Shown: positions 1-64,000 of the stretch, one piece after another
How positions within the stretch are numbered: the first letter of the stretch is position 1
Layout of the letters: every line of letters begins with the position of its first letter
The notes under the pieces: generated by a model
The model's input: only the letters and a program-made list of their open reading frames with translations
What the model was told of the DNA's origin: nothing
Database searches by the model: none
Position numbers and translations under genes: made by a program
DNA from: a virus
IMG/VR virus record: IMGVR_UViG_3300005689_000056
Location: 35,462 to 99,461 of that record
Reading direction: 5' to 3' (one strand)
Length of the DNA stretch: 64,000 nt

Positions 1-837
1 AAAGACCGGTGCCAATTGGCACCCAAGAATAGTATTAAAGAAAACCTAAAAACGAATAGTGATGATGGAGGACGTTTGGCTTCGCCGCACGTCGGGAGGG
101 TTCGTAGAGTAAGGCCAGCAACCACCCAGCAGGAAAATGCAATTGATTGCAAAAGCAAGATCCTGTCCATCGCACAGAAAGCCGCTGAGCGTTCCGCTAC
201 AAAGCAGTTGGAGAAAGTTCGGCGGGGCCGCGCCGCCGCGCCCGGGGCAATTACGCTTACCGATCTTAACGCTACGTGGAAGCGTTGTATGGTGCAGGCG
301 TTCGGTAAGTGCGCGGTGGGTGCTCTTACACATGTCGAGTACGGTGTATTCAAAAAGATCGTGAAGGCCCACGATATATCATTCCCGTGGGTTGAGTTCT
401 TTGAGTGGATCATTGGGTCTTGGTCCGCACTGAACGACGACCACAAGAGGCGTGTGGATTACGCGAGGAAGAAAGAGGGCGGGTGGCCCCCCACCGATGA
501 TGGTTCTTTCTACCTAGGTACCGAGACACCCATGCTGTCGTCGGTGGTTAAGAATCTGGTCAAGCTCTCACGCATCTACACAGACAACCGCAACCGCGCA
601 GTGTCACGCGTTACGTCGGATGCCGCCAAGTACATTGAAGAGGCGGAGCGTCAGCGAGTACGCGCGGAGAAGGCCGAGAAAGCACTGCAGAAAGTATCGT
701 CCTTGCGTAGCACCCGGAAAGATACCCCAGCACCCGCGCGGCGGCAGCGTAGCGCCGTGGCGACTATCGCTAGGCCGGAGGATGATGACTACTTCGCAAA
801 AGACGACCAGCTACCTGATTGGGAGGCTCAAGGATGA
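1..837 (+). CDS. Putative replication initiator-like protein, 5'-truncated
   Basis: Frame is open from base 1; lies directly upstream of loader-like and DnaB genes; function inferred from context only. Confidence 0.5.
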   Translation, partial: KDRCQLAPKNSIKENLKTNSDDGGRLASPHVGRVRRVRPATTQQENAIDCKSKILSIAQKAAERSATKQLEKVRRGRAAAPGAITLTDLNATWKRCMVQAFGKCAVGALTHVEYGVFKKIVKAHDISFPWVEFFEWIIGSWSALNDDHKRRVDYARKKEGGWPPTDDGSFYLGTETPMLSSVVKNLVKLSRIYTDNRNRAVSRVTSDAAKYIEEAERQRVRAEKAEKALQKVSSLRSTRKDTPAPARRQRSAVATIARPEDDDYFAKDDQLPDWEAQG

Positions 838-1427
838 ACAAGCACGAGATGTTGCGGGCAGGGATACCTGCAGACGCTATCGCCACTACGTTACCCAATG
901 CTGGGTTTCAAAACATACGTGATCGTATTCGCGATGGCTCTTTGCTGGTACCCGGTAGGGCTATCGTTGTCGCTCCAGCGGGTGTAACCAACACCGAGTC
1001 GGTAGGTCGTGCGGAGTTGGCTTTTTATCTGACGATGAAGGAGTTGATGCTAGCTAGCAAGGTTGATGGGGTGATCCTGTCTCTTGCCGAGCTAAACATG
1101 ATGATCCTTGAGGGTCGAGATACTGCCAACCATCGTGCGGTAGGTGACGGGCTGGAGATCTATGACCTAGGTACAGAGGATACGCTTTTGGGTGTCTCAG
1201 GATTCGTGGCTAACGGTGAGTCTTACATCGAGCCCCGGGTCCGGGAATTCCTCTCAGCCTTGCTACTGAAGTGGATGCGTAGAGGTAACCGCATTGTGTT
1301 CGGTTGTCATTGTTTTGCCTCACGCCTTGATAGTTGGTGGCCCCCGCACCTTGTGGCCTACATCGCACGTAACGGCGACACTTTCAATATCGGTAGCCTC
1401 AGCGATTCGGGGGCAGAGAATGAGTGA
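834..1427 (+). CDS. Possible degenerate DnaC-like helicase loader
   Basis: ATG overlaps the upstream stop; sits between initiator-like gene and DnaB; no intact Walker A. Confidence 0.4.
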   Translation: MNKHEMLRAGIPADAIATTLPNAGFQNIRDRIRDGSLLVPGRAIVVAPAGVTNTESVGRAELAFYLTMKELMLASKVDGVILSLAELNMMILEGRDTANHRAVGDGLEIYDLGTEDTLLGVSGFVANGESYIEPRVREFLSALLLKWMRRGNRIVFGCHCFASRLDSWWPPHLVAYIARNGDTFNIGSLSDSGAENE

Positions 1428-2676
1428 CGGGCTCAAGCTCATAGCCACCATTATCGATAACGGTAGCGTTCGTGCATTGAGGGAGATACCGTCGGAGCTA
1501 TTCGTGGAGGACGAGATACCGGTGTATCAGTTTATCCGGTCTCACTACCGACGGTACGGGGTACTGCCGGCGTACAGCACGGTAGAGGAGGAGTGTGACA
1601 TATCTATACCGGAACCAGAAGAAGGTATCGACTACTACCTGAAGAAGGTCAACGATAGGCGTATGTACAGCCTATTGCGCACGCAGTACTCTGAACTCCA
1701 GTCGTGTATGCGGGCTTACGATATGGATGCTGCGGCTGAGGTTATCGCAGGTATGCGCTCTACTACCCAGTCGCTTCGTATGGACGTGGATGTTATGGGG
1801 CTTGTAGAGGCGGCGTCCGCTGTGATGGATGAGTACGCTGTTGCGCACGAGAACCCCGGGCTTGCCGGCGTACCTACTTTGTGGCCGAGATACGATGAAT
1901 TGGTCGGGGGGTATCAGGGCGGTGACCTAGTCACCTACGTGGCTCGTCCCGGGGTTGGTAAGACGTACACGCTGCTAAGGCACGCACAGGCGGCTTACGC
2001 TACGGGTCATAGTATTCTGGTCGTATCTATGGAGATGACCATCACCCAGATGTCGCGCCGCTTCATGTCACTGGTCACAGGTATTGGCGCTGACTACATC
2101 CGACGAGGCCGTCTATCAACCTACGCAAGGCGCAGACTGCAGCAGTACGTTGATGACCTAGAGAGTACCGACAGGGCGCACTTTTTCACCGGGGGCGTTC
2201 GCAAGACCCCGTCTGACGTTGATATCCTCATACAGGAACTCAGGCCGGATATCTGCTACATCGACAGTATCTATCTCATGAACTCGGACAACAAGAAAGC
2301 CGTAACACGTCCGGACAAGGTGTCGGCAATCTTCGATGAGACGAAGCAGATTGCTGTCGCCCGCAAGTTGCCTATCGTCGCTACATCACAGTACAACCGG
2401 CTATCTGGAAAGAAAGGCAAAGACGGGTCACTTGAGACCATCGCGTATAGTGACGCCATCTCTACCCACAGTTCGGTAATACTATCGTTACAGGAAGGGT
2501 TGCCGGGTCGCGAGGCAGTCACGCGCCAAGGTACCCTGATTAAGGGTCGCGAGGGGGAGGCAGGTACTGTTTTCTACCACTACTCGTTTAGACCCGTAAA
2601 CATGGATGAGATGACGCCAGAAGAGATCGGGAATGAGACACAGGACGGTGAGCCCGATCTCGATTGGGTTGGTTGA
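1420..2676 (+). CDS. dnaB: DnaB-like replicative helicase
   Basis: ARPGVGKT Walker A, SMEM, YIDSIYLM, SQYNR, KGREG motifs. Confidence 0.92.
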   Translation: MSDGLKLIATIIDNGSVRALREIPSELFVEDEIPVYQFIRSHYRRYGVLPAYSTVEEECDISIPEPEEGIDYYLKKVNDRRMYSLLRTQYSELQSCMRAYDMDAAAEVIAGMRSTTQSLRMDVDVMGLVEAASAVMDEYAVAHENPGLAGVPTLWPRYDELVGGYQGGDLVTYVARPGVGKTYTLLRHAQAAYATGHSILVVSMEMTITQMSRRFMSLVTGIGADYIRRGRLSTYARRRLQQYVDDLESTDRAHFFTGGVRKTPSDVDILIQELRPDICYIDSIYLMNSDNKKAVTRPDKVSAIFDETKQIAVARKLPIVATSQYNRLSGKKGKDGSLETIAYSDAISTHSSVILSLQEGLPGREAVTRQGTLIKGREGEAGTVFYHYSFRPVNMDEMTPEEIGNETQDGEPDLDWVG

Positions 2677-2700
2677 AATCGATTGCAAAGTGGGGATGCC

Positions 2701-2904
2701 ATGGACCGGTACGCGTATCTACTCAGCCTAGATGAGATCTTCTTCGTGAAGGAGCATCAGGATAGCCCGCAGGTTCAGGCACTCATTGCCACCTGCGAAA
2801 AGATTGTAGACCTTGAGGAGCAACTTGACGCGCTGCGCGATACGATGGCTGTGCAGAGTCAGGAAATGTTCCGGCGTAGAAGGAGAGTACGGCGTGACGT
2901 ATAG
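2701..2904 (+). CDS. Small hypothetical protein with Arg-rich C-terminus
   Basis: GGGG-like RBS; fills the gap between helicase and polymerase. Confidence 0.6.
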   Translation: MDRYAYLLSLDEIFFVKEHQDSPQVQALIATCEKIVDLEEQLDALRDTMAVQSQEMFRRRRRVRRDV

Positions 2905-5590
2905 CCAGCATTGCGAAGGCTGCCCCCTGCACGGTACGGGGGTGCCAGTGAGCCACAAAGGCTCTACATTGTCGCGGTTTGTCGTTGTCACAGATACACC
3001 ATCGCAGTACAACGCACGCGAGGGTCGTCTGTTATCGAATAGCGCCAGTACCGTGCTCGGTAAGGCCATGAAGGCTGCGGGGTTTGAGAGGGATGACTTC
3101 TGCTACTACCCGCAGGTTCGTTGCCCGCACGAGGCCGACCAGTACAGCACCAAAGAGAAGAAAGCCATCAGGGATCACTGTAGGCCGCACATGGTTGAGT
3201 TCGTCCAGCGTGTAAAGCCGGAGGCGGTGATACCGCTTGGTGCAGAGGCCTCCAGACAGGTACTGTCGCGGGCAGCTAAGATCACCAAAGTTCGCGGGGT
3301 GGTAGAGCATAGCGATGAGCTAGACACTCACGTTTTCCCTATGCTCAGCCCGGGTATGGTGACGATGTACCCTCAGCACCAGCAGACTTTCTATGCGGAC
3401 TGCCGTGCCCTGAGCGAGCTATGCGACGTATCGTTCAACCTTCGGGTACGGTCTCGCAAGATGCTGGGGCGGTACGAGTTCATTGACGATCTGCAGTTCC
3501 TGATCGACATGGAGCCTACGCTTCTATTCTTCGACACGGAAAACACCGGCTTGTCGTGGTTCCATGAAGGTAAGCACGACGTTCGCGACTACGACCCGCA
3601 CACCTGCGGTAAGGAGTTTGACCCAGCGGCTGCTATCCTCACGATGCAGTTTACTGTCAAGGCCGGCGAGTCCTACATGCTTGTGTGGGATCACCCGGAG
3701 CGCCCCGCGTCCCCACGAGCGAAAGCCAAGCTGCGCAAGCAGTTGCGTAGGCTACTATGCAACCCCAAGACGCGGGTGATAAGCCAGAACGCCAAGTACG
3801 ACGCTACGTATATGGCCGGTGTTGAGGGCATAGACTACCGTATCGGCGGGTGCACACTCATGCTGGCTACGCTACTTGACGAGAACTCACTATCGCGAAG
3901 CCAAGATACGCTGGTTCGACAGTGGGTGCCTGAGATGGCCGGGTATGCTGACCACTTCAACGCGACTACCGATAAGTCACGTATGTGGGAGGTGCCGCTA
4001 GACAAACTCATAAACTACGGTTGCGGTGACGCGGATAGCGGCTTCAGGCTCTATAAGAAGTTGATTAAAGAGGTGTCATCCGATAAGCGGCTACTTGATC
4101 ACTACCGGTATGTGTCCTTGCCGGGTCTTAACACTTTCAAGGGCATCGAGTTGCGGGGGATGGACGTAGACGAAGATGCACTGGATGCGTTCGAGACCCT
4201 TATGGACGGCATGGTGACTGAGCAGTATTCGTCGCTGATAGAGCAGGTACCGCGCAGCATCAAGCGTAAGCACCTGCAAGAATTTGCTGAGAAGAAGAAG
4301 AAACCAGAAGACGCCTTGAAGTTTTCCCGGGCAGAATTTGTGCGGGACATTCTCTTTACACACAGGGACGGGTTCCGGCTGAGGCCCAAAGTCTTCACAA
4401 AGACTACGGCCAAGTTGTCTGCAGATAAGCGAATACCTAGCACATCCACCAAGGACCATCTACCGTACTTCCATGACGACTGCCCTTTCACGATTGAGTT
4501 GTCTGAGTACATTAAAAACGAGCGGCTGCTTAATACCAGTGTTCGCGGGTTTAAAAAGAAGTACATACACGCAGCTAAGGTCAGGCCTACCTACAGTCTG
4601 ACCACGGCGCGTACTGGGCGCACGTCTTCCGAAGACCCTAACGGCCAGAACTTCCCTAAGCGCGGGAAGATGGCTAAGGCTTACAGGCGCTGCTTTGTAG
4701 CTCCGGAAGGTTACTATGTCTTAGAGGCCGACTTATCGCAAGCAGAGCTACGAATATCTGCAGATGAAGCCAACGAGACCACGATGCTCAAGGTCTATCG
4801 TGAGGGGGGCGACATCCATACCGAGACAGCCACAATCGTGATGGGTCTTACTAAGGCCGCATTCTTGAAACTACCGGTGTCGGAGCAGAAGGACGCGCGG
4901 CAGAAAGCTAAGGCTGTGAACTTCGGCTTCATTTACGGTATGGGTTGGCGTAAGTTTATCGGCTACGCTAAGACGCAATACGGTGTTGAATTTACCGACG
5001 ATGAAGCGCAGCGCATCCGGTCTCAGTTCTTCATCAAGTACAGTAAGCTGGAAGCATGGCACGAGAAGTACCGCAATATGGCTAGGCGCGATAAGCAGGT
5101 ACGTTCGTATAGTGGGCGGATACGCCATCTACCAATGATCGACTCTGAGGATGAGATGGTGCAGCAGGAGGCAGGCCGGCAGGCGATCAATAGCCCTGTA
5201 CAGGAGTTCGCTTCTTCGCTTGGCGTTATGGCGATGTCTCGCCTGTCGGAAGAGATCGACCCTCGATACCTTGCTCCGATAGCGTTCGTGCATGACGCTA
5301 TCTATTGCTTGGTACCCAAGCAGCACCTTGAGTGGGGGGCCAAGACCCTCAAGTGGTACATGGAGACTAACCCGATTGAGGAGTGGTTTGGTATCCGCAT
5401 GAAGTGCCCTATTGTCGCGGATGTATCGTTCGGTATTAATTTCGGTGATACGTTTGAGTTGAAGGGTCTCACACTAGATGAGCCGTACGACTTCAGCGTG
5501 TTCTCGGCAGCAGAGGACGACGATGCGCCCTATATCGAGGTTGTAGAACAAGCTGATCCGCCTAACTACGGCCTGATCGAGTACGATTGA
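2894..5590 (+). CDS. Family A DNA polymerase with N-terminal uracil-DNA-glycosylase-like domain and 3'-5' exonuclease
   Basis: AGGAG RBS before GTG 2894; CEGCPL Cys cluster; FFDTE, QNAKYD, YGCGDAD exo motifs; TGRTSS, ADLSQAELR, KAVNFGFIYG, VHDA polymerase motifs. Confidence 0.93.
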   Translation: MTYSQHCEGCPLHGTGVPVSHKGSTLSRFVVVTDTPSQYNAREGRLLSNSASTVLGKAMKAAGFERDDFCYYPQVRCPHEADQYSTKEKKAIRDHCRPHMVEFVQRVKPEAVIPLGAEASRQVLSRAAKITKVRGVVEHSDELDTHVFPMLSPGMVTMYPQHQQTFYADCRALSELCDVSFNLRVRSRKMLGRYEFIDDLQFLIDMEPTLLFFDTENTGLSWFHEGKHDVRDYDPHTCGKEFDPAAAILTMQFTVKAGESYMLVWDHPERPASPRAKAKLRKQLRRLLCNPKTRVISQNAKYDATYMAGVEGIDYRIGGCTLMLATLLDENSLSRSQDTLVRQWVPEMAGYADHFNATTDKSRMWEVPLDKLINYGCGDADSGFRLYKKLIKEVSSDKRLLDHYRYVSLPGLNTFKGIELRGMDVDEDALDAFETLMDGMVTEQYSSLIEQVPRSIKRKHLQEFAEKKKKPEDALKFSRAEFVRDILFTHRDGFRLRPKVFTKTTAKLSADKRIPSTSTKDHLPYFHDDCPFTIELSEYIKNERLLNTSVRGFKKKYIHAAKVRPTYSLTTARTGRTSSEDPNGQNFPKRGKMAKAYRRCFVAPEGYYVLEADLSQAELRISADEANETTMLKVYREGGDIHTETATIVMGLTKAAFLKLPVSEQKDARQKAKAVNFGFIYGMGWRKFIGYAKTQYGVEFTDDEAQRIRSQFFIKYSKLEAWHEKYRNMARRDKQVRSYSGRIRHLPMIDSEDEMVQQEAGRQAINSPVQEFASSLGVMAMSRLSEEIDPRYLAPIAFVHDAIYCLVPKQHLEWGAKTLKWYMETNPIEEWFGIRMKCPIVADVSFGINFGDTFELKGLTLDEPYDFSVFSAAEDDDAPYIEVVEQADPPNYGLIEYD

Positions 5591-5614
5591 CAAAGAAATT
5601 GATACAGGTATAAT
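5587..5614 (+). promoter_or_regulatory. Sigma70-type promoter
   Basis: TTGACA-16 bp-TATAAT, then AGGAGG and ATG 5636. Confidence 0.8.
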
Positions 5615-5635
5615 GTAACTTTCGTAGGAGGCCAT

Positions 5636-6058
5636 ATGGCTATACGCGTTAGAAGGGTTCGCCGGGGTGGGGCCGACGTAAACCCACACAAAGATACGAT
5701 GGACCGGCTTTTGCAATCGATTGCAGAAAAGCAGGAGGAGGCTGCGCGTCTGACTTCTCTTGCTGCGGCGGAGCTAGTCCAGCTTAACGGCTTGATGGGC
5801 GACTTGAAGCTGGGTACCTACCAGTTCGAGAATATCTACGCCACCCGCGCTCAATCTACAGGTCGGGCCACGAACTTTATTGACCCTGCGGCATTCCGTA
5901 AGGAGTGTGCGAGTGATAAGGAATTCTACGGCGCGGTGACCGTATCCATTACCGAGGCTAAGGCCATCCTGCCGGGTAAGGTCTTGGAGAAGATCATTGA
6001 GACGAAGCCGGCCAAGCCCGGTCCTTACACTACCAAGGTTAGTCGCAAGGTGAAGTGA
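5636..6058 (+). CDS. Hypothetical protein with N-terminal RVRRVR
   Basis: Strong RBS and promoter; stop overlaps primase start. Confidence 0.8.
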   Translation: MAIRVRRVRRGGADVNPHKDTMDRLLQSIAEKQEEAARLTSLAAAELVQLNGLMGDLKLGTYQFENIYATRAQSTGRATNFIDPAAFRKECASDKEFYGAVTVSITEAKAILPGKVLEKIIETKPAKPGPYTTKVSRKVK

Positions 6059-7050
6059 TGGACCGGGAAAGTATTCACGCATTCATGAGTGAGGTCGCGG
6101 GGCCTAATATCGAACTGATCGACCATCCCAGTTGGGTGTCCTTCAGGTGTGTGTTGGCTCCGTGGACGCATGAGCGTGGTACAGATCGCACGCCTTCTGC
6201 AGGTATCTCGATAAACGAGGGCGGCACCAGTATTTACCATTGCTGGGCGTGCGGGGGTAAGAACAAAGGCCCGCTCGATTGGCTTCTGCGACGGCTGGAG
6301 GGCTTTACTGGGGACTCGTATCGTGAGTTGCGTCAATCTATCGACGGTACCGAGTTTATTGGCGGTGCGTTGCCTGAGTGGGGGTCGAAGGCTAGAGCCC
6401 GGTCACGTCTTCAGTTCCTAGACGAAGACATCTATATGGATCTGTTCGATAGTGCCGTAGGGCATCCTTACTTGAAGAGTAGGGGCCTCAATAGGTGGGC
6501 TACGAAAACACTGCAACTAATGGTAGACCCTGCGGACTCTCGCGGAGAGGAGCGCATAGTATTTCCAGTGTTTACGCCCGGGGGGAGGTTGGTAGGTTTC
6601 TCGGGCAGGGCTACAGGTGAAGATGTAGACCCAAAGGTTCGTGATTACTTTGGTTTGGTTAAGGAAGAGGTATTGTTAGGTTCGCATCTACTAGAACCGG
6701 ATGATGAGTACGTGATGGTTGTCGAAGGCCTTTTCGACTACGCGAAGTCCGTTATGTATGGCTTCCCGGCAGTCGCCGCTATGCATGCGGGGCTTACGGC
6801 AGCACAGGCTAAAATCTTGCGCAATCTAGGTAAGCCGGTAGTACTGATGTACGACGATGACAACGCCGGTAGGGATGCTACGGATAAGGCGATAGAGGCG
6901 TTGCTGCCATATCTTCCAGTAAGTTACGTCCGGTACCCCAAACGTAGGAAGGTAGGGGGAGGTAAATGTGTGAAGACAAAAAGCGATCCCGGGTCGCTAA
7001 GCGAAGCCGAGATGGTATCCATGGTGGCGGCAAGAAAAATCGTAGTTTGA
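6055..7050 (+). CDS. DNA primase (zinc finger plus TOPRIM)
   Basis: YHCWAC, GFSGR, VVEGLFD, YDDDNAG, SDPG motifs. Confidence 0.9.
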   Translation: MMDRESIHAFMSEVAGPNIELIDHPSWVSFRCVLAPWTHERGTDRTPSAGISINEGGTSIYHCWACGGKNKGPLDWLLRRLEGFTGDSYRELRQSIDGTEFIGGALPEWGSKARARSRLQFLDEDIYMDLFDSAVGHPYLKSRGLNRWATKTLQLMVDPADSRGEERIVFPVFTPGGRLVGFSGRATGEDVDPKVRDYFGLVKEEVLLGSHLLEPDDEYVMVVEGLFDYAKSVMYGFPAVAAMHAGLTAAQAKILRNLGKPVVLMYDDDNAGRDATDKAIEALLPYLPVSYVRYPKRRKVGGGKCVKTKSDPGSLSEAEMVSMVAARKIVV

Positions 7051-7406
7051 CAGTTGTACCGTGCCTACCTAGTATTACGTCTGACGCCGACGAGGGTATA
7101 GATATAGCAGCTAGACTGCTTAGCCCTTTGCGTCAAGGTAAGGGAGTAACCCTGAGCGTTACGGATAAGAGATTGAGCAAGAAACGGCGGATTAAATCCG
7201 CCACACTGTTTCTTACACCGGGTTCCGCCTATGGCGGCAGTGATAGCGTGATCTTGGCTTCGATGCCGGGGTACGGCAGTGAATTGTTCGATATCTATAC
7301 CGTCAAGCCTATGGTCTTTTACCGTGTTGGTTTGAGTATGCGTCTTTCGCGGGCGCTGGTAGCAGCAATCACTGATGTTTTTCAAGGAGTAAATCATGGT
7401 TCGTAA
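7047..7406 (+). CDS. Hypothetical protein, start uncertain
   Basis: Open frame fills the primase-SSB gap; TTG 7047 overlaps the primase stop. Confidence 0.45.
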   Translation: MTVVPCLPSITSDADEGIDIAARLLSPLRQGKGVTLSVTDKRLSKKRRIKSATLFLTPGSAYGGSDSVILASMPGYGSELFDIYTVKPMVFYRVGLSMRLSRALVAAITDVFQGVNHGS

Positions 7407-8661
7407 GGCAGCAAGAACCTCTGCACATCGCGGTGCGGAAGGGCGTGCAAAAGCCGAGGCAGAGCGTGAACGCGCCGCAGCCCGCGCCGAGGCTCGCAAA
7501 AACCAAGGTAACATCCCGTTCCGGTTCCGCGTACCGGTGGGTGAGACGACACAGGCAATCATCTGCGATGAGGAGCCGTACTTTTTCCGGTTTGAGCACA
7601 ACCTGAAGAATCCGAAGACTGGCAAGTGGGATACATTCACCGGTTGCGTCGCGGAGTACGACAACTGCCCAGTGTGCGCCGCCACGGACAAGGAAGCGTA
7701 TTACGCGATGTACCTTACCGTGATTGACCTTACGCCGTTTGAGACCAAGAACGGTGACGAAGTCGAGTTCAGTCGCAAGTTGCTGGTCGTCAAGCCGGCG
7801 CAACAGAAAAAGTTTCTTCGCATGTATGCCAAGGCCGAGGCCAAGGGCAATACTCTGCGGGGGGCGCTGATCGAGTTTACCCGTGACTCTGACAAGGATG
7901 CGTCCATCGGTAACGAGATCGAACTACTCGAATACGTGGATGAGGAGGAGCTTGAGACCTACACTCGCTCGTGGAAGGACAAGGACGGTAAGCGTCACGA
8001 GGAGATCTGTCACGAAGTACTGGACTATGACGAGCTTTTCCCTGAACCCGACGTTGATCAACTTCGTGCGCTGGTAGGCGGCGAGCCGGTTCCCGGTAGC
8101 CGCGAGCATGAACGCTCAGCGCTTGGTCGTGGTAGCAGCCGTCGCACCTCGCGCCGCGATGAGGAAGCGGACGATGAGGAGGAAGAAGACGAAGGCAAGC
8201 ACGCTCGCGGTCGTATGCGGACAGGCGGTAAGGCTCCAGCCAAGGCAGCTACCAAGACCCGCCCCGCCGCGCGCCGCGCTCGTGAGGAGGAAGAGGAAGG
8301 GGACGATGAGGACGATGAGGAGGACGATGAGGCTGCACCCCCACGCCGTGGTCGTTCGTCTACCAAGACCCGCCCCGCCGCGCGCCGCGCTCGTGAGGAG
8401 GAAGAGGAGACCAAACCGTCCCGTCGTGGTCGCCCGGCGGCAAAGAAGGCTGACGATCCGCCATTCGACACCGACGACGATGAGGAGGAAGAGGAAGACG
8501 ACGAGGAGGAGGATACCAAGGCCTCCGCCAAGACCCGTCCCGCACCGCGTCGTGGTCGTTCGGTAGCGAAGAAAGACGACGAAGAGGAAGAAGAAGAGGA
8601 AGAAGAAGAGAAGGTTAATCGGCGCAACCCCCGTCGTGTATCCATGCGTCGCGGTCGGTAA
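7396..8661 (+). CDS. Putative single-stranded DNA-binding protein with long charged disordered tail
   Basis: AAGGAG RBS; H..C..CPVC zinc-like N-domain as in phage SSBs; alternating D/E and R/K blocks. Confidence 0.65.
   Translation: MVRKAARTSAHRGAEGRAKAEAERERAAARAEARKNQGNIPFRFRVPVGETTQAIICDEEPYFFRFEHNLKNPKTGKWDTFTGCVAEYDNCPVCAATDKEAYYAMYLTVIDLTPFETKNGDEVEFSRKLLVVKPAQQKKFLRMYAKAEAKGNTLRGALIEFTRDSDKDASIGNEIELLEYVDEEELETYTRSWKDKDGKRHEEICHEVLDYDELFPEPDVDQLRALVGGEPVPGSREHERSALGRGSSRRTSRRDEEADDEEEEDEGKHARGRMRTGGKAPAKAATKTRPAARRAREEEEEGDDEDDEEDDEAAPPRRGRSSTKTRPAARRAREEEEETKPSRRGRPAAKKADDPPFDTDDDEEEEEDDEEEDTKASAKTRPAPRRGRSVAKKDDEEEEEEEEEEKVNRRNPRRVSMRRGR
8249..8408 (+). repeat. 49-bp perfect direct repeat inside the SSB-like tail
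   Basis: 8249-8297 equals 8360-8408, encoding TKTRPAARRAREEEE twice. Confidence 0.9.
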
Positions 8662-8705
8662 TACACTTTGAAGGGTGCGGGGGTGTAAGCCTCCGCACAT
8701 ACCAC

Positions 8706-10286
8706 ATGAAAGCCTACGTATCCGGTGCGGTGTATCTCCCACGTAAGTTTTTCGAAAGCCGGGACTTGGAGTCAGACCTGACTATCAAGTACTACAAAAT
8801 GGGTGAGCCAGACCCTCTGTATGTAGAGGCGTTCCAGCACGAAGGTAAGTACGTCGCTGTCCCGCGCGATTACGGTTTGCAATTGATTGCAGATCACGGT
8901 CTAGGCTTTGAAGATCGTATGTCTGACGGGCAGGATATGGACTACCCTAAAGTAGTCAAACACACAGGTGCGTACGCCTACCAGAAAGACTTCGTAAATC
9001 TGATTCTCGAGACTTGCAATGAAAGTAACGACTTTCTGATATCCGCCGCTACCGGTAAAGGTAAGACGGTGATGTCGTTGTCTGTATTCCAGAAGTTGGG
9101 GGTAAACGCTATTGTCGTGGTTGATCAACAAAACCTGCTTGACCAGTGGGTTGATCGAGCCAAGACCGTACTAGGCCTTACCGACGACCAGATAGGTATA
9201 GTGCAGGGGGGCAGAGCGGACTACGAAGGCAAGCATGTAACCATCGCTATGATGCAAACGCTTGTGTCCAGAAAGTACAGCGAGTCTTTCTACGACTACT
9301 TCGGCGTGGTTGTTTTTGACGAGGCCCATACGGCGGGTGCTCCGACATTCTCGCGGGCGTTGATGATGTTCTCGGCCCGTACTAGGTTCGGCGTGTCCGC
9401 TACTATCGAACGTCGCGATGCCTTACAGACTCTGCTTACTCACAACCTTGGGGCGGTTCGGGCAGAGCTAAAAGACAAGCACGACACCTCGTATGTGTAC
9501 TACGTTGAGAACTCAAGCATTTACTCGTGGTATGCAAATGTCTCACCTAAGACGGGCAGAATGCTGTCCGAGGTCGCGGAGGATACCGACAGAAATCTGG
9601 TACTAGCCACAGCGGCTAAATGGCTGTATGACTCAGGAAGAACTGTTCTTGTTCTTAGTGACCGCATCGAGCAGCTTGAAGCCCTACAGGTACTACTATC
9701 CTGTATGGGTGTCCCGGAGGACGAGTCGGCGGTATATACCGGCTACCACACGGTATGGGCGTACCGTAAAAATCCGAGACCGCTACGTAAGCCTATGGAT
9801 TACGTGCGTGGTACGGAATTCACACCGGTCATTCTCACCCCGGTTAAAAAGAAGCTGTCAAAGAAAACTAAGGCGGAGATGTTAGGTAGTACGCCTGCCA
9901 AGATAAAAATATTGCTCGCTACTTTCGGTATGTTCGCTAAGGGCGTGGATGTGCCGGAACTGTCCGGCGGGGTGGATGCCACCCCTAGGGCTAGGGCTGA
10001 GCAGGCTCACGGTAGAATTCTTCGTGTACGAGACGGTAAGCTGGTTCCTATATGGGTGACCCTGCGGGATGTTAATTCTTACCGTAACGATCATCAGTTT
10101 GCACAGCGCGTGAAGGACTACGCGGCGAGTTCTGCGGAGATATACAGATGGAGAATAGGAAAGGGACTGCGTCGAATCGACGTAGACGATCTGGTACGCG
10201 AAGCCAGACAGAACGTAGCACGCCTGAAAAAGCTACGGATCGAAACGAGCTTAGACGGCAACAATACGCTAGTGACCCCGCCCTAG
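8706..10286 (+). CDS. Superfamily 2 (DEAH) helicase
   Basis: AATGKGKT, VFDEAH, SAT, KGVDVP, QAHGRILR. Confidence 0.9.
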   Translation: MKAYVSGAVYLPRKFFESRDLESDLTIKYYKMGEPDPLYVEAFQHEGKYVAVPRDYGLQLIADHGLGFEDRMSDGQDMDYPKVVKHTGAYAYQKDFVNLILETCNESNDFLISAATGKGKTVMSLSVFQKLGVNAIVVVDQQNLLDQWVDRAKTVLGLTDDQIGIVQGGRADYEGKHVTIAMMQTLVSRKYSESFYDYFGVVVFDEAHTAGAPTFSRALMMFSARTRFGVSATIERRDALQTLLTHNLGAVRAELKDKHDTSYVYYVENSSIYSWYANVSPKTGRMLSEVAEDTDRNLVLATAAKWLYDSGRTVLVLSDRIEQLEALQVLLSCMGVPEDESAVYTGYHTVWAYRKNPRPLRKPMDYVRGTEFTPVILTPVKKKLSKKTKAEMLGSTPAKIKILLATFGMFAKGVDVPELSGGVDATPRARAEQAHGRILRVRDGKLVPIWVTLRDVNSYRNDHQFAQRVKDYAASSAEIYRWRIGKGLRRIDVDDLVREARQNVARLKKLRIETSLDGNNTLVTPP

Positions 10287-10693
10287 CAGAACGTATCAAA
10301 CGTAGGCAGCGAGAGGCTTACCGGGATCAGCACCCAAAGCAGGATAGCGCTCTGCGTAATGGTCTCTTGTGTCGTGGGGTCAATCGAGAGGTCACGTATG
10401 GTGAGGAGGGCAGGCCACGCTACCTTGAGGTCTATACGGTACCGGAGGCGGCAGAGGCTATGGGTAGGTCGATGCTCGGGTTTAAGCGCTGGATAACCAA
10501 CGGCCTTATCCCGCCACCCATCCTGCAGGACACGGTTTTTCAGTACAAGCAGTATAGCTATGGGGAGCTTGAGGCTATCCGTAGTGAGATTGTCAGGCAC
10601 GAGCGGGAGTTTTCGTATTTTACTGCCAAGCATCAGGTGACAATTCACCGGGTGTGGCAGGCGGTGCAGGCTTACAGATCGCGACATATGTGA
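10148..10693 (+). CDS. MerR/excisionase-like HTH DNA-binding protein
   Basis: YTVPEAAEAMGRS..GFKRWITNGLIP pattern; start overlaps helicase end and is uncertain. Confidence 0.65.
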   Translation: MENRKGTASNRRRRSGTRSQTERSTPEKATDRNELRRQQYASDPALAERIKRRQREAYRDQHPKQDSALRNGLLCRGVNREVTYGEEGRPRYLEVYTVPEAAEAMGRSMLGFKRWITNGLIPPPILQDTVFQYKQYSYGELEAIRSEIVRHEREFSYFTAKHQVTIHRVWQAVQAYRSRHM

Positions 10694-10701
10694 GGTGAGT
10701 T

Positions 10702-11037
10702 ATGGATTCAGGGAGAGTAAGACGGGTGCGACCCAGCGGTGAGGGGGCTTCCGAGGAAACCGTAGAGGTGGTATCTACCTCGGTTACAGGGCAGGCATCG
10801 CCCACCGTAAAGCAACGTACGCTGAGTGTGCGCAAGTTTGTCACTCAGCCGGCGTACGTAGGGGTCTCTGCCGGGGTAACCAAAGAGACAGGGTCGTACG
10901 AGTTTCTGCGGGTAGACATCACCGTCAATATGCCGTGCTACGTAGAGGAAGTGGATCGCGTATCTCACGAGGTTGCAGAGTATGTTGCGCAGCGTCTTGA
11001 CGAAGAGATAACCGAGTATCTTGGCGGGGAGGAATAA
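10702..11037 (+). CDS. Hypothetical protein with N-terminal GRVRRVRP
   Basis: GAGGTG RBS; tight packing. Confidence 0.75.
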   Translation: MDSGRVRRVRPSGEGASEETVEVVSTSVTGQASPTVKQRTLSVRKFVTQPAYVGVSAGVTKETGSYEFLRVDITVNMPCYVEEVDRVSHEVAEYVAQRLDEEITEYLGGEE

Positions 11038-11038
11038 C

Positions 11039-12160
11039 ATGGCTAGACCTAAGAAGACTGCAGTACCGGAAGACAGCGACGCTAACGAGCTTGAGCAGAC
11101 GCTGAAAGAGGTACGTAAACGCTTCGGCGACACCAGCGTATCGTCTGGCTCGACCATCGTACAGCCGGAGCGAGTGTCTACGGGTAGTTTTGTTTTGGAC
11201 TTCCAGACACTGGGCGGTATCCCGAGAGGGCGAGCCACCATGATTGTCGGAGAGCGCCACTCAGGCAAGACCACTATTGCTTGCAAGGTGACAGCATCCG
11301 CCCAGCGGCAGTACCCGGACGAGGCCGTAGCATTGGTAGATGCAGAGGGTACATTTGACGCTGTTTGGGCGGCTAAACTCGGCGTAGATCTTGATCGCCT
11401 TGTCTTGTTCCAGCCGGAGACTGGAGAGGCAGCGGTAGATGTTATCGATGCATTTATCGGAACGCGAGAAGTCTCTATGGTGATTGTTGATTCTGTCGCC
11501 GCGCTCACCCCGATGGCGGAGATCGAAAGCAGTGCCGAGGATGCACATGTTGGTCTTCAGGCCCGGCTAGTTGGCGGTATGATCCGTAAGGCTACGGCGG
11601 GCATGATTCGCGAGCGTAGGCGCGGCCATAATATCGGGCTACTTTTCCTGAACCAGTACCGTTCGAAGATTGGCGGGTTTGCAAAGTTCGGCGAACCCAA
11701 GACCATCCCCGGCGGCAGGGCGCTGGAGTTCGCCACGTCATTACAGATCGTGATGAAGAACAAAGAGAACACCGGCAAGGACGAGATCGGTAATGACGCT
11801 GTGACTGTAAATGATCATAGCTTCCAGATCACCAAGAACAAGATGAATAGCGGTGGCCGTACCGGTGAGTTCCGGCTGTTGAGGCAAGATGACGACGATC
11901 TCGGCCTGAAGGAAGGGGACATCGACGACGCGGGTACCATGCTGGCTTACGCGAAAAAGTTTGGCGCGTACACTGGAGGCGGTAGCTCTTGGGCTCTTGA
12001 GTTTTGGTCTCATGAGCTAAAGTTCAAGGGGCTGGAGCACGCAAAGCGCGCACTCTACGCAGATCGTTCCTTGTACTGGGATCTACGTAACTTCCTCATT
12101 GCAAGTCAGGCCGAGGCTCTTGGTATGCCTGAGTACTTCGTAGAGAGGTTCCTCGTATGA
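11039..12160 (+). CDS. recA: RecA-family recombinase
   Basis: STGSFVLD..GGIPRGR, GERHSGKTT, VDAEG, IVDSVAAL, PGGRALEF. Confidence 0.93.
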   Translation: MARPKKTAVPEDSDANELEQTLKEVRKRFGDTSVSSGSTIVQPERVSTGSFVLDFQTLGGIPRGRATMIVGERHSGKTTIACKVTASAQRQYPDEAVALVDAEGTFDAVWAAKLGVDLDRLVLFQPETGEAAVDVIDAFIGTREVSMVIVDSVAALTPMAEIESSAEDAHVGLQARLVGGMIRKATAGMIRERRRGHNIGLLFLNQYRSKIGGFAKFGEPKTIPGGRALEFATSLQIVMKNKENTGKDEIGNDAVTVNDHSFQITKNKMNSGGRTGEFRLLRQDDDDLGLKEGDIDDAGTMLAYAKKFGAYTGGGSSWALEFWSHELKFKGLEHAKRALYADRSLYWDLRNFLIASQAEALGMPEYFVERFLV

Positions 12161-12522
12161 GTCGCGAGTCTTTTCTGAATCGCGATACCAAGCACGGTAA
12201 CGCCTCTTACCGCAGATCTCGTAAACAGGAGAAAGAACTGTCTATCAGGCTGCGGGGGAGGCAAACTGTAGCGTCGGGTAGTAAAGCAGAGAAGGGGGAT
12301 GTGAGGGTCAAGCGTATTCTACGGCTTGAGGCGAAGACGACTAAACATCGCAGCTTTTCTGTAACCCTTGACATGATTAATCAGATAGAGGAGGCTGCGC
12401 TTTCGAGCGAGGAGCTTCCCTGCATCTTGATAGAGTTCAACGATGGCAACGGCAAGCGAATCAAAGAAGTGGCCGTAGTACCAAGTTACGTACTTGACGA
12501 CCTTGTCTCTAAACATAGTTGA
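12157..12522 (+). CDS. PD-(D/E)XK nuclease, Hjc-like resolvase
   Basis: QEKE..SGS..KGDV..LEAK spacing. Confidence 0.65.
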   Translation: MSRESFLNRDTKHGNASYRRSRKQEKELSIRLRGRQTVASGSKAEKGDVRVKRILRLEAKTTKHRSFSVTLDMINQIEEAALSSEELPCILIEFNDGNGKRIKEVAVVPSYVLDDLVSKHS

Positions 12523-12536
12523 AATCGATTGCAAAC

Positions 12537-13415
12537 ATGACTACCAAATCCAGAGTAGTGCGCCGTAAAAAGGCTGACCCGGAAGGCGATTCACCCGTAG
12601 TGGTTTATGGGCAAGATGATACCCCGGTAATTGACTTGCTTCTTAGTGCTAAGCGCAAGCGTGACAAGTTTCGGAGAGGCGAGTACCTGCACGTATCCGA
12701 CGTGGTAGGTAAGTGCGTACGTAAGATAGCGCTGTCGGAGGCACACGGGATGCCTATGCCTACTGAGCCTATCACGCACTCGATGGCAATGACCTTTGCA
12801 CAGGGTAGTGCCTTGCACGACTACGTGAAGAGCGCACTTGTGCGACACCCCGACATGCCACTATGGGGGTCTTGGACTTGCAAGTGTGGAGCCAGTTTGG
12901 AGGAGCGTCGTTCTCATGCTGAGGTGGCTGATCTGCATTGCGAGGATTGTGGGGGGCCTCTCGATCAGTATGTAGAGATTGACATCAAGGATACGGAGTT
13001 ACTGGTTAGCGGTTCGCCTGACGTTATCCTGAAAGAACCGACCAAGAACTGCTACCACATTCTTGAAATCAAATCGATGTCTCATGAGGAGTGGAAGGGT
13101 CTCGTACGCGCCAAGCCTGACCATATTGTGCAGGTCGTCATGTACTGGTATCTCATGCGTCGGGCGGGGTTCCGTACCACCTCTACGGTCTCTGTACTAT
13201 ATGTCACCAAGGGTTTTGTGTTTAAAGGCCAGCCCTTCAAAGAGTTCGTTATTGATTGTGATACCGCGCTACGCCATATTGATGACTACATCGAGGACGC
13301 AAAGGCCTTCGCTCGTTTTCGCGAGACAGGCGAGCTACCGGTACGTACCAAGTGCGCAACGATAAATTGCCCAGAAGCTAAGAAGTGTCACGTAGCTATG
13401 GAGTGTTTCTCGTGA
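12537..13415 (+). CDS. Cas4-like PD-(D/E)XK exonuclease
   Basis: CVRK, G..LH, GSPD..LEIKS, QVVMY, C-terminal Cys cluster. Confidence 0.75.
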   Translation: MTTKSRVVRRKKADPEGDSPVVVYGQDDTPVIDLLLSAKRKRDKFRRGEYLHVSDVVGKCVRKIALSEAHGMPMPTEPITHSMAMTFAQGSALHDYVKSALVRHPDMPLWGSWTCKCGASLEERRSHAEVADLHCEDCGGPLDQYVEIDIKDTELLVSGSPDVILKEPTKNCYHILEIKSMSHEEWKGLVRAKPDHIVQVVMYWYLMRRAGFRTTSTVSVLYVTKGFVFKGQPFKEFVIDCDTALRHIDDYIEDAKAFARFRETGELPVRTKCATINCPEAKKCHVAMECFS

Positions 13416-13939
13416 TAGTCATGGGTATGGACCCCAGCCTTACCAGCTTTGGGGTTGCCTATCGCGATGTCGGGGGGAGGCTGTGCGCTAACAGGATCAG
13501 CACGCCCGGCAACAAGCGCGGGTCGGAGCGTCTTGATTACCTAGAAACTACCGTAGCCTACTATCTGGATAAGTACAAACCTGAAGTAGTAGCCTACGAG
13601 GATTACGCGTATGGTAAAGGCCCGCGCAACAGCAATAACCTTTTCGGTATTGGGGAGCTAGGCGGGGTAATTAAGTTATTGCTTTACCGTCGTGGGGTTG
13701 CTATATTGACGGTTCCACCGACGAGCCTAAAACTTTTCGCTACTGGCTCAGGGCGTGCCGAGAAGTCGGACGTAGCCGCATTCATCCAAGAGACAGAGGG
13801 GGTAACTTTTGCAACGTCCGACCAGAGCGATGCGGCAGCGCTTCTGAAGTTGGGCGAGATGGCGACGCATACTACAATGAGGCCTCGCTTACGGACCCAC
13901 CCGCAGCGCAGGGCGATAGCAGGTTGTCAATGGTTGTAG
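13412..13939 (+). CDS. RuvC-like Holliday junction resolvase
   Basis: GMDPSLTSFG, AYED, ELGGVIK, DQSDAA. Confidence 0.85.
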   Translation: MIVMGMDPSLTSFGVAYRDVGGRLCANRISTPGNKRGSERLDYLETTVAYYLDKYKPEVVAYEDYAYGKGPRNSNNLFGIGELGGVIKLLLYRRGVAILTVPPTSLKLFATGSGRAEKSDVAAFIQETEGVTFATSDQSDAAALLKLGEMATHTTMRPRLRTHPQRRAIAGCQWL

Positions 13940-14052
13940 TTTGCAATCGATATCAAATTTTCTGGCGTTTGCAGTTTTTGAAGAACGTAGTACTATTCAT
14001 CCACGCAGTAACCACGCATCGGTAACAATCCATCAACTGATAGGTACCCAAA

Positions 14053-15417
14053 ATGGCAAAGAAAGCAGCATTCAAGATCGGTGACACCGTCAATTTCCTC
14101 GGCTACTCCGAGGAGATGCCTGACAACGAAAAGATCCTCACCGAAGGCAACACCTACACGGTGGTTGAGGTAAACGACGCAGAGGAACTGGTCAGCGTCG
14201 AGATGGCGAACCCGGAATTCAACCCGAAGAAGGCCGAAAGCGACAAGAACCCGAAGACCCTGATTGTCGATGTCTTCCTCAACGAAGTCGAGCTTGCCGA
14301 CGGTGAGGAAGAAGAGGCCCCGCCGCCGAAGAAGGCTGCTTCCAAGACCGCCGCCAAGGGCAAGGCCAAGGGCAAGGCTGTCGCTGAGGAAGAAGAGGAA
14401 GAAGAGGAAGAGGAAGCCGACGAGGAAGAGGAAGAAGAAGAGGAAGAAGCCCCGCCGCCGAAGAAGACCGCCGCCAAGGGCAAGGCCGCTGCCAAGGAAG
14501 AAACCAAGGCCAAGACTCCGGCGAAGAAAACTGCCGCGAAGGCTCCTGCCAAGGCTGACGCCAAGACGAAGGCTCCCGCCAAGTCGAAGGCCAAGGACGA
14601 AGAAGAGGCCGACGAGGACGATCTGCCCGATCTGGAGAACGAAGACGAGGAAGTCGCAGCCTTGGTCGAAGAGGCCGAAAACGTCCTCGATCTGGCCGAA
14701 GAACTGATCAATGACAGCGCGGCAATCGACTACAAGCTGGGCGGCGTGCTCTACCATATCCGCAAGGGCAAGTTGCACCACAAGGCCGACAAGCGCTACC
14801 GCGAGGCCGGCGGCTTTGGTCTCTACGTCAAGGAACGCCTGAACGTCGAGTACCGCAAGGCGATGAACCTGATCGAGATCTACGTCAACTTCAACCTCGC
14901 CGGCATCAGCGGTGAGAAGGTGGCCGAGATCGGCTGGACCAAGGCAAGCAAGATCGCCTCGCTGATGAGCCAGAAGCTCAAGGGCGGCGCAGAGGTCGAT
15001 GACCTTGGCGAACTCGGCGAAGAACTGGTCAAGGTCGCCGAGAATTCGTCGGTCAGCGATCTGGTCGATACGATCAAGGAAGATTACGCAGTTGCCGGCG
15101 CCAGCAAGGGCGAAAAGGTCAAGCGTATTACCTTCCGGTTCCGCCTGATCGAGAACGCCGGGGCGGCAGTCACCGAGGTACTGGAGGCTCAGGCGAAGCT
15201 GATGGGGGCGAAAGACTTGTCGGATGCTTTCGAACACATCGTGATGGAATGGGCCGTCGAGCATATGGACACCCCGCCCGAGATCAAGGTGCCGGCCGAG
15301 GGCAAGACGGCAGGCAAGTCGGCAGGCAAGTCGGCAGGTAAGGCAGCATCTGCCTCCACCGCCAAGGGCAAGACGGCAGGCAAGACCACCGCCCGCCGTG
15401 CCCGTACCGAAGAGTAA
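14053..15417 (+). CDS. Acidic and Lys/Ala-rich protein, likely abundant
   Basis: Strong codon bias, upstream TTGCAG-16-TACTAT, own terminator, poly-E and histone-like KKTAAK blocks. Confidence 0.85.
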   Translation: MAKKAAFKIGDTVNFLGYSEEMPDNEKILTEGNTYTVVEVNDAEELVSVEMANPEFNPKKAESDKNPKTLIVDVFLNEVELADGEEEEAPPPKKAASKTAAKGKAKGKAVAEEEEEEEEEEADEEEEEEEEEAPPPKKTAAKGKAAAKEETKAKTPAKKTAAKAPAKADAKTKAPAKSKAKDEEEADEDDLPDLENEDEEVAALVEEAENVLDLAEELINDSAAIDYKLGGVLYHIRKGKLHHKADKRYREAGGFGLYVKERLNVEYRKAMNLIEIYVNFNLAGISGEKVAEIGWTKASKIASLMSQKLKGGAEVDDLGELGEELVKVAENSSVSDLVDTIKEDYAVAGASKGEKVKRITFRFRLIENAGAAVTEVLEAQAKLMGAKDLSDAFEHIVMEWAVEHMDTPPEIKVPAEGKTAGKSAGKSAGKAASASTAKGKTAGKTTARRARTEE

Positions 15418-15438
15418 TCTTCCCTCACGGTAGTACCG

Positions 15439-15471
15439 GGGCATAGTCGAGAGGCTATGCCCTATTTTTTT
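15439..15471 (+). terminator. Intrinsic terminator
   Basis: GGGCATAG..CTATGCCC stem followed by a T tract. Confidence 0.85.
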
Positions 15472-15497
15472 GTACCTAACATTTGCTGAGGTGAAGC

Positions 15498-15731
15498 ATG
15501 GGCGAGAGACTAGCCTGCATGGATTGCAGGCACTGGCAGAGTGTACCGGCTGGTAGTACATACGCTAGCGGGTTGTGTGGGCATCCTAATCTAGTGGAGC
15601 ATCTTGACCCTACTACCGGATGGGTTGCTGGACCGCATAACTTGTACATACTATCGAGCAGTGCGTGTCGTGAGGTGCTAAGTCTTTGTGCGGGCGAAGC
15701 AAAGTGGTTTGAGCCGTTGGTGAAGGAGTAA
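15498..15731 (+). CDS. Small Cys-rich protein
   Basis: GAGGTG RBS; CMDCRHW..C..C..C. Confidence 0.6.
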   Translation: MGERLACMDCRHWQSVPAGSTYASGLCGHPNLVEHLDPTTGWVAGPHNLYILSSSACREVLSLCAGEAKWFEPLVKE

Positions 15732-15735
15732 GGAC

Positions 15736-16440
15736 ATGCCGGGAGCAAAGAAACACGTAAGGCGTGCACGCAGTCGCGTACGGGCTGCTACGTCTTTGGG
15801 GGTGCCTCGCGTAGAGATGCACTATCTGGACATTTCGTCTATCGTACCCTACGAGTTGAACCCGAGGGATAACGCTGCCGCTATCGAGTCTGTCGCTAAC
15901 TCCATCCGTAGTTTTGGGTTCCTTGTACCCGTAGTCGTGGACGCTAATAATGTACTTGTGGCGGGGCACACCCGGGTCGAGGCAGCTAAGACCCTAGGCC
16001 TTAATGAAGTACCTGCTATCAAGGCTGACAAACTCACCCCAGACCAGATTGACGCGTTCCGTATCATCGATAACAAGGTATCGGAACTCGCACGCTGGGA
16101 CTTCGACCTACTGTCGGTCGAGATCACCCGGCTTACCGGGTCGGGTATTGAGTTCGTTGGTTACGGCTTTACGCAGGAAGAGGTTGATTGTCTCTCGGAT
16201 GCTGTGGCCGACGATTGCCTCAATGTCGATAACCTCGTAGACCAAGAGGCCCGGGACCGCACACGACGCGCGGAACGGCGCGCACCAGCTACGGCACGGT
16301 TCGTGTTGGGGGAGTTGGTATTCTTCATCACAGCCACGGAGTACCGGAACTGGGTAAGCGGGGTACGAGAGCTTTGCGACTACGACGAGACCGCCATCAC
16401 CGCAGAGATCAAGCGGCGTCTCGGTATTTCACAGGGGTAA
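15736..16440 (+). CDS. ParB/Srx-domain protein
   Basis: YELNPRDN, SIRSFGFLVPVVVD, AGHTRVEAA, DNKVSE. Confidence 0.88.
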   Translation: MPGAKKHVRRARSRVRAATSLGVPRVEMHYLDISSIVPYELNPRDNAAAIESVANSIRSFGFLVPVVVDANNVLVAGHTRVEAAKTLGLNEVPAIKADKLTPDQIDAFRIIDNKVSELARWDFDLLSVEITRLTGSGIEFVGYGFTQEEVDCLSDAVADDCLNVDNLVDQEARDRTRRAERRAPATARFVLGELVFFITATEYRNWVSGVRELCDYDETAITAEIKRRLGISQG

Positions 16441-16444
16441 TGGC

Positions 16445-17935
16445 ATGATCAAGAATACGCCTATTAGCTCGCTGCAGCCTGACAAGAAAAACCCTCGCAA
16501 GGCAGACGACGCCAGACTAGGGCTACTGCGATTGTCGCTCGCTAAACTCGGGTTTATCATGCCTGTGTACTCCACGCCGGGTGGTATGCTTTTGTCCGGA
16601 CACCAGCGTCAGCGAGTAGCTACCGAGATGGGCATCGAAAACATCCCGGTGGTTACCATCAAGGTAGCCGAGAAAGACATCCAAGGTATCAACATCCTGT
16701 TCAACCGCGCCACGAACGATTTTGGGGCACTGGATACAGGGGCTAAGGCCAAGGATAAGTTAGATATCGAGACGGTTATTGAGGCTGCGGATAATCTGCC
16801 CGACTTTGATCACGAGAACTGGTTTGCACTCGATTGCAAAAATGAAAACATTCGAGGTCTGGGCAAGGACGATAGCGACCGCTACGACAAGAAAGCTGTA
16901 GTCGTAGCTACCAGCCTGATGCGAATGGGTATCGAGATCCCGGTAGTCATCTCCCAGTCTGGCAAGATCGTAAACGGTATCAATCGATTGTTCGCGGCGA
17001 AGGAGGCGGGGCGTACGGAGTGGCCGGTTATCCGTATCCCCGACGAGTACGCTACGGTAGCTCTCAACTTCCTGAACTACCTCTCGATGGACTTCCACGT
17101 AGATGAGGACTTCGCCAGACTGATGCGGTATTCGGCTTTCCGACGCCCGCAGAACAATCGAGGCAACGTACCGAAGGCCTACAGATTCTGGGCGAATGGG
17201 GGGCGTACGCTACTTGACCGCGATTCATACAGCCCGGAATACTGGCGCAACTTCCGTGATCTGCACGGGCTTAGCGTTTTGGATTTTGGTGCTGGTCTCT
17301 GCAAGGTCAAGCCGTTCTTGGAAGAACGTGGCATGGCTTGCAGCGAGTTTGAGCCATACCGCATCGACCCTGAGAGCGGGGTGGGCGTGCCGTCCCCTGA
17401 CTACTCACGTATGAAGGCCCGAGAGTTCCTTACCGAGATTGCGGATGGTCGTGTGTTCACTTCGATCTTTCTGGCATCGGTACTCAACAGCATCCCGTTT
17501 CCGAAAGATCGTATGGCTGTGCTCGCCATCGTCAATGCGTTGTCGAGCAAGGACACAGTCACCTATGGTACCTGCAGGGATATCTCTGACTTTGTTTACG
17601 AGTATGGCGGCATCCGTCAGGCCAACTACTTCGTATTCGACTCAGAGCCGGGGGTTCGTGTAGGTGACGTAGTTAAGTCCCCCAAGATCCAGAAGTTCCA
17701 TACACAGGAAGAGGCAGAGGCTATGTTCTCTCGCCTGTGGGTGAAGCGCGAGTACTGGCCGGGCGGGAACGTCTTCTATTTCAAGCTGTCGTCACCCAAG
17801 ACCGTCAACCCTAAAGTACTATCTCAGGCGCTGGAGTTGGAGTTTGAGCTACCATATGCAGATGGTGCGGATATGGGGCTCAGTACGTATGCTAAGAAGT
17901 GCTTTGGCAAGCGTCTTGGGATCAAGCTGCCTTAA
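16445..17935 (+). CDS. Tandem ParB/Srx domains fused to a SAM-methyltransferase-like domain
   Basis: NPRK..LSGHQR and IVNGINRL ParB-like motifs; VLDFGAG SAM motif I; SVLNSIP. Confidence 0.75.
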   Translation: MIKNTPISSLQPDKKNPRKADDARLGLLRLSLAKLGFIMPVYSTPGGMLLSGHQRQRVATEMGIENIPVVTIKVAEKDIQGINILFNRATNDFGALDTGAKAKDKLDIETVIEAADNLPDFDHENWFALDCKNENIRGLGKDDSDRYDKKAVVVATSLMRMGIEIPVVISQSGKIVNGINRLFAAKEAGRTEWPVIRIPDEYATVALNFLNYLSMDFHVDEDFARLMRYSAFRRPQNNRGNVPKAYRFWANGGRTLLDRDSYSPEYWRNFRDLHGLSVLDFGAGLCKVKPFLEERGMACSEFEPYRIDPESGVGVPSPDYSRMKAREFLTEIADGRVFTSIFLASVLNSIPFPKDRMAVLAIVNALSSKDTVTYGTCRDISDFVYEYGGIRQANYFVFDSEPGVRVGDVVKSPKIQKFHTQEEAEAMFSRLWVKREYWPGGNVFYFKLSSPKTVNPKVLSQALELEFELPYADGADMGLSTYAKKCFGKRLGIKLP

Positions 17936-17956
17936 CAACAACTGTGGGTGATACTC

Positions 17957-18703
17957 ATGACTTTGAAGATCGAGAATGGGAGGGTTATTCACTACCCTAC
18001 TGGTGACAAGTTCGCTTTCGACGGGGAGGTGGCTTTGATCTTCCCTGATATGGCCCGGAGGTCAATACCTTTGTACGATGAAGTACACCGTATGCACGCC
18101 TCGCTACTGTCCCACGTGTGGGATACGAAGTCGGCGCATGTAGTGGATGTCGGGGCCTCGCGGGGAGAATTTTTCCGTGCTATTTGCAATCAATTGCAAT
18201 GCTCGGAGCGCCACCCTCCTAGCTGGTTGCGTCTTACCGCTATCGATTCGTCACCACACATGATGGCTAGACTGAAAGACGATATGCCTAAAGTGGAAGT
18301 CATCACCGGGTATGCTCAAGACTTGCAGCCTCTTGAGCATAAGGCAGATGTGATATCTATGTTCTACATTCTGCAATTCATCGAGGCTGACGCGGATAAG
18401 TTGAAGGCCTTGCGCTGGGCAGCGGATAACCTCAAGCCGGGCGGGGTATTGCTGCTAGGGCAGAAAGATACGGTGACACATACGTACGACGCTATGTTCA
18501 CTAGGGAGTACCATAACTTTAGGCGCCGCAACGGCTACACCATTGCGGAGATTGCGGCTAAGTCTGCCGCACTCAAGAACTCGATGTGGACTAGCTCGCC
18601 AGCATGGCTTGAGGATATGTGCATCCAAGCCGGGTTCTGCGACTATGTCGTAACGTCGCGTTGGCTGCAGTTTTCTACCAGCATCTGCACTATTGGGGGG
18701 TAA
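17957..18703 (+). CDS. CmoA-like SAM-dependent enzyme
   Basis: FDGEVALIFPDMARRSIPLY, DVGASRG, AIDSSPHM, ILQF, NGYTIAEI parallel to CmoA; start could be 17948. Confidence 0.8.
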   Translation: MTLKIENGRVIHYPTGDKFAFDGEVALIFPDMARRSIPLYDEVHRMHASLLSHVWDTKSAHVVDVGASRGEFFRAICNQLQCSERHPPSWLRLTAIDSSPHMMARLKDDMPKVEVITGYAQDLQPLEHKADVISMFYILQFIEADADKLKALRWAADNLKPGGVLLLGQKDTVTHTYDAMFTREYHNFRRRNGYTIAEIAAKSAALKNSMWTSSPAWLEDMCIQAGFCDYVVTSRWLQFSTSICTIGG

Positions 18704-18704
18704 C

Positions 18705-19454
18705 ATGGCTGACAGGGAAAATGGAGAGACTGTAGGTCGTCGCATCTCGCGTCGGCGTTCAGGCTTTGCGTTCTCGGGGGCTTCTGTCTCTGACTCCACG
18801 CAGCAGCAAGGCGGCAATATCAATGACGGTGTGGAGAGGATGGTCAATACCCCGCCATCGTCTTTACCGCCGCCTGAGCCACCACAGACAATCGCGGGGA
18901 CGCCGTCTGAGGACTTCAACCCGCAGGGGCGTCTGGCGCAGGTGCGCCGCCGTTCTACCACCTACGAACGAGAGTACCGGCTGAATCTACTACACCGCCT
19001 CATGATGCGTGGGGTACCGCTCGATGAGATAGCAAACCAGCTTGGTATCTCTGTGTCTCAGGTATATCGTGATCGTGACGAGTTGAAGGAGCGCCATCGC
19101 GCATCGTCTCGCAGTCTGGATATCGACGAGATCATCGGAGACAGCAAGGGGTATTACGAGGAAGCTGGTGCTATGGCTATGCGCGCCGCCTCCAAGAACG
19201 ACCTACCCTACGCAATGCGTCTTGCGGCTGTACGTACAGCGTTAGCCGCCAAGAATGACATGCACCGTTTCTTCCAGACAGCAGGTGTCTATGACGTGTT
19301 GCGTTTTCGCAAGGCGCAGGACGGTAACGGTACGTCCGATGTTCGTCGCCTCATGGAGAATACTGAGCGCCTTCTGTCCGGCGGTCTGGGTGACCTCAGC
19401 GGTGCGGTCAACGACGCTATCGATTCTGGCGATCAGGAGAATCTTGACCTATGA
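18705..19454 (+). CDS. Terminase small subunit (putative)
   Basis: HTH LDEIANQLGISVSQVYRD; stop overlaps TerL start. Confidence 0.7.
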   Translation: MADRENGETVGRRISRRRSGFAFSGASVSDSTQQQGGNINDGVERMVNTPPSSLPPPEPPQTIAGTPSEDFNPQGRLAQVRRRSTTYEREYRLNLLHRLMMRGVPLDEIANQLGISVSQVYRDRDELKERHRASSRSLDIDEIIGDSKGYYEEAGAMAMRAASKNDLPYAMRLAAVRTALAAKNDMHRFFQTAGVYDVLRFRKAQDGNGTSDVRRLMENTERLLSGGLGDLSGAVNDAIDSGDQENLDL

Positions 19455-22336
19455 CTGCCACACACACCCGCCGCGTAGGGAGACGACGGACCCCGGGTGC
19501 CGCGCCGGGGGTTAGCGAGCAGGCTCGCGCCATGGTTCAAGGGGCGTGGGAGGAGGCTGAACGTTGCGAGAATAAGCTGTTCGGTGAGATGTACGCCACC
19601 GCGTTAGAGCGCAAGGTGTATTACAACGATACGGTGCTATTCGACTTCATGAAGCACCTCACGCACGCTCCGGTAGGCATAGAAGAGTTTCTGTCGGGGT
19701 CGGAGTTTCTGGGGGCTACTGACATATCGTTGTGGCCCGAAGTACGCGCAGCCATCGTTGATATTAACAAGTACTGGTGGAAAGGTCAGGTAGGAGGGGC
19801 CAAGCATGAGGCTCTTCTGATGGGCTCGTGTGTAGACGCGCTAACCGAGTTTTTAACCCCGAACGGCTGGAAGTATATTTCCGATTTTGAGGAAGGTGAT
19901 CTTGTCGGTCAATACTCGGTAGACGGTACTCTAGAGTTTGTGACACCGCAGGCGTACATCCGCCGCCGCCACCGAATGTTTTACCACTTCGCACCTCGGG
20001 GCGGTCTGGATATGATGTTAACTCCGGGGCATCGCGTTATCTACCGGAACAGGAACACCGGGGAAATCTGCGAGATGTCCGCAGAGGACGTGGCCGAGAA
20101 CCACAATAGAACTGCTACCGGGTTCACAGGTAAGTTCCTATCTACCTTTACCCCTACGGGGCGGGTAGGGATTGATCTATCCGACGAACAGATCCGTGTG
20201 ATGGTTATGGTTCATGCCGATGGCTCCTTTGATACAAGGGATGACTCCAGTTGGTGTAATGTGATCGTAAAAAAGCCGCGGAAAATTCGCAGGGCTAGGC
20301 GTATCCTTCAGGAGGCGGGTATTGCGTTTACTGAAGTACCGCACAACGGAGACTACCGCCGCATCCGTTTTTACGCGCCGCAACGGAACAAGACATACGA
20401 GGGTTGGTGGGGTTGCACACAGGACCAGCTCCGTATTGTTACCGACGAGGTAATGCACTGGGATGGCTCCGCGAGGCACCAACAGTTCTACACTGCGAAG
20501 AAAGAGGAAGCTGATTTCATCCAGTACGCCTATCTCGCTACAGGGGTACGGGCTACCATGCAGTGGCAAGATCGCGGGGGAAATCGGTCTGTCGAGTATA
20601 GGGTGAAGCGTTGTCGTTCCGCTGAATACACCATGTCCGCTTCGCCTAAAGGGCCTGAAGCACAGCTTGTTGAAGCCAGTGATGGGTATTGCTACTGCTT
20701 CACACTGCCTACGGGTATGTGGTTGGCGAGGCGCAACGGTAGTGTATACGTCACCGGGAACACAGGTAGCGGAAAAACGGAAATATCGAAGATTACCCAG
20801 CTATACCACCTTTACCTGTTGTCCTGCTTGGACAACCCGCAAGGCTACTACGGCCTGCCGAAAGCGACCTCTATTGTGTTCGCTATCATGGCCGCTAAGC
20901 CGCACGTGACGAAGAAGGTTATCTACGACCCTCTGCGCCACATGATTGAGCACATCCCGTATTTTCAGAAGCACCTACGACCGAGCAAGCTGGTTGAGTC
21001 CGAGATGATCTTTGAGGAGAAGAACATCCGTGTAGTGCCTGCGGGTGTGGACGCCGACTCGATCCTAGGTGAAGCAGTACTTTCGGGGATCATTGACGAA
21101 ATCAACTTCATGAACGTTGTGCTACGTTCTAAGAAGGCAGAGGTAACCACAGGCCGCGCTGGGGTCTACGATCAGGCCCAGACAATACACAGTGCAATGA
21201 CCCGCCGTATCAAGGGTCGTTTCACCAAGCCCGGACCCAAGATAGGGATACTCTGTACGTCATCGTCAACCCGCTATAAAGGGGACTTTACCGACAAGCG
21301 TAAGGCTCAGGCTCTGCAGCACGACGAGCAAGGTATCTACATCTACGATAGGCCGCAATACGAGGTAAAACCTCAAGAAAATTTCTGTGGGCAAAAGTTT
21401 AGGCTGCTTGTCGGTAACGACATGATCAACGATGTGCGTATCCTGAAGGACGGGGACGCCGTACCGCCAGAGGCTCGCGTTCTAGACATCCCCATCGAGT
21501 ATGAGACGGAGTTCCAGAGAGACCCGCATTCCGCCCTACGAGACATCTGCGGTATATCCACCTCGGCTATTTCCCCCTTCATTACCCGTCGTTTCAAGAT
21601 CTACGAGGCTGTGTCTGCCGGGGAGGAGGAAGGTATCCAGTCGTTCCTCAACAAGGACAACGTTATTCTAGGTGTGGATGGGATGCCGGTCGTGAAGTAC
21701 AGCCATTACTGTACCGACCCCTCACGTCCGCGCTATGTGCACGTTGACTTGTCGAAGACCGGGGACAGTTGTGGTATCGCCATGCTGAGATACGATGGCC
21801 TCACCTCCGTTACACGCAGTAATGGGGCTATCGAGAAGCTACCTATCGCTACCATTGAGATGGCGTGCTCAATACAGCCTGACTCCAATAATGAAATAGA
21901 TTTTGCGGAGGTTCGTACATGGATACGGCAGCTACGTGATGTATACGGGTACCCGATCAGGGCGGTAACATACGACGGTATCTTTAGTATCGAGTCCGTA
22001 CAGCAGTGGCGCAAGATAGGTATGCGCACTGGTAATATTTCGGTAGACAGAACGTCCGCACCGTACAAAAACCTGCGTGACGCCTATAACGATAACCGCA
22101 TACGGCAGTACCATCAGGAGGTACTGATCCGCGAGCTTTTTGATTTGGAGTACGATGACGATAAGGACAAAGTCGATCACCCGGTGAATGGCAGTAAGGA
22201 TGTGGCGGATGCAGTGGCCGGCGCCTACTACTCGATGCTGACCAAGCGCAGTACTTGGGTGTCCGAGTCAGGTAACGAGGTAATAGGTAATGGCCGTGCG
22301 GAATTTGGTGAACGTTTCGAGGGGAGTAGGCGATGA
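19451..22336 (+). CDS. Terminase large subunit, intein-containing
   Basis: Walker A GS/TGSGKT split by an insertion, IIDEINF Walker B, HVDLS..DSCG and KDVADA nuclease motifs. Confidence 0.92.
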   Translation: MTATHTRRVGRRRTPGAAPGVSEQARAMVQGAWEEAERCENKLFGEMYATALERKVYYNDTVLFDFMKHLTHAPVGIEEFLSGSEFLGATDISLWPEVRAAIVDINKYWWKGQVGGAKHEALLMGSCVDALTEFLTPNGWKYISDFEEGDLVGQYSVDGTLEFVTPQAYIRRRHRMFYHFAPRGGLDMMLTPGHRVIYRNRNTGEICEMSAEDVAENHNRTATGFTGKFLSTFTPTGRVGIDLSDEQIRVMVMVHADGSFDTRDDSSWCNVIVKKPRKIRRARRILQEAGIAFTEVPHNGDYRRIRFYAPQRNKTYEGWWGCTQDQLRIVTDEVMHWDGSARHQQFYTAKKEEADFIQYAYLATGVRATMQWQDRGGNRSVEYRVKRCRSAEYTMSASPKGPEAQLVEASDGYCYCFTLPTGMWLARRNGSVYVTGNTGSGKTEISKITQLYHLYLLSCLDNPQGYYGLPKATSIVFAIMAAKPHVTKKVIYDPLRHMIEHIPYFQKHLRPSKLVESEMIFEEKNIRVVPAGVDADSILGEAVLSGIIDEINFMNVVLRSKKAEVTTGRAGVYDQAQTIHSAMTRRIKGRFTKPGPKIGILCTSSSTRYKGDFTDKRKAQALQHDEQGIYIYDRPQYEVKPQENFCGQKFRLLVGNDMINDVRILKDGDAVPPEARVLDIPIEYETEFQRDPHSALRDICGISTSAISPFITRRFKIYEAVSAGEEEGIQSFLNKDNVILGVDGMPVVKYSHYCTDPSRPRYVHVDLSKTGDSCGIAMLRYDGLTSVTRSNGAIEKLPIATIEMACSIQPDSNNEIDFAEVRTWIRQLRDVYGYPIRAVTYDGIFSIESVQQWRKIGMRTGNISVDRTSAPYKNLRDAYNDNRIRQYHQEVLIRELFDLEYDDDKDKVDHPVNGSKDVADAVAGAYYSMLTKRSTWVSESGNEVIGNGRAEFGERFEGSRR
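19829..20761 (+). mobile_element. Intein (311 aa) with LAGLIDADG-like endonuclease region
   Basis: Begins CVDALTEFLTPNGW, has TPGH block B, HADGS and HWDGS motifs, ends RRNGSVYVTGN before Thr. Confidence 0.9.
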
Positions 22337-22638
22337 TTGAGGATAGCTGGATCGCATTTGGGTGCATATCTTACGCGTTTATTGGCCTGCTTAAGGTAGT
22401 AGTGGTTTTCCACTCAGCCGTGTATGCAGGCTACGTGTATCAGACATTGAGCTACCGACATACCCGCAGTAGCGTTACGCGTCTTGAGCGCAGGCTATAT
22501 ACGGCTATCTGCTTGGCGGTGGTTGCAGTGTTGTGGCCGTTGATGCTTTTGCGGGAGGGTCGTAGGTTTTTCGTAGCTTACGGCAGGCATGAGGTCTATC
22601 GGGCGATTGAGCTTGAGATGGTGAACAGATACCTCTGA
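22333..22638 (+). CDS. Small membrane protein
   Basis: Two hydrophobic segments; overlaps TerL stop. Confidence 0.6.
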   Translation: MIEDSWIAFGCISYAFIGLLKVVVVFHSAVYAGYVYQTLSYRHTRSSVTRLERRLYTAICLAVVAVLWPLMLLREGRRFFVAYGRHEVYRAIELEMVNRYL

Positions 22639-22648
22639 CAGGTGCATC

Positions 22649-22834
22649 GTGTACGTAGTCGAGGTGGTCATGACCAATCGCGTAGTGGAGCGCGCGCTAC
22701 GGACTACGGATTATGACTTGGCACTGGACACATTTGATGCCAAGAAAAAGACAAAGGTTCGTGAGGTGAGATTGGTCAAGGTTGTATATGGTGTGCGGGC
22801 TGTGCTCAAGTACGTACAGAAGCACAGGAAATAG
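22649..22834 (+). CDS. Hypothetical protein
   Basis: Packed ORF ending before a terminator. Confidence 0.5.
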   Translation: MYVVEVVMTNRVVERALRTTDYDLALDTFDAKKKTKVREVRLVKVVYGVRAVLKYVQKHRK

Positions 22835-22837
22835 ACT

Positions 22838-22857
22838 AGCCCCGCAAGGGGCTTTTT
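22838..22857 (+). terminator. Intrinsic terminator
   Basis: AGCCCC-GCAA-GGGGCT-TTTT. Confidence 0.8.
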
Positions 22858-22872
22858 GTTGAGAGGTGTGAG

Positions 22873-23067
22873 ATGGAATACGACCAGTGGGGTGTGTTTG
22901 TTCCGGGTATTGGAAGGATCGGGGCGGTATGTGGTAGTCTGACCAGCGACGAGAGTACGGCTAGGCTGGTAGCGCTCAGTAAGTATTCTGAGGAGGGTAA
23001 TCGCCCGGCAGGTAGCATGAAGAAGGTCATATACGAAGACGACGATTTTTCCGTGTCGCCGGAGTAA
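22873..23067 (+). CDS. Hypothetical protein
   Basis: GAGGTG RBS. Confidence 0.55.
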   Translation: MEYDQWGVFVPGIGRIGAVCGSLTSDESTARLVALSKYSEEGNRPAGSMKKVIYEDDDFSVSPE

Positions 23068-23121
23068 GGTATTTCAGTAGTCGGTGTATCCGCATAGTTT
23101 TGCAATCGATTGCACATTACC

Positions 23122-23322
23122 ATGACTACACACAAATACGAGCAAGACGAAGATACCGTGGATGTATACGTGATTACGGTCTACCACTCCGACGATGGCG
23201 AGGTTAACTTTGTTGTCGAGGGTGTAGCTGACGACGAGGATTCACTAGCTTGCGTTGCTGATGTGTTGCATGATGTGGCCGACTCACTTATCAGCGGCGC
23301 GGTAGATTCCACGAAACATTGA
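23122..23322 (+). CDS. Small acidic hypothetical protein
   Basis: Protein-like composition; weak RBS. Confidence 0.5.
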   Translation: MTTHKYEQDEDTVDVYVITVYHSDDGEVNFVVEGVADDEDSLACVADVLHDVADSLISGAVDSTKH

Positions 23323-23372
23323 AAAAAGGGTACTGGCACACGGTGCCCCCTATCTAGGGGTGAGGTAAGTTA

Positions 23373-23963
23373 ATGCGGACTATGAAGAGTGTTATCCCCG
23401 GGTCCACGACAGACAAGGTTTTGCGTCTGTTACAGAGCAGAGGCCCGATGCGTGAGCCTGACATCCGCAAGGCGCTAGGGCTGGGTAGGCGTATGTGCGC
23501 TTTCCTGATATGGATGCGCGACCGTGAACTGCTTGATTGCGAGACTGTGCTACCGAAAGGACACACTAGGCCCACACGTATGTGGTCAGCGCGAACCAAC
23601 TACTCCACTGCCTACGCTCTCGATCAGCGCCTGAGTCAGGTACTTTACCTAGTAGACGCGATAGGTATGGTCACCGTCAATGATGTGGTTTCTTACCTAG
23701 GGGTCACTAAGTTTTGTGCGATCAAGTACATCGCCTTACTGGCTGCGTCAGGTCTCGTAAAGCAGTCGCGCGGGTGGGAGAACGGACGGCTCGTGAAATT
23801 CTCTCAACGTCTTGATACCCAGTATGCTGCACCTAGCCGTAATCAAGAGCCGTCTACGGGTGAGGTCAAGACCCGACCGCCAGCCCCAGTGAGTCACGGT
23901 GCGTTACTCGATTTTGTAGTCAGTCAACTAGGCCACCTACCAGAGCCCTTGTGTGGGGACTAA
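23373..23963 (+). CDS. Tandem winged-helix DNA-binding protein (putative)
   Basis: GAGGT RBS; two wHTH-like segments (LQSRGPMREPDIRKALGL; VTVNDVVSYLGV). Confidence 0.6.
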   Translation: MRTMKSVIPGSTTDKVLRLLQSRGPMREPDIRKALGLGRRMCAFLIWMRDRELLDCETVLPKGHTRPTRMWSARTNYSTAYALDQRLSQVLYLVDAIGMVTVNDVVSYLGVTKFCAIKYIALLAASGLVKQSRGWENGRLVKFSQRLDTQYAAPSRNQEPSTGEVKTRPPAPVSHGALLDFVVSQLGHLPEPLCGD

Positions 23964-24013
23964 AATTCTGTACTGGCACAGTATCGCCCCTACTACTGCC
24001 TGTGTTAGTGTGT

Positions 24014-24042
24014 TTGACAAAGAATCGTAACTGGGTGATAAT
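24014..24042 (+). promoter_or_regulatory. Sigma70-type promoter
   Basis: TTGACA-17 bp-GATAAT; shares TTGACAAAGAA with the 5587 promoter. Confidence 0.75.
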
Positions 24043-24048
24043 CTGCGA

Positions 24049-24600
24049 ACTCTCTGAGTGCCAAGCGCTGTACTGTCTGCAGATCGGTGGCGCTGGACCG
24101 GTAGTGCGGCTCTTCTGGGTTGCTGCAGGTAACGTGGGCGATGTAGATACGCGCACACGCACATCGTAAGTATCCGCTATGTGGATCGGCCACACAGTGC
24201 GATTGCGGGTAAAGTACGGTCATAGAGAAACACGAACGAGGGGGGACTATATGAACGTTGCGGCACGTATGGGCGGACTGGTAATCCGCGTATGCTTGCC
24301 GTTCTCCATGGGGGTAGCAGCCGCGCTTGCCGTTTGCGGGGCCTACGTGAGTACGGCGTACATTGATGTCGGATACAGTACGCCACCGGGCGGTGCGCCC
24401 GCCAGAATCTCACGGATTGCGACAACCCCCAGTGTGCCGAGAAAAGTGCCGAAGGCACCGCATCTGGAGTACGGCTAGATGGTGGGGCTCTGCTACCGAC
24501 AAAGCCCCCTAAATAGCAGATAGAGACCTGAAGGAAGGGGCCGTGTGGTTTGCGACCCCACCAAAGAGACCAGCGAATAACGCACGCTGTACGTTATTCG
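24049..24600 (+). ncRNA. Candidate ~550-nt structured RNA
   Basis: Follows a promoter, has many nested inverted repeats and only a weak ORF. Confidence 0.4.
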
Positions 24601-24634
24601 GTGTTTTCTAGGTGTAATAGTGAGAGGAGGTAGC

Positions 24635-24919
24635 ATGGGTTACTACATCCAAGGGCCATTGTCTGGAAAGGGAGCGCACCTTGTGCGCGAGTACGGTGCC
24701 ACGGCTTGCAGCGAGAAGGATGCACGGGCTGCGCTCGATTCCGAGGACATGGTGCCGGTGTGCGTCGTAGACAACGGTATGTTCGACGCGGCGGCACTGG
24801 CCTACGACAAGCAAGAGTTTGATGTGTTTGCCGGTGATACTTCTGGTCGCCCGAAGCGGTGGTATATCATGTCTCGGGCGCGGGCTTACGAACTTTCTGG
24901 GTACAAGGTGAAGAAATGA
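24635..24919 (+). CDS. Hypothetical protein
   Basis: AGGAGG RBS; stop overlaps next start. Confidence 0.75.
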   Translation: MGYYIQGPLSGKGAHLVREYGATACSEKDARAALDSEDMVPVCVVDNGMFDAAALAYDKQEFDVFAGDTSGRPKRWYIMSRARAYELSGYKVKK

Positions 24920-25428
24920 AGATCATCGAAGGGCTGAAGAAGCTCAAAGAACTGAAGATCAAGGCCGACGATCTCGCGGTGCGTATCCGCAATCATTGCG
25001 CGGACCTGTCGCACGAAACACCGCGCTACACAGATCAGGCGGCACAGGTGCAATCATGGATCGACGCACGGCGAGATATCGTGAAAGAGATCCTGCGCCT
25101 GCGTATCGCCATCCAGCGCACGAACCTTCTGGTACGCGTGGTTGTCGAGACAGAGGACGGCGTATCGGTGGAGAAGACCATCGCCGAGTGGATTCACCGC
25201 CGCAAGGACTTGGCTGCGATGGAGATGGAGTCGTACGCCGTGCTTACCGACCGGGGGCTGAAAGAGGGCCACCTGCCGCAGTCGAGCGGCGTACCGCTGG
25301 AAGTGAAGATCCGCCGGTATTTCTCGCAGCAGCACCGTGATGAGCGGTATTCTGCTCTGAAGGCCGAACCACTCCGCATCGACTCAGCACTGGAGGTTGC
25401 TAACGCAATCAATGATCTGGTAGAGTAG
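24916..25428 (+). CDS. Coiled-coil protein resembling the DIP1984-like family
   Basis: MKIIEGLK..IQRTN..TIAEW..RR..IDSALEVAN pattern; family recalled from memory, not searched. Confidence 0.6.
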   Translation: MKIIEGLKKLKELKIKADDLAVRIRNHCADLSHETPRYTDQAAQVQSWIDARRDIVKEILRLRIAIQRTNLLVRVVVETEDGVSVEKTIAEWIHRRKDLAAMEMESYAVLTDRGLKEGHLPQSSGVPLEVKIRRYFSQQHRDERYSALKAEPLRIDSALEVANAINDLVE

Positions 25429-25440
25429 TAACCGCTTAAC

Positions 25441-25718
25441 GTTGCAGCGGACGTGCGGAGACAAAATCGTTAATCAGGCCTAAGCTAAGCCGGGTAAGTG
25501 CTAAGCATCTGACTCCTAATCAGACCAAGGCAAGTCCCTCAATGGGCAACCTCAAGTGTCATGGTTTAAGGCTAAAGGTAGTAAGGTTTAGTCAGATTAA
25601 GGCGGTAAGTGTTATGTGCGTAAGGATGACGCCTGTAGGTTAGGCAAAATCCCTGTACGAAGTTAGGCGCCCTGAGCCTTACGAATCTTCGAGGGCTTCC
25701 CGTATGGGTTGCTGCAAC
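25441..25718 (+). ncRNA. Candidate ~280-nt structured RNA with YAAG repeats
   Basis: GTTGCAGC/GCTGCAAC ends pair; 9 TAAG and 3 CAAG; anticodon-like hairpin at 25508-25524; no + strand ORF. Confidence 0.6.
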
Positions 25719-25951
25719 CACCAACACCGCAGGGGGCGCAATACCCCCTGCACTTTCACAGTCTATCGGCCAGCTTCGTGCCTGCGCACGGCGCCCGTCC
25801 GGCTCCTCCCTCCCCTCACCGGACGAGCGCTGCCTGATACCCCCCGGCACGAAGCTGCCCCATAGACTGTCAACCGCATACAGGCGGCACAGCGTATAAT
25901 CGCAATCGATTTCAACTCTCCAAAAAGGGGGAATATCTGTGAGATATAGCA

Positions 25952-26068
25952 ATGCGCTTCTTACTAGACATCATTACCGTGATATGCGGCCTGATCGTAC
26001 TGATTGCACTCGCTTCGGCGTCCCCGGTGTCATCATTTCTCGGTTGGATGGTTAGCTTGCTGAAATGA
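25952..26068 (+). CDS. 38-aa hydrophobic peptide
   Basis: MRFLLDIITVICGLIVLIALASAS..; stop overlaps ATG 26065. Confidence 0.45.
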   Translation: MRFLLDIITVICGLIVLIALASASPVSSFLGWMVSLLK

Positions 26069-26403
26069 TTTTCGATAAGGAACAATGGCCGCTATCTGTG
26101 TCGTATGGCGGGCCTGATCTGTACGCGGGGGTAGTAAGCCCTTTTGTGTCGGTATGTAATGGTGACACCGGTAAGGTTCTCTACCGTGTGCGGGTGGTAC
26201 CGCCTACGGCGTTCTTTCCTTTTGCTGCGCAGCTTGTAGGCCTGACCGCCTTGGCTGCGGAGGGCGGTAAAGTTAAGTTCTTTCTTGAGGACTGGGGGGA
26301 CGTGTGGTCTTTCGGATTCTCTGCCCGAGGGGACATGTACGACCTATGGCCTTATAAAGAGCTACCGGTGTGGGCCGAGAAACGATTCAAGGTGACGAAA
26401 TGA
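26065..26403 (+). CDS. Hypothetical protein
   Basis: ATGA coupling on both sides. Confidence 0.6.
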   Translation: MIFDKEQWPLSVSYGGPDLYAGVVSPFVSVCNGDTGKVLYRVRVVPPTAFFPFAAQLVGLTALAAEGGKVKFFLEDWGDVWSFGFSARGDMYDLWPYKELPVWAEKRFKVTK

Positions 26404-26732
26404 GACCTGAGCCTGCGAAGTTTACGAAAGACAACCCGTGCACGAAAAAACACATATGGAACTGCTTCGCCGGGCCGCAGGGGTTGCGACCAGTAAGTGT
26501 AGTAGCCGCACAGGCACAGATAGGCGTGTATGTACCACGGGTGATGGAGCGAAATGCTCGCCTAGTATGTAAGACTGTCAAAGGTACTGACTACTACGAG
26601 CTTACGCCGGAGGGTGAAGAGTGGCTTACGGCAGGTATCCGTAGCTACCTGAAGAACCACCCCTCGGAGGCCGGGGAGGTGACGTACCCGCCAGATACCT
26701 TACCTGCTAGAGTAAGACGAGTACGCCGCTGA
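26400..26732 (+). CDS. Winged-helix-like protein with C-terminal RVRRVRR
   Basis: YYELTPEGEEWL wing motif. Confidence 0.6.
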   Translation: MRPEPAKFTKDNPCTKKHIWNCFAGPQGLRPVSVVAAQAQIGVYVPRVMERNARLVCKTVKGTDYYELTPEGEEWLTAGIRSYLKNHPSEAGEVTYPPDTLPARVRRVRR

Positions 26733-26794
26733 GGGATCTACCCTCGCTGGGGGTAGTATCATGGTAACCCATACAACGCATATAGGCTCCAGAC

Positions 26795-27076
26795 ATGTAC
26801 CCGAACCTGAGACCAACCGACCTTGTAGCCAAGCTGGCACGGGTCAACCAGAACAGCACTTTGCGAGTTCTGTCCAACACATATTCACCTGACTTCCCTG
26901 TGGATGCGCGCACGCGAACTGCGGTACGCGAGGCGTTGGGGGAGGTAGCTGCTTTTCTGGATATGTCACCAAAAGAGATCTGTGAATTCGGTCCAGATGC
27001 TGCTACGCGGGCAACGCCTGAACAAGTAGTAGCATGCCATACCGCGTATGTTGATCTTATTGACTCTCGCGGATAA
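26795..27076 (+). CDS. Hypothetical protein
   Basis: Packed + strand ORF. Confidence 0.5.
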   Translation: MYPNLRPTDLVAKLARVNQNSTLRVLSNTYSPDFPVDARTRTAVREALGEVAAFLDMSPKEICEFGPDAATRATPEQVVACHTAYVDLIDSRG

Positions 27077-27101
27077 CACCCACTCTGTAAAGGGAGCACA
27101 T

Positions 27102-27356
27102 ATGTACGATATCTACTTCGATGCACGTCATGCCGTGTGGCGTATCCGTATTGTCACTTTAACAGCGTTACTGTTCACCAGCAGCGAGGTTGTCTGTGAT
27201 CCGGAGGCCGCCGATGGTTCTCTGGGCCAACCCATGGGTTTTGAGTCCTTCACTGCCGCCGAGGCGTACGTGGAGCGGGTAGGCATTAATCGCGCATACA
27301 CCCGCCGTTTTCCGCGCGAGCACGTCACGCTGTCGGAGGCCGTACGTGCAGCGTAG
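27102..27356 (+). CDS. Hypothetical protein
   Basis: AGGGAG RBS. Confidence 0.65.
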   Translation: MYDIYFDARHAVWRIRIVTLTALLFTSSEVVCDPEAADGSLGQPMGFESFTAAEAYVERVGINRAYTRRFPREHVTLSEAVRAA

Positions 27357-27600
27357 GATAACAAGGCAGCGCCGACAGCCGCCCGATGTGGCACTTACGG
27401 TCACTGTATCGTTCGTGAGTGTATCAGGGCCGGCATTGGACGAGGCCGCGCTAGCTGAGTGGTTGCGTGCGGCCATCCTGCAACACCACCGCACACGGGC
27501 CGGGTGGGCTGACTCATTACCCGGGTCGCACGATGCTCGGTGCGGTATTGCTGTTCCGGAGGTTTCAATTGTCAGTTCGAAGAAGGATCGTGTTTCGTAG
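27346..27600 (+). CDS. Hypothetical protein
   Basis: GGAGG RBS before GTG. Confidence 0.5.
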   Translation: MQRRITRQRRQPPDVALTVTVSFVSVSGPALDEAALAEWLRAAILQHHRTRAGWADSLPGSHDARCGIAVPEVSIVSSKKDRVS

Positions 27601-27774
27601 AATCCGGCCTGTAGGCTATGTAGCGTCTCTCGACCTGCATAGTCTTGTCCGTGCCCGTATTGCTCGTGCCATCGAGCGAGAGCGTGGTAAAGGTAGGATA
27701 AAAGTACGGTTACCGCGCAGATAAATGCGGTACTGGCACACATTCACACCAACCTTTGTGTAACTGGAGCGCAC

Positions 27775-27993
27775 ATGCTTTCAGCCATCGTAGTAACTGT
27801 ATCATCACCCGCAGGCTCCGGTACTGAGGCCTATATTGTGACACACACGCCCGACTGCGACCCCGACGCTATAGGTCGTGATCTGTGCTCTAGCTGGGAG
27901 GACGACGTGTCAACCGCGAGCTACGAGATCGTTGATCTTGAGCATCTGGTTTCTATTCAGTACGGCGGGCAAGCCGTGCTCACTACGGGGTAG
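27775..27993 (+). CDS. Hypothetical protein
   Basis: GGAG RBS. Confidence 0.6.
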   Translation: MLSAIVVTVSSPAGSGTEAYIVTHTPDCDPDAIGRDLCSSWEDDVSTASYEIVDLEHLVSIQYGGQAVLTTG

Positions 27994-28039
27994 TACAGAA
28001 CAGGTAATATACATACACCACAAACAGGAGGTATCACAA

Positions 28040-28276
28040 ATGGCAACGAAGAAAGCTGCATGGACCCCGGCGTCTGGCAGGGTCGGTCGCAACGCGTCGT
28101 ATTCCGTGGATGACAAGGGCGTCATGACGATCACGGTCGATTTGAACATTCGCCTCGGGCCGTCTGCCAGCGGCAAGACGATGATCATCGCCACCACTGA
28201 AGGCAACAAGTCTATCGAGGGCGGCGCGGGAGCCGTGATCGGTATGAATATCTACACCAAGGAGGGTGTCAAGTGA
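28040..28276 (+). CDS. Small hypothetical protein
   Basis: AGGAGG RBS; GPSASGKTMIIATTEGN motif. Confidence 0.75.
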   Translation: MATKKAAWTPASGRVGRNASYSVDDKGVMTITVDLNIRLGPSASGKTMIIATTEGNKSIEGGAGAVIGMNIYTKEGVK

Positions 28277-28545
28277 AACGCAAAGACATGAAGAAACTCT
28301 ACGACCGTGCGATGGACGTATCGAACAATCTGATCCTCGGCGACGACGCCCACGCGGGCCGCACCGTACGTGATCTGGCCGACGCCTTCCGTGCGTACCA
28401 CTCTGCGCACCGCAAGGCCGGCAAGGTAGTGAAAGCGTACAGTAAGAAGGCTGACGAGCATTACGTCCAGTATCTGGGGAGAACCTGCCGACCTGACGTA
28501 CCGGAGAAGCCCAGCAAAAAGAAGAAAAAGCAGAAAAAGCAGTAG
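28273..28545 (+). CDS. Basic hypothetical protein
   Basis: GGAGGG RBS; GTGA coupling. Confidence 0.65.
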   Translation: MKRKDMKKLYDRAMDVSNNLILGDDAHAGRTVRDLADAFRAYHSAHRKAGKVVKAYSKKADEHYVQYLGRTCRPDVPEKPSKKKKKQKKQ

Positions 28546-28599
28546 TGGGTACTGCAGCCAGCCTTCGGGGCTGGCTAGAGTATCTACGCTGGAGGATGT

Positions 28600-28887
28600 A
28601 TGGACCGCATTGTAAGTTTCAGTCAGGCAAAAAAACTCTATGTGAATCGCTACACCATGGAGCATGTACCTGCGTGGGCGAAAGCCCCAGTGAATCACCC
28701 GGAGCGCGGTACCGTGTATTACGCCCCGCAGTACCGGACTGATAAGGAGTGGTACGAGAACTCGGTGTTCCCGGGCGAGGCTATCGACGGACTGGTAGTA
28801 CAGAAGAACGAAACACACTGTATGACCCGTAACGCTACTTGGCCGCTCGGTAAGTGGTTGGATAAGCCGTACGTGATTCCTCTATAA
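28600..28887 (+). CDS. Hypothetical protein
   Basis: GGAGG RBS. Confidence 0.7.
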   Translation: MDRIVSFSQAKKLYVNRYTMEHVPAWAKAPVNHPERGTVYYAPQYRTDKEWYENSVFPGEAIDGLVVQKNETHCMTRNATWPLGKWLDKPYVIPL

Positions 28888-28917
28888 TTGCAATCAATCT
28901 CAAAAAGGGGAAACAAG

Positions 28918-29376
28918 ATGCTTGATGAACAGCAGGTTCGCGCCTTGCGTACTGGCGACACGCTCTACAGCAACGCAGTTGAGTTTGTAGGGCCGGATGG
29001 TAATGTGCCCGGGACAGCGACAGTTCTGGCAAGACCGCGCAAGGTCGGTGACAGCTTCGTATTGAAGGTACGTCGTGAGTATGGGGCTTTCGCTGAGGGC
29101 ACCATTGGTAAGGAGGGCTGGCCCCTCTGGCGTACGCAGGAAGAGAAAACCGACGAGGACGAAGTACATGTGCCGGAGCCGGCACGGCGCGGTGGCTATC
29201 GGCCTGCGCGGTCGGACGCCTCAGTACCGGCAGCACCCGTCGTGACGCAGCCAGAACACAAACTGGACGCACCTACCGCGTCGGTGCACGTGCGCCGGGT
29301 ACCCAGAACGCCTCGGCCTGTCGCCCAGACAGAGAGCGAGCGTATTTCTGCCAAGCTGGCCGCACTCTTCAAGTAG
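28918..29376 (+). CDS. Hypothetical protein
   Basis: AAGGGG RBS. Confidence 0.65.
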   Translation: MLDEQQVRALRTGDTLYSNAVEFVGPDGNVPGTATVLARPRKVGDSFVLKVRREYGAFAEGTIGKEGWPLWRTQEEKTDEDEVHVPEPARRGGYRPARSDASVPAAPVVTQPEHKLDAPTASVHVRRVPRTPRPVAQTESERISAKLAALFK

Positions 29377-29412
29377 TAGCATACCCACACAGTCTCACAA
29401 AGGAGAAACGCC

Positions 29413-29862
29413 ATGACTGCCAAAACCGTAACCACCACGACCACTGCCCGTACTTCGAAGCGCGTAGCGGTCACACTGAAGCCGACGCGTAAGGGTTTCC
29501 ACTACCTTGTGGATGGCGCTCGCCCTACCGCCGGTCCCCGCCTGATGGCACACACGCATGCCGCACTGGAGTTTCTTGGCCTTTTGACCGGCAAGTCTGC
29601 ACTTCGTTCGGCAGCGGAGCGCCTGATGGGCCATACCGCCATCACTTATCATGTCACTGCGCGCAATATGGAAGCACGCGCAGAGACCGTCAAACTCACT
29701 GCCAAAGGGCTGAAGAGCTTCAAGGCCCGGGTCGATACCGGCAGGGTTGATCTCGATCTGGCGGCGGCTTTTCTTGCTGCCATCTCCAAAGGTCGCCCGT
29801 CTGTGGCATACTCGATTCAAGCAGACCACCTGATGGTCGAGCGCGACATTCAGATCCAGTGA
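29413..29862 (+). CDS. Hypothetical protein
   Basis: CTCACAAAGGAG leader. Confidence 0.75.
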   Translation: MTAKTVTTTTTARTSKRVAVTLKPTRKGFHYLVDGARPTAGPRLMAHTHAALEFLGLLTGKSALRSAAERLMGHTAITYHVTARNMEARAETVKLTAKGLKSFKARVDTGRVDLDLAAAFLAAISKGRPSVAYSIQADHLMVERDIQIQ

Positions 29863-29871
29863 GGTGAAACC

Positions 29872-30096
29872 ATGGAAGCACAGATTCGTAGCCAGCGTAC
29901 TGCGCCACCCTCGGAGCGGCGCTGGGACTGGGGCACCGCCCAGTTCATTGATGACATGATCGATTACCTCGCAGGCGGCGGTGACCGAGCTACTGCAGGA
30001 ATGCACATGATCGAGCGCGGTATCTCTGAGGAGACCCGCACACGCGTACTTCGTGGGGTGGCGTACAAACACCATCTTAGCGGGGTGGCTCAATGA
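29872..30096 (+). CDS. Hypothetical protein
   Basis: GAGGTG RBS. Confidence 0.6.
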   Translation: MEAQIRSQRTAPPSERRWDWGTAQFIDDMIDYLAGGGDRATAGMHMIERGISEETRTRVLRGVAYKHHLSGVAQ

Positions 30097-30404
30097 CGCC
30101 GCAAGTACGTTACGACTCTTGGCTGATTGTAAGTTCGGAGCTTGGTGACGAAGTCGTGCCTTGCTCTTTGGTGGGTTGCGGGGCGCATAGCTGCGTTGTT
30201 ACTGAGGATGACGATACCTTCGACGAACTTTTCTCTCTGGCGAACTCGTTTGTGCAGGGTTGTCACATTACGCAGTTTGAGATCAGGGACGGCTGGGGGG
30301 CACGGCTCACCATGCCCGGATACTTGGACTGCACAGAGTGGACGATTTTCCGTACCAAGGAAGAAGCCGAAGAGTACCTGAAAGACCTGCAGGAGGGCGA
30401 CTGA
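30093..30404 (+). CDS. Hypothetical protein
   Basis: ATGA coupling; GWGARLTMPGYLDCTEW. Confidence 0.7.
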   Translation: MTPQVRYDSWLIVSSELGDEVVPCSLVGCGAHSCVVTEDDDTFDELFSLANSFVQGCHITQFEIRDGWGARLTMPGYLDCTEWTIFRTKEEAEEYLKDLQEGD

Positions 30405-30405
30405 T

Positions 30406-30741
30406 ATGCAGCGCATACCCGTGAGTTTTCCTGCGATGGATACTATCCGTCTGGTAGCGGCGGGACTAGACCCCGAGGTCTATCTGGTCAAGAAACTAGA
30501 TCGCGTTGTGGTAAGTGATCTCGTGGGCGTGCCGGACTTCACGGGGTACGGTTACGTAGTAGGCTTCGAGACCAGTCAAGCTGATGGTCTGGATTACTAT
30601 GTTATCTCACTCACTGTGACCGAGTATCGCGGTGTGCTTGAGCCTTCCGACGAGAGGGTACGTGTTGTAGTAAATGGAACCCCGAAGGAAGGTGGTGGTT
30701 TCTACAGCAGCGTTGTGCTAGACCGTAAGCCTGCCGGGTAG
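30406..30741 (+). CDS. Hypothetical protein
   Basis: AGGAGG RBS. Confidence 0.65.
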   Translation: MQRIPVSFPAMDTIRLVAAGLDPEVYLVKKLDRVVVSDLVGVPDFTGYGYVVGFETSQADGLDYYVISLTVTEYRGVLEPSDERVRVVVNGTPKEGGGFYSSVVLDRKPAG

Positions 30742-30777
30742 CGTATAGTTAAGTCTCTCACACAGGAGGGCTTCGAC

Positions 30778-31053
30778 ATGGCAACGACCAAAGGACGTGT
30801 GGTACTTGTGATGCGTAAGGTATCACGCCCCGTTTCCGGGGAACAGATCGGCGAGCGTATGTATGCTGTAGCTAACCCGGCAATCAGGCCAGCCCTAGGC
30901 GGCGGGTACTGCATCGACGTAGAACGGTCAGTAGTAGTTTCGTGGTCTGGGGGCGAACTCAGCGACCGCCTGCGGGTAATGAAGTCTCTGGTAGAAGACG
31001 GCTTCTCTATCGAGGACGAGGGTTCTTATATGGGTAGTCTTGGTCTGGTATAG
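30778..31053 (+). CDS. Hypothetical protein
   Basis: CTCACACAGGAG leader. Confidence 0.7.
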   Translation: MATTKGRVVLVMRKVSRPVSGEQIGERMYAVANPAIRPALGGGYCIDVERSVVVSWSGGELSDRLRVMKSLVEDGFSIEDEGSYMGSLGLV

Positions 31054-31079
31054 TTACGTCTCCACTTAGGAGACCTACT

Positions 31080-31634
31080 ATGCTGCTTAGCTACACTGAA
31101 CTTTGTGAATTGATCGAGCAAGGACTGGTTACGGGTACCGACGAGTACCCGATATCCTTCAACGATGTAAACTCTGCGTCCCTCGATATCCACCTGTCCG
31201 ATACCGTGTTGGTAGATAACGAGCGGCGCGGTAAAATCATCGACTACGCCAACCGTGAAAAACCATCCATGCAGACTGTCCGTATTCACCGGGCAGACGG
31301 GTATGTGCTTGCTCCGGGGGAGGGTATCCTTGCGTCAAGCACTGAGACTTTTAACCTGCCTTCGCACATTTCTGCCGAGTACAAGCTGAAGTCGTCAATG
31401 GCTCGCATTTTTCTGGAGCACCTAAATGCTGGCTGGTGTGATGCTGGGTGGCATGGGTCACGATTAACCCTAGAACTGATCAATCTGTCCTGCACGTACG
31501 GTATTCGTCTGCGCCCCGGCGATGCTATCGGTCAAGTTGTGTTTTTCAAACATGCACCGGTACCTTACGAGAAAAGCTATGCTGCGCGCGGGAGATATAA
31601 CAATGATGGCGCGGTGTCAGGCATCAAACCTTGA
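31080..31634 (+). CDS. dcd: dCTP deaminase
   Basis: NSASLDIHL, LKSSMAR, AGWCDAGWHG..LTLELIN, IGQVVF. Confidence 0.88.
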   Translation: MLLSYTELCELIEQGLVTGTDEYPISFNDVNSASLDIHLSDTVLVDNERRGKIIDYANREKPSMQTVRIHRADGYVLAPGEGILASSTETFNLPSHISAEYKLKSSMARIFLEHLNAGWCDAGWHGSRLTLELINLSCTYGIRLRPGDAIGQVVFFKHAPVPYEKSYAARGRYNNDGAVSGIKP

Positions 31635-31635
31635 T

Positions 31636-31857
31636 ATGCAAAACTACCACGTGAGTATCGGTGGTATACCTTTGTGTGAGTCGTGTCTTCCCTCTTCGGT
31701 GATCGGTACTCTGGAAGAAAACGGCATGCATGTTACGTGTGGGCATCAGTATCTACATAGTGCGCGGAAGCTGGCTGGCGCTCTGTGCGCTAATGGTTAC
31801 CTAGCCGATGTGATACTCGGGCCATGTCCGAACATACGGCGCAGCAACACACCTTAG
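31636..31857 (+). CDS. Small Cys-containing protein
   Basis: Packed ORF after dcd. Confidence 0.45.
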   Translation: MQNYHVSIGGIPLCESCLPSSVIGTLEENGMHVTCGHQYLHSARKLAGALCANGYLADVILGPCPNIRRSNTP

Positions 31858-31925
31858 CAGTGAAGCCCCGGCACACCAGTGTCGGGGGTATTATCTAGTC
31901 CTAGACAAACCGCAAAGGGGTTGAA

Positions 31926-32195
31926 ATGACCAAGAAACAACACATCGCAGCACTCCGCCTGTCGCCTCTTGGCGAAGAGGGAGTGTCACAGATCCGCAAG
32001 ATCGTGGAGGAGCGTAAGTACCGTAAGGTCAACGAGGTGATGGTTGACGTGTTCACGGCTTCTGCCTTCATTGCAGTGTACGACGCCGTGAATGACGCCA
32101 ATAAAGAGAAGCTGCGCGGTAAGGCGGTCTTTGAGGCCTGCGACATCGCGTTGCGGGTTATCAACAAGGCCAACGCTGAGGGGAGAGCAAAATGA
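31926..32195 (+). CDS. Hypothetical protein
   Basis: AAGGGG RBS. Confidence 0.7.
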   Translation: MTKKQHIAALRLSPLGEEGVSQIRKIVEERKYRKVNEVMVDVFTASAFIAVYDAVNDANKEKLRGKAVFEACDIALRVINKANAEGRAK

Positions 32196-32707
32196 CTGTA
32201 CAACACCCATCCAACGCTCCGGTGGCGTGGACAGGCGGAACGCGACCCGGCAAATTCCTCAGCATCTCCAGCAGTGAGAGAGCATACCGCTCAGCTATCT
32301 TCCGCAAGCATGTGGATATATACGTGGAGTTCTGGGGGGCGAAACCGCCTCGCGATATACTGCGCACTTACTACAACTGGGCGCGATACGACGCGCACGC
32401 CACCGTGCAATCGATTGCAAAATCGCCAGAAGAACCTGCCGCAGAGAAGCGGCTAGCGTACGGTAGAGCGAAGTACTCTGGACCTACGGATAGTCGAGGT
32501 AGCCGTATGCTGCTACGCTGGCTATCGGGAACCGGGGCTCTGCGAGTGAAGGACTGCACCCTCGATTGGCCGGGCGGCTGGAGTGCCCACAGCCCGCTGG
32601 AGAAGGCTGGGGCTACCTGCCTATTCGATGATCGCGGGTGGGTGTATTTCTCTGTACCTGCGGATACGGCGAAAGACATGGTGGATGCCCTTCGCACTGC
32701 CACGTAG
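32192..32707 (+). CDS. Hypothetical protein
   Basis: ATGA coupling. Confidence 0.6.
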   Translation: MTVQHPSNAPVAWTGGTRPGKFLSISSSERAYRSAIFRKHVDIYVEFWGAKPPRDILRTYYNWARYDAHATVQSIAKSPEEPAAEKRLAYGRAKYSGPTDSRGSRMLLRWLSGTGALRVKDCTLDWPGGWSAHSPLEKAGATCLFDDRGWVYFSVPADTAKDMVDALRTAT

Positions 32708-32760
32708 AACGTACTGCCTTCGCGTATAATGAGGGCTCACAGACCAGCAAGGGGCCGCAC

Positions 32761-33096
32761 ATGGCACGCAAAACCACCAAAGCAGCACAGGCTGCTATCG
32801 ATCACTACAACGCGTGTTTGCAGCACGCAGAAGGTGTCCTTCGCGTACGCGCTACCGCTCCGGTAGAGTCGTGGACAGACCACGCTCATCGCTGGACGCC
32901 GGAGTATGTAGAGGCGTTCATGGCTGGCGTAGCACACACGGTCGAGATGGTACTCTCGCAGCAGGGCTGCTACGCAGGCTTTTATTACGTTGGGGCCACC
33001 GGTACGTTTCTGCACAACCGGGTAGCTGCCGGGGCGGAGATCGGAGACAACCCTGAGTTCCGCGAGTGGCGCAGGGTATACATTGCGAGGGGGTAA
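32761..33096 (+). CDS. Hypothetical protein
   Basis: TATAAT at 32725 and AAGGGG RBS. Confidence 0.7.
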   Translation: MARKTTKAAQAAIDHYNACLQHAEGVLRVRATAPVESWTDHAHRWTPEYVEAFMAGVAHTVEMVLSQQGCYAGFYYVGATGTFLHNRVAAGAEIGDNPEFREWRRVYIARG

Positions 33097-33098
33097 CC

Positions 33099-33515
33099 AT
33101 GCTGTACGAGATACACGACATCGGAGTACTGCATGCACAGGACGCGCTGATTGCGGCGTTACAGAAGTCACCATATCGCTGTAACGGCTGGTATGACGTA
33201 TCCGGTGTCGGTGAAGTATACATCCGTATGGGGTCTCGCCGTGCCTTTACGCTGGACGGTATGGAGCAGCCTGCCATGCTCGAAACCATCGACGTGGCTA
33301 ACGTCACCGTGTGGGAGCCGTACCGGCGGCGCGGGGTGATGAAGTCGATATTGGCGGCATGCTACCTTCTAGGACAGAAGCGCTGCTATCAGGCCTTGTA
33401 TGTAGAGAATGTACATAACGAGCACCTGAGACGGTTTCTCGGGCAGGACTCTCGCTGGGTAGTGTCACGCGGGGACATAGTTGTACCATCTTTCTACACC
33501 CTAATTAAGGAGTAA
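33099..33515 (+). CDS. GNAT-like acetyltransferase
   Basis: IDVANVTVWEPYRRRGVMKSIL acetyl-CoA motif; VENVHN. Confidence 0.6.
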   Translation: MLYEIHDIGVLHAQDALIAALQKSPYRCNGWYDVSGVGEVYIRMGSRRAFTLDGMEQPAMLETIDVANVTVWEPYRRRGVMKSILAACYLLGQKRCYQALYVENVHNEHLRRFLGQDSRWVVSRGDIVVPSFYTLIKE

Positions 33516-33519
33516 CGCC

Positions 33520-33846
33520 GTGCGCCCCGAACAAGCCATTCAAGAGTCCATGCAGAAAGTCTATACTTCACTGCACAACATCCACGCCCGCCGCGAAGAT
33601 CCGAACATCTCCGATGCGGAGATTGTGTCGCTCGCGGCTACGTATACTGCCTCGGCAATGGCAGCAGCCTGCGACTTGCTCACTCACGCCATCGCACAGC
33701 AGGCCATTCTCAGTGGGCCGGGCAGCGAGAATACTCTGGTTACCGTATTCGTTGCTGAGCTTCGGGAGAGCCTGTGGCAGGCTATGGCGGGTATCGAATC
33801 CACACACGCTATCAATGTCGCAAAGGAGCAGAGCCGTGCAAGTTGA
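33520..33846 (+). CDS. Hypothetical protein
   Basis: AAGGAG RBS. Confidence 0.65.
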   Translation: MRPEQAIQESMQKVYTSLHNIHARREDPNISDAEIVSLAATYTASAMAAACDLLTHAIAQQAILSGPGSENTLVTVFVAELRESLWQAMAGIESTHAINVAKEQSRAS

Positions 33847-34360
33847 TGACCGTACTATCGACCTACGGAAAGTGTGCCATACCCGACCGGGCGATCTGGT
33901 ACGCATTCACGCGTTTGACGGTGTAGAGCGCGGCTTGTTTCTTGTATGCTCCGCTGGCAAGATCAGTCGTGAACTCAAGTCAGCCGGCCTGTACGAGTCC
34001 GATAAACCGGTGTTCATGGTCGACATTCGCTCAGGTGTTGCAGAGCAGTTACCTCACCTGTCGGCACACGTGGCTGCGGTCGAGCGAAATGCTTGTGTAG
34101 TAATCGGCGAGGACGATACCAGTGGATCAGAGAAATCGCCGCGCCGTAAAGCTAATAAGTCTCCTGCAGAGTTTGCCAAAGAACTCTCTGCCGCGTACGG
34201 TCTTTCGCTCGTTGCTCTGACCGAGGATTTCAGCGAGGAGCAATGGTGGTTCAAGGAACTGGAGAAGATGGTCTTTAATGGTACGGATGAACAGCGGAGG
34301 GCGGTGGCAGTGGTTCGTAGTCTACTGGCCCAGATAGGTGAGGCGCGGGTGAAGCCATGA
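33836..34360 (+). CDS. Hypothetical protein
   Basis: AAGGAG RBS before GTG. Confidence 0.65.
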   Translation: MQVDDRTIDLRKVCHTRPGDLVRIHAFDGVERGLFLVCSAGKISRELKSAGLYESDKPVFMVDIRSGVAEQLPHLSAHVAAVERNACVVIGEDDTSGSEKSPRRKANKSPAEFAKELSAAYGLSLVALTEDFSEEQWWFKELEKMVFNGTDEQRRAVAVVRSLLAQIGEARVKP

Positions 34361-34653
34361 AAATGTCAAAGGAAAACCTGCAATTTTTGCAGGAGCGCAT
34401 CGAGCCTCTGGATACCGACAAACTGCGGACAGCGTATCGCGAACAGGGTCTCTCGCCAGTACGATACATGTTCGACCTGTTCTATAAGTCCAAGGTTCGG
34501 ATAGGTGATGGAGTGGGTATGTCGGGGGATATCGTCGAGCCCGGACTTAATGACGAGCATCTGGAGACGGCTCTGAGGACTATTCTTGCCATACCCCGGT
34601 CTTGTGTCGTGATTCCTATTAAACTAGGAAAGCGGCAGCCGTCACTGTTTTGA
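34357..34653 (+). CDS. Hypothetical protein
   Basis: ATGA coupling. Confidence 0.65.
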   Translation: MKMSKENLQFLQERIEPLDTDKLRTAYREQGLSPVRYMFDLFYKSKVRIGDGVGMSGDIVEPGLNDEHLETALRTILAIPRSCVVIPIKLGKRQPSLF

Positions 34654-34731
34654 GGCGATTTACGGGAAAATACTGGGGTTTTCCCGCAAGCTGTCTCGGG
34701 GTAGAATAGATCCACTCGCAAAGGAGAGATC

Positions 34732-35052
34732 ATGAAATATCGAATTCACTACTGTATTGCTTCGGTCGTACATGTCGAGCGCGCCGGGGAGCCTGTCGTC
34801 ATGGTGATGTATGACGGCATTGATAGGCAGACTGGGCATGTTGCGACTATCTACGAGCCTGAGTGGGTAGAACGTGACGGCCAGCACTACCCCGCCGTAT
34901 CTAGTGTTGAGCTTGCAGAGCACTTCCGTGAGTATGTGCCGCACAAGGTGACCGAAGCCATCAATAATCATTTCAGGCATATGTTTGCGTTGCCTGAAGA
35001 GGTACGCAGAACGTACATCGACGCTATCTCTTCTTTTGAGGTGGAAGCATGA
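34732..35052 (+). CDS. Hypothetical protein
   Basis: CTCGCAAAGGAG leader. Confidence 0.7.
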   Translation: MKYRIHYCIASVVHVERAGEPVVMVMYDGIDRQTGHVATIYEPEWVERDGQHYPAVSSVELAEHFREYVPHKVTEAINNHFRHMFALPEEVRRTYIDAISSFEVEA

Positions 35053-35435
35053 AAAACGACGACATTCAGACTGTCATACCGGTTGTGGTCAGGGCGTACC
35101 TAGAAGCCGCCATGTTTACTGACTCCGGGCACGACGAAGGTAACGTACCTCCGCACTCTGAGTTCTCGAGTTACGGAGTACTGCAGGCCTATGCCACGGT
35201 CGCCGACTTTCTCAAGCAGTGTGACGAGGTTGGGCTTCTGGATGCGTACGTTGAGACGGGGCGCACGTGGGACGCTTTCGGCCACGACGTATGGCTTACC
35301 CGTAATCGCCACGGCACCGGGTTCTGGGATCGCGGCATGGGTGAGCTTGGGGATAAACTCACCGCGCTTGCTAACCTTCTGGGTACGGCCTATGTGGTCG
35401 AGACCGACGATTTACTTGTTTGTTTTGAGGGGTAG
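35049..35435 (+). CDS. Hypothetical protein
   Basis: GAGGTG RBS; GHDVWLTRNRHGTGFWDR motif. Confidence 0.75.
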   Translation: MKNDDIQTVIPVVVRAYLEAAMFTDSGHDEGNVPPHSEFSSYGVLQAYATVADFLKQCDEVGLLDAYVETGRTWDAFGHDVWLTRNRHGTGFWDRGMGELGDKLTALANLLGTAYVVETDDLLVCFEG

Positions 35436-35437
35436 CC

Positions 35438-35620
35438 ATGAACATTCGTGATGTGCAGGGGATCATCAAGATCCACCACAAGCTGGACAAGTTCCCCACT
35501 GAGGCCATGGCTGAATCGGAGATGGAGCGTCTGCGCCGCAAAGTTGCGCGGGGCGATATCTCTGGAGGTGACCGCCAGTTGGCAGAGAAGCTGGGGCTTT
35601 GCGGTAAAGGAGGCAAGTAA
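35438..35620 (+). CDS. Hypothetical protein
   Basis: GAGGGG RBS. Confidence 0.6.
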   Translation: MNIRDVQGIIKIHHKLDKFPTEAMAESEMERLRRKVARGDISGGDRQLAEKLGLCGKGGK

Positions 35621-35847
35621 TGGATATCGAACGGGCGCAGGCCCTCACCCCCGGAAAGACTGTTCGTTGCCCTCCAGACCGTGGCGAACCGGGCTATATC
35701 GGCAAGGTCACCCACGTATCGCAGCAGGTGCAAATCGCGCTGAATGGCACTAAGTACGTGTGGGTTACGGTAGCTAAACGTACCGCGATTCACGGATCTG
35801 TCGTACATCCGCAGAGTGCCGTATGGCCGTCTAACAGGCTAGGCTAA
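35620..35847 (+). CDS. Hypothetical protein
   Basis: AGGAGG RBS. Confidence 0.65.
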   Translation: MDIERAQALTPGKTVRCPPDRGEPGYIGKVTHVSQQVQIALNGTKYVWVTVAKRTAIHGSVVHPQSAVWPSNRLG

Positions 35848-35848
35848 A

Positions 35849-36118
35849 ATGCAATCGATTGCAGATAGGCCTAGCATACCGCCTGAGATGATCGCTTTCC
35901 AGCAGACCATGCAGAAGTACGCTGCCCCGGGGTTTTGGGTCACGCTGCGCCCGGACGGCAGCGAGGCGTACTTGGTAGGCTCTGGCAATCAGTTGCGGGG
36001 GATGGTCATTCACTACATTGTCCGGGACTGCCCGACGGTGGCGATCATCCACTTTCTTTCTACCATGTACCCGGGACACTACGACGTGTTCGCGGGTTTT
36101 GGAGGGCATCATGACTGA
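35849..36118 (+). CDS. Hypothetical protein, start uncertain
   Basis: Packed ORF beginning in a 16-bp palindrome. Confidence 0.45.
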   Translation: MQSIADRPSIPPEMIAFQQTMQKYAAPGFWVTLRPDGSEAYLVGSGNQLRGMVIHYIVRDCPTVAIIHFLSTMYPGHYDVFAGFGGHHD

Positions 36119-36296
36119 ACGGGTAGTTATTCGTATCCAAGGGGTACGCTACGAGTCCGTACCTGAAGAGGTCGGCATGAGTTGTAGCTCGTGCGATCTC
36201 TACGAGCCACACAGGCCGTGTAACCCGGAGGTGCCGGGCTCGGACTACTCCGACTGGTGTAACATCAACAAGTCTGTATTTCGTATTCTGGAGTAG
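36111..36296 (+). CDS. Small Cys-rich protein
   Basis: GGAGGG RBS. Confidence 0.55.
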   Translation: MTERVVIRIQGVRYESVPEEVGMSCSSCDLYEPHRPCNPEVPGSDYSDWCNINKSVFRILE

Positions 36297-36298
36297 CC

Positions 36299-36523
36299 AT
36301 GCACTACGAGATCAATGTGTCGCATAAAGGCCGGCATCTTTTCGCAACGCACCCGCGAAGCCTTACGCACAAGGTGGAAGCAGTCGAGCTTTTCGAGAAG
36401 TTCCAGAAGCTGTTTCCTGCCGATGATGGGTACACCGTCCGCATGTATCGCTGCGAGCGTTCTGCGCAGCTTGTATCGGTAAAGGCGGGGGTTGATGCTA
36501 CTGGCGAGGCGTATAATGGATGA
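36299..36523 (+). CDS. Hypothetical protein
   Basis: GGAG RBS. Confidence 0.65.
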   Translation: MHYEINVSHKGRHLFATHPRSLTHKVEAVELFEKFQKLFPADDGYTVRMYRCERSAQLVSVKAGVDATGEAYNG

Positions 36524-36881
36524 CGCACGCCATCGCATCAAAGCTACCGCGCTGAAGCGCACCATAACCCGCACTAAAAACGCTGCTAAGCGGGCTCCAA
36601 GCCTCGAAGCCAAGCTAGACCTACAACGACGGGTCAAAGGGCTGGAAGAGGATCTACGCCTGCATAACCTCAATTATTTTGAACTTACTGGCACGGCACA
36701 TCGCTTACCCGAGCGATACGTGCAGGCGTTAGTAAGAGCGGTGGATGAGGCCGCGGATTGGCGTGGGGTGTTGGCTGGTAACCCGGACCCCGAACCGCTG
36801 CGGGAGTTCGATGCGTTCATAGCTACGGCTCGTTGTGCTCTGGAGATGGTGCGGGACAATAACACCAAGCTACCTGAGTAG
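36516..36881 (+). CDS. Hypothetical protein
   Basis: GAGG RBS. Confidence 0.6.
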   Translation: MDDARHRIKATALKRTITRTKNAAKRAPSLEAKLDLQRRVKGLEEDLRLHNLNYFELTGTAHRLPERYVQALVRAVDEAADWRGVLAGNPDPEPLREFDAFIATARCALEMVRDNNTKLPE

Positions 36882-36944
36882 TTCTGCAATCGATTGCAAA
36901 CACTGCAGGGCGTACTATTGGATCTCTCACACAGGAGCAGGATC

Positions 36945-37274
36945 ATGAAGCTGGATCGCGAACATTTCAAGGCGCGTGGTATGTACGCTGCCCACCTCCT
37001 CAACCGCATGAACTGGCCTTACCTTACTCGTGAGGTTCCGGTTTATGGGTTGGGTACTTCGTGGCAGAGCAAGGCCTTTCGCGAAGGTTTCGAAGAGCAG
37101 TTGACCATGCTGCATCGGCAAGGCTCAGCCCGTCGAGCCCACGCTGTTGCGCTCTACGAGGAGGCGCGCAAGTCTGCACAGGCGGACAACATGCCTCGCT
37201 TCACTCGCTGCTTCCGCAAGATGCGTGAAATGCTTGACCGGGAGTTCGCCCCGGCCACGGCTGCGAGACGCTAA
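36945..37274 (+). CDS. Hypothetical protein
   Basis: CTCACACAGGAG leader. Confidence 0.7.
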   Translation: MKLDREHFKARGMYAAHLLNRMNWPYLTREVPVYGLGTSWQSKAFREGFEEQLTMLHRQGSARRAHAVALYEEARKSAQADNMPRFTRCFRKMREMLDREFAPATAARR

Positions 37275-37275
37275 C

Positions 37276-37488
37276 ATGGCGCTGCACATAACTCGCGATG
37301 AGCGCGGCTATCTCCGAGTAGTGGAGATCGTTATCTCGGCATACGAGACGAAACGCACATTCTGGTACTACGACACCGACCGATGGTTGCGTACAGTGCG
37401 GGGCGTCGCCGGGGAGGAGCCTACCTTACCTATGGTGGGTAGTGAGATCATGTGGGTAAAGCGGTACTACCTGCCACGGCTACAATAG
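37276..37488 (+). CDS. Hypothetical protein
   Basis: ATG 1 nt after the previous stop. Confidence 0.55.
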   Translation: MALHITRDERGYLRVVEIVISAYETKRTFWYYDTDRWLRTVRGVAGEEPTLPMVGSEIMWVKRYYLPRLQ

Positions 37489-37527
37489 TCTTCGTCAGCA
37501 GTTCAATCTCTTACAGGAGAATGTGTC

Positions 37528-37860
37528 ATGGGCCTAATCGCCAACGTCTATCGCAGCCCCTGCATGGGCGATTGCACCAAAAACGGTGTGTCATCGCAAC
37601 ACGATACCTTTGTCGTGGAAAACTGCGATGGGCCTTTCAAGGCCAGCCCGGATACCCCCGCGCTGTTCTTGATCCGCCACCGCAGTATCCCGACTGTGGT
37701 TCTGGCGAGCACGCAGCCCCACCATGTGTCGGGGGCGATGTTCGGTGGCAACTTCCTCTACACCAGCGACAGTCGGTTCCGCGAGATGTGCCGCCTCCTC
37801 ACCGGCTATGAGTGGCACGGCCCTGTACCCATCCACGACCGTTTCGAGGTGCTACCGTGA
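37528..37860 (+). CDS. Hypothetical protein
   Basis: ACAGGAG RBS; MFGGNF..SDSRF..PIHDRFE motif. Confidence 0.75.
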   Translation: MGLIANVYRSPCMGDCTKNGVSSQHDTFVVENCDGPFKASPDTPALFLIRHRSIPTVVLASTQPHHVSGAMFGGNFLYTSDSRFREMCRLLTGYEWHGPVPIHDRFEVLP

Positions 37861-38114
37861 GCGTACGCGTGCATACCGGCGTACCCGGCAGCTTCTGTGT
37901 CGTTCAGATCGGCCAGAACTGGGAGGAGTATATCGACGCACGTAAGTCGCCTGACTTCGGTTATTCAGATATCGAGTATGTGTGTCGTGGGCACCTCCGT
38001 AATACAGTACGCGTGCTCAACATCGCAGCCCCTGAGTACATCGTCGGTTTGCTGAGAGACGTGGCACGCACAGGCGATGTTGCTGCGGCTTTCGATAGCA
38101 GGTGCGCGGGGTAG
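37857..38114 (+). CDS. Hypothetical protein
   Basis: GTGA coupling. Confidence 0.55.
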   Translation: MSVRVHTGVPGSFCVVQIGQNWEEYIDARKSPDFGYSDIEYVCRGHLRNTVRVLNIAAPEYIVGLLRDVARTGDVAAAFDSRCAG

Positions 38115-38142
38115 GATACCTCTACTTCAAAGGAGTAGCACA

Positions 38143-38352
38143 ATGGCTAAGCTGGTAACACTTGAGGCGAACAGAACGTACGCCACACCCCTGAACGCGA
38201 TCAAGGCGGTGGAGAAGAGGTTTCCTCCGTCTGGCAATGATGGTTTGTGGTACTTCATACAGACCACGCGTGACGGGCGTTACTTCCCTGTCTTTGTCGG
38301 GGAGTCTGCAGTTCAGGCCGGCGTACATTTCCACTTCAACGTAATCATGTAA
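38143..38352 (+). CDS. Hypothetical protein
   Basis: AAGGAG RBS. Confidence 0.7.
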   Translation: MAKLVTLEANRTYATPLNAIKAVEKRFPPSGNDGLWYFIQTTRDGRYFPVFVGESAVQAGVHFHFNVIM

Positions 38353-38400
38353 GGTGGGATGTCCTAACGGTGGCTAGAGTATCAGTCAAATTTAAGGAGC

Positions 38401-38676
38401 ATGGCTGTGAATAAACGCAACTCGCTGCAGAAAATGATGAGCCGGGAGCGACTGTATGTCGTCGCCTCATCCGGTAACCGCCATGTGGGCTTCAAGAATC
38501 CGGCAGTAGGTAACCGTAGCAGGGTGACGCGCCGTTTCGCGGGGCGTGGCAAGTACTGTGGCACGCAGTTCCTCCGCTACCGTATCTGCGCAGGTAAATT
38601 CCGTGCGGTATTCCGTAGCACGTATGGCTGGGGTACTAGCGATGTCTCGTGGTTCGATTACTATGTTGTGGGGTAG
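38401..38676 (+). CDS. Basic hypothetical protein
   Basis: Packed ORF; start uncertain. Confidence 0.45.
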   Translation: MAVNKRNSLQKMMSRERLYVVASSGNRHVGFKNPAVGNRSRVTRRFAGRGKYCGTQFLRYRICAGKFRAVFRSTYGWGTSDVSWFDYYVVG

Positions 38677-38729
38677 GGGCGGTACCCTCACCTCACCTAT
38701 AATATAGGCACTCACACAGGAGCCACGCC

Positions 38730-38984
38730 ATGCAATACACCCTGCAGCAGAAAGGCACGCATGAAGGTCAGAATACCTATCTCTACGAAGGTGAAGATGG
38801 GTCTCGGGTTTGCTTCTACGCAGATAAGACCGTGCCTTTCCACTATATCTTCCTACCCGTCGCTATGCACAAGCCGGCGAGTCTCGCACTTGAGTTCCGC
38901 ATTATCTCTGCGTTTGTCTCGAATGGTTTGTGCCAGCACGAGCTTGGTGGTTTCGACGCAGCCATCCAGACGCTGGAGGTATAA
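38730..38984 (+). CDS. Hypothetical protein
   Basis: CTCACACAGGAG leader. Confidence 0.7.
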   Translation: MQYTLQQKGTHEGQNTYLYEGEDGSRVCFYADKTVPFHYIFLPVAMHKPASLALEFRIISAFVSNGLCQHELGGFDAAIQTLEV

Positions 38985-38987
38985 GTC

Positions 38988-39221
38988 ATGAAATGGCTGC
39001 AGAACGTTGTTATGTTCCGCTACTCTGTAGATCGGGAGCGGGCACGCGACATCATCAAGTTGGCTGAGGAGCGTCGCGCACCCGGCGCTGGGTGGCGTGG
39101 TATTTCAGAAGAAACCATGAATAGCATTCTGGACGAGACCGCGCTTGAGTACCTGATGAAGCTATCGGACGAAGAGGCCGAAGAACTCAACCGCGAGAAC
39201 AGCCTGATTGTTCGGCAGTAA
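38988..39221 (+). CDS. Hypothetical protein
   Basis: GGAGGT RBS. Confidence 0.65.
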   Translation: MKWLQNVVMFRYSVDRERARDIIKLAEERRAPGAGWRGISEETMNSILDETALEYLMKLSDEEAEELNRENSLIVRQ

Positions 39222-39250
39222 TTCTGCAATCGATTGCAAAAGGTACCGAC

Positions 39251-39508
39251 ATGGAATCACGCACCTACCAGACACTGCAGGGCCATAAGTTGTGGCCTTG
39301 GTATAGCATCCGCATCGAAACGAGGGGCGGGTCAAAGCATGTGACGTTTTGCTCCCGCGTACATGTGAATACGGAAGTAGAGGTGGGTTTCTGTTACGAC
39401 GCCTACCAATTCTCGGACCACCAGATTCTGGCAGACCGTGATTTGATGACGTGGGTAATCAACCGATACGGTGTGTCTCTGTTCGACGGCGATGTTAGCG
39501 CGGGGTGA
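39251..39508 (+). CDS. Hypothetical protein
   Basis: AAGGT RBS after a palindrome. Confidence 0.6.
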   Translation: MESRTYQTLQGHKLWPWYSIRIETRGGSKHVTFCSRVHVNTEVEVGFCYDAYQFSDHQILADRDLMTWVINRYGVSLFDGDVSAG

Positions 39509-39514
39509 TACAGA

Positions 39515-39715
39515 ATGACCAATCAGACATTAACCAAACCGCACATCAGGATTCTGCGTAGCTCAGGGGCGGTGTACGAGTGCCAGCTACCGGGCGGGGC
39601 GGTCACTGGATGGGGCGATACACCCGAGCAGGCGTATAAGAACTGGGCGGAGATGATGCGTTCGCAGTACGGCACATCGAAACCTGCCCGGCGGGGGGAT
39701 ACCTTATATCAATAG
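39515..39715 (+). CDS. Small hypothetical protein
   Basis: GGGGTG RBS; GWGDTPEQAY. Confidence 0.6.
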   Translation: MTNQTLTKPHIRILRSSGAVYECQLPGGAVTGWGDTPEQAYKNWAEMMRSQYGTSKPARRGDTLYQ

Positions 39716-40044
39716 TAAATCCCCCGCTACTGCTATGTATGCGAATAAGTGGGCGGGGGGCATATTAATAATCCTATATATTACTGTTACTCTGTCTTAC
39801 ACGATCCCCTCTGGCCTGACTGTTTTCTGCTGCTGGCACAAATTTAAAATGTGCTATATACAATTCGTGCTGTTCTGCTATTGTGCTGGCCTACCGTAAG
39901 TTACTGATATTGTTGAAAATTATGTGCTGGCACAGGTCCGCATCAACCTACTGGTGCTGTTCGTGAAGCCTGTAATGTGGTGCTGATTACTGGTGCTGAG
40001 TGCTGAAACGTGGTGCTGCTGGCTGCTGAAATGTGGTGCTGCCG

Positions 40045-40127
40045 TGGTATATACTGTTGGTGCCTCATGGTATATACTGTTGCGGTTTATGGTATATACT
40101 GTTGGGGGTTTATGGTATATACCGTGG
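40045..40127 (+). repeat. Four direct repeats of TGGTATATACTGTTG, period 22-23 bp
   Basis: Copies start at 40045, 40068, 40090 and 40113 (last is TGGTATATACCGTGG). Confidence 0.9.
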
Positions 40128-40136
40128 AGAAAAGTG

Positions 40137-40388
40137 ATGGCTTTCAAGAGTGATGACGGGGTTAAAGTACGTAAGGTTTTGTTGTCTCTGGATGAAGAAA
40201 CCATAGAAGTGTTTCGTAGTGTTGGGGGAGGTAATGTGAGTCTAGGTGCTCGTATGGTTGCTAAAGGACGCCCCCGCAAAAAGGTGCAGAAGAGTTTAGA
40301 GGAGCGCTGTGATGAGCACTTCGAAAAGCTGGGGGTTAAACCATCGTTGGTTGCTAGGCGGCGGTGGATGCACGATAACGCTGATTAG
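40137..40388 (+). CDS. Ribbon-helix-helix-like DNA-binding protein
   Basis: GGAGA RBS; RKVLLSLDEETIEVFRSVGGGNVSLGAR pattern. Confidence 0.6.
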   Translation: MAFKSDDGVKVRKVLLSLDEETIEVFRSVGGGNVSLGARMVAKGRPRKKVQKSLEERCDEHFEKLGVKPSLVARRRWMHDNAD

Positions 40389-40457
40389 TTTGCAATCGAT
40401 TGCACGAGGTAAGATAGGGGCTCTTAACCACCCCGCAACTCATACAGGAGTTCTACC

Positions 40458-40832
40458 ATGAACGACCAGAACAACGAAACTGATGCCGTCCCGTTTCGCT
40501 CGGCGAATCGCAAGTTCTATGACCACGTGTGCGCGTTCCTCGAAGAGAACGGTTACTGTGTCGTACCGTTCGCCACGTGGTTGGATATTCGCGGTATGGC
40601 TTTTAACCTTAGCCGTATCCACGCGATCAAACTGCTCCGCAATCAGGCGTTCTATACGGAGAAGAAGACGGTCATCCTGCCGGAGGATTTCACCCGCCTG
40701 CCGAATCGCGCTTTCGTGCAGTACACGTTCAAGTATTGTGCTACCGAGATCGTGACGCGTAGGCTCTCACTCTCTGACGCCAAATGCATCATCGACTTGT
40801 TGATCTACAACGAGGACGCGTTCGGTAAGTAA
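40458..40832 (+). CDS. Hypothetical protein
   Basis: CTCATACAGGAG leader. Confidence 0.7.
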   Translation: MNDQNNETDAVPFRSANRKFYDHVCAFLEENGYCVVPFATWLDIRGMAFNLSRIHAIKLLRNQAFYTEKKTVILPEDFTRLPNRAFVQYTFKYCATEIVTRRLSLSDAKCIIDLLIYNEDAFGK

Positions 40833-40897
40833 TTCTGGCGGGGGGAGATGTACCCTGTCTCCCCTACAATAAAGGTTCTTAAACAGGAGGCCACATC

Positions 40898-41158
40898 ATG
40901 AAACTGAGCGCACTCAAAAAACTGGTAGCAGACATGGAGGAACTGACCCTCGACCGTGACCCGGATGTCCGCTTCTACATCACCCGCAACGAGGCTGAAC
41001 GCGAAGCCGGTCCCAAACAGTCTGCTCACTTTATCGAGATGGAGCCACATGCCAACACCTCCCTGCGCGATTGCGTGGTTGTCGTGCAGTACCCCGAGTT
41101 GATCCCTGATGTAGGCGACTTCTCCATCCCGATGACCCTCCTCAACGTGTATCGCTGA
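40898..41158 (+). CDS. Hypothetical protein
   Basis: ACAGGAGG RBS; terminator follows. Confidence 0.7.
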   Translation: MKLSALKKLVADMEELTLDRDPDVRFYITRNEAEREAGPKQSAHFIEMEPHANTSLRDCVVVVQYPELIPDVGDFSIPMTLLNVYR

Positions 41159-41163
41159 TCACG

Positions 41164-41183
41164 GGGGCGAAAGCCCCTTTTTT
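41164..41183 (+). terminator. Intrinsic terminator
   Basis: GGGGC-GAAA-GCCCC-TTTTTT. Confidence 0.85.
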
Positions 41184-41369
41184 ATTGTGTCTAAAATATT
41201 GTGCTGGCACCGCGCCACCATAACCTACTGGTGCTGTATCGTACCTCCCGCACCCTGCTGCTGGTGAGTGGTGCTGAAGTGGTGATATGTGGTGGGTTAG
41301 CCGGCAACCTGACGCGGGCGGGGTACTGACCTTACGCCATAATGGAACCCTCACAAAGGAGAACGCACC

Positions 41370-41558
41370 ATGTACGAAGCCCGTATCTTTCTTATCGATG
41401 AACAAGGCACCCGTGACCTCTTCACCAATCGCGTTTTTCACGGCGAAGACCGCGATCAAGCGGAAGACCGCGCCTGCAAATACCTCAACGATACCGACGC
41501 CGACAGCAAGGTCGGTGAGGAATGCGTTTTCGATATCGTCGTTTCGGCGAGGCACTGA
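41370..41558 (+). CDS. Hypothetical protein
   Basis: CTCACAAAGGAG leader. Confidence 0.7.
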   Translation: MYEARIFLIDEQGTRDLFTNRVFHGEDRDQAEDRACKYLNDTDADSKVGEECVFDIVVSARH

Positions 41559-41632
41559 AATGCAATTGATTGCACTCACCGCGTGGGGCGCGCTCGTCTA
41601 TTACGCGTTCTACACCTTCTGAGAGGTACATC

Positions 41633-41818
41633 ATGGAACACTGCACATACTCTGAGTTGAAGCGCAGTACTCTGTGGTACTGGTTCTTGATCTATAAACT
41701 TTACGTTGATGGGGTCTGCATGGATATAAAGGCGGGGGTGATGGATGATTTCGGTAACTTCTACCCCCTGACATATGGTAAGACCAGTATGGTTCTGCGT
41801 CCGGGAGATGGCAGTTAA
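41633..41818 (+). CDS. Hypothetical protein
   Basis: GAGGT RBS. Confidence 0.55.
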   Translation: MEHCTYSELKRSTLWYWFLIYKLYVDGVCMDIKAGVMDDFGNFYPLTYGKTSMVLRPGDGS

Positions 41819-41873
41819 CCTGCGGGGCTTCGGCCCCAAAATTCTATACTGGCACGTGCGCCGTATAACCATA

Positions 41874-42011
41874 GTGCTGCCTGAGCGCTGCGTAGCGCTG
41901 GTGACTGCTGCCGAGTGCTGGTGACTGGTGAGTGCTGGTGGTGCTGATGGGTGGTGGCACTGGTGCTGACTGACTGCTGCTGGTGGGTGGCTCCAGACCG
42001 TTGGTGCCCTG
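41874..42011 (+). repeat. CTG/GTG-saturated non-coding tract
   Basis: About 31 CTG/GTG triplets in 138 nt; GCTGGTGG at 41934 and 41979; similar tracts at ~39950-40045 and ~41227-41295. Confidence 0.8.
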
Positions 42012-42055
42012 CCCCGGACCTATCCAGACGGGGTAGGTCGCGCACCCATTTCGGG

Positions 42056-42102
42056 TTATCCACATATCCACAGGAAACGCCACCCGCGCGAAGTTATTCA
42101 CA
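42056..42102 (+). promoter_or_regulatory. Cluster of DnaA-box-like 9-mers
   Basis: TTATCCACA 42056, ATATCCACA 42064, TTATTCACA 42094. Confidence 0.6.
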
Positions 42103-42190
42103 GGTCGAGATTTTGCAACCGATTGCAAGACCCATGCCAATTTGTGCCGCCATGGCGAAGAAAAAGTTTTCAGATAATGGCTAAGAATCC

Positions 42191-42219
42191 TTTACATGCA
42201 CCTATTCATAGACTACTAT
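42191..42219 (+). promoter_or_regulatory. Sigma70-type promoter
   Basis: TTTACA-17 bp-TACTAT. Confidence 0.6.
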
Positions 42220-42338
42220 TCAGTTGTCGCAGGTAAGGCGGCTACCCCTAGATTCACGGGCGAGACCAAACGGCTAACTACCGAATGGCGCGAGAGCGGA
42301 AAACGGAAAACGTAGCACTCTTTCATAAAGGAAAAACC

Positions 42339-42794
42339 ATGAGCACCCAAAAGCAAACCCAAGTTCAAGCCCAGACCCAGACCCAGACCACCGCGAAGGC
42401 GAAGGCGAAGGCGAAGGCGCCCAGCAAGGCGCAACAGGTCGCAGCGAAAACAGCAGCAGTTGCGACGAAAGCGGTATCGGGCGTAACCCTTGAACAAATT
42501 GCAGTATTGTCAGATATCGCGAAGCGCTTTATCGCTCGGGGTATTGAGTACCATGGCAAGCAAGGGAGCATCCAAAAAGCCGATGGCCGCATAACGGCGA
42601 TTGGAAAACTTGCCAACCGGGCAATCAAGGATAAAGAAGCGATTCTAAAATCGCTTCATACGGGATGCGATACCCCACAAGGCGGTAAAATGGTCCGGGT
42701 CGCAGGCGGAAAATTCCCGTATCAGTTGCAAGACGCCTACCTCGTAAGCGGTCGCGCGGATTCGCAGGCAGTTTTCTCGCTTCTACTTTCCTAA
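42339..42794 (+). CDS. Basic hypothetical protein with QT/AK repeats
   Basis: AAGGA RBS; hairpin follows. Confidence 0.75.
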   Translation: MSTQKQTQVQAQTQTQTTAKAKAKAKAPSKAQQVAAKTAAVATKAVSGVTLEQIAVLSDIAKRFIARGIEYHGKQGSIQKADGRITAIGKLANRAIKDKEAILKSLHTGCDTPQGGKMVRVAGGKFPYQLQDAYLVSGRADSQAVFSLLLS

Positions 42795-42844
42795 TCTAAT
42801 CGCCCCGATCAAACGGTCGGGGCAAGCCTACAAAGGGGCGCACC

Positions 42845-43204
42845 ATGAAAACAGACATCAAAGGCAAGATTTACTCCATCCGCTATATGAATAGCATGCG
42901 CCTATGTCGCGCGCAGTCAGCAGAGCAAGCGCGGCGGATCTTCGCGCGCTCGATTAATTCAGAGGTTGCCGATGGCAGGCGCCATGTCCGGATCAGCATT
43001 GAACAGGTCCGGGTCTATGCCGGCAGCCTTTCCGATATCGCACAGTCGGGATACGATGCGGCATGCCGCGCGGATCTCGAGCATGTAACGGCTTCGCGCG
43101 AGTTGCGCGCAATGCACAAGCAATCGTACTTTAATTGGGCATTGAATCCGAACGAAGTCAAACGGGATAAGGTAATGGGCAAACTTGCGCGGCTCTTCGC
43201 GTAA
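42845..43204 (+). CDS. Hypothetical protein
   Basis: AAGGGG RBS; hairpin follows. Confidence 0.7.
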   Translation: MKTDIKGKIYSIRYMNSMRLCRAQSAEQARRIFARSINSEVADGRRHVRISIEQVRVYAGSLSDIAQSGYDAACRADLEHVTASRELRAMHKQSYFNWALNPNEVKRDKVMGKLARLFA

Positions 43205-43265
43205 CGCAAGCGCCCCCCAGTCGAAAGGCAGGGGGGGCATCTTCCTATACAGAGGAAAAACAACC

Positions 43266-43367
43266 ATGATCAAATCGACCTTATTCATCGTTGGCGGGTA
43301 TCTCTCTTTCATCGCGTATGAATTCCATGCCGCGATACAAGCCATTGCGGATTTGATGGCGCGATAG
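43266..43367 (+). CDS. 33-aa hydrophobic peptide
   Basis: GAGGA RBS. Confidence 0.55.
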   Translation: MIKSTLFIVGGYLSFIAYEFHAAIQAIADLMAR

Positions 43368-43381
43368 CCTAGGCAATATCC

Positions 43382-43425
43382 ATGCCCGGTCTAAAAAATC
43401 GGGCATAGAATTTTTCTATTTTTTT
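43382..43425 (+). terminator. Probable terminator
   Basis: ATGCCCGGT..ATCGGGCAT stem followed by T-rich tracts. Confidence 0.55.
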
Positions 43426-43704
43426 ATGTAGGTACGTGCTGTCACTTTTTTCTACATACCGAGTTTTTGAATGACTATATACAATTCTTGCCTTTGATCC
43501 CTCAATGATCCCTCAACAAGTTTGCAGGTCGTAGCAGGGAACCCATCTAGCCGAGCGCACAGGTAAAACACGGTTTCGTGCGGGGGAGGGTGGAGTCGTT
43601 CTCTACTTAGTATTTACTTGCGGGCGCCCCTATACAATTCTTTACCCACTCTACGATGATTCGTGACCTTGTCGTATGCGGTTTTACCTACGATATTTCT
43701 GGTA

Positions 43705-43733
43705 TTGAAGGTATATACAATTCTTGGTATAAT
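43705..43733 (+). promoter_or_regulatory. Sigma70-type promoter with extended -10
   Basis: TTGAAG-17 bp-TATAAT with TGn; TATATACAATTC box in the spacer. Confidence 0.7.
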
Positions 43734-43796
43734 GGCCGTAATAGGTATTGGGTTGATTTTGCAATCGATTGCAGTTTCTTGCGAGTCGGGGGAGGT

Positions 43797-45260
43797 ATGG
43801 CTAAGCGGATCAAGGTTGTGCGCGGTAGGGTTGGGGAGGGTGTTGGGGGTGGGGAAGTACAGTACCCGGAGCATGAGTCGTATGTGGCTTATCGTGGGGA
43901 TTTGTATGTTGTGGTTGGGCATCGGAAGGACATTGGGTTGGTGCAGGTGCGGAAGTGGCATGCGCAAGGGGTTGCCAGCCAGATGGTTCCGGTGTCGGAT
44001 GTCGCTCGGGTGAGTTTGTATTGGGTGGAGGCGTACATCGAGAGGTTTGAGCGGGCGCTTGAGGGGATGCGGGGTTGGTGTCGGAGTCGCCGTAATCAGA
44101 GGGCTAGCGAGGAGGTTTATAACAACCTTGTGGCGTCACTGCAGCAGGACGGCACGCAGGACTTGGACGGCGGGTGGGCCTCTCTGTTAGGTTCTGTGGA
44201 CGTTGCGGATAATGGTGGGTCGGCGGCGTTGTTGAATATGGATTATGCTGCCATCGAGAATAGAGTAATGGCGCATATCGATGGCTTGCCATTATTTTCA
44301 GATATCGGCGGGCGGGCCTCTACGGCGGGCACAGCGAGACAGGCAGCGCTAGGCATGCTTCGTACCGTTGGGGGCGGATTTCCTGTTGATATGCAGGACT
44401 TGGTAGAGGCGTTCAGGACGTACCGTACGGTGATGTACAAGTTGGCGAGCGAGGCCGGGTACCGTATAGGCATCGCGCTGGGGTCGGATGTAGCTACCCT
44501 GAACCAGCAGGCGGGCGTGTTTCGCATCCTACAGATAGATGACGACGCAGACGGTTTTCGCACGCAGGTGGTTATTGTCCGGGCGCACGCTCTTGAGTAC
44601 ATGTTTGACCTTGGCTCCAGCACGGCTGCACCACTTACAGGGATAGCACGTGGGGTCATCGTGTATAGAACCTCTGGCGATGATGTAGTTGCAGCTAGAG
44701 GTGTGTATCGCGCGCTCGACACCGACTACATCCATATGGAGGCAGAAACCTACGGTGGAGTTCCGTCTGTGCCTCGCGAGATACACAGAAGCGCTATCCT
44801 CGGATACTACATCGCCAAACAGGACATACTGTACGCCGAGTCGCTACCGTCGCTAATAGGTAAGCGCGTGAGTATGCTCGTACATGCACCCGAAGAAGCA
44901 TATAGCAGCGTAGGGACGGTTACGGGTGTAGTTCTGGGCATGCCCGGAAACGATATGCGTGTGCGGACAGACCAGAGTGACTACTCTACGTTCGTCAGCC
45001 GCGATAGGATACACCGTCTTACGGTAATGGGGGATGCGGTAGTGGATGCTAACCATGCCTTAGTAAGCTGGTCGGTGCGTTCAAGACTCGGTATGAGCGA
45101 CACTCCGATAAACGTGACGTATATCGATAGCGCTCGCGTAGTTACTACCCTACCTGCATTACGAGTCAGCCATACTGCCGGAGCGGTAAGCGTTGTGGAG
45201 GCAGGTACTAACGATGAGCCTGCCGCTATACCTCGTAGCAGCTTGATGATGGTGAGGTAG
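43797..45260 (+). CDS. Hypothetical multidomain protein
   Basis: GGAGGT RBS before ATG 43797. Confidence 0.75.
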   Translation: MAKRIKVVRGRVGEGVGGGEVQYPEHESYVAYRGDLYVVVGHRKDIGLVQVRKWHAQGVASQMVPVSDVARVSLYWVEAYIERFERALEGMRGWCRSRRNQRASEEVYNNLVASLQQDGTQDLDGGWASLLGSVDVADNGGSAALLNMDYAAIENRVMAHIDGLPLFSDIGGRASTAGTARQAALGMLRTVGGGFPVDMQDLVEAFRTYRTVMYKLASEAGYRIGIALGSDVATLNQQAGVFRILQIDDDADGFRTQVVIVRAHALEYMFDLGSSTAAPLTGIARGVIVYRTSGDDVVAARGVYRALDTDYIHMEAETYGGVPSVPREIHRSAILGYYIAKQDILYAESLPSLIGKRVSMLVHAPEEAYSSVGTVTGVVLGMPGNDMRVRTDQSDYSTFVSRDRIHRLTVMGDAVVDANHALVSWSVRSRLGMSDTPINVTYIDSARVVTTLPALRVSHTAGAVSVVEAGTNDEPAAIPRSSLMMVR

Positions 45261-45335
45261 CCAGTGAGCGGCCAGATACGGGGCATGATTCGTATGATTG
45301 GCTTGGAAGTTTGGTAGACGAGATTAACGAGAGAG

Positions 45336-45668
45336 GTGCAGATCGTGACAGCCCGGGTACAGAGAACACGGACGGTTGAATGGCGCGTGCATTGGGTTGA
45401 TTCCGGGCAGGACCGCGTCTGTTATATAGGTAGATGGCAGGTAGGGCGGGTAGTTCGCCGGGTGGCGCATAGAAGGGTTACCTACGTAGCGCACTTCTCA
45501 GTGCCCGGCATCCACGGACCTGTAGCGACTGAGCAGGATCAGCAGGTAGCAGCCATGAAGTTGATGGCGAAAGTCAAAGAATGGTTAGGAGGCTTGAGTG
45601 ACGATCCGCCGAGTATTGAGGACGAGAAAGAAAGAGCCAGAACCCGCCGAGTCCGCGCCGCCAAGTAG
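45336..45668 (+). CDS. Hypothetical protein
   Basis: Packed ORF. Confidence 0.5.
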   Translation: MQIVTARVQRTRTVEWRVHWVDSGQDRVCYIGRWQVGRVVRRVAHRRVTYVAHFSVPGIHGPVATEQDQQVAAMKLMAKVKEWLGGLSDDPPSIEDEKERARTRRVRAAK

Positions 45669-46005
45669 TGCCGCGAGCGTAGGCCGGGTGCGTCGGGTTC
45701 GGTCGGGGGCTAGAGAGGTAAAACCCCGATATGTCGTGGATTGGGAGGCGTCTTGGGGGGCTAAGTTGCAGCTATATCTCATGACTTCCTTCCTGTACTA
45801 CCAGATGAATAGGAGCGTGATAACCAACGACGACTACGACAGGTTGTGTAAGGAGTTACTGGCTGGGTGGCGTACCGGCAAGCACCAACACAAGCACTTG
45901 GTGACTGCCGACGATCTACGCGCTGTCACGGGGTATGCTATTGAATACCCTCGCATGGTTATAGGCGGGGCGATGACGCTGTTGGATAGACATCAGGAGG
46001 TATGA
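45598..46005 (+). CDS. Stand-alone NAD-dependent ligase domain Ia-like protein
   Basis: AGGAGG RBS; YYQMNRSVITNDDYDRLCKEL resembles the LigA Ia motif. Confidence 0.6.
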   Translation: MTIRRVLRTRKKEPEPAESAPPSSAASVGRVRRVRSGAREVKPRYVVDWEASWGAKLQLYLMTSFLYYQMNRSVITNDDYDRLCKELLAGWRTGKHQHKHLVTADDLRAVTGYAIEYPRMVIGGAMTLLDRHQEV

Positions 46006-46431
46006 ATGTTCGAAGAAGTGAAGGAAGGATCGCCGGTATGGGAAGCCGCGCAGACTGTGCGGGAGTCCCTACGTAAAGACGTGGAGCCTATGGTTCAGAC
46101 GTGGGAGGATCTGTACAAGCTCGTTCGCGATAACGCCTCAGCCGCACAGGCCGAGCCAGTCATCTTCATCGCCATGGGCGCTATCGCGCTATCTACCGCG
46201 CTGGTCATGGCTCTCAGAGATATGCCCGAGGAGGGGGACTGCAAGGTTATTCTCGCCAAGACGTTCGATTACATGGTGTTCAGGCCAGACATTATCGGTA
46301 TCGATTTCTTGGTTACAGCCGTCACTACCGCCAAGCTGGCGGAGTTGGCTAAGGTCTCTGAAACACTACTAAGGCACGCGCAGGTGGCAGAGGACAGCGA
46401 GCCGCCGAAAACCGGGAGGGTACTACATTGA
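46006..46431 (+). CDS. Hypothetical protein
   Basis: AGGAGG RBS. Confidence 0.7.
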   Translation: MFEEVKEGSPVWEAAQTVRESLRKDVEPMVQTWEDLYKLVRDNASAAQAEPVIFIAMGAIALSTALVMALRDMPEEGDCKVILAKTFDYMVFRPDIIGIDFLVTAVTTAKLAELAKVSETLLRHAQVAEDSEPPKTGRVLH

Positions 46432-46685
46432 GCGAACAACTAGACAAAGACTACGGCAAACACTATCGGTTCTCCTACCGTGGGTTGAAGTTGGACCCAT
46501 ACCGTGTCATGTCGGTGTACAAGATCACGCATCCAGCCCACCAGCACGCCATCAAAAAACTACTTCGTGTGGGGGCGTCGGTCAAGGATCTACGCCAAGA
46601 TATCGAAGAAACCATCGTAACCCTTAAACGTTGGTTGGAAATGATGGACGAGGACGAGCCTGCAATCGATTGCAAAAAGGAGTAG
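46428..46685 (+). CDS. DUF3310-like phage protein
   Basis: LDPYRV..HAIKKLLR.G..KDLRQDIEE. Confidence 0.55.
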   Translation: MSEQLDKDYGKHYRFSYRGLKLDPYRVMSVYKITHPAHQHAIKKLLRVGASVKDLRQDIEETIVTLKRWLEMMDEDEPAIDCKKE

Positions 46686-46689
46686 CGCA

Positions 46690-46938
46690 ATGGCTAAAGA
46701 TAGAAACATCAAGGTGCGTCATCACTCCAGCGATGGTGTTAAATACACGAGATCGTATTCGTCGCTGGAGAACGCTATCGCTACCAGCACGCGGATGGCG
46801 CTCATAGTCGGTCGGGTCAAGGACGTGTGGGAGATCTACCATGCGGTAACCAGCATGCAGATCGGTACCATCAGAGTGACAGCGCAGGGCTCGCTCAAAA
46901 CCGGGTGGGTTTGGGATGGTGAAGATGTCAAGGCGTAG
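46690..46938 (+). CDS. Hypothetical protein
   Basis: AAGGAG RBS. Confidence 0.65.
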   Translation: MAKDRNIKVRHHSSDGVKYTRSYSSLENAIATSTRMALIVGRVKDVWEIYHAVTSMQIGTIRVTAQGSLKTGWVWDGEDVKA

Positions 46939-47932
46939 AGGTATCGGGGTTACGCCCTCTGAGGTTCGACTTAGCGAGCACTTTTTGCTGTCCGACTTCA
47001 TGGGATGTAACAGCGTGTACGTTAAGGGGCTCAAAAATCGGTTCGTAGACCCGACTGGGGGGTGTCTAGCGGAGGGGGAATACCTTTGCGACACCCTCCT
47101 AGAGCCTATTCTGGCTCACTTCGGGCCGCTTAGTATCAGCTACGGGTACATCTCGCCGGAGCTTAGCGAGCAGATTGTGGGGTATCAAGACCCTACAAAG
47201 CCCTCGTACCACCGCTGGGATAAGGGTGCAGCAGCCGATATTTGCCTACATTTGGGGGTAAAAAAGACCGCACCGGTCTATCTGGCGCACGAAATTGACG
47301 AAAATTTCGCCTATTCTAGGCTAATTTCGTACTCTGAGAGCCCTTTTTTGTGTGTTTCTACGCAAATTTCGGAGCAAAATAGGCCAAGAAAGGCGTTTTA
47401 CGAGAATCGGTACCAAGGAAAGCCAAAAGTTAAGCCTCTGTTCGTCAAAAAGAGCGCTAATCCAGTCACGCGCACTCAGCAAGGTAAAGACCTAGTACTG
47501 GAGCACGACTGGCGCGGCGCCGGGTATCCGACCCATCATGGCGGAGGTATTCTGCAGTGGCACCACCGTAGAGCCTCCGACTTCACCATGGTTTCGGACT
47601 TCCTGTACTCGGACGAGGCTGTTTGGCACGGTGTGCGTAACTTTCCCGGACGCGAGGTAGATCCGGGGTGGTTTGAGGCGGCAGGAGAGGTGTACGATAG
47701 CGCCCTACGGGCTCTCGGCGTACCGCGCCTTAGTATCGTCAAGGGTTTCGAGCGAGGAGCTACAGACATGTTTTCGTGGGCGGAGACTTTTGCTTTTGTG
47801 GTTATACCGCCCACGTATGTAGATCCGTCGGATGTGGCGGAAGCGTTCTTTATGGGTGGGGGTGTATCGGCCTGCAGCGTAGACAACACCAGTAGAAGAG
47901 TCACCGTAGTAGGTTCGTACGTAAGGGGGTAG
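46925..47932 (+). CDS. Peptidase M15-like protein (possible cell-wall hydrolase)
   Basis: LSEHFLLSDF, LLEPI..HFGPLSISYGY, SYH..GAAADI. Confidence 0.6.
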   Translation: MSRRRGIGVTPSEVRLSEHFLLSDFMGCNSVYVKGLKNRFVDPTGGCLAEGEYLCDTLLEPILAHFGPLSISYGYISPELSEQIVGYQDPTKPSYHRWDKGAAADICLHLGVKKTAPVYLAHEIDENFAYSRLISYSESPFLCVSTQISEQNRPRKAFYENRYQGKPKVKPLFVKKSANPVTRTQQGKDLVLEHDWRGAGYPTHHGGGILQWHHRRASDFTMVSDFLYSDEAVWHGVRNFPGREVDPGWFEAAGEVYDSALRALGVPRLSIVKGFERGATDMFSWAETFAFVVIPPTYVDPSDVAEAFFMGGGVSACSVDNTSRRVTVVGSYVRG

Positions 47933-47934
47933 GT

Positions 47935-48360
47935 ATGACGAAGCGCATTAAGGTACTAGGTAGGCGGGCGAAGCCTGTAGCATCAGTACAAAAGACTGAA
48001 CCGCAGGCCTCAGCGGGTATCCCGCGCCGCATGCTGGACTTTTCGTTGGATCACCATACAGGACCGTCTACGTACGATGCTGTACCGAACCTTGACGGTA
48101 GCTATTCTTACCATACTACAGACCGGCCTGCTAGTGCGCCGTACGACATGCGTATGGAGTATGATCACTTACATAGGCAGTACTTGTTTAGCATGACACT
48201 TAACGGCAGACGACTATCTGTAGCCATGGACTACCATCTCAGTAGAGTGTGGCGAGACGATAACCGGGAGATAGCACGGTATGTGGCCGTGATGTTCACA
48301 GATCAAATACGTAGTGAGATATCTGAGACAGTTGCTACGCTACTGGCTGGTATGACATGA
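47935..48360 (+). CDS. Hypothetical protein
   Basis: AAGGGGG RBS. Confidence 0.6.
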   Translation: MTKRIKVLGRRAKPVASVQKTEPQASAGIPRRMLDFSLDHHTGPSTYDAVPNLDGSYSYHTTDRPASAPYDMRMEYDHLHRQYLFSMTLNGRRLSVAMDYHLSRVWRDDNREIARYVAVMFTDQIRSEISETVATLLAGMT

Positions 48361-48743
48361 AACCCGTCCGCAGTAAAGAGCCGACCAGATGCGGCATCAG
48401 ACGGGCGAAGTCACCGCAAGAGCACCCGTTACTTGCTGGGGTAGTATGGGTCACGGCGCCGGGAGGCCGCAAGGCGGCTTATATCAGGTTCTCTGAGGAT
48501 CTTGTTGATGAGGTAGGTAACGCCTTACCGTACGGGGTATCTGCAGAGCACCCGGCATTTTTGAAATTGGTGCAGTATCCGTCTCGTGGGGTCTGGAGAC
48601 TCTACGCGATGTATCTAGATAGAAGTAGGTCCGCGTTCCTTTGGGAATACAACGAACAGCCATCTTGGCTTCTTAGTGGAGGTAGCGCAAATGCACGGAA
48701 GAGTTCGAAGGGTGAGGCCAGCAGCCCCGGTGGAGGAAGTTGA
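48357..48743 (+). CDS. Hypothetical protein
   Basis: ATGA coupling. Confidence 0.55.
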   Translation: MKPVRSKEPTRCGIRRAKSPQEHPLLAGVVWVTAPGGRKAAYIRFSEDLVDEVGNALPYGVSAEHPAFLKLVQYPSRGVWRLYAMYLDRSRSAFLWEYNEQPSWLLSGGSANARKSSKGEASSPGGGS

Positions 48744-49008
48744 AGAGGATGTAGTAGAGGAGTCACTACCTGAAGAAGAGGAAGACGAGGACGAACAGGC
48801 AGAGCCGGGCAGTGATGCGGACAAGGATCGTATCGAGAACAAGTACCGCGATAGGGCGGTTACCCCACTCAAAGCGATTCGAGGGTTCTGTGTACTTTGT
48901 ATGGGGTGCCAGCCAAAACTCGTAGCCTCGTGTACGGCAACCAAGTGCATCCTCTACCCTTACCGTTTCGGTAAGAACCCGTATCAGCGTCGCGGCCCCC
49001 GCGATTGA
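48691..49008 (+). CDS. Acidic zinc-finger-like protein with N-terminal GRVRRVRP
   Basis: GGAGGT RBS; PLKAIRGFCVLCMG..C..C.LYPYRFG. Confidence 0.7.
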   Translation: MHGRVRRVRPAAPVEEVEEDVVEESLPEEEEDEDEQAEPGSDADKDRIENKYRDRAVTPLKAIRGFCVLCMGCQPKLVASCTATKCILYPYRFGKNPYQRRGPRD

Positions 49009-49040
49009 TTTTGCAATCGATTTCAAACTGGAGAGCCAGA

Positions 49041-49715
49041 ATGGACAACAACGATGTAAGTTTTCAAGACCGGGTGTGGGGTTGGGTCTGCGAGTGCTTC
49101 GGTGCTCCAGTAGCATACAACGTACGTGAGCGGGAGCACAGGTTTATCGAGGAAGCTATCGAGTTGGTGCAGGCGTCAGGATGCTCGAAAGAGGATGTAC
49201 TGATGCTTGTGGATTACGTGTATGGTCGCCCGGCCGGCGATGTGGCTCAGGAGGTCGGCGGGGTGATGATTACCCTCAACGCACTATGTACGCGCCGGGG
49301 GGTAGATGTCAAAAAAGCGGCGATGGCAGAATACGAGCGTATTAACCGCCCCGACACTCTCGAGAAGATTAGACTGAAGCAGGCTACGAAGCCGAAGGAT
49401 TCCCCATTGCCGGAGGGTACAGGGGCGAAGGAGACCAACGAGCAAGGGTGGGCTTTCGTCTTCTATCGGCGTGACGACGGTACCGTAGTTGCGCTCTCTA
49501 CGGATGTGAACGAGGCACTGACTACGCTGTATGACCAGTACGGCGAAGGCAATGTGGCGGGGGTGGTAGCTAGTAATGACCCTCGAATCAGCCGGCTAGT
49601 GGTACGGTCTGGCGGGCATTGGCACTTCTTTGCGGAGAAGGTGCGGGAGATGTACCGTATCGGTGCATCGCTGGGGGCACTACCGCATGCGGAGGGGAAC
49701 AGACGTGGCTACTGA
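49041..49715 (+). CDS. MazG-like nucleotide pyrophosphohydrolase domain protein
   Basis: RFIEEAIELVQA..QEVGGV all-alpha pattern. Confidence 0.55.
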   Translation: MDNNDVSFQDRVWGWVCECFGAPVAYNVREREHRFIEEAIELVQASGCSKEDVLMLVDYVYGRPAGDVAQEVGGVMITLNALCTRRGVDVKKAAMAEYERINRPDTLEKIRLKQATKPKDSPLPEGTGAKETNEQGWAFVFYRRDDGTVVALSTDVNEALTTLYDQYGEGNVAGVVASNDPRISRLVVRSGGHWHFFAEKVREMYRIGASLGALPHAEGNRRGY

Positions 49716-50142
49716 TTTCAAGCGCACCGTACGGTATGTTGTTTTTAAACTCAGCGACATGGACAAGTACTTGACTGAGTATGCTCGGTCGCAGATTTAC
49801 AAGTACGGTCGTGAGCTAGCGTCGGCTAGGCGGTTTGACTGCAGGCCACCGCTTAACGCGGTAGTAGTCGAGCAGGATTGGCCGGAGTTCGATGTGGTAT
49901 GGGCGCTTATCGAGGCCCGCGTTCGTCGTGAAGCAGGGCCGGAGCCAGACGGCAAGCCACGGCCAGAATTATTGGCTTTGGCGAAGGCAGCGGGGGCACG
50001 CATCACGGGTACCCCAGACGGGCGGGAGCCTGTCGAGGTCGTATTCTCTACTAACGCGTGGAGGGCTTTTGACTCATTACTACTGAACGGCGCCGGCACC
50101 CAGCCCGGGTGTACCGGCCACAAAGATATTGTGGAGAACTGA
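49705..50142 (+). CDS. Hypothetical protein
   Basis: GGAGGGG RBS; RYVVFKLSD..AVVVEQDWPEF. Confidence 0.65.
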   Translation: MATDFKRTVRYVVFKLSDMDKYLTEYARSQIYKYGRELASARRFDCRPPLNAVVVEQDWPEFDVVWALIEARVRREAGPEPDGKPRPELLALAKAAGARITGTPDGREPVEVVFSTNAWRAFDSLLLNGAGTQPGCTGHKDIVEN

Positions 50143-50307
50143 ATGACAGACGAACAGCACCGAGAGTTTGAAGCCGTAACGCGTCCGGTGATCGAATGGC
50201 TGAACGCAAACGGAAACCCTAACATGGTGATCGTGATCGCCCCGGCTACCGCCGTGTTGTACGGCGGAGAGATTGCGTACGTGACTGACGACTACCTTCG
50301 CGACTGA
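50143..50307 (+). CDS. Small hypothetical protein
   Basis: GGAG RBS; MTDEQHREFEAVTRPVIEWL; below the ORF-track cutoff. Confidence 0.6.
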   Translation: MTDEQHREFEAVTRPVIEWLNANGNPNMVIVIAPATAVLYGGEIAYVTDDYLRD

Positions 50308-50680
50308 CGTACGGTATAGCGTCAGAGATTAGTGGGTGGGCGCAGCGGAGGCCCGCTGCGCCTTAGATCCGGAAGGCTGATTAGTAGAGGTATGTATGAA
50401 GATTGGAGCACTGATGTTATTTCAGCGGATGCACTGCAACGGCACGCCGAGCAGCAGCATCGTGGTAGCTTCATGGCATTGGAAGTGGTCTTTGACGTGG
50501 CGGTGGCACCTTGCGTGGTCGCCCGGAATTCCCGGGTGTCGGGGCGCACACTTCATGCGGACACATAGAAGTCAAGGATTCAACTTTCACGCAGGTGTAG
50601 ACGTTCCTTTACTCGGTAGGTTATCGCTGCAGACGCAACCAAACATGCCGACTCGCGGAGTTCATCAGGAGAGGTAGTAT

Positions 50681-50866
50681 ATGTGTTTCAGCGGATATAT
50701 CTTGGTACTGGTACTAGCTACCAGTTCCTCGGCCTACTCTGGGGCCACTACGGTTCAGGCCGAATTCGAGACCGAGCAACGTTGTATGGCTGCGGGTACT
50801 GCGATTAATGAAAACGCGCACAAGCGTGGTAGCCACGTACTGACTTGGGGCTGCTTCAAGCGCTAA
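50681..50866 (+). CDS. Small secreted-type protein
   Basis: GAGGT RBS; hydrophobic N-terminus and Cys pair. Confidence 0.55.
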   Translation: MCFSGYILVLVLATSSSAYSGATTVQAEFETEQRCMAAGTAINENAHKRGSHVLTWGCFKR

Positions 50867-50881
50867 CATACGGTGGTATAT

Positions 50882-51259
50882 ATGGAATTCAAGATCACGG
50901 AAGACAAGGTTAATCGCATGCTGGAGAATAGCCTCCGGAAAGCTATCAGCGAGTACCTAGTAGGTGGGTACGGAATCAACGCTACCTTACGTAAAATGGT
51001 AGACGCGACTATTAAGAGGCAGGAGGCTGTCATAGCGGAGGCGATAGAGGATGCAGTCGCCAGAGCCGTAGTGTCGCCGGGGTTTTTGCAGACCGTCGAG
51101 AAAGAGATCGCTACTGCCATGGCTAATGTGTATCGCGGTTCGTTTGACGCAGTGGTCAAGGCCGCTGCTAAGCAGGCCGCTAATAACGAGGTTGTTGCCC
51201 GTCGCGTCGCGGAGCTTACGAGACAGGCAGCAGGGATACCAAACGATCCCGGCGTCTAG
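50882..51259 (+). CDS. Hypothetical helical protein
   Basis: GGTGG RBS; terminator follows. Confidence 0.6.
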   Translation: MEFKITEDKVNRMLENSLRKAISEYLVGGYGINATLRKMVDATIKRQEAVIAEAIEDAVARAVVSPGFLQTVEKEIATAMANVYRGSFDAVVKAAAKQAANNEVVARRVAELTRQAAGIPNDPGV

Positions 51260-51285
51260 CCTAGTTTGCAATCGATTGCACACAG

Positions 51286-51313
51286 AACCCGCGCCAGTCG
51301 CGGGTTTTATTTT
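51286..51313 (+). terminator. Intrinsic terminator
   Basis: AACCCGCG-CCAGT-CGCGGGTT-TTATTTT. Confidence 0.75.
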
Positions 51314-51393
51314 ATCTACATGCCGAGTCTGTTGCCTTTTTACCACAAAGCCCCTATATTCTTTCCGGCAAACAACCATAAAGGTGCACGGAA

Positions 51394-51750
51394 ATGGATA
51401 CGGTCAAAACGTACTGCGCAAAAGTCGAGGAGGTTCATTCCGCCGACGACTATATTCTCTTGGTTAACCTTGGTGTAGATGGCCTATTCAAGCGCGTTCG
51501 CGTACGTCTGGCCGGCGTTGACACCCCCAATGCCTACAAGGCTTCTGCCGATACCGAGGCGGGCAAGGTCAGAGATGAGTGTAAGAAAATTCTTTCGAAC
51601 CGCTGCCGGATTGAAGTAGTCTCGGAGGGTAAGGGCGGCTGGATTGTGCGTATGTACACGCATGAGACAGACACCGAAGTCATCTGCATTAACGATCTGC
51701 TGTGTAGTCGCGGATACGTATACAAGGCACCGTCCGGGGTGGCCCAGTGA
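51394..51750 (+). CDS. Thermonuclease (SNase)-like protein
   Basis: VEEVHSADD..RVRLAGVDTP..INDLL; catalytic motif looks divergent. Confidence 0.65.
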   Translation: MDTVKTYCAKVEEVHSADDYILLVNLGVDGLFKRVRVRLAGVDTPNAYKASADTEAGKVRDECKKILSNRCRIEVVSEGKGGWIVRMYTHETDTEVICINDLLCSRGYVYKAPSGVAQ

Positions 51751-53339
51751 GTACACATACCAAACACATCAAGCGCGTGCGTCGCAGTGGTGATGAAGGC
51801 AACGTTACTGCACGTGTCCGTCGCATCCGTATCGGTGTAAACCGCGCCGACCGCACACGCCAGAAAAGTAAAGATGACGGCCTGCTGCTGTCTGGCGGAG
51901 ACTACCCGCTTACGCCTCCGTACGAGATATCAAGACTGTCTCAGCTTATCGAGACCAGTAACATGCTCAAGCAGTGCGTCGCGGCGATGGTAACGAACGT
52001 GGGTCTTTGCGGGTGGGAGGTGGTACCTGCACATCCGGATATCCCGATGGACCCGAACGAGAAAGAGGAGCTTGAGTCGTTCGTGGAAAGCCCGAACTCT
52101 GAAGAGAGTCTGACAACCATCCACGCCAAGATCGTCAACGACAAAGAATCTCTCGGCTTTGGGTTCCTTGAGGTGATCAGAGACACGCAGCGTCGTGTAT
52201 CTATCCTTCGTCATGCCCCCGCAGAGACGACGCGCTTGTGCCCGAAGGACACCGAAGAGGTACTTGTCGAGTACGACGTGGCGCGCGGGCCTCGTGTTTC
52301 GATGGTCCGGGAGGTTCGCACTTTCCGCAAATACGTTCAGGTCGTAGGTGGTACCTATACCTACTTCAAGGAGTTCGGTGACCCCCGCAAGATGGACTAT
52401 CGCACAGGTCGGTTTGCCAAGCGCGGGTCGCCTGTGGCGCCCGAGTACGAAGCTACCGAGCTTATCCATTACCGCCACCTGTCCCCTGACGCGTACGGCG
52501 TACCGCGATGGACGAACCAGATCCCGGCTATCCTAGGCTCTCGCGAGGCTGAAGAGGTCAACCTGCGGTATTTCGAGGACAATACGGTACCGCCCATGCT
52601 GCTATCCGTGGCGGGTGGCCGTCTTACTGCAGAGTCCTTCCGGTCACTGAAGCGTCTGATCGAAGGCCGGGGTGTGGGTAAAGAGCGACAGAACCAGATT
52701 CTACTTATCGAGGCTATCCCTGAACAGGAAAACCTTGACAGCAAGGGTACTGTGTCATTGCAGGTAGATAAACTGACGGACGCCAGACCCTCAGATGCGC
52801 TATTCAGTGCGTACGATGAGGCGAATCAGGCCAAGATTCGGTCTTCTTTCCGTCTCCCCCCGGTCGCTGTAGGGCTCTCGCAGGACGTGACATTTGCTAC
52901 AGCCAACGTATCCACCTTCGTAGCAGAGTCGCAGGTGTATGCCCCTGAGCGGAAGGACTACGACGAAAAATACAACAAGATGATCGTCAATAACCGTAAT
53001 GGGCTCAACCTCAAGACTGTCAAGCTGAAGAGCAAGAACCCGTCGATCACTAACCCTGAGATTCTTCTGAAGGCACTCACTGCCCTGAACGTAATGGGTG
53101 GCTTGACTCCGCGATCAGCACAGATTGCTGCAACCGCAGCGCTCAACACGGATATCGAACGGTACCCCGAGCCGGGAGAGGAAGGCTACGAAGAGTGGAT
53201 GGACAAACCTATCGCCCTCACATTGCGCAATACCACGGCCAATACGCACAATGAGCAGTCGGTGAAAGATGACGAGGTGAAGAAGATCGAGGACGATGGT
53301 GACGTGGGCGCTATACAGCCTGAGCACGGGTCGGAGTAA
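51747..53339 (+). CDS. Portal protein (PBSX XkdE-like)
   Basis: GFGFLEVIRD, YGVPRW, N.RYFEDNTVP, IRSSFRLPP; first gene of the head module. Confidence 0.88.
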   Translation: MSTHTKHIKRVRRSGDEGNVTARVRRIRIGVNRADRTRQKSKDDGLLLSGGDYPLTPPYEISRLSQLIETSNMLKQCVAAMVTNVGLCGWEVVPAHPDIPMDPNEKEELESFVESPNSEESLTTIHAKIVNDKESLGFGFLEVIRDTQRRVSILRHAPAETTRLCPKDTEEVLVEYDVARGPRVSMVREVRTFRKYVQVVGGTYTYFKEFGDPRKMDYRTGRFAKRGSPVAPEYEATELIHYRHLSPDAYGVPRWTNQIPAILGSREAEEVNLRYFEDNTVPPMLLSVAGGRLTAESFRSLKRLIEGRGVGKERQNQILLIEAIPEQENLDSKGTVSLQVDKLTDARPSDALFSAYDEANQAKIRSSFRLPPVAVGLSQDVTFATANVSTFVAESQVYAPERKDYDEKYNKMIVNNRNGLNLKTVKLKSKNPSITNPEILLKALTALNVMGGLTPRSAQIAATAALNTDIERYPEPGEEGYEEWMDKPIALTLRNTTANTHNEQSVKDDEVKKIEDDGDVGAIQPEHGSE

Positions 53340-53344
53340 GAAAC

Positions 53345-53938
53345 ATGCAATCGATTGCAAATTCCAAACTCAAGCGCAGGTCCGACAAGCAGTGGGACCG
53401 CATCGTGATGGCCGAAGTGTTGATCCCCGGCACCCCTAACGTGTTCGGCGATCTATGGACTGAGGAAGGTATCCAAGACGCTGTGCAGAAATACATGGTG
53501 CTTGGGTACATCATCGACGTAGAGCACGACATGGTGGATGTGACAGGTAAAGCCCACGTTGTCGAGTCGTTCATTGCGCGTGAGGGGGACACCACATTCA
53601 TTCCCGGCTCTTGGGTCATCGGTATGTATATCCCGGACGATGATCTCTGGGACAAGGTACTATCGGGGGAGATTAATGGTTTCTCGTTCGAGGCCGTCGT
53701 ATCTATGTTGGAGGGCGTGCTAGTATATGAGGACGACAACTTTCGAACCGGATACACTGAGCCAGACCCGTATGACGGGCATCGCCATCCCTTCGCCGTA
53801 TGGGTGGATGACGATAACCGACCGACAGCGGGAGGTACGGAAGAAGTTGACGGTCATTCACACACCATTACTACCCACTCTGTGACCGATGAGGCCGAAG
53901 GTCACACCCACCGATTCACCATACTGCAGGAGGTGTAA
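53345..53938 (+). CDS. Prohead protease (XkdF-like) with His-rich tail
   Basis: IDVEHD, VVESFIA, GSWVIG, GEINGFS; three GHxH repeats. Confidence 0.82.
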   Translation: MQSIANSKLKRRSDKQWDRIVMAEVLIPGTPNVFGDLWTEEGIQDAVQKYMVLGYIIDVEHDMVDVTGKAHVVESFIAREGDTTFIPGSWVIGMYIPDDDLWDKVLSGEINGFSFEAVVSMLEGVLVYEDDNFRTGYTEPDPYDGHRHPFAVWVDDDNRPTAGGTEEVDGHSHTITTHSVTDEAEGHTHRFTILQEV

Positions 53939-53941
53939 AGC

Positions 53942-55294
53942 ATGAGTACCGAAAAGAAACGCAACGTCAACGTACTGACCATGGATACTCCGAAATCACT
54001 TACGTTGACGAAGCACCCAGCCAATCAGATTGGTTTTCGCGTGGTCCGCAGCGATACCGGGGAAGAGACGATTGCCCGCCGCGTTCGCCGCGCCCGTTCC
54101 GACCAGAAAACCTCCTTCCTCTATATCGAGTTCCCCGCCGGCACCGCGCCTGAAGATGCCGCCAAAGAGGCCGAAGCGTTTGGCGTCAAGGGTTACGAGG
54201 TGATCGCCGAGGACGACCGCGTTATCGTGCGCCGTAGTGACTACGTTCTCAGCGATGCGCCGACCGTTTCGGTCAACATCGGCGGTGGGCGCAAGGTCGT
54301 TATGCTGCGTTCGGATATCAATGCCGACCCGGCACCAGACAGCGGTTTGCAATTGATTGCACTCAGCTTCGATAAGAGTGTGTATCGCTCCGACGACGAG
54401 GTTTCTCAGTACCTCCAAGACAAAGGTATTGACACGTCAGCCGGCGCCGTCGAGAATACCGACACGCACTACATTTTCCGGCGCAGTGATGTGAAAGCGG
54501 AAGGTACTGCCGGGAAGATCGAGGTTGATTCTGGTGTAACGGTTTCTGTGGTTCGCGCCGACATCATGGATGTCCCCGAACCTCTTCTGGTGGTGGTGAA
54601 CGAGGCGGCATACGGTAGCTGGGGTTGGGGGCAGTTGGACTTCAGTGCAGCCATGGCCGATGTTGAGTTCTCTCGGATGTCGGACGAGGCAATCTACCGC
54701 CTTCGTGACGTACTGGAAAACATTCTCTTCTACAACCGTCTTCCGGTAGCTGCGCGTAAGGAGCTTATCGCTCGCGCTACCAGTCAATTTTCCAGCTTCA
54801 TCGGTAGCCTGCTTGATGGGTTGCCGGAAGGTGTGGTTTTAGCGAGTCGTTCTGACAATCAAAAGGAGTCACAGATGAGTACCAAGAAAACTGAAGGCGA
54901 GGCCCAGACGATCACCCGCGCCGATGTCGAAACCATCGTTGCCGAGTCGTTGTCCAAGGCACTGCCGGATGCGCTGACGAAAGCGCTGGAAGGCGCGAAC
55001 ATCACCCGTTCGGAACCCACCCCCGAGCCCACCCCGGAAGATCCCGTTTTGAAGTCGCTGGAGAACATCACCCGCTCCCTCGGTGAACTCTCTACCTCGG
55101 TTACCGCCGTCAGCGACCGTGTTGGCAAGATCGAATCGACTACCGTTGTCCGCTCCGATTCGCCGGATGACGAAGATGACGACGATGACGATGCTGAGGG
55201 TGACGACAACGAAGCCACCAACAAGACCCGGAACAAGACCGCCAAGCGTACCGATGTGTTTGCCGGCATCTTCAGCCGCAATCTGCGCGCCTGA
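53942..55294 (+). CDS. Scaffold or protease-associated head protein
   Basis: Between protease and capsid; acidic and helical C-terminus. Confidence 0.7.
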   Translation: MSTEKKRNVNVLTMDTPKSLTLTKHPANQIGFRVVRSDTGEETIARRVRRARSDQKTSFLYIEFPAGTAPEDAAKEAEAFGVKGYEVIAEDDRVIVRRSDYVLSDAPTVSVNIGGGRKVVMLRSDINADPAPDSGLQLIALSFDKSVYRSDDEVSQYLQDKGIDTSAGAVENTDTHYIFRRSDVKAEGTAGKIEVDSGVTVSVVRADIMDVPEPLLVVVNEAAYGSWGWGQLDFSAAMADVEFSRMSDEAIYRLRDVLENILFYNRLPVAARKELIARATSQFSSFIGSLLDGLPEGVVLASRSDNQKESQMSTKKTEGEAQTITRADVETIVAESLSKALPDALTKALEGANITRSEPTPEPTPEDPVLKSLENITRSLGELSTSVTAVSDRVGKIESTTVVRSDSPDDEDDDDDDAEGDDNEATNKTRNKTAKRTDVFAGIFSRNLRA

Positions 55295-55323
55295 TCACCA
55301 CACCACCTTTACGAGGAGTAGCC

Positions 55324-56271
55324 ATGACCACACGTAACAAAACCCTCCTGCAGCGTGCCGATATCGCACTGTCGGACCTCGCAGCCAACGGCGGTTTGCT
55401 GGATGCTGAGCAGGCGAATGCCTTCATCGACATGGTGATGGAGCAGCCCACCATCCTGCGCCGTGTTCGCACCATCCGTATGACCGCCCCGCGCCGCAAG
55501 ATCAATCGTATCGGCTTCGCCAGCCGTATTCTGCGTGCCGCCCGCCAGACCGGGGGCGAGAACGACGACGGTACCAACGACCGCTACCTGCTGGCTTCGG
55601 AGCGCTCCAAGCCGACCACCTCGCAGTTTGAGATCAACACCGAGGAAGTCATCGCCGAGATCCGGCTGCCTTACGAACTGTTCGAGGACAACATCGAAGG
55701 CGACTCGCTGGAGTCGCACATCATGCGCCTGATCGCCGAACGCGCGGCAATCGATCTGGAAGAACTCGCACTGGCTGCTGACACCACCTCCGGCGACTCC
55801 TTCCTCGCCCTGCACGATGGCTACCTCAAGCGCATGAGCGTCAATGTGGTGGACAACCTGAGCGCAGGCATCACCCCGGCTCTGTTCAAGAACGGTATGC
55901 TCGCGATGCCGCAGAAGTACCTGCGCAATCTGTCCCAGATGTCGCATGTCATTTCTGTCGCCAACACGATCAAGTATCGCGACGTTGTTGCGCAGCGCGC
56001 CACCGGCTACGGCGACGCAATGCTGACCTCGCAACAAGCGATCAACGCCTACGGTGTGCCGGTCGATGCGGCACCGATGCTGGCCGCTGTCGGTAGCGGC
56101 AATCAGGGCTTCTTCACCTTCCTGCAGAACTTGGTGTTCGGTATCCAGCGCGACATTCGTGTCGAGGTTGACCGTGATATCCGCTCGCGTGAGTTCATCG
56201 TCGTGCTGACCGCACGTGTGGCCTTGGGCGTGGAAGACCCCGACGCTGCCGTGAAGTACGTCAACATCTGA
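55324..56271 (+). CDS. Major capsid protein (HK97 fold, XkdG-like)
   Basis: GAGGAG RBS; GGLLDAEQANAFI, EDNIEG, LHDGYLK; strong codon bias. Confidence 0.92.
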   Translation: MTTRNKTLLQRADIALSDLAANGGLLDAEQANAFIDMVMEQPTILRRVRTIRMTAPRRKINRIGFASRILRAARQTGGENDDGTNDRYLLASERSKPTTSQFEINTEEVIAEIRLPYELFEDNIEGDSLESHIMRLIAERAAIDLEELALAADTTSGDSFLALHDGYLKRMSVNVVDNLSAGITPALFKNGMLAMPQKYLRNLSQMSHVISVANTIKYRDVVAQRATGYGDAMLTSQQAINAYGVPVDAAPMLAAVGSGNQGFFTFLQNLVFGIQRDIRVEVDRDIRSREFIVVLTARVALGVEDPDAAVKYVNI

Positions 56272-56286
56272 TCGTTGATCTTTCAC

Positions 56287-56307
56287 AGGGGGCTTAGGCC
56301 CCCTTCT
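56287..56307 (+). terminator. Hairpin after capsid gene (weak terminator or stabiliser)
   Basis: AGGGGGC-TTAG-GCCCCCT with a poor U tract. Confidence 0.5.
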
Positions 56308-56326
56308 GTCTTCTGGAGGTTGTACC

Positions 56327-56980
56327 ATGGCAATTGAACAAAATTCGCAACTCGGGGTAGGCGGTACCGGGATGCATGGCGCGGGTCAGGGTTCTGCCGC
56401 TCGCATGCTCCGCGAGCTTCAGGGTCTTCGTGTCAGCATTGTGGCTGGTGGCTCGGCAAACACCAAGCTGGCACTCTCCACCATCCGCGATACCGATACC
56501 ATCATCTCAGCCCTGAACAACAACGCCGGCACCATTACCGACGTTACCGGCACCATCAGTATTGACGACCTCCGCGCGGTCGGTACGGTTACTGTCGGTA
56601 CCGCAGCAGCCAACGATACCGTGACTGTGGCGGGTTCCGTCTACATCCTCGTACCGGCCATCGAGAAGGTCGAGCAGTTCGACTACACCAAGGTCAAGGT
56701 TGGTGCGACCGCTGCGGAGACCGCCGCGAATCTCGCAGCCGCCATCAACAAGCGCGAAGGCAACCGCAGCGCCTCGCAGGTGATCGCCACGGCAGCATCC
56801 AACGTTGTTACGGTTCGTGCAGTGGCCGAGGGTACCTCGGGTAACAGCATCACACTGGCCGAGGTCGGTAGCAGCTTCACTGTTTCCGGCGCTACCCTCG
56901 CAGGCGGATCGGCGACGGGTGGTATCCGTTCCACCGGGGCCACCAATTCGGTGATCCTGTTCTGGCTCGAAAAGCCGTAA
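56327..56980 (+). CDS. Virion structural protein (decoration-like)
   Basis: GGAGGT RBS; Gly/Ala/Thr-rich beta-type sequence after the capsid gene. Confidence 0.65.
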   Translation: MAIEQNSQLGVGGTGMHGAGQGSAARMLRELQGLRVSIVAGGSANTKLALSTIRDTDTIISALNNNAGTITDVTGTISIDDLRAVGTVTVGTAAANDTVTVAGSVYILVPAIEKVEQFDYTKVKVGATAAETAANLAAAINKREGNRSASQVIATAASNVVTVRAVAEGTSGNSITLAEVGSSFTVSGATLAGGSATGGIRSTGATNSVILFWLEKP

Positions 56981-57013
56981 TTGCAATCGATTTCAAATCG
57001 GTAGGAGAGAATC

Positions 57014-57490
57014 ATGGGTGCAAAAGTTAAGGTGGTTTTGCTTGGTGCAGGTCGTTGTATGACTCCGGCCAGTGGTTCGGATGTTATCGAGCGCGGTGGT
57101 TCGTTCTTCGTTACGGAAGAGCAGTACGAAACGATGAAAGACCTTACCGGCGTTGATCGTCGTGGTGCTCCGTGCCCCATGTACGAACGTGCCGAATCGC
57201 AAGAGCCGGAAAGCGACGCGGGTGCGGTTCTCTCCGTGGAAGAAGACAAGCCGCTGGACGTGGATGTTCCGGAAGATCTCGCAGCCCATATCGCGGGCGC
57301 CCATGATGGTGACAGCGCCGATGGTGAGGAAGGCGCTGACGAGGGTTCCCCGGAAGGCGGTAATGACGGTGACGACCCGACGAACCAACCGGAGCCCACC
57401 GAAGAAAAAGAACCCGCCGAAACCAAGAGCGAAGCAACTGCCACGGCTGCACGCGTGAGCCGCAGCCGCACCTCCGGCAAGACGAAGTAA
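57014..57490 (+). CDS. Acidic head-associated hypothetical protein
   Basis: AGGAG RBS; position in head module. Confidence 0.65.
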   Translation: MGAKVKVVLLGAGRCMTPASGSDVIERGGSFFVTEEQYETMKDLTGVDRRGAPCPMYERAESQEPESDAGAVLSVEEDKPLDVDVPEDLAAHIAGAHDGDSADGEEGADEGSPEGGNDGDDPTNQPEPTEEKEPAETKSEATATAARVSRSRTSGKTK

Positions 57491-57504
57491 GGGAGATCAG
57501 GATC

Positions 57505-58128
57505 GTGCGCCTTGCTGACCCGAAAAAAGTCCTTGCTGCCGCAGGGATCACCGAGAGCGTAGGCTCTCTTGCATCGGCGGGGCACGCTCTTGATCTGTCT
57601 TTCTCTATTGTCGAAGGTGTTCTGGAATCAAAACTGGACTACGCCTCGGTGATCGATTATTTCGATTACTGGGGCGCCAGTACTTCTGACGGCTTCCAGA
57701 TTTACGATCTGCGCCTGTGTCACAGGTTTGTAGATCCGGATAGCGTAGTTGTGCGGGTGAGTGCGGACGGTTCCTCACTCACCTCTCCCACGTCAGGAGT
57801 CATTGCGGACCCTAGCACGTACAGAGTAGATAGCGAGCGTGGCCTAGTACACCTCACCTCCCCACGGATGCGGGGTGCGTCTATGGTATCTGTGACGTAT
57901 GACTACGGATTCGCTGAAGGCATGCCTGTACCTTCGGCTCTTCAGGATGTCTGTGTTATCGCCGCAGTACTCACACTCAACAGCTTGCCTGCTACGCCGG
58001 CCAATCGCGGGGCTGCTTTGGTGGTCAACGTGCAACGTGCCATCTACGGGCACCTACGCGCCGCCGCCAGCAAGTTTGATCGCCCTCGCCTGAACGTTGA
58101 ACACTACGCCCGCACCGAGGCTCTGTAA
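57505..58128 (+). CDS. Head-tail adaptor
   Basis: YRVDSERGLV, VTYDYGF..VPSALQD. Confidence 0.7.
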   Translation: MRLADPKKVLAAAGITESVGSLASAGHALDLSFSIVEGVLESKLDYASVIDYFDYWGASTSDGFQIYDLRLCHRFVDPDSVVVRVSADGSSLTSPTSGVIADPSTYRVDSERGLVHLTSPRMRGASMVSVTYDYGFAEGMPVPSALQDVCVIAAVLTLNSLPATPANRGAALVVNVQRAIYGHLRAAASKFDRPRLNVEHYARTEAL

Positions 58129-58604
58129 TGTCGACGGTTACGGGCCACAAACGCCTAGTAGCCCGACTAAAGAGGATACGTGAGCGCCTGCCGGAGGTTT
58201 TTGACGACAGCGCTGCTAAAGCCCTCTTAATACGGCGTATGCGGGCAAGGTTTATCGCTGAGATCTCGCCTGACGGCATACCGTGGCCTGCACTAGCGGA
58301 TAGCACCATCGCCCGTAAGAAAAAGAAGGGTATAACCAACCCCGCAAAGAAGCTGATTGAGACAGGCGCAATGTATCGTGCCTTTGGTGAGATTAGCGGA
58401 CGCAACGCCGGCCTGCTGGCTATAAACACCGGTCTGGGTTTCAGGGTAGGTATCGATGATCCTGAGCTTACGATGCGGGCGAGAGTGAACAACTACGGTA
58501 GCTTCCGTGTTCCGGCACGAGAGTTCATGGGTCTAAGCGAGTCTGACGTACGGTCTTACAGAGAAGCTGTGGCGCGCAGACTGCGAAACATAGTTAGGGG
58601 GTAG
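58128..58604 (+). CDS. Virion morphogenesis (tail completion) protein
   Basis: SPDGIPWPALADST, LIETG, VPAREFMG. Confidence 0.8.
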   Translation: MSTVTGHKRLVARLKRIRERLPEVFDDSAAKALLIRRMRARFIAEISPDGIPWPALADSTIARKKKKGITNPAKKLIETGAMYRAFGEISGRNAGLLAINTGLGFRVGIDDPELTMRARVNNYGSFRVPAREFMGLSESDVRSYREAVARRLRNIVRG

Positions 58605-58605
58605 T

Positions 58606-59079
58606 ATGGCTGACAGGACGATTGCAGCGTTATCCGGCGAGCTTGTGTCTTTGGTACAGGAAGTACCTGCATTCTCGGAAGGTTGCTTTTCTGTGTTTGA
58701 CCTTTCGGACCTTAAGGTGAAGTCTAACCATCAGGCGTTCCCTGTCGTAGGGGTGAGCTTTGACGGGGCGGTACCTAACCCCGGTAATCAAGCTACACCA
58801 GCAAACAGCGCAAGTCGTAGTACGGCCTTGGTGCTTATTCAGTTCAGCGTTATACTCGGACTGCAATACAATTTCTCCGGACAGGACGACACCAAGCCTC
58901 ACGGTACGAACCTGCTGGATGATTTGCGTACAAGAATCTCAGGGTATCAAGGGGTGAATAATCGCCCGTGGGTGTGGGTGGGCGAGAAGCCGGAGGATGA
59001 CGCATCTGACGACGGCATTATTTTCTACAGCCAGACTTGGCGCACTACCGTGGCGTCAGTTGGTAAGTTCAACAGCTAG
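58606..59079 (+). CDS. Tail terminator-like protein
   Basis: Size and position before the major tail gene. Confidence 0.6.
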   Translation: MADRTIAALSGELVSLVQEVPAFSEGCFSVFDLSDLKVKSNHQAFPVVGVSFDGAVPNPGNQATPANSASRSTALVLIQFSVILGLQYNFSGQDDTKPHGTNLLDDLRTRISGYQGVNNRPWVWVGEKPEDDASDDGIIFYSQTWRTTVASVGKFNS

Positions 59080-59096
59080 ACGAAGGAGTAACACAA

Positions 59097-59849
59097 ATGG
59101 CTTTGACGAATTACTACTACTCGGGCCAAGGTAGCCTGTTCACCGCCGTGCGCGATACAGTCACCGGCAAGCCGATGGGTTTCGAGCGTCTGGGGAACAT
59201 TCCGGAGCTTTCGCTCGATATCGAGGTGACCAACTTCGAACACAAGGAATCGGAAACCGGCGCCCGGGGCCTCGACTTGATCCTGAACAAGGAACGTAAG
59301 GGTAAGTTCACTTTCAAGATCGAGTCGATCACGCTGGAAAACCTCGCCCTCGGCCTGATGGGTAACATGTCCACCGTGGCTGGCGCGTCTGTCACCGGCG
59401 AGTCTGTGAAGGTCTACCTTGGCAAGCGCACACCCCTCGCCAACCCACGTATCTCGGCTGTGACCATCAACGATGGCGTTACCCCACTCGTCGCTGGTAC
59501 CGACTACACCCTCGATCTGGCGAACGGCGTCATCATCTGGCCGGACACTCACGGCTCTCTGGTGGACGGCGACATCGTTACCGTGGACTACACCCACGGT
59601 GGTTATACCCGTCTCGACTCGTTCACCCAAGCCAGCGCCAACGAGCGTTACCTGCGTTTCGAGGGCCTGAACACCGTGGACGATTCTTTGGTGATCGTTG
59701 ACCTGTTCCGCTGCCAGTTCGACCCGCTGACCGGCTACGGCCTGATCAACGAAGAACTCGCCAGCGTGGACATCACCGGCTCTCTGCTGGCCGACCCGTT
59801 CATCACCTCCGGGTCTCGTTTCTTCATCCAGCGTAACGTGGCGGCGTAA
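59097..59849 (+). CDS. Major tail tube protein
   Basis: YYSGQG, LGNIPEL, EHKES, ENLAL, LRFEGLN; terminator follows. Confidence 0.85.
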   Translation: MALTNYYYSGQGSLFTAVRDTVTGKPMGFERLGNIPELSLDIEVTNFEHKESETGARGLDLILNKERKGKFTFKIESITLENLALGLMGNMSTVAGASVTGESVKVYLGKRTPLANPRISAVTINDGVTPLVAGTDYTLDLANGVIIWPDTHGSLVDGDIVTVDYTHGGYTRLDSFTQASANERYLRFEGLNTVDDSLVIVDLFRCQFDPLTGYGLINEELASVDITGSLLADPFITSGSRFFIQRNVAA

Positions 59850-59867
59850 CCGCCGGTATCGTCAGGG

Positions 59868-59894
59868 CGCCCCTTCGGGGGCGTTTTGTTTTTT
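59868..59894 (+). terminator. Intrinsic terminator
   Basis: CGCCCC-TTCG-GGGGCG then T tract. Confidence 0.85.
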
Positions 59895-59931
59895 GCAACC
59901 AGTTGCAATAATCTAGGTAGGGAGGTTTACT

Positions 59932-60324
59932 GTGGACCGAAATATTTACGCGTACACTGGCCCCGGGCATGACTATCCGGAGTACATCTCAATCAGCGAA
60001 GATGAAAACGGTCGCGTTCGCATCAACATGCGGAGTCGCGGGAATGGCGGTACGGACACTGCGGGTGTGCTCATGACTCGCGACAAGGCAGCGGAGTTGA
60101 GTGAAGTCCTCAGCAGCCACCTCGGTAAACCTCGTGAGTTGCCGAAGGCCCCCAGCCATCCTGATGTTCCGCGACCGTCTGACGATGAACTCGCGGAGCT
60201 TGCTTTGCAAGTGTGCTACGCCATCGAAGCGTGCGGGGCCAGTACGGAACTTACCAAGGCAGTCTGTCTCGCGAGCGACTTGCATACCTACCTGAAAAAA
60301 CCCCGTGTTGTGGAGGGCCAATAA
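59932..60324 (+). CDS. Hypothetical protein inserted in the tail module
   Basis: GGAGGT RBS before GTG. Confidence 0.65.
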   Translation: MDRNIYAYTGPGHDYPEYISISEDENGRVRINMRSRGNGGTDTAGVLMTRDKAAELSEVLSSHLGKPRELPKAPSHPDVPRPSDDELAELALQVCYAIEACGASTELTKAVCLASDLHTYLKKPRVVEGQ

Positions 60325-60325
60325 C

Positions 60326-60742
60326 ATGAGCGATACTGAAGTGAAGAACAGCGGCGACGATTTGGCAAAAGTATTCGACGTGCCGAAGGTGTTCACCTTA
60401 TCTGATGGTCGCGATGTGGTCATCTCGAAGAGCAAGCTGCGCAATCTTACGCGCATCATCAATTTTGCTCAGCGTGTGATTTCTTCGCTCACGTCGGCAG
60501 GCGTGATCGGGGTCTCGGGTACCGGCCTGAGCGTGGCAGTAAACAACCCGTCTGTGATTTTGCAATTGATTGCAGAATTCAGCGACGAGTTTTACTCGAT
60601 TGCTCAGCTTCACGTGTCGCTCAGCCTCGACGAGCTTATGGACATCGATACCGACGATGCGGTGTTGTTGTTCATCGAGATCATCAACTACAACAAACAT
60701 TTTTTCGTACAAAGGGTGGCGCCTCTTCTAAAACTACAGTAA
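60326..60742 (+). CDS. Tail assembly chaperone
   Basis: Position before tape measure; slippery T TTT TTC near the 3' end. Confidence 0.75.
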   Translation: MSDTEVKNSGDDLAKVFDVPKVFTLSDGRDVVISKSKLRNLTRIINFAQRVISSLTSAGVIGVSGTGLSVAVNNPSVILQLIAEFSDEFYSIAQLHVSLSLDELMDIDTDDAVLLFIEIINYNKHFFVQRVAPLLKLQ

Positions 60743-61035
60743 AACGTACGTTGTTCCCCGGTGGTAAAAAGCCGGGGAAGAAAGCCACCCGTTCCGTCAT
60801 AGACGATATCCACTACTTAGTAAGCCACGGTCACGACTTAGAAGCGATAGGTGATTACGACCTCGACCGCTTCGATGCATTCGTAAGTGCCGCAATGCGC
60901 CTAGACGCTGCCAAGCGCCTAGAGTATATTGATGACACCACTGTGGCAGTAGGTAGGCTGTTCGACTCAAAAGGGGAGGCCAGCAAAGAACTACTGTCAG
61001 CGCTTTCAACTATGGCAGGGTTCGAAGATGGCTGA
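60700..61035 (+). CDS. Tail assembly chaperone extension via -1 frameshift
   Basis: -1 frame is open from the slippery site to 61035; no good RBS of its own. Confidence 0.65.
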   Translation, partial: FFRTKGGASSKTTVKRTLFPGGKKPGKKATRSVIDDIHYLVSHGHDLEAIGDYDLDRFDAFVSAAMRLDAAKRLEYIDDTTVAVGRLFDSKGEASKELLSALSTMAGFEDG

Positions 61036-64000
61036 TGAGCTTCTAGCAGTAGATGTACGGGGCACAGACAACGTCTCCCCCGTACTCAAACAAATTGAGT
61101 CCGGGGTTATCCGGTTTGTGGGGGCGGTATCATCCGCCCTCACTGTTTTATCAGTCGTAGGGTTCCCAGTCGCCTCCGCAGCACAGTTCCAGAAAATGCT
61201 GCTGGAGGTGAAGAAGACTACCGACTTTACGTCTGACTCCATGCAGGTTCTGAAAGACGGACTGCTGGAGGTCTCAAAAGGCTCCAATGTCGCTCAGACA
61301 GAGCTAGCCCGTATTGCTGCCCTAGGCGGTCAGATGGGTGTGGGCGAGCAGGGGCCAGAAGCCCTCGTAGCCTTTACGGAAGAACTCTCCCGCGCTGTCA
61401 CCGCTCTGGACGTAAGTGCTGATCTTGCCGCCCCCGCGATGGGTAAGCTGGTCAATATCTTCAACCTACCTCTAGGCGAATTCCGTAACGCTGTCGCCGT
61501 TATCAACCAGTTATCCAACGTCTCCACTGCCACCGCTGAAGAGATCTTGGACGTGATGCGTCGTATCGGCGACTTGGGTGGCTCGTCTACGTTCTCGCAA
61601 TCTGCCGCGCTTTCCGCCCTAGCCATTGATATCGGTCTGACGGCAGAAACGGCAGGCACCACGATTACCAAGATCTTTGCCGACATGAAGTCGGAGGCCG
61701 CTGCGTTTGCCTCCTTCATGGGTATGTCTACTCAAGAGTGGGTTGACATTGTCGGTAACGACGCTGTGACCGGTCTGACTCTGTTCTTGCAGCAACTAAA
61801 CAGGCTACCCGCCGAAGTTGCCGCACAGTCGAAAGTCGAGCTTACGGGCGGTGGTCGTATCTTCGAATTTGTCACCAAGATGCAGAACCAGTTGCGTCAG
61901 GGTGACGGCTCGCGTATGGCTACTCTGCTTCGTGAAGCGAACGAAGAGTGGGTGCTTGGTACGTCTGCGATCAAAGAACAACAGAACGTACTGTCGGGTA
62001 CTATCGCCCAGTGGGAGATCTTCCGTAACCGTGTAAATACGACACTGATCGCGGGAGGTGACGAGGCCCTGCGCGGTATTAACGACTTGCTCGCGTCGCT
62101 AGGCGACACACTATCGGCGCCCGAGTTTGTCGAAGGCTTTGCTACTTTTGTGAGTAACGCCACCGAGGTTACGCGGGCCATCCTGACCATGATGGGGTCT
62201 GTGTCTAGTGTGCTGGGCGGTAGCGGTATTGAGTGGTCGTCAGTGTTCAATATCGCGGGTTTGCTCGTCGCCATCGGGATCATGAAGACTATCCCGGCCC
62301 TTATGGGTCTGGTAGGTCGCGCGGTCACCGGGGCGCGTAATACCCCTAGTTCTGCTGGGGGTGGGGCTGAAGAGCAGCAGATAGCCACGCAGCGTACGCT
62401 ACGCCAGCGCATCGAGGAGCGAGCACGCGCAGCAGTGGATGGCTATAGCCGCGAACAGCAGGCTATTGCTGCGACCTCGACACGTCGTAATGCCGACGCT
62501 GAGATCGCTCGCCGACAAGGCGAGCTAGCCCGCACGCAAGCCACCGCAGCAGCAGAGCATAACGTACTGCTGACTACACTGGAGAGGAACAAGGTAGCAC
62601 TCCGCTATGAGTCGCTACAAGCCACCGCACGGGCAGGACAGATCGAAGCAGCGTGGAACGCCAGACTCGCCACCCTGCAGCAGGCGAGAGTAGTTGCAGA
62701 GCAGAGGCTGGCGGCAGCTATCGCGGCTCGGGATACCGTATCTGAGAGATCCGCACGGGCGGAACTTGCGCGAGTTGGTCGGCAGGCCGGTGGGGTTAAC
62801 TCTAGCTACGCCCAGCAACTACAGCGTGAGCGTCAGCAATCACAGGCGATACTCGCGGGGATGCGTAACGATTACGGACGCACGCTGGAGGATATCCGCA
62901 CCCTGCGTCTTACTACTGGTACCCGCACCTCTATCCTTTCAGGAGAGATTGAGTCGTTCCAGCGTGATCGCGAACGGTTGCTCGCAGAAGTAGCTGCACT
63001 TCAGACCCAGACCAGCCGTAGTCGTCTGTTTACCGGCATGGAGTCGGCTGGTCGGGTCATGATGACCGGACTTATCGGTACCGTGACGGCGGGTATGCGA
63101 GTGATCAACGCTGTGAGTTTGCAATCGTTTGCAAATATGCAGACTAGCGGCACAAGCACTTTCCGCAGCATCGCCACACAAGCTACTGCTATGTCGGTTG
63201 CGGTACGCAACGCGTTCGCATCCATGGCCGGCATCGCCATACCTGCTGGGGCGAGTTTGGGTTTCGTCGGTAACGCTGCGGTAGTTGCGTCTGGCGGCAT
63301 AGCGGCACTAGCGCGAGGGGCTATCCTACTACGCGCAGGGTTGACTGGCCTGATGACTCTTGTAAGCCGGCTCTTCTACCTTTTTATCCTGATCGACATC
63401 GCTAAGATGGCTTTGCAGTTCCTCGGGGTAATGGATGATGTAGAGGCGCTGGTTGATAGCGTGATCGGTAAGTTCAACAAACTGACCGGGCTCAAGATTC
63501 CAAAGTTCTCTGATGCACGTGAGAGTGCGGCGGAAGCACGACAGCTTGAGCAGCAGATTCGCAATCGTGAGCGTCTGTACGCACAGGCGGAGGCTTTCGG
63601 TAAGCGTTTTGGCGAGATCCGCCCAGTAGCAGATATCGAACAAGAACCGTTCAACACGGGTCTTACTGATATGGCGAAGCGGCTAGATACGTTCATCGCT
63701 ACTATCGAGAAAGGTATTCAGTTTGGTGGTAGCGACGAGCTTGTGCCGGCAGAGGCTTTCCTGCAAGGCGCAGACGCCATCCGCACTATCGAGCAGCAGA
63801 TCACCGCCCTTACTGAGCGGCAGCGTGAGCTTAACGAAGAGCAGCAGCGCTCTAGCCAGACGGCAACGTATGACCCCCTCGCGCTGGCTCAGCTTGAGCG
63901 AGCAGCGGCTATCAACGCGCTGGAGGTAGATCAGCAGAAAGAGCTTGAGCGACTGCAAAAAGCCAAAGCTGCTGACGAGAAGGAATACATCGCTCGTCAG
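61028..64000 (+). CDS. Tape measure protein, 3'-truncated
   Basis: ATG 61028 MADELLAVDVRGTDNVS..ELARIAALGGQMG; Ala-rich helical frame running off the window, so absent from the ORF track. Confidence 0.9.
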   Translation, partial: MADELLAVDVRGTDNVSPVLKQIESGVIRFVGAVSSALTVLSVVGFPVASAAQFQKMLLEVKKTTDFTSDSMQVLKDGLLEVSKGSNVAQTELARIAALGGQMGVGEQGPEALVAFTEELSRAVTALDVSADLAAPAMGKLVNIFNLPLGEFRNAVAVINQLSNVSTATAEEILDVMRRIGDLGGSSTFSQSAALSALAIDIGLTAETAGTTITKIFADMKSEAAAFASFMGMSTQEWVDIVGNDAVTGLTLFLQQLNRLPAEVAAQSKVELTGGGRIFEFVTKMQNQLRQGDGSRMATLLREANEEWVLGTSAIKEQQNVLSGTIAQWEIFRNRVNTTLIAGGDEALRGINDLLASLGDTLSAPEFVEGFATFVSNATEVTRAILTMMGSVSSVLGGSGIEWSSVFNIAGLLVAIGIMKTIPALMGLVGRAVTGARNTPSSAGGGAEEQQIATQRTLRQRIEERARAAVDGYSREQQAIAATSTRRNADAEIARRQGELARTQATAAAEHNVLLTTLERNKVALRYESLQATARAGQIEAAWNARLATLQQARVVAEQRLAAAIAARDTVSERSARAELARVGRQAGGVNSSYAQQLQRERQQSQAILAGMRNDYGRTLEDIRTLRLTTGTRTSILSGEIESFQRDRERLLAEVAALQTQTSRSRLFTGMESAGRVMMTGLIGTVTAGMRVINAVSLQSFANMQTSGTSTFRSIATQATAMSVAVRNAFASMAGIAIPAGASLGFVGNAAVVASGGIAALARGAILLRAGLTGLMTLVSRLFYLFILIDIAKMALQFLGVMDDVEALVDSVIGKFNKLTGLKIPKFSDARESAAEARQLEQQIRNRERLYAQAEAFGKRFGEIRPVADIEQEPFNTGLTDMAKRLDTFIATIEKGIQFGGSDELVPAEAFLQGADAIRTIEQQITALTERQRELNEEQQRSSQTATYDPLALAQLERAAAINALEVDQQKELERLQKAKAADEKEYIARQ

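Follow-up and report, generated by a model that had tools for sequence, protein, structure and literature searches.

Why does a phage genome carry the same 16-bp palindrome at dozens of places, and what reads it? In the window (the whole 64-kb stretch of DNA that we analysed), the palindrome TTGCAATCGATTGCAA has 28 copies with at most three mismatches (Table 1), compared with 0.19 expected from dinucleotide shuffles, in which the largest count was 1. All 28 copies listed in the original prediction, with 1–3 mismatches each, are present. The lattice of sites continues outside the window: the entire 99,461-bp genome of this uncultured phage has 40 copies, including three perfect ones, all in the part outside the window (none of the 28 is perfect). 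The genome-wide distribution of mismatches is cleanly bimodal (3, 24, 10, 3, 3, and 15 sites with 0, 1, 2, 3, 4, and 5 mismatches). The true motif is 18 bp long (tTTGCAATCGATTGCAAa), and the flanks beyond it have no other conservation. We found no published description of this evenly spaced palindrome lattice in the literature.

Table 1. Genes and palindromic sites of the lattice, in window coordinates.
Feature	Coordinates	Strand	Context
Replication-recombination module	1420..13939	+	co-occurs with lattice
Candidate lattice reader, 454 aa	14053..15417	+	predicted structure, fold matches, homodimer prediction, co-occurrence
Two ParB_N-domain genes, 234 and 496 aa	15736..17935	+	adjoin reader gene
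Site ATGCAATTGATTGCAA	137..152	.	within 464-aa gene, frame 1
Site	2673..2688	.	overlaps DnaB-like helicase stop; next start 12 nt on
Site	5711..5726	.	within 140-aa gene after PolA, frame 0
Site	8877..8892	.	within SF2 helicase gene, frame 0
Site	12519..12534	.	overlaps Holliday-junction-resolvase stop; exonuclease start 2 nt on
Site	13941..13956	.	1 nt past RuvC stop; 96 nt upstream of candidate reader gene
Site	16824..16839	.	within 496-aa ParB_N-domain gene, frame 1
Site	18184..18199	.	within methyltransferase-like gene, frame 2
Site	23100..23115	.	intergenic; next start 6 nt on
Site	25900..25915	.	intergenic, in long non-coding stretch
Site	28888..28903	.	immediately past stop codon; next start 14 nt on
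Site	32405..32420	.	within 171-aa gene, frame 0
Site	35849..35864	.	1 nt past stop codon
Site	36884..36899	.	2 nt past stop codon
Site	39224..39239	.	2 nt past stop codon
Site	40390..40405	.	1 nt past stop codon
Site, 3 mismatches	41560..41575	.	1 nt past stop codon
Site	42113..42128	.	intergenic
Site	43759..43774	.	within 534-aa gene, frame 1
Site	46660..46675	.	in final 26 nt of 85-aa gene; next start 14 nt on
Site	49011..49026	.	2 nt past stop codon; next start 14 nt on
Site	51266..51281	.	6 nt past stop codon
Site	53345..53360	.	5 nt past portal stop; site's first ATG is next gene's start codon
Site	54347..54362	.	within 450-aa head gene, frame 0
Site	56981..56996	.	immediately past stop codon; next start 17 nt on
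Site, 3 mismatches	59893..59908	.	intergenic, just past terminator-like GGGGCGTTTTGTTTT
Site	60560..60575	.	within 138-aa gene, frame 0
Site	63119..63134	.	within tape-measure gene, frame 0

There is one site about every 2.5 kb along the whole genome, and the gaps are more even than a Poisson model allows (coefficient of variation, CV, of 0.41 versus 0.97 for random placement, P < 1e-5). None of 100,000 random site sets was as even or had as small a maximum gap. Within the window, the shortest gap is 553 nt and the longest 4916 nt, in agreement with the predicted 0.55–4.9 kb, and again just one gap, 18184–23100, exceeds 3.7 kb. This gap contains the large terminase gene (19451–22336), which, relative to its homologues in G004 and in Pseudomonas phage SM1, is interrupted at the Walker A site by about 300 additional aa. 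The insertion fits the intein that had been proposed for this gap; Pfam recognised no intein domain in the terminase.

The sites within genes account for the evenness. Intergenic DNA holds 21 of the 40 sites, even though non-coding DNA makes up just 9% of the genome, but the intergenic sites alone have a CV of 0.81 and leave a hole of 16 kb. Adding the 19 real intragenic sites lowers the CV to 0.41 and the maximum gap to 4.9 kb, which none of 20,000 random intragenic placements matched (P < 5e-5). Synonymous-codon shuffles yield 4.1 ± 1.6 intragenic sites instead of 19. Within the window, intragenic copies are read in all three frames, as predicted, with frame 0 (LQSIA) the commonest; by our own gene calls they number 12 of 28 rather than ten. 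About 12 further window sites, where about ten were expected, overlap a stop codon or begin at most 7 nt past one. No conserved promoter element lies at any fixed distance from the sites, and they show no association with sigma-70-like promoters or terminators and no promoter-like excess nearby. Because of this, and because sites lie in long genes where intergenic DNA is lacking, the data support the earlier claim that sites are kept for even coverage and not for promoter proximity.

The motif is conserved in related phages. Lattices of the form TGCAA-N4-TTGCA occur across a wide phage clade that includes dozens of IMG/VR contigs; lattices of this type are found in five IMG/VR genomes and in the cultured Pseudomonas phage SM1, Rhizobium phage L338C, and Aeromonas phage HJ05, and there is also a lattice at most of 71 further loci. 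The arms differ by lineage (TGCAA, TGAAA, TGCAG, or TGACA), as do the centres. The prediction of conserved arms and a variable centre applies chiefly when phages are compared; in the present genome, variation is as frequent at arm position 4/13 as in the centre. Most whole genomes tested have under-dispersed gaps, but in G004 (P 0.07) and HJ05 (CV 0.76, P 0.22) the under-dispersion is not significant.

The palindrome behaves as a symmetric DNA site for a dimeric protein, as originally claimed, and not as an RNA hairpin, because its half-sites vary independently and it has no strand bias. In lineages with both arm types, there are 57 mixed TGCAA/TGAAA sites versus 47 expected under independence, while compensation within a stem would predict about 0. 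The asymmetric centres of SM1 (whose palindrome is GTGCAARCGYTTGCAC) are split 11 versus 10 by strand.

Which protein binds it? Of the binders first suggested, the 454-aa product of the gene at 14053 has the best case: it co-occurs universally with the lattice, has a ParB/KorB-like DNA-binding fold and is predicted to form a homodimer, one of its residues covaries with a base of the motif, and a site lies upstream of its gene. The protein (SM1 counterpart gp050, YP_009594461.1) starts with a small N-terminal domain; an acidic linker rich in K, A, and P leads to a ParB/KorB-like helix-turn-helix DNA-binding domain (residues ~221–353), and a predicted dimerisation region follows (~356–412). Its AlphaFold model (pLDDT 88.5) resembles ParB-parS (6s6h, Z 7.7, 101 aligned residues, rmsd 3.2), Spo0J (1vz0, Z 6.8), VirB-DNA (3vwb, Z 6.5), KorB (8qa8, Z 6.3; 1r71, Z 6.1), and SopB-DNA (3mky, Z 5.1); these are modest matches (Z below 8), and helical domains inflate Z values. 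A Foldseek search gave nothing significant, ESM Atlas gave DUF3102/ParB-HTH leads, and the homologue in G001 matches DUF3102 at E 7e-5, under the family cut-off. In the homodimer test, the protein scored 0.56 versus 0.26 for the best control, a mark reached by 20 of 30 proteins solved as pairs and by 1 of 23 solved as single chains. Contacts agreed by at least 81% between runs, partner pLDDT was at least 72, and the predicted interface is at residues 142–198 of the domain. We found no ParB CTPase domain in the protein, which places it outside the ParB family and means that it cannot form a CTP sliding clamp alone. Also, K/A/P-rich tails are missing from the homologues in G001, G003, and G005, so coating of DNA by the tail cannot be a general mechanism.

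The 454-aa family and the replication-recombination module are present in all complete lattice genomes. (The module encodes a DnaB-like helicase, PolA with a UDG-like domain, primase, a gp32-like zinc SSB, an SF2 helicase, a RecA-like protein, a Holliday-junction resolvase, a Cas4-like exonuclease, and RuvC.) Co-occurrence cannot separate the 454-aa protein from other genes of the conserved module. In a conserved helix of the protein, all eight loci with GWAKA have TGAAA arms (73 versus 6 half-sites), and the sister locus L150 has GWTKA with TGCAA arms. This Thr/Ala switch tracks the C/A switch of the motif in two events, which coincide on the tree; the exceptions are the TGAAA lineages L179 and L196, which keep Thr or Ser. 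Finally, 26 of 64 loci have a site with perfect arms within 400 nt upstream of the reader gene (or 50 nt inside it), mostly 55–137 nt upstream, against a background of 0.108 per 450 nt. In this genome, a sigma-70-like pair (TTGCAG / TACTAT, by eye) lies between the upstream site and the gene. From this evidence we infer, with moderate confidence, that each palindrome serves, as double-stranded DNA, to dock a dimer of this phage-encoded protein, which would organise the whole phage DNA.

The other binders that had been put forward fare less well. The adjoining ParB_N-domain genes (15736 and 16445) carry a GxxRxxA motif and may be accessory to the reader, but we found no such proteins in the complete lattice-bearing genome G001, and in ORFs 10148 and 23373 we could detect no domain, and neither is conserved among the lattice phages. 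As for the roles suggested earlier, searches for ParA and for an integrase found neither, so plasmid-style partition and lysogenic silencing are unlikely; for silencing of the L5 type, the sites are also symmetric and without orientation bias.

A second possibility is that the same reader exerts KorB-like global control of transcription, with the bound lattice repressing or timing units along the one-stranded gene array and the ParB_N-domain proteins perhaps as sliding partners. On plasmid RK2, KorB acts from 12 dispersed OB palindromes. It influences promoters as far as 1.5 kb away (PMC11790492), and most of our 21 intergenic sites lie between a stop codon and the next ribosome-binding site. 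The site upstream of the reader gene in many lineages, the promoter-like pair behind it here, and the neighbouring GxxRxxA-bearing genes are also consistent with such control. However, it seems unlikely given the null promoter search, and a promoter-centred system would not need the 19 coding-sequence sites that even out the spacing. The ParB_N proteins are absent from G001, and the reader itself is without a CTPase domain.

Third, the sites could be read by a different protein, either a conserved host factor or another phage protein, such as the HTH small-terminase-like protein (18705–19454), the 103-aa module protein, or one of the ParB_N proteins. The identification of the 454-aa reader is indirect, and this genome's motif fits the generic LacI-family operator shape (TGNAANCGNTTNCA). 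Also, G002 has 28 sites but no detectable 454-aa homologue or other module gene, which counts against the 454-aa reader. However, this contig is just 81% complete and is without any replication gene or terminase; its lack of the module is probably due to incompleteness, as it ends where its relative G001 has the terminase and module. We consider a different reader quite improbable: whether the phage infects Rhizobium, Pseudomonas, or Aeromonas, its arms remain TGCAA-like, and the drift of centres and arms follows the phage lineage, which fits a co-evolving protein of the phage better than one of the host. The CNNG centres of L338C and HJ05 sometimes lack the CG that is required in LacI-type operators, and neither the ParB_N nor the TerS-like family is present in every lattice genome.

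Last, although many sites immediately follow a stop codon, 11 of the 28 sites in G002 lie within longer perfect palindromes (20–38 bp) with covarying outer arms, and the module is a T4-like set for recombination-dependent replication, it is very improbable that the palindromes are RNA hairpins (for stabilising or processing the polycistronic transcripts) or single-stranded DNA hairpins or cruciforms (as priming or recombination signals), given that this genome has no compensated arm variants, unlike half-sites are paired across mixed lineages as frequently as independence predicts, flank complementarity beyond +1 is at chance level except in G002, the stem would have only 6–7 bp, and hairpins within 19 coding sequences would be costly.

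Several known systems are similar to a lattice with a dimeric reader. Cluster O mycobacteriophages have 17-bp dyad repeats (TGTTCGGNNNCCGAACA) of unknown function, for which a dimeric DNA-binding protein was predicted (PMC4351075). Like our lattice, these are over 30 copies of one short palindrome across a non-temperate siphophage genome, partly intergenic and about one-third inside genes, without orientation bias or a promoter link. In contrast, their sequence, host phylum, and phage lineage are unrelated, they are denser at one genome end, and neither even spacing, gap filling, nor a reader was reported (PMC4351075). KorB with OB on RK2 (PMC11790492) and ParB, Noc, and VirB with parS, NBS, and VirB boxes also use a 13–16-bp palindrome at many dispersed sites on one replicon, and KorB, ParB, VirB, and SopB have DNA-binding domains similar to that of the candidate reader, for which a C-terminal dimer is predicted. 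Unlike KorB and ParB, the candidate has no N-terminal CTPase domain or detected ParA partner, and the lattice evenly tiles a lytic phage replicon, including coding sequence. The Cluster A stoperators (L5) are likewise 20–30 or more short protein-binding sites, some far from promoters, but they lack symmetry, follow the direction of transcription, and serve a temperate phage as binding sites of its immunity repressor, whereas our sites are symmetric and unbiased and no integrase was found.

We propose that a dimer of the 14053–15417 product would dock on each palindrome through its helix-turn-helix domain and C-terminal dimerisation region. Selection leaves no stretch of the genome more than about 2.5 kb from a site, taking intergenic slots first (typically in the order stop codon, site, ribosome-binding site) and placing sites in the coding sequence of long genes, so that the reader could mark and hold the entire phage chromosome. 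We do not think it likely that it is an operator protein for particular promoters, although it would repress its own gene, and the many sites exactly between genes would also fit a role in transcription. It would act on the whole DNA, organising, bridging, or shielding it during the replication-recombination-packaging phase.

Searching the window with TTGCAATCGATTGCAA and allowing up to three mismatches, we recovered the same 28 sites as the original prediction; dinucleotide shuffles of the window gave a mean of 0.19 and never more than one. The window spans bases 35462-99461 of a 99,461-bp IMG/VR record that is complete according to CheckV, and the whole genome contains 40 sites. Across the genome, the numbers of matches with 0, 1, 2, and 3 mismatches were 3, 24, 10, and 3, followed by 3, 15, and 99 matches with 4, 5, and 6 mismatches. 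Because this histogram is cleanly separated, the site family is well defined. By a count of bases at each position, the conserved word proves to be a palindrome of 18 bp, tTTGCAATCGATTGCAAa, with no information outside it except for traces of stop codons before it. The lattice is about twice as dense in one 8-kb stretch of small genes and long non-coding DNA upstream of the head genes (7 sites, gaps of 0.55-2.3 kb; see table).

The gaps between sites are far more even than a random model allows. Treating the genome as a circle, the gaps between the 40 sites ranged from 553 to 4916 nt and had a coefficient of variation (CV) of 0.41. Random placement gave a mean CV of 0.97, and none of 100,000 random sets reached this evenness or kept its largest gap so short. 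With 22 sites placed at random gene ends, a null model came no closer to the observed evenness. By our own crude gene calls (141 of 143 genes on the + strand, 91% coding sequence), 19 sites are wholly intragenic, and the other 21 lie between genes or overlap a stop codon. Most intergenic sites overlap a stop codon or begin no more than 7 nt from one, and 12-17 nt separate their end from the next start, so the spacer there is just the site plus the ribosome-binding site. Taken alone, the intergenic sites have a CV of 0.81, with a 16-kb stretch across the long tail genes left empty. Adding the 19 true intragenic sites brings the CV to 0.41 and the maximum gap to 4.9 kb, and none of 20,000 random intragenic placements matched that evenness. 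When codons were shuffled synonymously within each gene, we found 4.1 ± 1.6 intragenic sites (maximum of 10 in 200 shuffles) versus the 19 observed. Twelve of these are read in frame 0 (Leu-Gln-Ser-Ile-Ala) and the remaining two frames occur as well, as had been claimed. Because of the excess over codon shuffles, the filling of gaps, and the use of all frames, we conclude that selection acts on the DNA word itself and on the evenness of its spread.

The lattice is conserved in relatives. The exact 14-bp core TGCAATCGATTGCA is present in many IMG/VR contigs, and five lattice-bearing IMG/VR genomes of 77-134 kb (G001-G005) have 19-29 copies each, with outermost bases that are genome-specific (CTGCA...TGCAG or GGTGCA...TGCACC). 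Gaps were under-dispersed in four of these genomes (CV 0.47-0.58, P ≤ 0.011); the value for G004 was 0.74 (P = 0.07). Among cultured phages, Pseudomonas phage SM1 (Samunavirus) has 30 exact-arm copies of GTGCAARCGYTTGCAC (CV 0.55, P = 0.0006), Rhizobium phage L338C has 43 copies of TGCAA-CNNG-TTGCA in 100 kb (CV 0.62, P = 0.0008), and Aeromonas phage HJ05 has 16 copies of TTGCAACYGGTTGCAA in 79 kb (CV 0.76, not significant). The portal protein shares 49% identity with that of SM1 and about 38% with its counterparts in Rhizobium phages, and SM1 has the same gene order on one strand. We also collected 71 IMG/VR loci with the 454-aa product of the gene at 14053 (the candidate reader, see below) as the query, and in most of them the top inverted repeat was a lattice-type palindrome whose arms drift by lineage (TGCAA, TGAAA, TGCAG, or TGACA). 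Among distant members of the clade, the arms are TGCAG-N4-CTGCA in L185 (10 copies in 20 kb) and L198 and TGACA-N4-TGTCA in L190; these switches would be useful as natural variants in specificity. Megablast found no match to 20 kb of this genome among GenBank phages, and for G004 and G002 it found a 59-nt match in PolA or nothing. A search of sequencing runs returned only bioreactor and activated-sludge metagenomes.

This genome, G001, G003, G004, G005, and SM1 have little in common beyond one syntenic module of replication and recombination genes (window 1420-15417), as judged by BLAST and phmmer, and the module is also present in L338C and HJ05 (see table). G002 has 28 sites, yet we detected no homologue of any module family in it, even in six frames. 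However, G002 is 81% complete and is without any replication gene or terminase, and its contig end coincides with the position of the terminase and the module in its structural relative G001. The missing sequence probably carries the module. (G002 also encodes a 1759-aa ribonucleotide reductase that is split by two intein / homing-endonuclease insertions, with LAGLIDADG_3, Intein_splicing, and Hom_end domains.)

Features of the lattice-bearing genomes, with window coordinates unless another sequence is named
Feature	Coordinates	Remarks
DnaB-like helicase		module gene
Family A DNA polymerase (PolA) with N-terminal uracil-DNA-glycosylase-like domain	2894-5590	module gene, missing in some members; as SM1 gp037
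DnaG-type primase		module gene
421-aa protein, putative gp32-like zinc single-strand-binding protein	7396-8661	module gene
SF2 helicase		module gene
103-aa protein		module gene, no function assigned
RecA-like protein		module gene
Holliday-junction resolvase		module gene
Cas4-like exonuclease		module gene
RuvC		module gene
454-aa candidate reader	14053-15417 (+)	module gene
ParB_N proteins (234 and 496 aa)	in cluster 15736-18703	each with a GxxRxxA-like box; cluster lies between the reader gene and a small-terminase-like HTH gene
SAM-methyltransferase-like protein	in cluster 15736-18703	
Large terminase (961 aa)	19451-22336	with an insertion of about 300 aa, probably an intein
Denser stretch of the lattice	35849-43774	
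Ribonucleotide reductase of G002	L122:9545-14824	
Extended palindromes of G002 (L119-L124), examples	G002:6338, 12808, 17376, 31834, 43571, 49894	

Two genes in this region are worth describing further. The 421-aa protein of the module appears in public records only as "hypothetical," but it has invariant His68, Cys84, Cys91, and Cys94 followed by a long Arg-rich and acidic tail, and its homologues in G004 and L338C end in DDDIPF or DDNIPF. An end of the DDDIPF type is the classic SSB tail. From its sequence, this protein looks like a single-strand-binding protein of the T4 gp32 zinc type. The insertion in the large terminase, relative to the homologues in G004 and SM1, runs from residue ~130 to ~435 and ends just before the Walker A motif (GSGKT), so it is probably an intein; Pfam reported no terminase or intein domain in the 961-aa protein at E ≤ 0.01.

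Which protein reads the lattice? The original prediction listed several candidates, including the ParB-domain proteins. According to Pfam, the only ParB_N domains in this genome are in the two genes that adjoin the reader gene. That cluster is kept in G004 and SM1 and not in G001, and we found no ParB_N domain in G001, which is complete and bears the lattice. Thus, the ParB_N proteins cannot be essential to the lattice. The candidate from that list that we favor is the protein at 14053, on the basis of its fold, its predicted dimer, covariation, and a site upstream of its gene.

The reader has a small N-terminal domain, a long linker that is acidic and rich in Lys, Ala, and Pro, and a conserved helical C-terminal half. 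No Pfam family matches its 454 residues, PHROGs places it in a family without an assigned function, and its family comprises at least 96 sequence clusters, all unnamed. The G001 homologue has a sub-threshold match to DUF3102 (E = 7e-5), and clusters of DUF3102/ParB-HTH proteins are the reader's nearest named neighbors in the ESM Atlas; we found no function for DUF3102 in the searchable literature. An AlphaFold model of residues 215-425, built with 44 sequences, had a mean pLDDT of 88.5. In a full structural scan with this model, ParB-family DNA-binding domains were at ranks 1, 3, 4, 6, 10, and 44: ParB-parS (6s6h, Z = 7.7 over 101 residues, rmsd 3.2), Spo0J (1vz0, Z = 6.8), VirB-DNA (3vwb, Z = 6.5), KorB (8qa8 and 1r71, Z = 6.3 and 6.1), and SopB-DNA (3mky, Z = 5.1). 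These matches (from VIA-align) cover model residues ~7-139. For a helical domain these are all modest Z values; what carries weight is that the same family recurs. Foldseek against the PDB found nothing at E ≤ 0.001, and sequence-profile searches of the PDB returned only low-complexity noise.

The reader is also predicted to form a homodimer, with a score of 0.56, whereas the best control scored 0.26. (Of proteins solved as pairs, 20 of 30 attained this mark; of those solved as single chains, 1 of 23 did.) At least 81% of contacts agreed between runs, the pLDDT of the partner was at least 72, and the predicted interface (domain residues 142-198) lies behind the DNA-binding part. So, as modeled, the reader combines C-terminal dimerization with a palindromic site of 14-18 bp, as in the ParB/KorB/Noc family with its sites of 13-16 bp.

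Two kinds of observations link the reader to the sites. First, eight loci have Ala instead of Thr in a conserved helix of the reader (GWTKA), and all eight have almost only TGAAA arms (73 versus 6 half-sites); their sister locus L150 has Thr and TGCAA arms. On the tree, this amounts to two coincident changes. Two other TGAAA lineages keep Thr or have Ser, so this residue is not the sole determinant, and we saw no clear pattern of reader residues that follow TGCAG arms or the type of center. Second, at 26 of 64 non-redundant loci, a perfect-arm site lies in the 400 nt that precede the first ATG of the reader gene or in the first 50 nt of the gene, mostly 55-137 nt upstream; the background is 0.108 sites per 450 nt. 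In HJ05 the site is about 130 nt upstream, and in this genome there is an imperfect site 96 nt upstream, followed by a sigma-70-like pair of elements. The best-supported inference is that the lattice word is the docking site for a dimer of the 14053 protein, which would also control its own gene.

What the bound protein would do is less clear. A weaker inference is that its role concerns the DNA as a whole, in organizing, bridging, or shielding the replicating phage DNA. We favor this because the reader gene has remained flanked by the recombination genes and the terminase region even among distant relatives, because the placement of the sites ignores promoters, and because evenness is what selection maintains.

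The main rival is global control of transcription, as by KorB, whose DNA-binding domain is among the structural matches. KorB works as a CTP sliding clamp (PMC11790492). The ParB/Srx CTPase domain (ParB_N, with its GxxRxxA box) is absent from the N-terminus of the reader, so the reader is not a member of the ParB/KorB family and could not by itself act as such a clamp. A second possibility is that a host protein reads the lattice. G002 seemed to support this, as it bears the lattice and has no protein in common with this genome, but its incompleteness weakens that support. Also, the arms are alike in phages of Rhizobium, Pseudomonas, and Aeromonas and change along the phage tree, which points to a co-evolving phage factor instead.

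Third, the original prediction suggested partition or silencing. For a ParABS or plasmid-style partition system, the ParA/Soj-type ATPase partner is absent: at E ≤ 0.1, PF13614 matches each of the 14 control genomes and nothing in this complete genome. Silencing by stoperators of the L5 type, which are asymmetric, run with transcription, and belong to temperate phages with an immunity repressor, fares no better, as we found no tyrosine integrase in the genome and the sites are symmetric and unoriented. (Relative to the one direction in which SM1 is transcribed, the asymmetric centers of its sites read AACGCT in 11 cases and AGCGTT in 10, so neither strand is favored.) The lack of both ParA and an integrase argues against plasmid-style partition and lysogenic silencing.

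Fourth, the palindrome could act as an RNA hairpin, an intrinsic terminator, or a REP-like element. The commonest variants have a TGAAA left arm or a TTTCA right arm, and compensation is never seen in this genome. Among related loci rich in both arm types, 57 sites are mixed (TGCAA/TGAAA), versus 47 expected if half-sites are independent and about 0 if a stem is maintained. These results fit a dimeric protein that reads two half-sites on duplex DNA. We also found no conserved T-run beside the sites, and a consensus scan showed no association of the sites with terminators or sigma-70-like promoters. As no flank is conserved, and in a position-by-position count no −10 or −35 element keeps a constant distance from the sites, promoters can be set aside as well. 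Complementarity past the first flanking base is at chance level everywhere but in G002. There, 11 of 28 cores lie within longer perfect palindromes of 20-38 bp, whose outer arms vary between copies yet remain complementary (true covariation, absent from the other genomes), and these sites may have an additional role, for instance as a terminator or cruciform.

Fifth, the word could be a target for restriction or methylation, with a ClaI-like ATCGAT or a TCGA core. The long form, AATCGATT, has 24 of its 25 copies inside the lattice, but the short cores are neither avoided nor enriched outside it (24 versus 19 expected genome-wide from base composition for ATCGAT; 433 versus 379 for TCGA). Finally, a sigma-54 reading fails on visual inspection, with no GG and a spacing that differs by one base, and the AAA+ protein upstream of the module is a classic AAA protein and no sigma-54 activator.

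The closest published description concerns Cluster O mycobacteriophages, in which a 17-bp dyad repeat has 34 copies per genome, about a third of them intragenic, and no orientation bias (PMC4351075). The likeness extends to tens of copies in a non-temperate phage, both intergenic and intragenic sites, no link to promoters, and one denser end or stretch, although this class is defined by description only. That report gives neither even spacing nor a reader (PMC4351075). We found no mention of our motif strings or repeats in the searchable literature, including that on Samunavirus and L338C.

We return to a role for the reader on the DNA as a whole. Here is a conserved, co-evolving, symmetric DNA word that is held evenly spaced at a cost to coding sequence. 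A specific proposal, which we offer tentatively and consider rather doubtful, is that a CTPase-less ParB-like protein tiles the chromosome of a lytic phage from a self-marking lattice, within a recombination-dependent replication machinery. The tiling protein might be a two-way roadblock or Chi-like limiter, which would stop nucleases from resecting the linear DNA by more than a few kb and pass its ends on to the phage RecA. It might instead be a bridge that folds replicating concatemers for packaging.

Selection for the lattice has shaped codons in genes for the tail, the head, the helicase, and the tape measure, and it leaves no base farther than about 2.5 kb from a copy of the 16-18-bp word. 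This rule applies to a broad clade that includes phages of Rhizobium, Aeromonas, and Pseudomonas aeruginosa (Samunavirus, a genus used in therapy collections), and the lattice is a simple sequence signature for spotting this clade in metagenomes. As the lattice is present in cultured phages and we can name a specific candidate (gp050 of SM1), the need for a genome-wide lattice is now directly testable. If the proposal is true, it would be a new kind of chromosome-maintenance system for viruses, in cultured phages of Pseudomonas, Rhizobium, and Aeromonas.

Follow-up and report, generated by a model that had tools for sequence, protein, structure and literature searches.

The phage studied here carries, on about one protein in eight, a short arginine-rich peptide which, as far as sequences can tell, is real and is maintained by selection at the protein level. 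By the same comparisons, a short linear motif, Arg-[Val/Ile]-Arg-Arg-x-Arg, marks protein termini across the clade, and the hexapeptide RVRRVR is its local form in this phage. Most likely, this tag tethers its carriers to DNA or to one shared partner. Eukaryotic viruses are well known to organise entire proteomes through short linear motifs, for which, to our knowledge, phages offer hardly any examples. The genome is that of a complete phage (~99.3-kb), and all coordinates refer to a window of 64,000 nucleotides (positions 35,462 to 99,461 of IMG/VR record IMGVR_UViG_3300005689_000056).

An ORF scan located the six exact RVRRVR copies listed in the preliminary description, 6/6 in + strand frames and 0 in - strand frames (Table 1). 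This number compares with 0.03–0.08 expected from per-ORF or global composition, and with a mean of 0.056 and a maximum of 2 in 2000 shuffles within 20-residue blocks; Arg/Val composition therefore cannot account for so many copies. Of the 13 alternative orderings of four Arg and two Val, only the overlapping VRRVRR was found. No other 6-mer is as widely shared among the + strand ORFs as RVRRVR; the 8-mer made of G, RVRRVR and P occurs 3 times. As had been claimed, Pro follows the tag in 3/6 exact copies, and the likeness lies in the protein: the copies use different codons wherever synonymous ones exist, which rules out an origin as a DNA repeat. Three exact copies sit 2–4 codons past a Shine-Dalgarno site and ATG (starts 5636, 10702 and 48685). 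The small protein bearing the copy at 45685 has it near residue 30, and the alignment of its orthologues runs through the tag.

The wider motif R-[V/I]-R-R-x-R, or a close variant, was found in ~16 proteins, more than had been described, and counts of the motif in this genome reach 7 for 0.22 expected. The tag nearly always lies within the first 30 or the last 20 residues or in a disordered linker, which sharpens the initial observation that copies sit at termini and linkers of unrelated proteins. The variants reported in the scaffold-like (54080), ParB-like, Cas4-like and TerL proteins are present, as are those of ORFs 2701 and 45336, both C-terminal; the portal has a second copy in addition to that at 51813. 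The variant of ORF 28918 also exists, but it is internal and weak. Position 2 is nearly always Val or Ile, and Arg is strongly favoured over Lys. Tags are sometimes tandem, with spacers of ~10–15 residues, and Pro/Gly and acidic spacers are often adjacent.

Table 1. Positions of the arginine-rich tags in the 64,000-nucleotide window
Position	Strand	Tag and carrier	Evidence
97..114	+	Exact RVRRVR, interdomain linker of 464-aa initiator-like protein	sequence
214..231	+	Weaker second copy K-V-R-R-G-R, same initiator-like linker	sequence
2872..2895	+	C-terminal Arg run ending R-V-R-R, 67-73 aa ORF 2683/2701-2904 between DnaB and PolA	
5645..5662	+	Exact RVRRVR, residues 4-9 of 140-aa protein 5636-6058, between PolA and primase	
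8632..8658	+	Arg-rich C-terminal tail after poly-Glu run, 421-aa protein 7396-8661	
10714..10731	+	Exact RVRRVR, residues 5-10 of 111-aa protein 10702-11037, between SF2 helicase and RecA	
12552..12572	+	N-terminal variant R-V-V-R-R-K-K, Cas4-like exonuclease	
15754..15783	+	N-terminal double variant, ParB-like protein 15736-16440	
18738..18758	+	N-terminal Arg cluster, HTH / TerS-like protein upstream of TerL	
19469..19489	+	N-terminal variant, residues 7-13 of PhoH-TerL fusion protein	
26709..26729	+	Exact RVRRVR plus one Arg, last seven residues of 110-120 aa protein (ends 26732)	
45639..45656	+	C-terminal variant, ORF 45336-45668 (gene status uncertain)	
45607..45633	+	First, degenerate tag, N-terminus of ligase-like Ia-domain protein 45598-46005	
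45685..45702	+	Exact RVRRVR, second tag of ligase-like Ia-domain protein	
48700..48717	+	Exact RVRRVR, residues 4-9 of 107-aa protein 48685-49008	
51774..51830	+	Two tags, R-V-R-R and R-V-R-R-I-R, portal N-terminal tail (51774, 51813)	
54077..54097	+	Basic cluster R-R-V-R-R-A-R, disordered N-arm of scaffold-like protein, abutting R-S-D	

The carriers are mostly DNA proteins (initiator-like, Cas4-like, ParB-like, TerS-like, TerL, portal and the ligase-like Ia domain), and small proteins of the replication and recombination modules are also tagged. The initiator-like ORF begins before the window and stops at 837, immediately ahead of DnaB. The 140-aa carrier has an orthologue in the Pseudomonas phage PA_L9 which also starts with M-A-I and bears a related N-terminal tag; its ESM Atlas matches are solely uncharacterised phage families (DUF7173, Gp157-like). 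A homologue search with the 111-aa carrier returned itself and one distant tagless relative. The 107-aa carrier combines an acidic linker with a Cys-rich C-terminal domain. No tag was noted on proteins downstream of the major capsid protein (MCP), and for the ~35 kb outside the window no copies were counted, though the tail of an ATPase there, described below, is listed as tag-bearing. No close relative was found of the 534-aa ORF 43656-45260 in the phage collection, of PolA and primase among the viral contigs searched, or of the portal in a profile search of GTDB genomes.

Conservation in relatives, proposed as a check in the preliminary description, extends across the whole phage clade. The portal N-terminal consensus in 31 orthologues is RIRRxR, and the portal N-tail and the scaffold-like N-arm are tagged in nearly all relatives. 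Metagenomic relatives hold 29 copies for 1.1 expected, 26/29 of them terminal (first 30 or last 20 residues), and PA_L9 holds 5 for 0.23 expected. Between the window and PA_L9, orthologues that are 30–45% identical retain the tag, at times on the opposite terminus, and degenerate forms are tolerated. The ligase-like Ia protein, for instance, is tagged at the N-terminus here, has one C-terminal tag in PA_L9 and three tags in the relative L001. The tag of PAL9_03, the PA_L9 orthologue of the 26709 carrier, is terminal there too, and the PA_L9 gene positioned like ORF 45336-45668 likewise ends with a tag. Additional carriers in PA_L9 are PolA, RuvC and a peptidoglycan-hydrolase-like protein. Copies within a genome (the six exact ones here, those of L001 and those of Aeromonas phage HJ05) are more alike than copies from different genomes: x is mostly Thr in L001, where synonymous codons again differ, and in HJ05 an aliphatic residue comes after an Arg run. 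In contrast, Stenotrophomonas phage DLP_5, about as closely related as PA_L9, has zero tags despite similar G+C and Arg contents and the same kinds of DNA enzymes. Together with the shuffles, this tagless genome rules out a composition artefact. As the clade includes cultured Pseudomonas phages (Samunavirus, e.g., PA_L9 and SM1), the tag is directly testable with peptides, GFP fusions and tail deletions. The open-access literature on the hexapeptide yielded no phage-related title, and the tag did not surface in papers that mention Samunavirus or PaMx31.

These comparisons bear on the idea that the tags share no function and are merely ribosome-binding sites read in frame, or generally basic termini. 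Some C-terminal copies in relatives are indeed encoded by the next gene's GTAAGGAGG-like Shine-Dalgarno sequences (all three in L049, one in L041 and two in PA_L9). However, 0/6 exact copies here overlap a usable ribosome-binding site, N-terminal copies cannot serve their own gene, and the 25–100 fold enrichment over shuffles, the conservation at 30–45% identity and the tagless DLP_5 all argue against this reading, which is very improbable.

We favour, with somewhat less than even confidence, a low-specificity tether to DNA or another polyanion, of the "molecular sled" type. As a portable element binding most likely DNA, the tag would raise the local concentration of its carriers on replicating or packaging DNA, and it may permit one-dimensional sliding, as with the short basic sled peptides. 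Built around a KRRR core, such peptides bind DNA and slide along it, an activity robust to sequence variation (PMC4797294). Like adenovirus pVIc and other sleds, the tag is a short, portable, Arg-rich terminal peptide that tolerates variation and lies on proteins that must find DNA targets, and the adenovirus sled is likewise linked to a maturation protease and its substrates (PMC4797294). Sleds combine a flexible terminus with three or more Arg/Lys close together; in each tag, four of six residues are Arg. In contrast to the sleds, the core here is Arg-[Val/Ile]-Arg-Arg-x-Arg and not KRRR, and the tag is spread over ~16 proteins of one phage. AT-hook and SPKK-type minor-groove motifs are accessory DNA anchors on unrelated proteins, and the tags resemble them in being short, Arg-rich, Gly/Pro-flanked and often tandem with spacers. 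However, the R-G-R-P core of the AT-hook (PF02178 type) is absent, with Val/Ile in place of Gly, and Pfam reported no AT-hook on the carriers.

Enrichment, placement, conservation in orthologues, the DNA-protein carriers and disorder count for the tether (the pLDDT of the scaffold-like tag region is under 50), and independence of terminus, tandem copies, degenerate forms and acidic runs are typical of non-specific polyanion tethers. Counting against it, (i) Val/Ile at position 2 and the preference for Arg over Lys are tighter than pure electrostatics needs, (ii) the genome-specific form of the tag suggests co-evolution with a reader, (iii) the scaffold-like protein and the PA_L9 peptidoglycan-hydrolase-like carrier are not obvious DNA binders, and (iv) DLP_5 has the same kinds of DNA enzymes, all tagless. 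The preliminary description had proposed an addressing motif, acting through a hub protein, a compartment, a protease or modification. A selected terminal peptide is retained from this proposal; a generic DNA tether fits at least as well as the mechanisms named, since the carriers are dominated by DNA-handling enzymes, TerS-like and TerL included. Such a tether would give phages a cheap, portable means of making many enzymes more processive and locally more concentrated.

The main rival, which we consider possible but doubtful, is that the tag docks on one reader or hub encoded by the phage and so directs many proteins to a shared machine or factory. The fixed spacing of the motif and its beta-branched residue at position 2 fit this reading, as does a tag form that is uniform per genome and variable between lineages, and terminal, disordered positions are those read by AAA+ unfoldases and hub proteins. 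A candidate reader is a Cdc48-like tandem AAA+ ATPase module encoded outside the window, directly upstream of the replication genes. This 558-aa protein has an AAA domain, its best solved matches are VAT/Cdc48/p97 (E 5e-63), and its model (pLDDT 87) compares with the Cdc48 D1-D2 pair at a TM of about 0.65. Its C-terminal tail (pLDDT under 50) and that of the next gene are both tagged, and most of the 86 listed homologues of the ATPase have an Arg-rich C-terminal tail. Among phages examined in full, those with terminal Arg-cluster enrichment (this phage, PA_L9 and HJ05) encode full-length homologues, whereas the unenriched DLP_5 has a match of only ~150 residues. However, RcDurkin and Catdawg have the ATPase and no enrichment of terminal Arg clusters, and the contrast involves very few, non-independent genomes. 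Matches in Rhizobium L338C include many ORFs with Leu-codon starts or on the - strand, apparently spurious. The tagged ATPase tail does not dock on the model, and a tagged ATPase fits one more DNA-tethered protein equally well.

A precedent for the docking reading is found in the Arg-rich linear motifs VBM and VIM, which occur on many unrelated proteins and bind p97 (PMC5389986). These motifs are helical, bind the p97 N domain and follow the consensus E-h-R-R-R-R-L-x-h-h or R-x2-h3-A-A-x2-R-h (PMC5389986), from which the tag consensus differs. As a p97-type N domain is missing from the ATPase model (D1 is matched by residues 20-260, within a full-length D1-D2 match), the VBM mechanism cannot apply as such, and N-domain docking is ruled out. 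In a fuller version of the docking reading, which we judge rather unlikely, the tag would be a true address label: a phage reader, possibly the ATPase module with the ancestral tail form, would recognise the ~16 proteins and bring those of replication, recombination, packaging and early head assembly together in a single factory on the phage DNA, reader and tag co-evolving in each lineage. A dedicated reader would represent a new addressing system and give a handle on an unstudied phage Cdc48-like ATPase module.

The portal and scaffold-like tags stand apart by their position relative to a candidate cleavage site, R-[S/A]-D. The scaffold-like protein has 10 copies of this tripeptide for 0.59 expected, and the portal, the protease and the MCP have one each close to the N-terminus; the portal tags lie upstream of a conserved R-A-D at 51843-51851. 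The tripeptide may be a maturation site, and because these two tags are upstream of it or on it, they would be removed after head assembly. A portal tag cut before packaging could not act on packaged DNA, which counts against the tether. The same arrangement, with both tags kept in nearly all relatives, could instead indicate a head-loading signal, with which carriers enter the prohead before the maturation protease removes the tag. The capsid targeting sequence of T4 is such a precedent, a short peptide common to unrelated phage proteins (PMC3012670), and five or six tagged small proteins cluster directly upstream of the portal gene. However, the T4 signal is strictly N-terminal, not basic, always followed by a protease site and carried by head-internal proteins (PMC3012670), whereas many tags here are C-terminal, the small carriers have no downstream R-[S/A]-D, and TerL, the TerS-like, initiator-like, Cas4-like and ParB-like proteins and the PolA and RuvC of PA_L9 are unexpected in capsids. 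The literature on this phage group yielded no virion proteomics. We regard head loading as improbable.

A protease recognition site or a terminal degron has a similarly low probability. The tags contain the furin/kexin pattern R-x-[K/R]-R, they are terminal, and Ser, Ala or Thr and then an acidic residue often come next, resembling the candidate site R-[S/A]-D. However, the protease tag proposed in the preliminary description is made unlikely by Pro at +1 in three exact copies and by several copies being the last residues of their protein. In addition, essential enzymes, TerL and PolA among them, have kept the tag, most R-[S/A]-D sites in the scaffold-like protein have no Arg pattern upstream, and the sole phage protease found is of the XkdF type. 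A complex prediction with the MCP, this protease and portal residues 1-60 as partner, each chain with its own alignment, gave no answer (score 0.00), which speaks neither for nor against binding. A poly-Asp stretch of the scaffold-like protein was dropped as a tag receptor because it is not conserved in orthologues. Tat signal peptides (S/T-R-R-x-F-L-K and a hydrophobic h-region) are ruled out, as Pro/Ser/Gly and an acidic or polar stretch follow the tags.

A further parallel is the R-K-R at the N-terminus of the phi29 connector, a basic motif in the first residues of a portal that is needed to bind a nucleic acid, the pRNA (PMC12084888). The phage differs from phi29 in that the tag is on many non-portal proteins, the portal family is PF04860, and Rfam found no family match, and thus no pRNA-like RNA, in the window, which also has no tRNAs. 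Folding of the 291 nt at 25435-25725 is only marginally stronger than that of shuffles (z -1.6).

All six exact copies of RVRRVR announced in the preliminary description were found at their positions, each in a reading frame of the + strand. Composition predicts 0.03–0.08 copies, and none of 2000 shuffles within 20-residue blocks gave more than two. Apart from the overlapping VRRVRR, these six residues occur in no other order in the ORFs of the window, and RVRRVR is the most widely shared 6-mer among the + strand ORFs. The remaining ~35 kb of the genome showed no copy, and none was found on proteins encoded downstream of the capsid gene. As the preliminary description had proposed, the similarity is at the protein level and does not reflect a DNA repeat: the codons for Arg and Val all differ from copy to copy, and the conserved object is therefore the peptide. 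Three of the six copies lie 2–4 codons downstream of a Shine-Dalgarno site and ATG, one forms the C-terminal end of its protein, one aligns with the tags of orthologues, and one lies in the linker joining the winged-helix-like N-terminal and the C-terminal domains of a 464-aa protein upstream of DnaB. When variants are counted, about 16 window proteins have a terminal copy of the motif or of a close variant, and two further carriers, a Cdc48-like ATPase and its neighbour, are encoded just upstream of the window. In the major capsid protein (MCP), the sole resemblance is a weak internal Arg-Arg-Val-Arg stretch, which its relatives do not keep. The residues next to the tags are Gly, Pro, Ser and Thr, and acidic runs follow several of them. 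Residues 1–55 of the scaffold-like protein, tag included, have pLDDT values below 50 in an AlphaFold model (27-sequence alignment), as does the C-terminal tail of the ATPase in its own model. One small carrier consists of an N-terminal tag, a very acidic linker of ~40 residues and a Cys-rich C-terminal domain, an architecture kept by gene 40 of the cultured Pseudomonas phage PA_L9.

Positions of the features discussed (window coordinates unless another record is named)
Feature	Position	Remark
Exact RVRRVR copies	97, 5645, 10714, 26709, 45685, 48700	+ strand
Small acidic-linker carrier	48685-49008
Cdc48-like ATPase gene	genome 31054-32730	558 aa
ATPase module	genome 31054-34623	L074:6055-9624; just upstream of the window
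Shine-Dalgarno-encoded Val-Arg-Arg	L049:2566, 7019, 8892	all three copies of this locus
Shine-Dalgarno-encoded Val-Arg-Arg	L041:3023
Shine-Dalgarno-encoded Val-Arg-Arg	PA_L9 16853, 38283
Portal R-[S/A]-D	51843-51851	residue 33, single
Protease R-[S/A]-D	53378-53386	residue 12, single
MCP R-[S/A]-D	55354-55362	residue 11, single
Scaffold-like R-[S/A]-D sites	53942-55294	ten sites
Family A DNA polymerase	2813-5590
Large terminase fusion	19451-22336	961 aa; PhoH-like region, residues 125-452
Gaps in replication module	7051-7395, 10287-10701, 15418-15735, 43368-43655	290-420 nt
TAAG/CAAG-rich region	25435-25725	non-coding
16-bp palindrome and near copies	137-152, 5705-5720	examples
One-mismatch palindrome	25903-25918
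Off-frame repeat	8078-8566	within gene 7396-8661

Portal searches yielded 13 viral and 50 metagenomic loci. With crude gene calls, R-[V/I]-R-R-x-[R/K] occurred 29 times in these relatives compared to 1.1 times after shuffling, and 26 of the 29 copies were terminal (first 30 or last 20 residues); these terminal stretches account for 26% of all residues. The N-termini of 31 portal orthologues have the consensus R-I-R-R-x-R, with R-A-D-T-S-R-Q ~16 residues further on. The closest viral relative (portal identity 62%) carries five copies, in which position 5 is Thr or Ser: three are N-terminal in the orthologue of the ligase-like Ia-domain protein and two lie at a C-terminus; their codons differ, as in the window. 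PA_L9 has 5 copies (0.23 expected), and the Stenotrophomonas phage DLP_5 has none. Orthologue pairs of the window phage and PA_L9 that are 30–45% identical retain the tag. It is C-terminal in both members of one pair (the 110–120 aa protein ending at 26732 and PAL9_03) and N-terminal in both members of another (the 140-aa protein after PolA and PAL9_83); in the ligase-like Ia protein it is N-terminal in the window phage and C-terminal in PA_L9. PolA of PA_L9 has two C-terminal copies, and the RuvC-like resolvase of that phage has one at its N-terminus. Retention at such identity, together with the free exchange of terminus, is strong evidence from sequence comparison that the tag has a function, and the exchange argues against any role that would require one particular end. 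The proposal of a short linear addressing motif is partly supported: the motif is real and functional, and its reader is putative.

In some relatives the next gene overlaps, and its Shine-Dalgarno sequence (GTAAGGAGG-like) doubles as the coding sequence of a C-terminal copy, because GTA-AGG-AGG reads Val-Arg-Arg. Judged from these sequences, a ribosome-binding site can thus give rise to the tag or resemble it. No exact copy in the window is accounted for by such an origin.

The ATPase upstream of the window has one AAA domain, and among solved structures it is closest to VAT, Cdc48 and p97 (E 5e-63). Its confident model (pLDDT 87) aligns over the full length with the D1-D2 pair of Cdc48/p97 (TM about 0.65); the first domain (D1) is degenerate, and a p97-type N domain is absent. 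The p97 VBM analogy does not hold, as the ATPase is without the N domain. A conserved set follows it, comprising a 214-aa protein, a DUF1257 protein and two small proteins; the Aeromonas, Rhizobium and Rhodobacter phages that were examined share the gene order, and in PA_L9 the ATPase precedes a similar set of genes. Many ATPase homologues contain inteins. Among the matches listed, the C-terminal tail is Arg-rich in most of 86 homologues, a common form being Arg-Arg-Val-Ser-Thr-Arg-Arg-Arg. The ATPase is a tag carrier and may also be a reader of the tag, the product of the next gene has a C-terminal tag too, and the module may carry the oldest form of the tail. Proteins with four Arg in six residues at a terminus were counted and compared to shuffled sequences: 12 vs 2.4 in the window phage, 17 vs 2.8 in PA_L9 and 15 vs 1.1 in Aeromonas phage HJ05. 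There were none in DLP_5, in which only an ATPase fragment was matched, and counts were 5 vs 4.7 in RcDurkin and 6 vs 6.0 in Catdawg, both of which have the ATPase.

Most carriers of recognisable function act on DNA: in the window, the initiator-like, Cas4-like, ParB-like and TerS-like proteins, TerL, the portal and the ligase-like Ia-domain protein; in PA_L9, PolA and RuvC. Because of this list, we rank first, while putting it somewhat short of an even chance, the reading that the tag is a putative tether to DNA or another polyanion, a tail that would aid any enzyme searching DNA. Weak binding to DNA and sliding along it are known for short basic peptides with a KRRR core, and the property is robust to changes in sequence (PMC4797294). 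However, position 2 of the tag is near-invariantly Val or Ile, Arg is favoured over Lys, copies are more alike within one genome than between genomes, the scaffold-like protein is among the carriers, and DLP_5 has similar enzymes without tags, all of which speak against a tether. No occurrence of the motif in a phage context was found in the literature searched.

The head proteins share a second motif, R-[S/A]-D. It occurs 10 times in the scaffold-like protein compared to 0.59 expected (none of 5000 shuffles exceeded four), mostly behind two hydrophobic residues and at conserved alignment positions; Arg11 and Asp13 are invariant in the MCP alignment, and the motif is kept in relatives. From these sequences, R-[S/A]-D is a likely candidate for the cleavage motif of the XkdF-type maturation protease. 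As the portal tags lie upstream of R-[S/A]-D and the scaffold-like tag abuts one, these tags would be lost at maturation. Tags sitting where maturation would remove them are consistent with a T4-like head-loading role, which is possible for head proteins only: it gives no account of the copies on TerL, the TerS-like protein and replication enzymes.

The window covers bases 35462-99461 of a 99,461-bp virus record. The record ends overlap by ~199 bp, and the phage genome is therefore complete and circularly assembled. Among cultured phages, members of the genus Samunavirus, Pseudomonas phages of ~93 kb, are closest (MCP identity 51%); Aeromonas, Vibrio, Stenotrophomonas, Rhodobacter and Agrobacterium phages follow at about 45–48%. 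Almost all window genes lie on the + strand. Besides many small ORFs, they comprise genes for replication and recombination (DnaB, PolA fused to a UDG domain, primase, SF2 helicase, RecA, resolvases and a Cas4-like exonuclease), a cluster of ParB-like, ParB-methyltransferase and CmoA-like genes, genes for an HTH protein (TerS-like) and for a PhoH-TerL fusion, and a head block (portal (PF04860), XkdF-type protease, 450-aa scaffold-like protein and MCP). The uracil-DNA-glycosylase-superfamily domain is at the N-terminus of the family A polymerase, and the PhoH-like ATPase region of the large terminase is N-terminal to the terminase domains. Several gaps in the replication module lack a convincing ORF. 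The TAAG/CAAG-rich region has no Rfam match, and its folding as RNA barely exceeds that of shuffled sequences (z -1.6). The 16-bp palindrome TTGCAATCGATTGCAA and its near copies occur many times across the window and surface as recurrent pentapeptides in all six reading frames; PA_L9 has a similar inverted repeat, GTGCAA-N4-TTGCAC, often right behind stop codons. An ORF in an alternative frame contains two copies of a ~16-residue repeat ending in Val-Arg-Arg-Lys-Arg, because the acidic C-terminal region of a 421-aa gene contains a direct DNA repeat.

What the first reader, a model, noticed from the sequence alone, without database searches (positions are those of the whole stretch)
24916..25718. 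Coiled-coil gene followed by a closed ~280-nt RNA with 12 YAAG repeats and an anticodon-like arm
Seen: 12 nt after the stop codon, GTTGCAGC (25441) pairs with GCTGCAAC (25711), extendable to about 20 bp with G-U pairs and bulges. Inside, TAAG occurs at 25481, 25486, 25495, 25502, 25567, 25582, 25598, 25606 and 25621, and CAAG at 25526, 25531 and 25553. TCTGA-CTCCTAA-TCAGA (25508-25524) is a 5-bp stem with a 7-nt loop shaped like an anticodon arm (C, U, CCU, A, A; Arg-AGG), but has no T-arm or acceptor stem. ATCTGACT (25507) can instead pair with AGTCAGAT (25590), giving an alternative fold. Established analogy: the ring protein TRAP wraps RNA carrying spaced trinucleotide repeats. Inference: an oligomeric protein-RNA pair, possibly a tRNA decoy against anticodon nucleases or a type III TA-like unit.
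Basis: partly seen in the sequence, partly recalled or inferred. Interest (0 to 1): 0.8.

Follow-up and report, generated by a model that had tools for sequence, protein, structure and literature searches.

The report
Phage heptad-repeat RNA with partner protein
Right after a small helical-protein gene of unknown function, this sludge phage encodes a real, knotted 278-base non-coding RNA with a track of AAG units spaced 7-8 bases apart and a tRNA anticodon-arm look-alike; the same gene-plus-RNA pair recurs in many uncultured phages, is in no catalogue, and is probably an undescribed protein-RNA particle.

Summary
Observation confirmed. All coordinates are exact. Twelve YAAG in 278 nt exceeds every one of 2000 dinucleotide shuffles.

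The 278-nt element (25441-25718) belongs to a conserved structured RNA family that matches no Rfam model. In 48 aligned relatives the closing stems P1/P2, a 3' stem and a pseudoknot all covary strongly.

A covariance model of the 3' module hits 82 of about 99 loci carrying a homologue of the upstream gene. Every hit is on the gene's strand, usually downstream, and just upstream in 11 loci. Twelve of 12 intact RNAs found by DNA pattern alone lie beside such a gene. No other neighbouring gene is conserved.

The gene (24916-25428) is a distant DIP1984/DUF6847 relative (fold of PDB 3KDQ, function unknown).

At the site of the window's anticodon-like arm, relatives carry whole tRNAs, circularly permuted tRNA-like domains, or bare anticodon arms. 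A quarter of the gene leaders carry AAG-N4/5-AAG, which hints that the protein reads the track.

Best reading: a two-part RNP displaying a tRNA mimic. Protein-RNA binding and function are inferred, not shown. Type III TA is rejected. This scan has already found sister DIP1984+RNA pairs on other DNA.

The parts
24916..25428 (+). Gene for a 170-aa helical protein (P0001), a distant DIP1984/DUF6847 relative. Its start overlaps the stop of the upstream ORF (ATGA).
   Evidence: Translation. NF038048 E 4e-6, below the curated cut-off. Homologues carry PF20935. AlphaFold model pLDDT 93. Best fold match is 3KDQ: Foldseek E 4.5e-4, VIA Z 12.4. Single copy in the phage.
24905..24913 (+). AAG-N3-AAG (cAAGgtgAAGaa) just before the start codon. 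It may be a two-unit copy of the track motif, although the spacing here is 6, not 7.
   Evidence: Sequence. Family statistics for leaders: spacing peak at 7; 19 of 77 leaders against 3.8% of control leaders.
25441..25718 (+). The whole non-coding RNA, 278 nt, closed by P1 and P2.
   Evidence: Aligns along its full length with 47 relatives. Covariation. CM R1 hit at 25622-25716, 42 bits, E 2e-8, the only hit in the window.
25441..25450 (+). P1 5' strand. Pairs with 25709-25718 (8 Watson-Crick pairs plus 2 G-U).
   Evidence: The family P1 columns covary (helix 1).
25452..25458 (+). P2 5' strand, CGUGCGG. Pairs with CCGUAUG at 25700-25706.
   Evidence: The family P2 columns covary.
25459..25467 (+). 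Conserved A-rich joining strand, AGACAAAAU (family consensus AGAUAAAAA).
   Evidence: Alignment A2.
25467..25470 (+). Pseudoknot strand UCGU. Pairs with ACGA at 25681-25684 in the loop of the 3' stem (family: CUGG with CCAG).
   Evidence: Family covariation (pair 77-622: UA 20, CG 11, AU 4, UG 4). The window pairing was read from the sequence because MAFFT misaligns the window in these columns.
25508..25524 (+). Anticodon-arm mimic: 5-bp stem with 7-nt loop CUCCUAA (U33-like, CCU, AA). It occupies the variable 'module' site.
   Evidence: The stem columns covary (helix 2). Relatives carry a tRNA, a permuted tRNA-like domain or a bare anticodon arm at this site.
25553..25625 (+). Heptad track of nine (G/U)(Y)AAG(G) units arranged 5 + 4, split by a 16-nt spacer.
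   Evidence: for the window. for the family: AAG-AAG spacing of 7 (127 times) and 8 (91 times), with a harmonic at 14-16.
25631..25645 (+). Hairpin GCCU-GUAGGUU-AGGC preceding the conserved (G)AAAAUCC (family consensus GAAUGUCC).
   Evidence: Alignments A2 and A3.
25651..25695 (+). 3' stem. CCCU 25651-54 pairs with AGGG 25692-95, and CGAAG 25658-62 pairs with CUUCG 25687-91. The loop holds the pseudoknot partner.
   Evidence: Family covariation, helix 3. The window register was read from the sequence and is shifted by one relative to the alignment.
25694..25700 (+). Invariant GGCUUCC motif.
   Evidence: Identical in all 48 sequences.
25729..25751 (+). GC-rich hairpin 10 nt after the RNA. It could be a transcript end, but it has no U-run.
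   Evidence: pair I7. The terminator scan does not call it.
24014..24042 (+). Candidate sigma-70-type promoter (TTGACA-17-GATAAT) that could drive the operon ending in the RNA.
   Evidence: This is a consensus match only.

Best explanation
The gene and the RNA form a self-contained two-part module that moves between phage genomes.

The RNA (25441-25718) folds into a closed, knotted scaffold:
- Terminal helices P1 and P2 bring the two ends together.
- An A-rich strand and a 4-bp pseudoknot lock the 5' part onto the loop of a conserved 3' stem.
- Between them lie a variable 'module' site and a single-stranded track of nine AAG units spaced 7-8 nt apart.

I infer that several copies of the DUF6847-type protein bind this track, one per unit. 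I also infer that surplus protein binds a two-unit copy of the motif at its own ribosome-binding site.

The particle would hold out the module. In this phage the module is an anticodon arm with loop CUCCUAA. In relatives it is a whole tRNA or a permuted tRNA-like domain. The module would act as a mimic that engages a host tRNA-recognising factor. The most likely role is a decoy or sponge for a tRNA-cutting defence enzyme.

Shown here: the RNA family and its fold, the gene-RNA coupling, the periodic track, and the modular tRNA-like site.

Inferred: that the protein binds the track (about 0.55), and that the function is tRNA mimicry or decoy (about 0.25-0.3).
For: **The RNA is real**
- 48 aligned elements are 87.7% paired.
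- They show 305 double-change cells against 88.8 +/- 10 in shuffles and at most 94 in slid controls.
- The pseudoknot shows 58 against 25 double changes, reached by 0 of 500 shuffles.

**The RNA is coupled to the gene**
- The 3'-module CM hits 82 of about 99 homologue loci at E < 1e-3, always on the gene's strand.
- In 11 loci the order is reversed.
- All 12 intact modules found by a protein-independent DNA pattern lie beside the gene.
- No other gene is conserved within 2-3 kb.

**The track is periodic**
- Window spacings are 7, 7, 7, 8, 16, 8, 7, 8.
- The family peaks at spacings of 7 and 8.
- The track is purine-rich and was left unpaired by RNAalifold.

- In the genes' own leaders, AAG-AAG spacing peaks at 7.
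- 19 of 77 leaders have AAG-N4/5-AAG against 3.8% of control leaders; shuffles give 4.2 +/- 2.

**The module site is tRNA-related**
- 18-20 of 48 elements hold whole tRNAs.
- Five hold permuted tRNA-like domains.
- Several hold bare arms with loops of the form YU-NNN-AA.
- In the three closest pairs the module diverges faster than the scaffold: 0.99 vs 0.88, 0.86 vs 0.62 and 0.86 vs 0.81.
- The phage has no tRNA gene of its own, so the arm is not part of a tRNA cassette.
Against: - No experiment or structure shows that the protein binds RNA.
- The protein is near neutral (family median pI 7.9).
- Its only fold relative, 3KDQ, has no known function.
- The window's own leader has AAG spacing of 6, not 7.
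- Three quarters of the leaders lack the motif, and AAGG overlaps ordinary Shine-Dalgarno sequences.
- Permuted tRNA-like modules have no anticodon loop, so a pure anticodon-nuclease decoy cannot explain all members.
- Embedded tRNAs could simply be working tRNA genes.
- Anticodons are very diverse.
- No transcript ends are known. The only possible RNA-run cover is one 180-nt contig from a run that is probably DNA.
Confidence: 0.5

Rival explanations
1. The RNA acts on its own. It would be a large structured phage RNA, as GOLLD and ROOL are thought to be: a self-assembling or catalytic scaffold. The adjacent protein would be only a chaperone, a stabiliser or a co-expressed but separate function. 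A host factor, or the RNA itself, would read the AAG track.
For: The fold is complex, knotted and highly conserved, with invariant motifs GGCUUCC and AGAUAAAAA. The protein is not basic. tRNAs nested in or beside large phage RNAs are known for GOLLD (my knowledge, from Weinberg et al. 2009).
Against: The two-way coupling to one small gene is strict, even when the order is swapped. The track motif recurs in that gene's leader. Neither feature is expected for an RNA-only machine. There is no Rfam similarity to GOLLD or ROOL.
Confidence: 0.2
2. The element is a tRNA expression or processing platform. The scaffold would exist to express, protect or mature an embedded phage tRNA. Members without a tRNA, including this window, would be decayed remnants.
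For: About 40% of members hold a full tRNA at one fixed site. One near-identical pair differs in the anticodon.
Against: Most members (28 of 48) have no whole tRNA yet keep the full scaffold with covariation. Bare arms keep canonical 7-nt loops. Permuted tRNA-like domains can never be released as tRNAs. This phage has no tRNA at all.
Confidence: 0.12
3. The element is a cis-acting untranslated region of the DUF6847 mRNA. It would act as a stability element, a terminator or a translational control element and would have no role in trans.
For: It starts 12 nt after the stop codon and is probably co-transcribed with the gene.
Against: In 11 loci it lies upstream of the gene rather than downstream. 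A 280-440-nt closed knotted fold with a swappable tRNA module is far more than a UTR needs. Similar motifs in the leader suggest a trans-acting reader.
Confidence: 0.08
4. The pair is a type III toxin-antitoxin-like unit, with an RNA antitoxin neutralising a toxic protein.
For: A small protein gene is tightly linked to a repeat-bearing RNA.
Against: No tandem direct repeats are detected. The units are 7-8 nt long, not about 36 nt. The RNA is one closed fold. The protein is a helical DIP1984-like fold, not a ToxN-type endoribonuclease. There is no PADLOC hit. The RNA usually lies downstream of the gene rather than upstream.
Confidence: 0.03

Closest known systems
DIP1984 family / Pfam DUF6847 (PF20935; NCBIfam NF038048; crystal structure 3KDQ, Corynebacterium diphtheriae; sometimes annotated 'septicolysin')
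   Same: About 150-170 aa. The same helical hairpin plus small beta elements. 3KDQ is the only fold match that stands out (Foldseek E 4.5e-4, VIA Z 12.4). There are weak profile matches, and close homologues carry PF20935.
   Different: P0001 scores far below the curated cut-offs (27 against 70 bits; no Pfam hit). It represents a phage subfamily known only from metagenomes: tblastn with three members found nothing in 50,697 cultured-phage records. The family has no known function, so membership explains nothing.
Ro60 (Rsr) with bacterial Y RNAs such as YrlA
   Same: The protein gene is adjacent to a non-coding RNA. The RNA is closed by a long terminal stem and carries a tRNA-like module. In five relatives the module has the same permuted topology, attached through the anticodon stem with a closed acceptor end.
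   Different: The protein is not a Ro60/TROVE ring. There is no Rfam Y-RNA match. Y RNAs have no heptad AAG track or GGCUUCC core. The window itself has only an anticodon arm.
TRAP-trp leader, HutP-hut mRNA, CsrA-CsrB/RsmZ (oligomeric proteins reading periodic short RNA motifs)
   Same: An array of about 9-11 short purine motifs at regular spacing in single-stranded RNA. A copy of the motif may lie at a ribosome-binding site. HutP sites also have a 7-nt period (my knowledge).
   Different: The motif is AAG(G), not (G/U)AG triplets at 5-6 nt or GGA in loops. The protein is helical, not a TRAP beta-sandwich or a CsrA fold. The RNA is a closed trans-type scaffold, not an mRNA leader.
GOLLD and ROOL large phage-associated RNAs
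   Same: They are large, ornate, conserved RNAs in phages and prophages, often next to or enclosing tRNAs, and their function is unknown.
   Different: There is no sequence or structure match in Rfam. This RNA is half their size or less, and those RNAs have no dedicated partner gene.
RAGATH-27 motif
   Same: According to those notes it is an orphan phage-associated RNA motif near DIP1984-type genes.
   Different: It was not detected here. No Rfam family reached even E <= 10 (apart from one noise hit) in the window region, and only tRNA reached gathering score in 20 related loci.

Membership tests
DIP1984 / DUF6847 protein family | Profile score at or above the curated cut-off (NF038048: 70 bits; PF20935: 27 bits) | tested here: not met
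   P0001 scores 27 bits on NF038048 (E 4e-6) and has no Pfam hit even at E 10. Close homologues score 26.6-28.2 bits on PF20935 and 38-42 bits on NF038048.
DIP1984 / DUF6847 protein family | Fold of the solved member 3KDQ | tested here: met
   The model has pLDDT 93. 3KDQ is the top hit by Foldseek (E 4.5e-4, prob 1.0, TM 0.55-0.61) and by VIA-align (Z 12.4 over 149 residues; next best Z 9, local helical hairpins only).
The uncatalogued 'heptad-repeat RNA' family defined here (GGCUUCC subtype) | P1/P2 closing stems, A-rich joiner, pseudoknot into the 3'-stem loop, and invariant GGCUUCC | tested here: met
   The window aligns over its full length. All helices can be drawn in the window. CM R1 scores 42 bits, E 2e-8. 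Note that the window was one of the 48 sequences used to build the model.
The uncatalogued 'heptad-repeat RNA' family defined here (GGCUUCC subtype) | Track of AAG units at 7-8 nt spacing, arranged 5 + 4 | tested here: met
The uncatalogued 'heptad-repeat RNA' family defined here (GGCUUCC subtype) | Adjacent DUF6847-type gene on the same strand | tested here: met
Any Rfam 15 family (including GOLLD, ROOL, Y RNA-like, tmRNA, RAGATH motifs) | Covariance-model match | tested here: not met
   In the window 24000-27000 at E <= 10 the only hit is noise (PVT1_2, 17 bits). In 20 related loci at gathering score only tRNA is found.
tRNA gene | Cloverleaf with acceptor, D and T arms | tested here: not met
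   ARAGORN finds 0 genes in the window and 0 in the whole phage. Only the anticodon arm is present.
Type III toxin-antitoxin (ToxIN-like) | RNA antitoxin made of tandem direct repeats of about 34-36 nt upstream of the toxin gene | tested here: not met
   TRF finds no array. The units are 7-8 nt long. The RNA is one closed fold and usually lies downstream of the gene.
Type III toxin-antitoxin (ToxIN-like) | ToxN/AbiQ-type endoribonuclease toxin | tested here: not met
   The protein has a helical DIP1984-like fold and no PADLOC family.
TRAP-type attenuation system | About 11 (G/U)AG triplets separated by 2-3 nt, bound by a beta-sandwich 11-mer | tested here: not met
   The spacing is 7-8 nt and the core is AAG. 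The protein is predominantly helical.
Ro60-Y RNA RNP | Ro60/TROVE protein gene beside the RNA | tested here: not met
   The only conserved neighbour is the DUF6847 gene. No TROVE family appears among the commonest neighbour families.
Ro60-Y RNA RNP | tRNA-like module attached through its anticodon stem | tested here: inconclusive
   This topology is present in relatives L010, L012, L045, L073 and L082. The window has only a bare anticodon arm.

The most novel reading that the evidence does not exclude
A widespread, mobile phage ribonucleoprotein works as follows. A DUF6847 protein polymerises on a heptad AAG track of a knotted scaffold RNA and autoregulates through the same motif at its own start site. 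The scaffold displays interchangeable tRNA parts: an anticodon arm, a whole tRNA, or a permuted 'elbow' domain. These parts act as bait that neutralises or senses host tRNA-targeting immunity. This would be a programmable RNA decoy platform.
Probability: 0.25. Interest if true: 0.9.

Novelty: categorically new. Interest (0 to 1): 0.8.

Why it matters
The RNA class is conserved and strongly covarying. It is absent from Rfam and from the searched literature: 'DUF6847' occurs in no searched paper, and 'DIP1984' in one, an unrelated Acinetobacter baumannii genomics study. It is tied to a protein family of about 860 clusters at 50% identity whose function nobody knows.

If the pair is an RNP it would give DIP1984/DUF6847 its first function. 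It would also add a new way for proteins to read RNA, through a 7-nt periodic track. And it would reveal a modular system for presenting tRNA mimics at a time when tRNA-cutting defences and phage counter-measures are an active field.

It is directly testable: one small gene and one RNA of about 280 nt.

Tried and rejected
- **Rfam.** Nothing in the window region at E <= 10 except a noise hit. Only tRNAs in 20 related loci.
- **Pfam, PHROGs and PADLOC on P0001.** No hit.
- **PDB sequence-profile search.** Only a non-significant hit, 1wmi_B at E 0.16.
- **Cultured phages.** blastn of the region and tblastn of three family proteins against 50,697 cultured-phage records found no match. I could therefore not check the earlier notes' claim that T5 relatives carry the pair.
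- **Expression.** No RNA holder is listed. Two runs labelled RNA-Seq (flagged probably DNA) gave only short contigs: 25447-25624 in X15, and 25187-25345 and 25559-25593 in X14. This cannot show a transcript.
- **Alternative pairing** of 25507-14 with 25590-97. It is real as sequence but is at chance level and unsupported by relatives.
- **MFE fold alone.** z = -1.98 is weak. The case for structure rests on covariation, not on energy.
- **Anti-Shine-Dalgarno sponge.** Rejected by reasoning: the units are AAG(G), not GGAGG.
- **CsrA sponge.** Rejected by reasoning: there is no GGA in hairpin loops.
- **tmRNA.** ARAGORN finds none.
- **Distant protein relatives without a CM hit** (L007, L041, L053, L055, L068, L079, L084, L085, L099-L105). 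Runs of four or more AAG (or [A/T]AG in L055) at 7-8 nt spacing lie beside the gene in only about 6 of 13 loci with enough flank, close to the null maximum. This is inconclusive.
- **The 19-nt DNA pattern.** It also produced about 15 chance matches without a CM hit.
Full report
**Setting.** The window is the last 64 kb of a 99.5-kb IMG/VR virus record from bioreactor sludge, with essentially all genes on the + strand. The finding lies after the terminase region, in a run of small genes of unknown function.

**Observation.**
- The ORF runs from ATG 24916 to TAG 25426-28 and encodes 170 aa.
- Twelve nt later, GTTGCAGC (25441) pairs perfectly with GCTGCAAC (25711). Two G-U pairs extend this helix to 10 bp. 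After a one-base bulge a 7-bp helix follows (25452-58 with 25700-06), giving 17 bp in the MFE fold.
- YAAG occurs at exactly the 12 positions given. The window average is 2.5 per 278 nt, dinucleotide shuffles give 4.6 +/- 1.9, and none of 2000 shuffles reaches 12.
- The 5-bp/7-nt arm TCTGA-CTCCTAA-TCAGA is at 25508-25524.
- ARAGORN finds no tRNA in the window or in the whole phage.
- The competing 8-bp pairing of 25507 with 25590 exists, but it is at chance level.

**The protein.** P0001 has no Pfam, PHROG or PADLOC match.
- It hits NCBIfam DIP1984_fam weakly (E 4e-6, 27 bits against a cut-off of 70). Its homologues carry PF20935/DUF6847 at borderline scores.
- An AlphaFold model built on 24 homologues is confident (pLDDT 93). 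It shows an N-terminal helical hairpin, two small beta hairpins and two further long helices.
- The only structural match that stands out is 3KDQ, the DIP1984 crystal structure of unknown function (Foldseek E 4.5e-4; VIA Z 12.4). All other matches are generic helical hairpins.
- An exhaustive profile search finds 858 clusters at 50% identity with E <= 1e-3. Nearly all are stand-alone proteins of about 170 aa.
- The family is near neutral (median pI 7.9).
- No searched paper mentions DUF6847. 'DIP1984' occurs once, in an unrelated Acinetobacter baumannii genomics paper, and 'septicolysin' appears as an annotation label.

**The RNA is real and belongs to a family.** Homologous genes in uncultured phage contigs are followed by a look-alike element. 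I aligned 48 non-identical full-length elements of 254-440 nt, including the window.
- RNAalifold predicted 24 pairs, and 21 of them show compensatory changes.
- For a structure naming P1, P2, the arm stem and the 3' stem, 87.7% of cells pair. There are 305 cells with changes on both sides, against 88.8 +/- 10 in shuffles and at most 94 when partners are slid. No shuffle out of 500 reaches the observed values.
- A pseudoknot also covaries. The four bases after the A-rich joiner (consensus CUGG) pair with CCAG in the loop of the 3' stem. It shows 58 against 25 double changes, reached by 0 of 500 shuffles; one pair reads UA 20, CG 11, AU 4, UG 4, GC 1.
- GGCUUCC is identical in all 48 sequences, and AGAUAAAAA is nearly so.
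- The window has every part:
  - P1: 25441-50 with 25709-18.
  - P2: 25452-58 with 25700-06.
  - Joiner: AGACAAAAU.
  - Pseudoknot: UCGU 25467-70 with ACGA 25681-84.
  - 3' stem: 25651-62 with 25687-95.
  - GGCUUCC: 25694-700.
- The window belongs to a divergent subgroup together with L014, L015, L020 and L054.
- Most relatives have a small H-type pseudoknot in the 5' domain (stem 1 covaries). In the window, 25483-25505 is instead predicted to form a near-palindromic hairpin built from the four 5' TAAGC copies. This is a prediction only.
- No Rfam family matches.

**Coupling to the gene.**
- A covariance model of the 98-position 3' module hits 82 of about 99 homologue loci at E < 1e-3. The loci come from viral contigs and from MAG contigs with unrelated taxonomic labels, and every hit is on the gene's strand.
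- In 11 loci the RNA ends 15-110 nt upstream of the gene instead of following it. Adjacency survives rearrangement.
- The model finds one copy in the window, and the gene is single-copy.
- As a reverse test I scanned the viral collection for a 19-nt DNA pattern from the RNA alone. Of 28 matches, 12 are intact modules by the CM, and all 12 lie beside a DUF6847 gene. In one of these the gene lies beyond the fetched stretch but is known from L022. About 15 matches are chance, and one is a 57-nt relic.
- Clustering all ORFs within 2-3 kb in 100 loci gives no other conserved gene.
- Neighbouring genes are varied: HNH endonucleases are the most frequent, followed by replication and recombination genes.
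- The pair therefore behaves as a self-contained, probably mobile, two-part module.

**The track.** In the window, nine units with core A[A/T]G lie at 25553, 60, 67, 74, 82 and at 25598, 606, 613, 621. Across the family, AAG-AAG spacing is 7 (127 times) or 8 (91 times), with a harmonic at 14-16. The unit consensus is (G/U)(Y)AAG(G)N(U), and the layout is 5 units, a 16-nt spacer, then 4 units. The track is purine-rich and left unpaired in the consensus fold. TRF sees no tandem repeat, so only the short core recurs.

I examined the 40 nt before the start codon of 77 non-identical family genes.
- Consecutive AAG are most often 7 nt apart: 20 pairs, against 8 for the next most frequent spacing.
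- 19 of 77 leaders have AAG-N4/5-AAG in the last 30 nt. This compares with 3.8% of 263 control leaders in the same loci and with 4.2 +/- 2 in shuffles (maximum 12).
- This fits the classic pattern of an RNA-binding protein that represses its own translation through a copy of its binding site.
- The evidence is indirect, it overlaps Shine-Dalgarno-like sequence, and the window's own leader has spacing 6.

**The module site.** Between the 5' domain and the track, family members carry one of three things.
- Whole tRNAs: 18-20 of 48, with many different anticodons.
- Circularly permuted tRNA-like domains. These run: anticodon-stem 3' strand, variable arm, T arm, acceptor 3' strand, a loop that often contains CCA, acceptor 5' strand, D arm, anticodon-stem 5' strand. 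They occur in L010, L012, L045, L073 and L082.
- Bare anticodon arms whose 7-nt loops keep U33 and A37-A38. Examples are the window (CUCCUAA), L013 (CUGCCAA), L018 (AUGUGAA), L027 (AUGCUAA) and L042 (CUGAUAA).

The arm stem covaries. In the three closest pairs of elements the module has diverged more than the scaffold: 0.99 vs 0.88, 0.86 vs 0.62 and 0.86 vs 0.81.

**Mechanism.** My best reading (0.5 overall) is an RNP.
- The knotted scaffold closes its ends.
- Several copies of the protein sit on the heptad track (about 0.55).
- The particle presents a tRNA mimic to a host tRNA-recognising factor, most plausibly as a decoy for tRNA-cutting defences (0.25-0.3).

The permuted modules lack an anticodon loop, so the target cannot be an anticodon nuclease in every member.

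The rivals are:
- an RNA-only machine (0.2);
- a tRNA expression platform (0.12);
- a cis-acting UTR (0.08);
- a type III TA unit (0.03).

**Comparison with known systems.**
- The closest working analogies are Ro60 with Y RNAs and oligomeric readers of periodic motifs.
  - Ro60 with Y RNAs shares an adjacent gene, a stem-closed RNA and a tRNA-like module of the same permuted topology.
  - The periodic-motif readers are TRAP, HutP and CsrA/CsrB.
- Membership in each fails on the defining features, as listed in the table.
- The protein is a distant DIP1984/DUF6847 relative by fold, not by curated score.

**Novelty and caveats.**
- Notes of this same scan report sister DIP1984-plus-RNA pairs in other genomes: Bacillus phages, T4-like phages, and reportedly T5 relatives. 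So the kind has been seen before by this scan, though not in catalogues or papers I could find.
- I checked here the points I reuse: coupling, knot, periodic track, tRNA-like modules and the leader motif.
- I could not check the T5 or RNA-repair-gene claims. RAGATH-27 is not detectable in this subtype.
- No experiment, transcript map or oligomer prediction is available.

Noticed in passing
window 25729-25873: A GC hairpin (GCAGGGGG/CCCCCTGC, 25729-25751) lies directly after the RNA. It is followed by a 119-nt imperfect palindrome with outer arms of 28 nt (89% complementary, 25755-82 and 25846-73) and inner arms at 25791-802 and 25819-30. Both lie upstream of a TATAAT near 25897 and a small ORF at 25953-26064. 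There is no Rfam match and no other copy in the phage.
   Followed up: partly
window 19451-22336: A 961-aa ORF combines a PhoH-like ATPase region (phrog_32482, E 9e-44, residues 125-452) with terminase large-subunit matches (residues about 440-940).
   Followed up: no
L037:1598-1974 and L049:2339-2721: Two elements have 99% identical scaffolds but differ in the anticodon loop of the embedded tRNA: CUUAAGG versus CUUCAGG. ARAGORN calls the latter anticodon UCA, i.e. opal-suppressor-like.
   Followed up: partly
L109:4757-4813 (- strand): Only the last ~57 nt of the RNA's 3' module (AAGUUA...GGCUUCCUG...) are present, directly after an unrelated ORF and with no DUF6847 gene nearby. This is apparently a relic.
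   Followed up: partly
L023, L046, L048, L063, L064, L066, L067, L072, L080, L095, L098: In these 11 loci the RNA lies immediately upstream of the DUF6847 gene instead of downstream, on the same strand.
   Followed up: partly
L010:2513-2854: One element carries both a bare anticodon arm (UGCGA-CUGUUAA-UCGCA) and, right after it, a permuted tRNA-like elbow domain.
   Followed up: no
window 14250-15100: This is the only other YAAG-dense zone of the window. It lies inside a long ORF (Lys-rich protein) and is unrelated to the RNA.
   Followed up: no
window 24014-24042: A near-consensus promoter-like site (TTGACA-17-GATAAT, 11 of 12 matches) lies about 900 nt upstream of the DUF6847 gene. It may drive the small-gene operon that ends with the RNA.
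   Followed up: no
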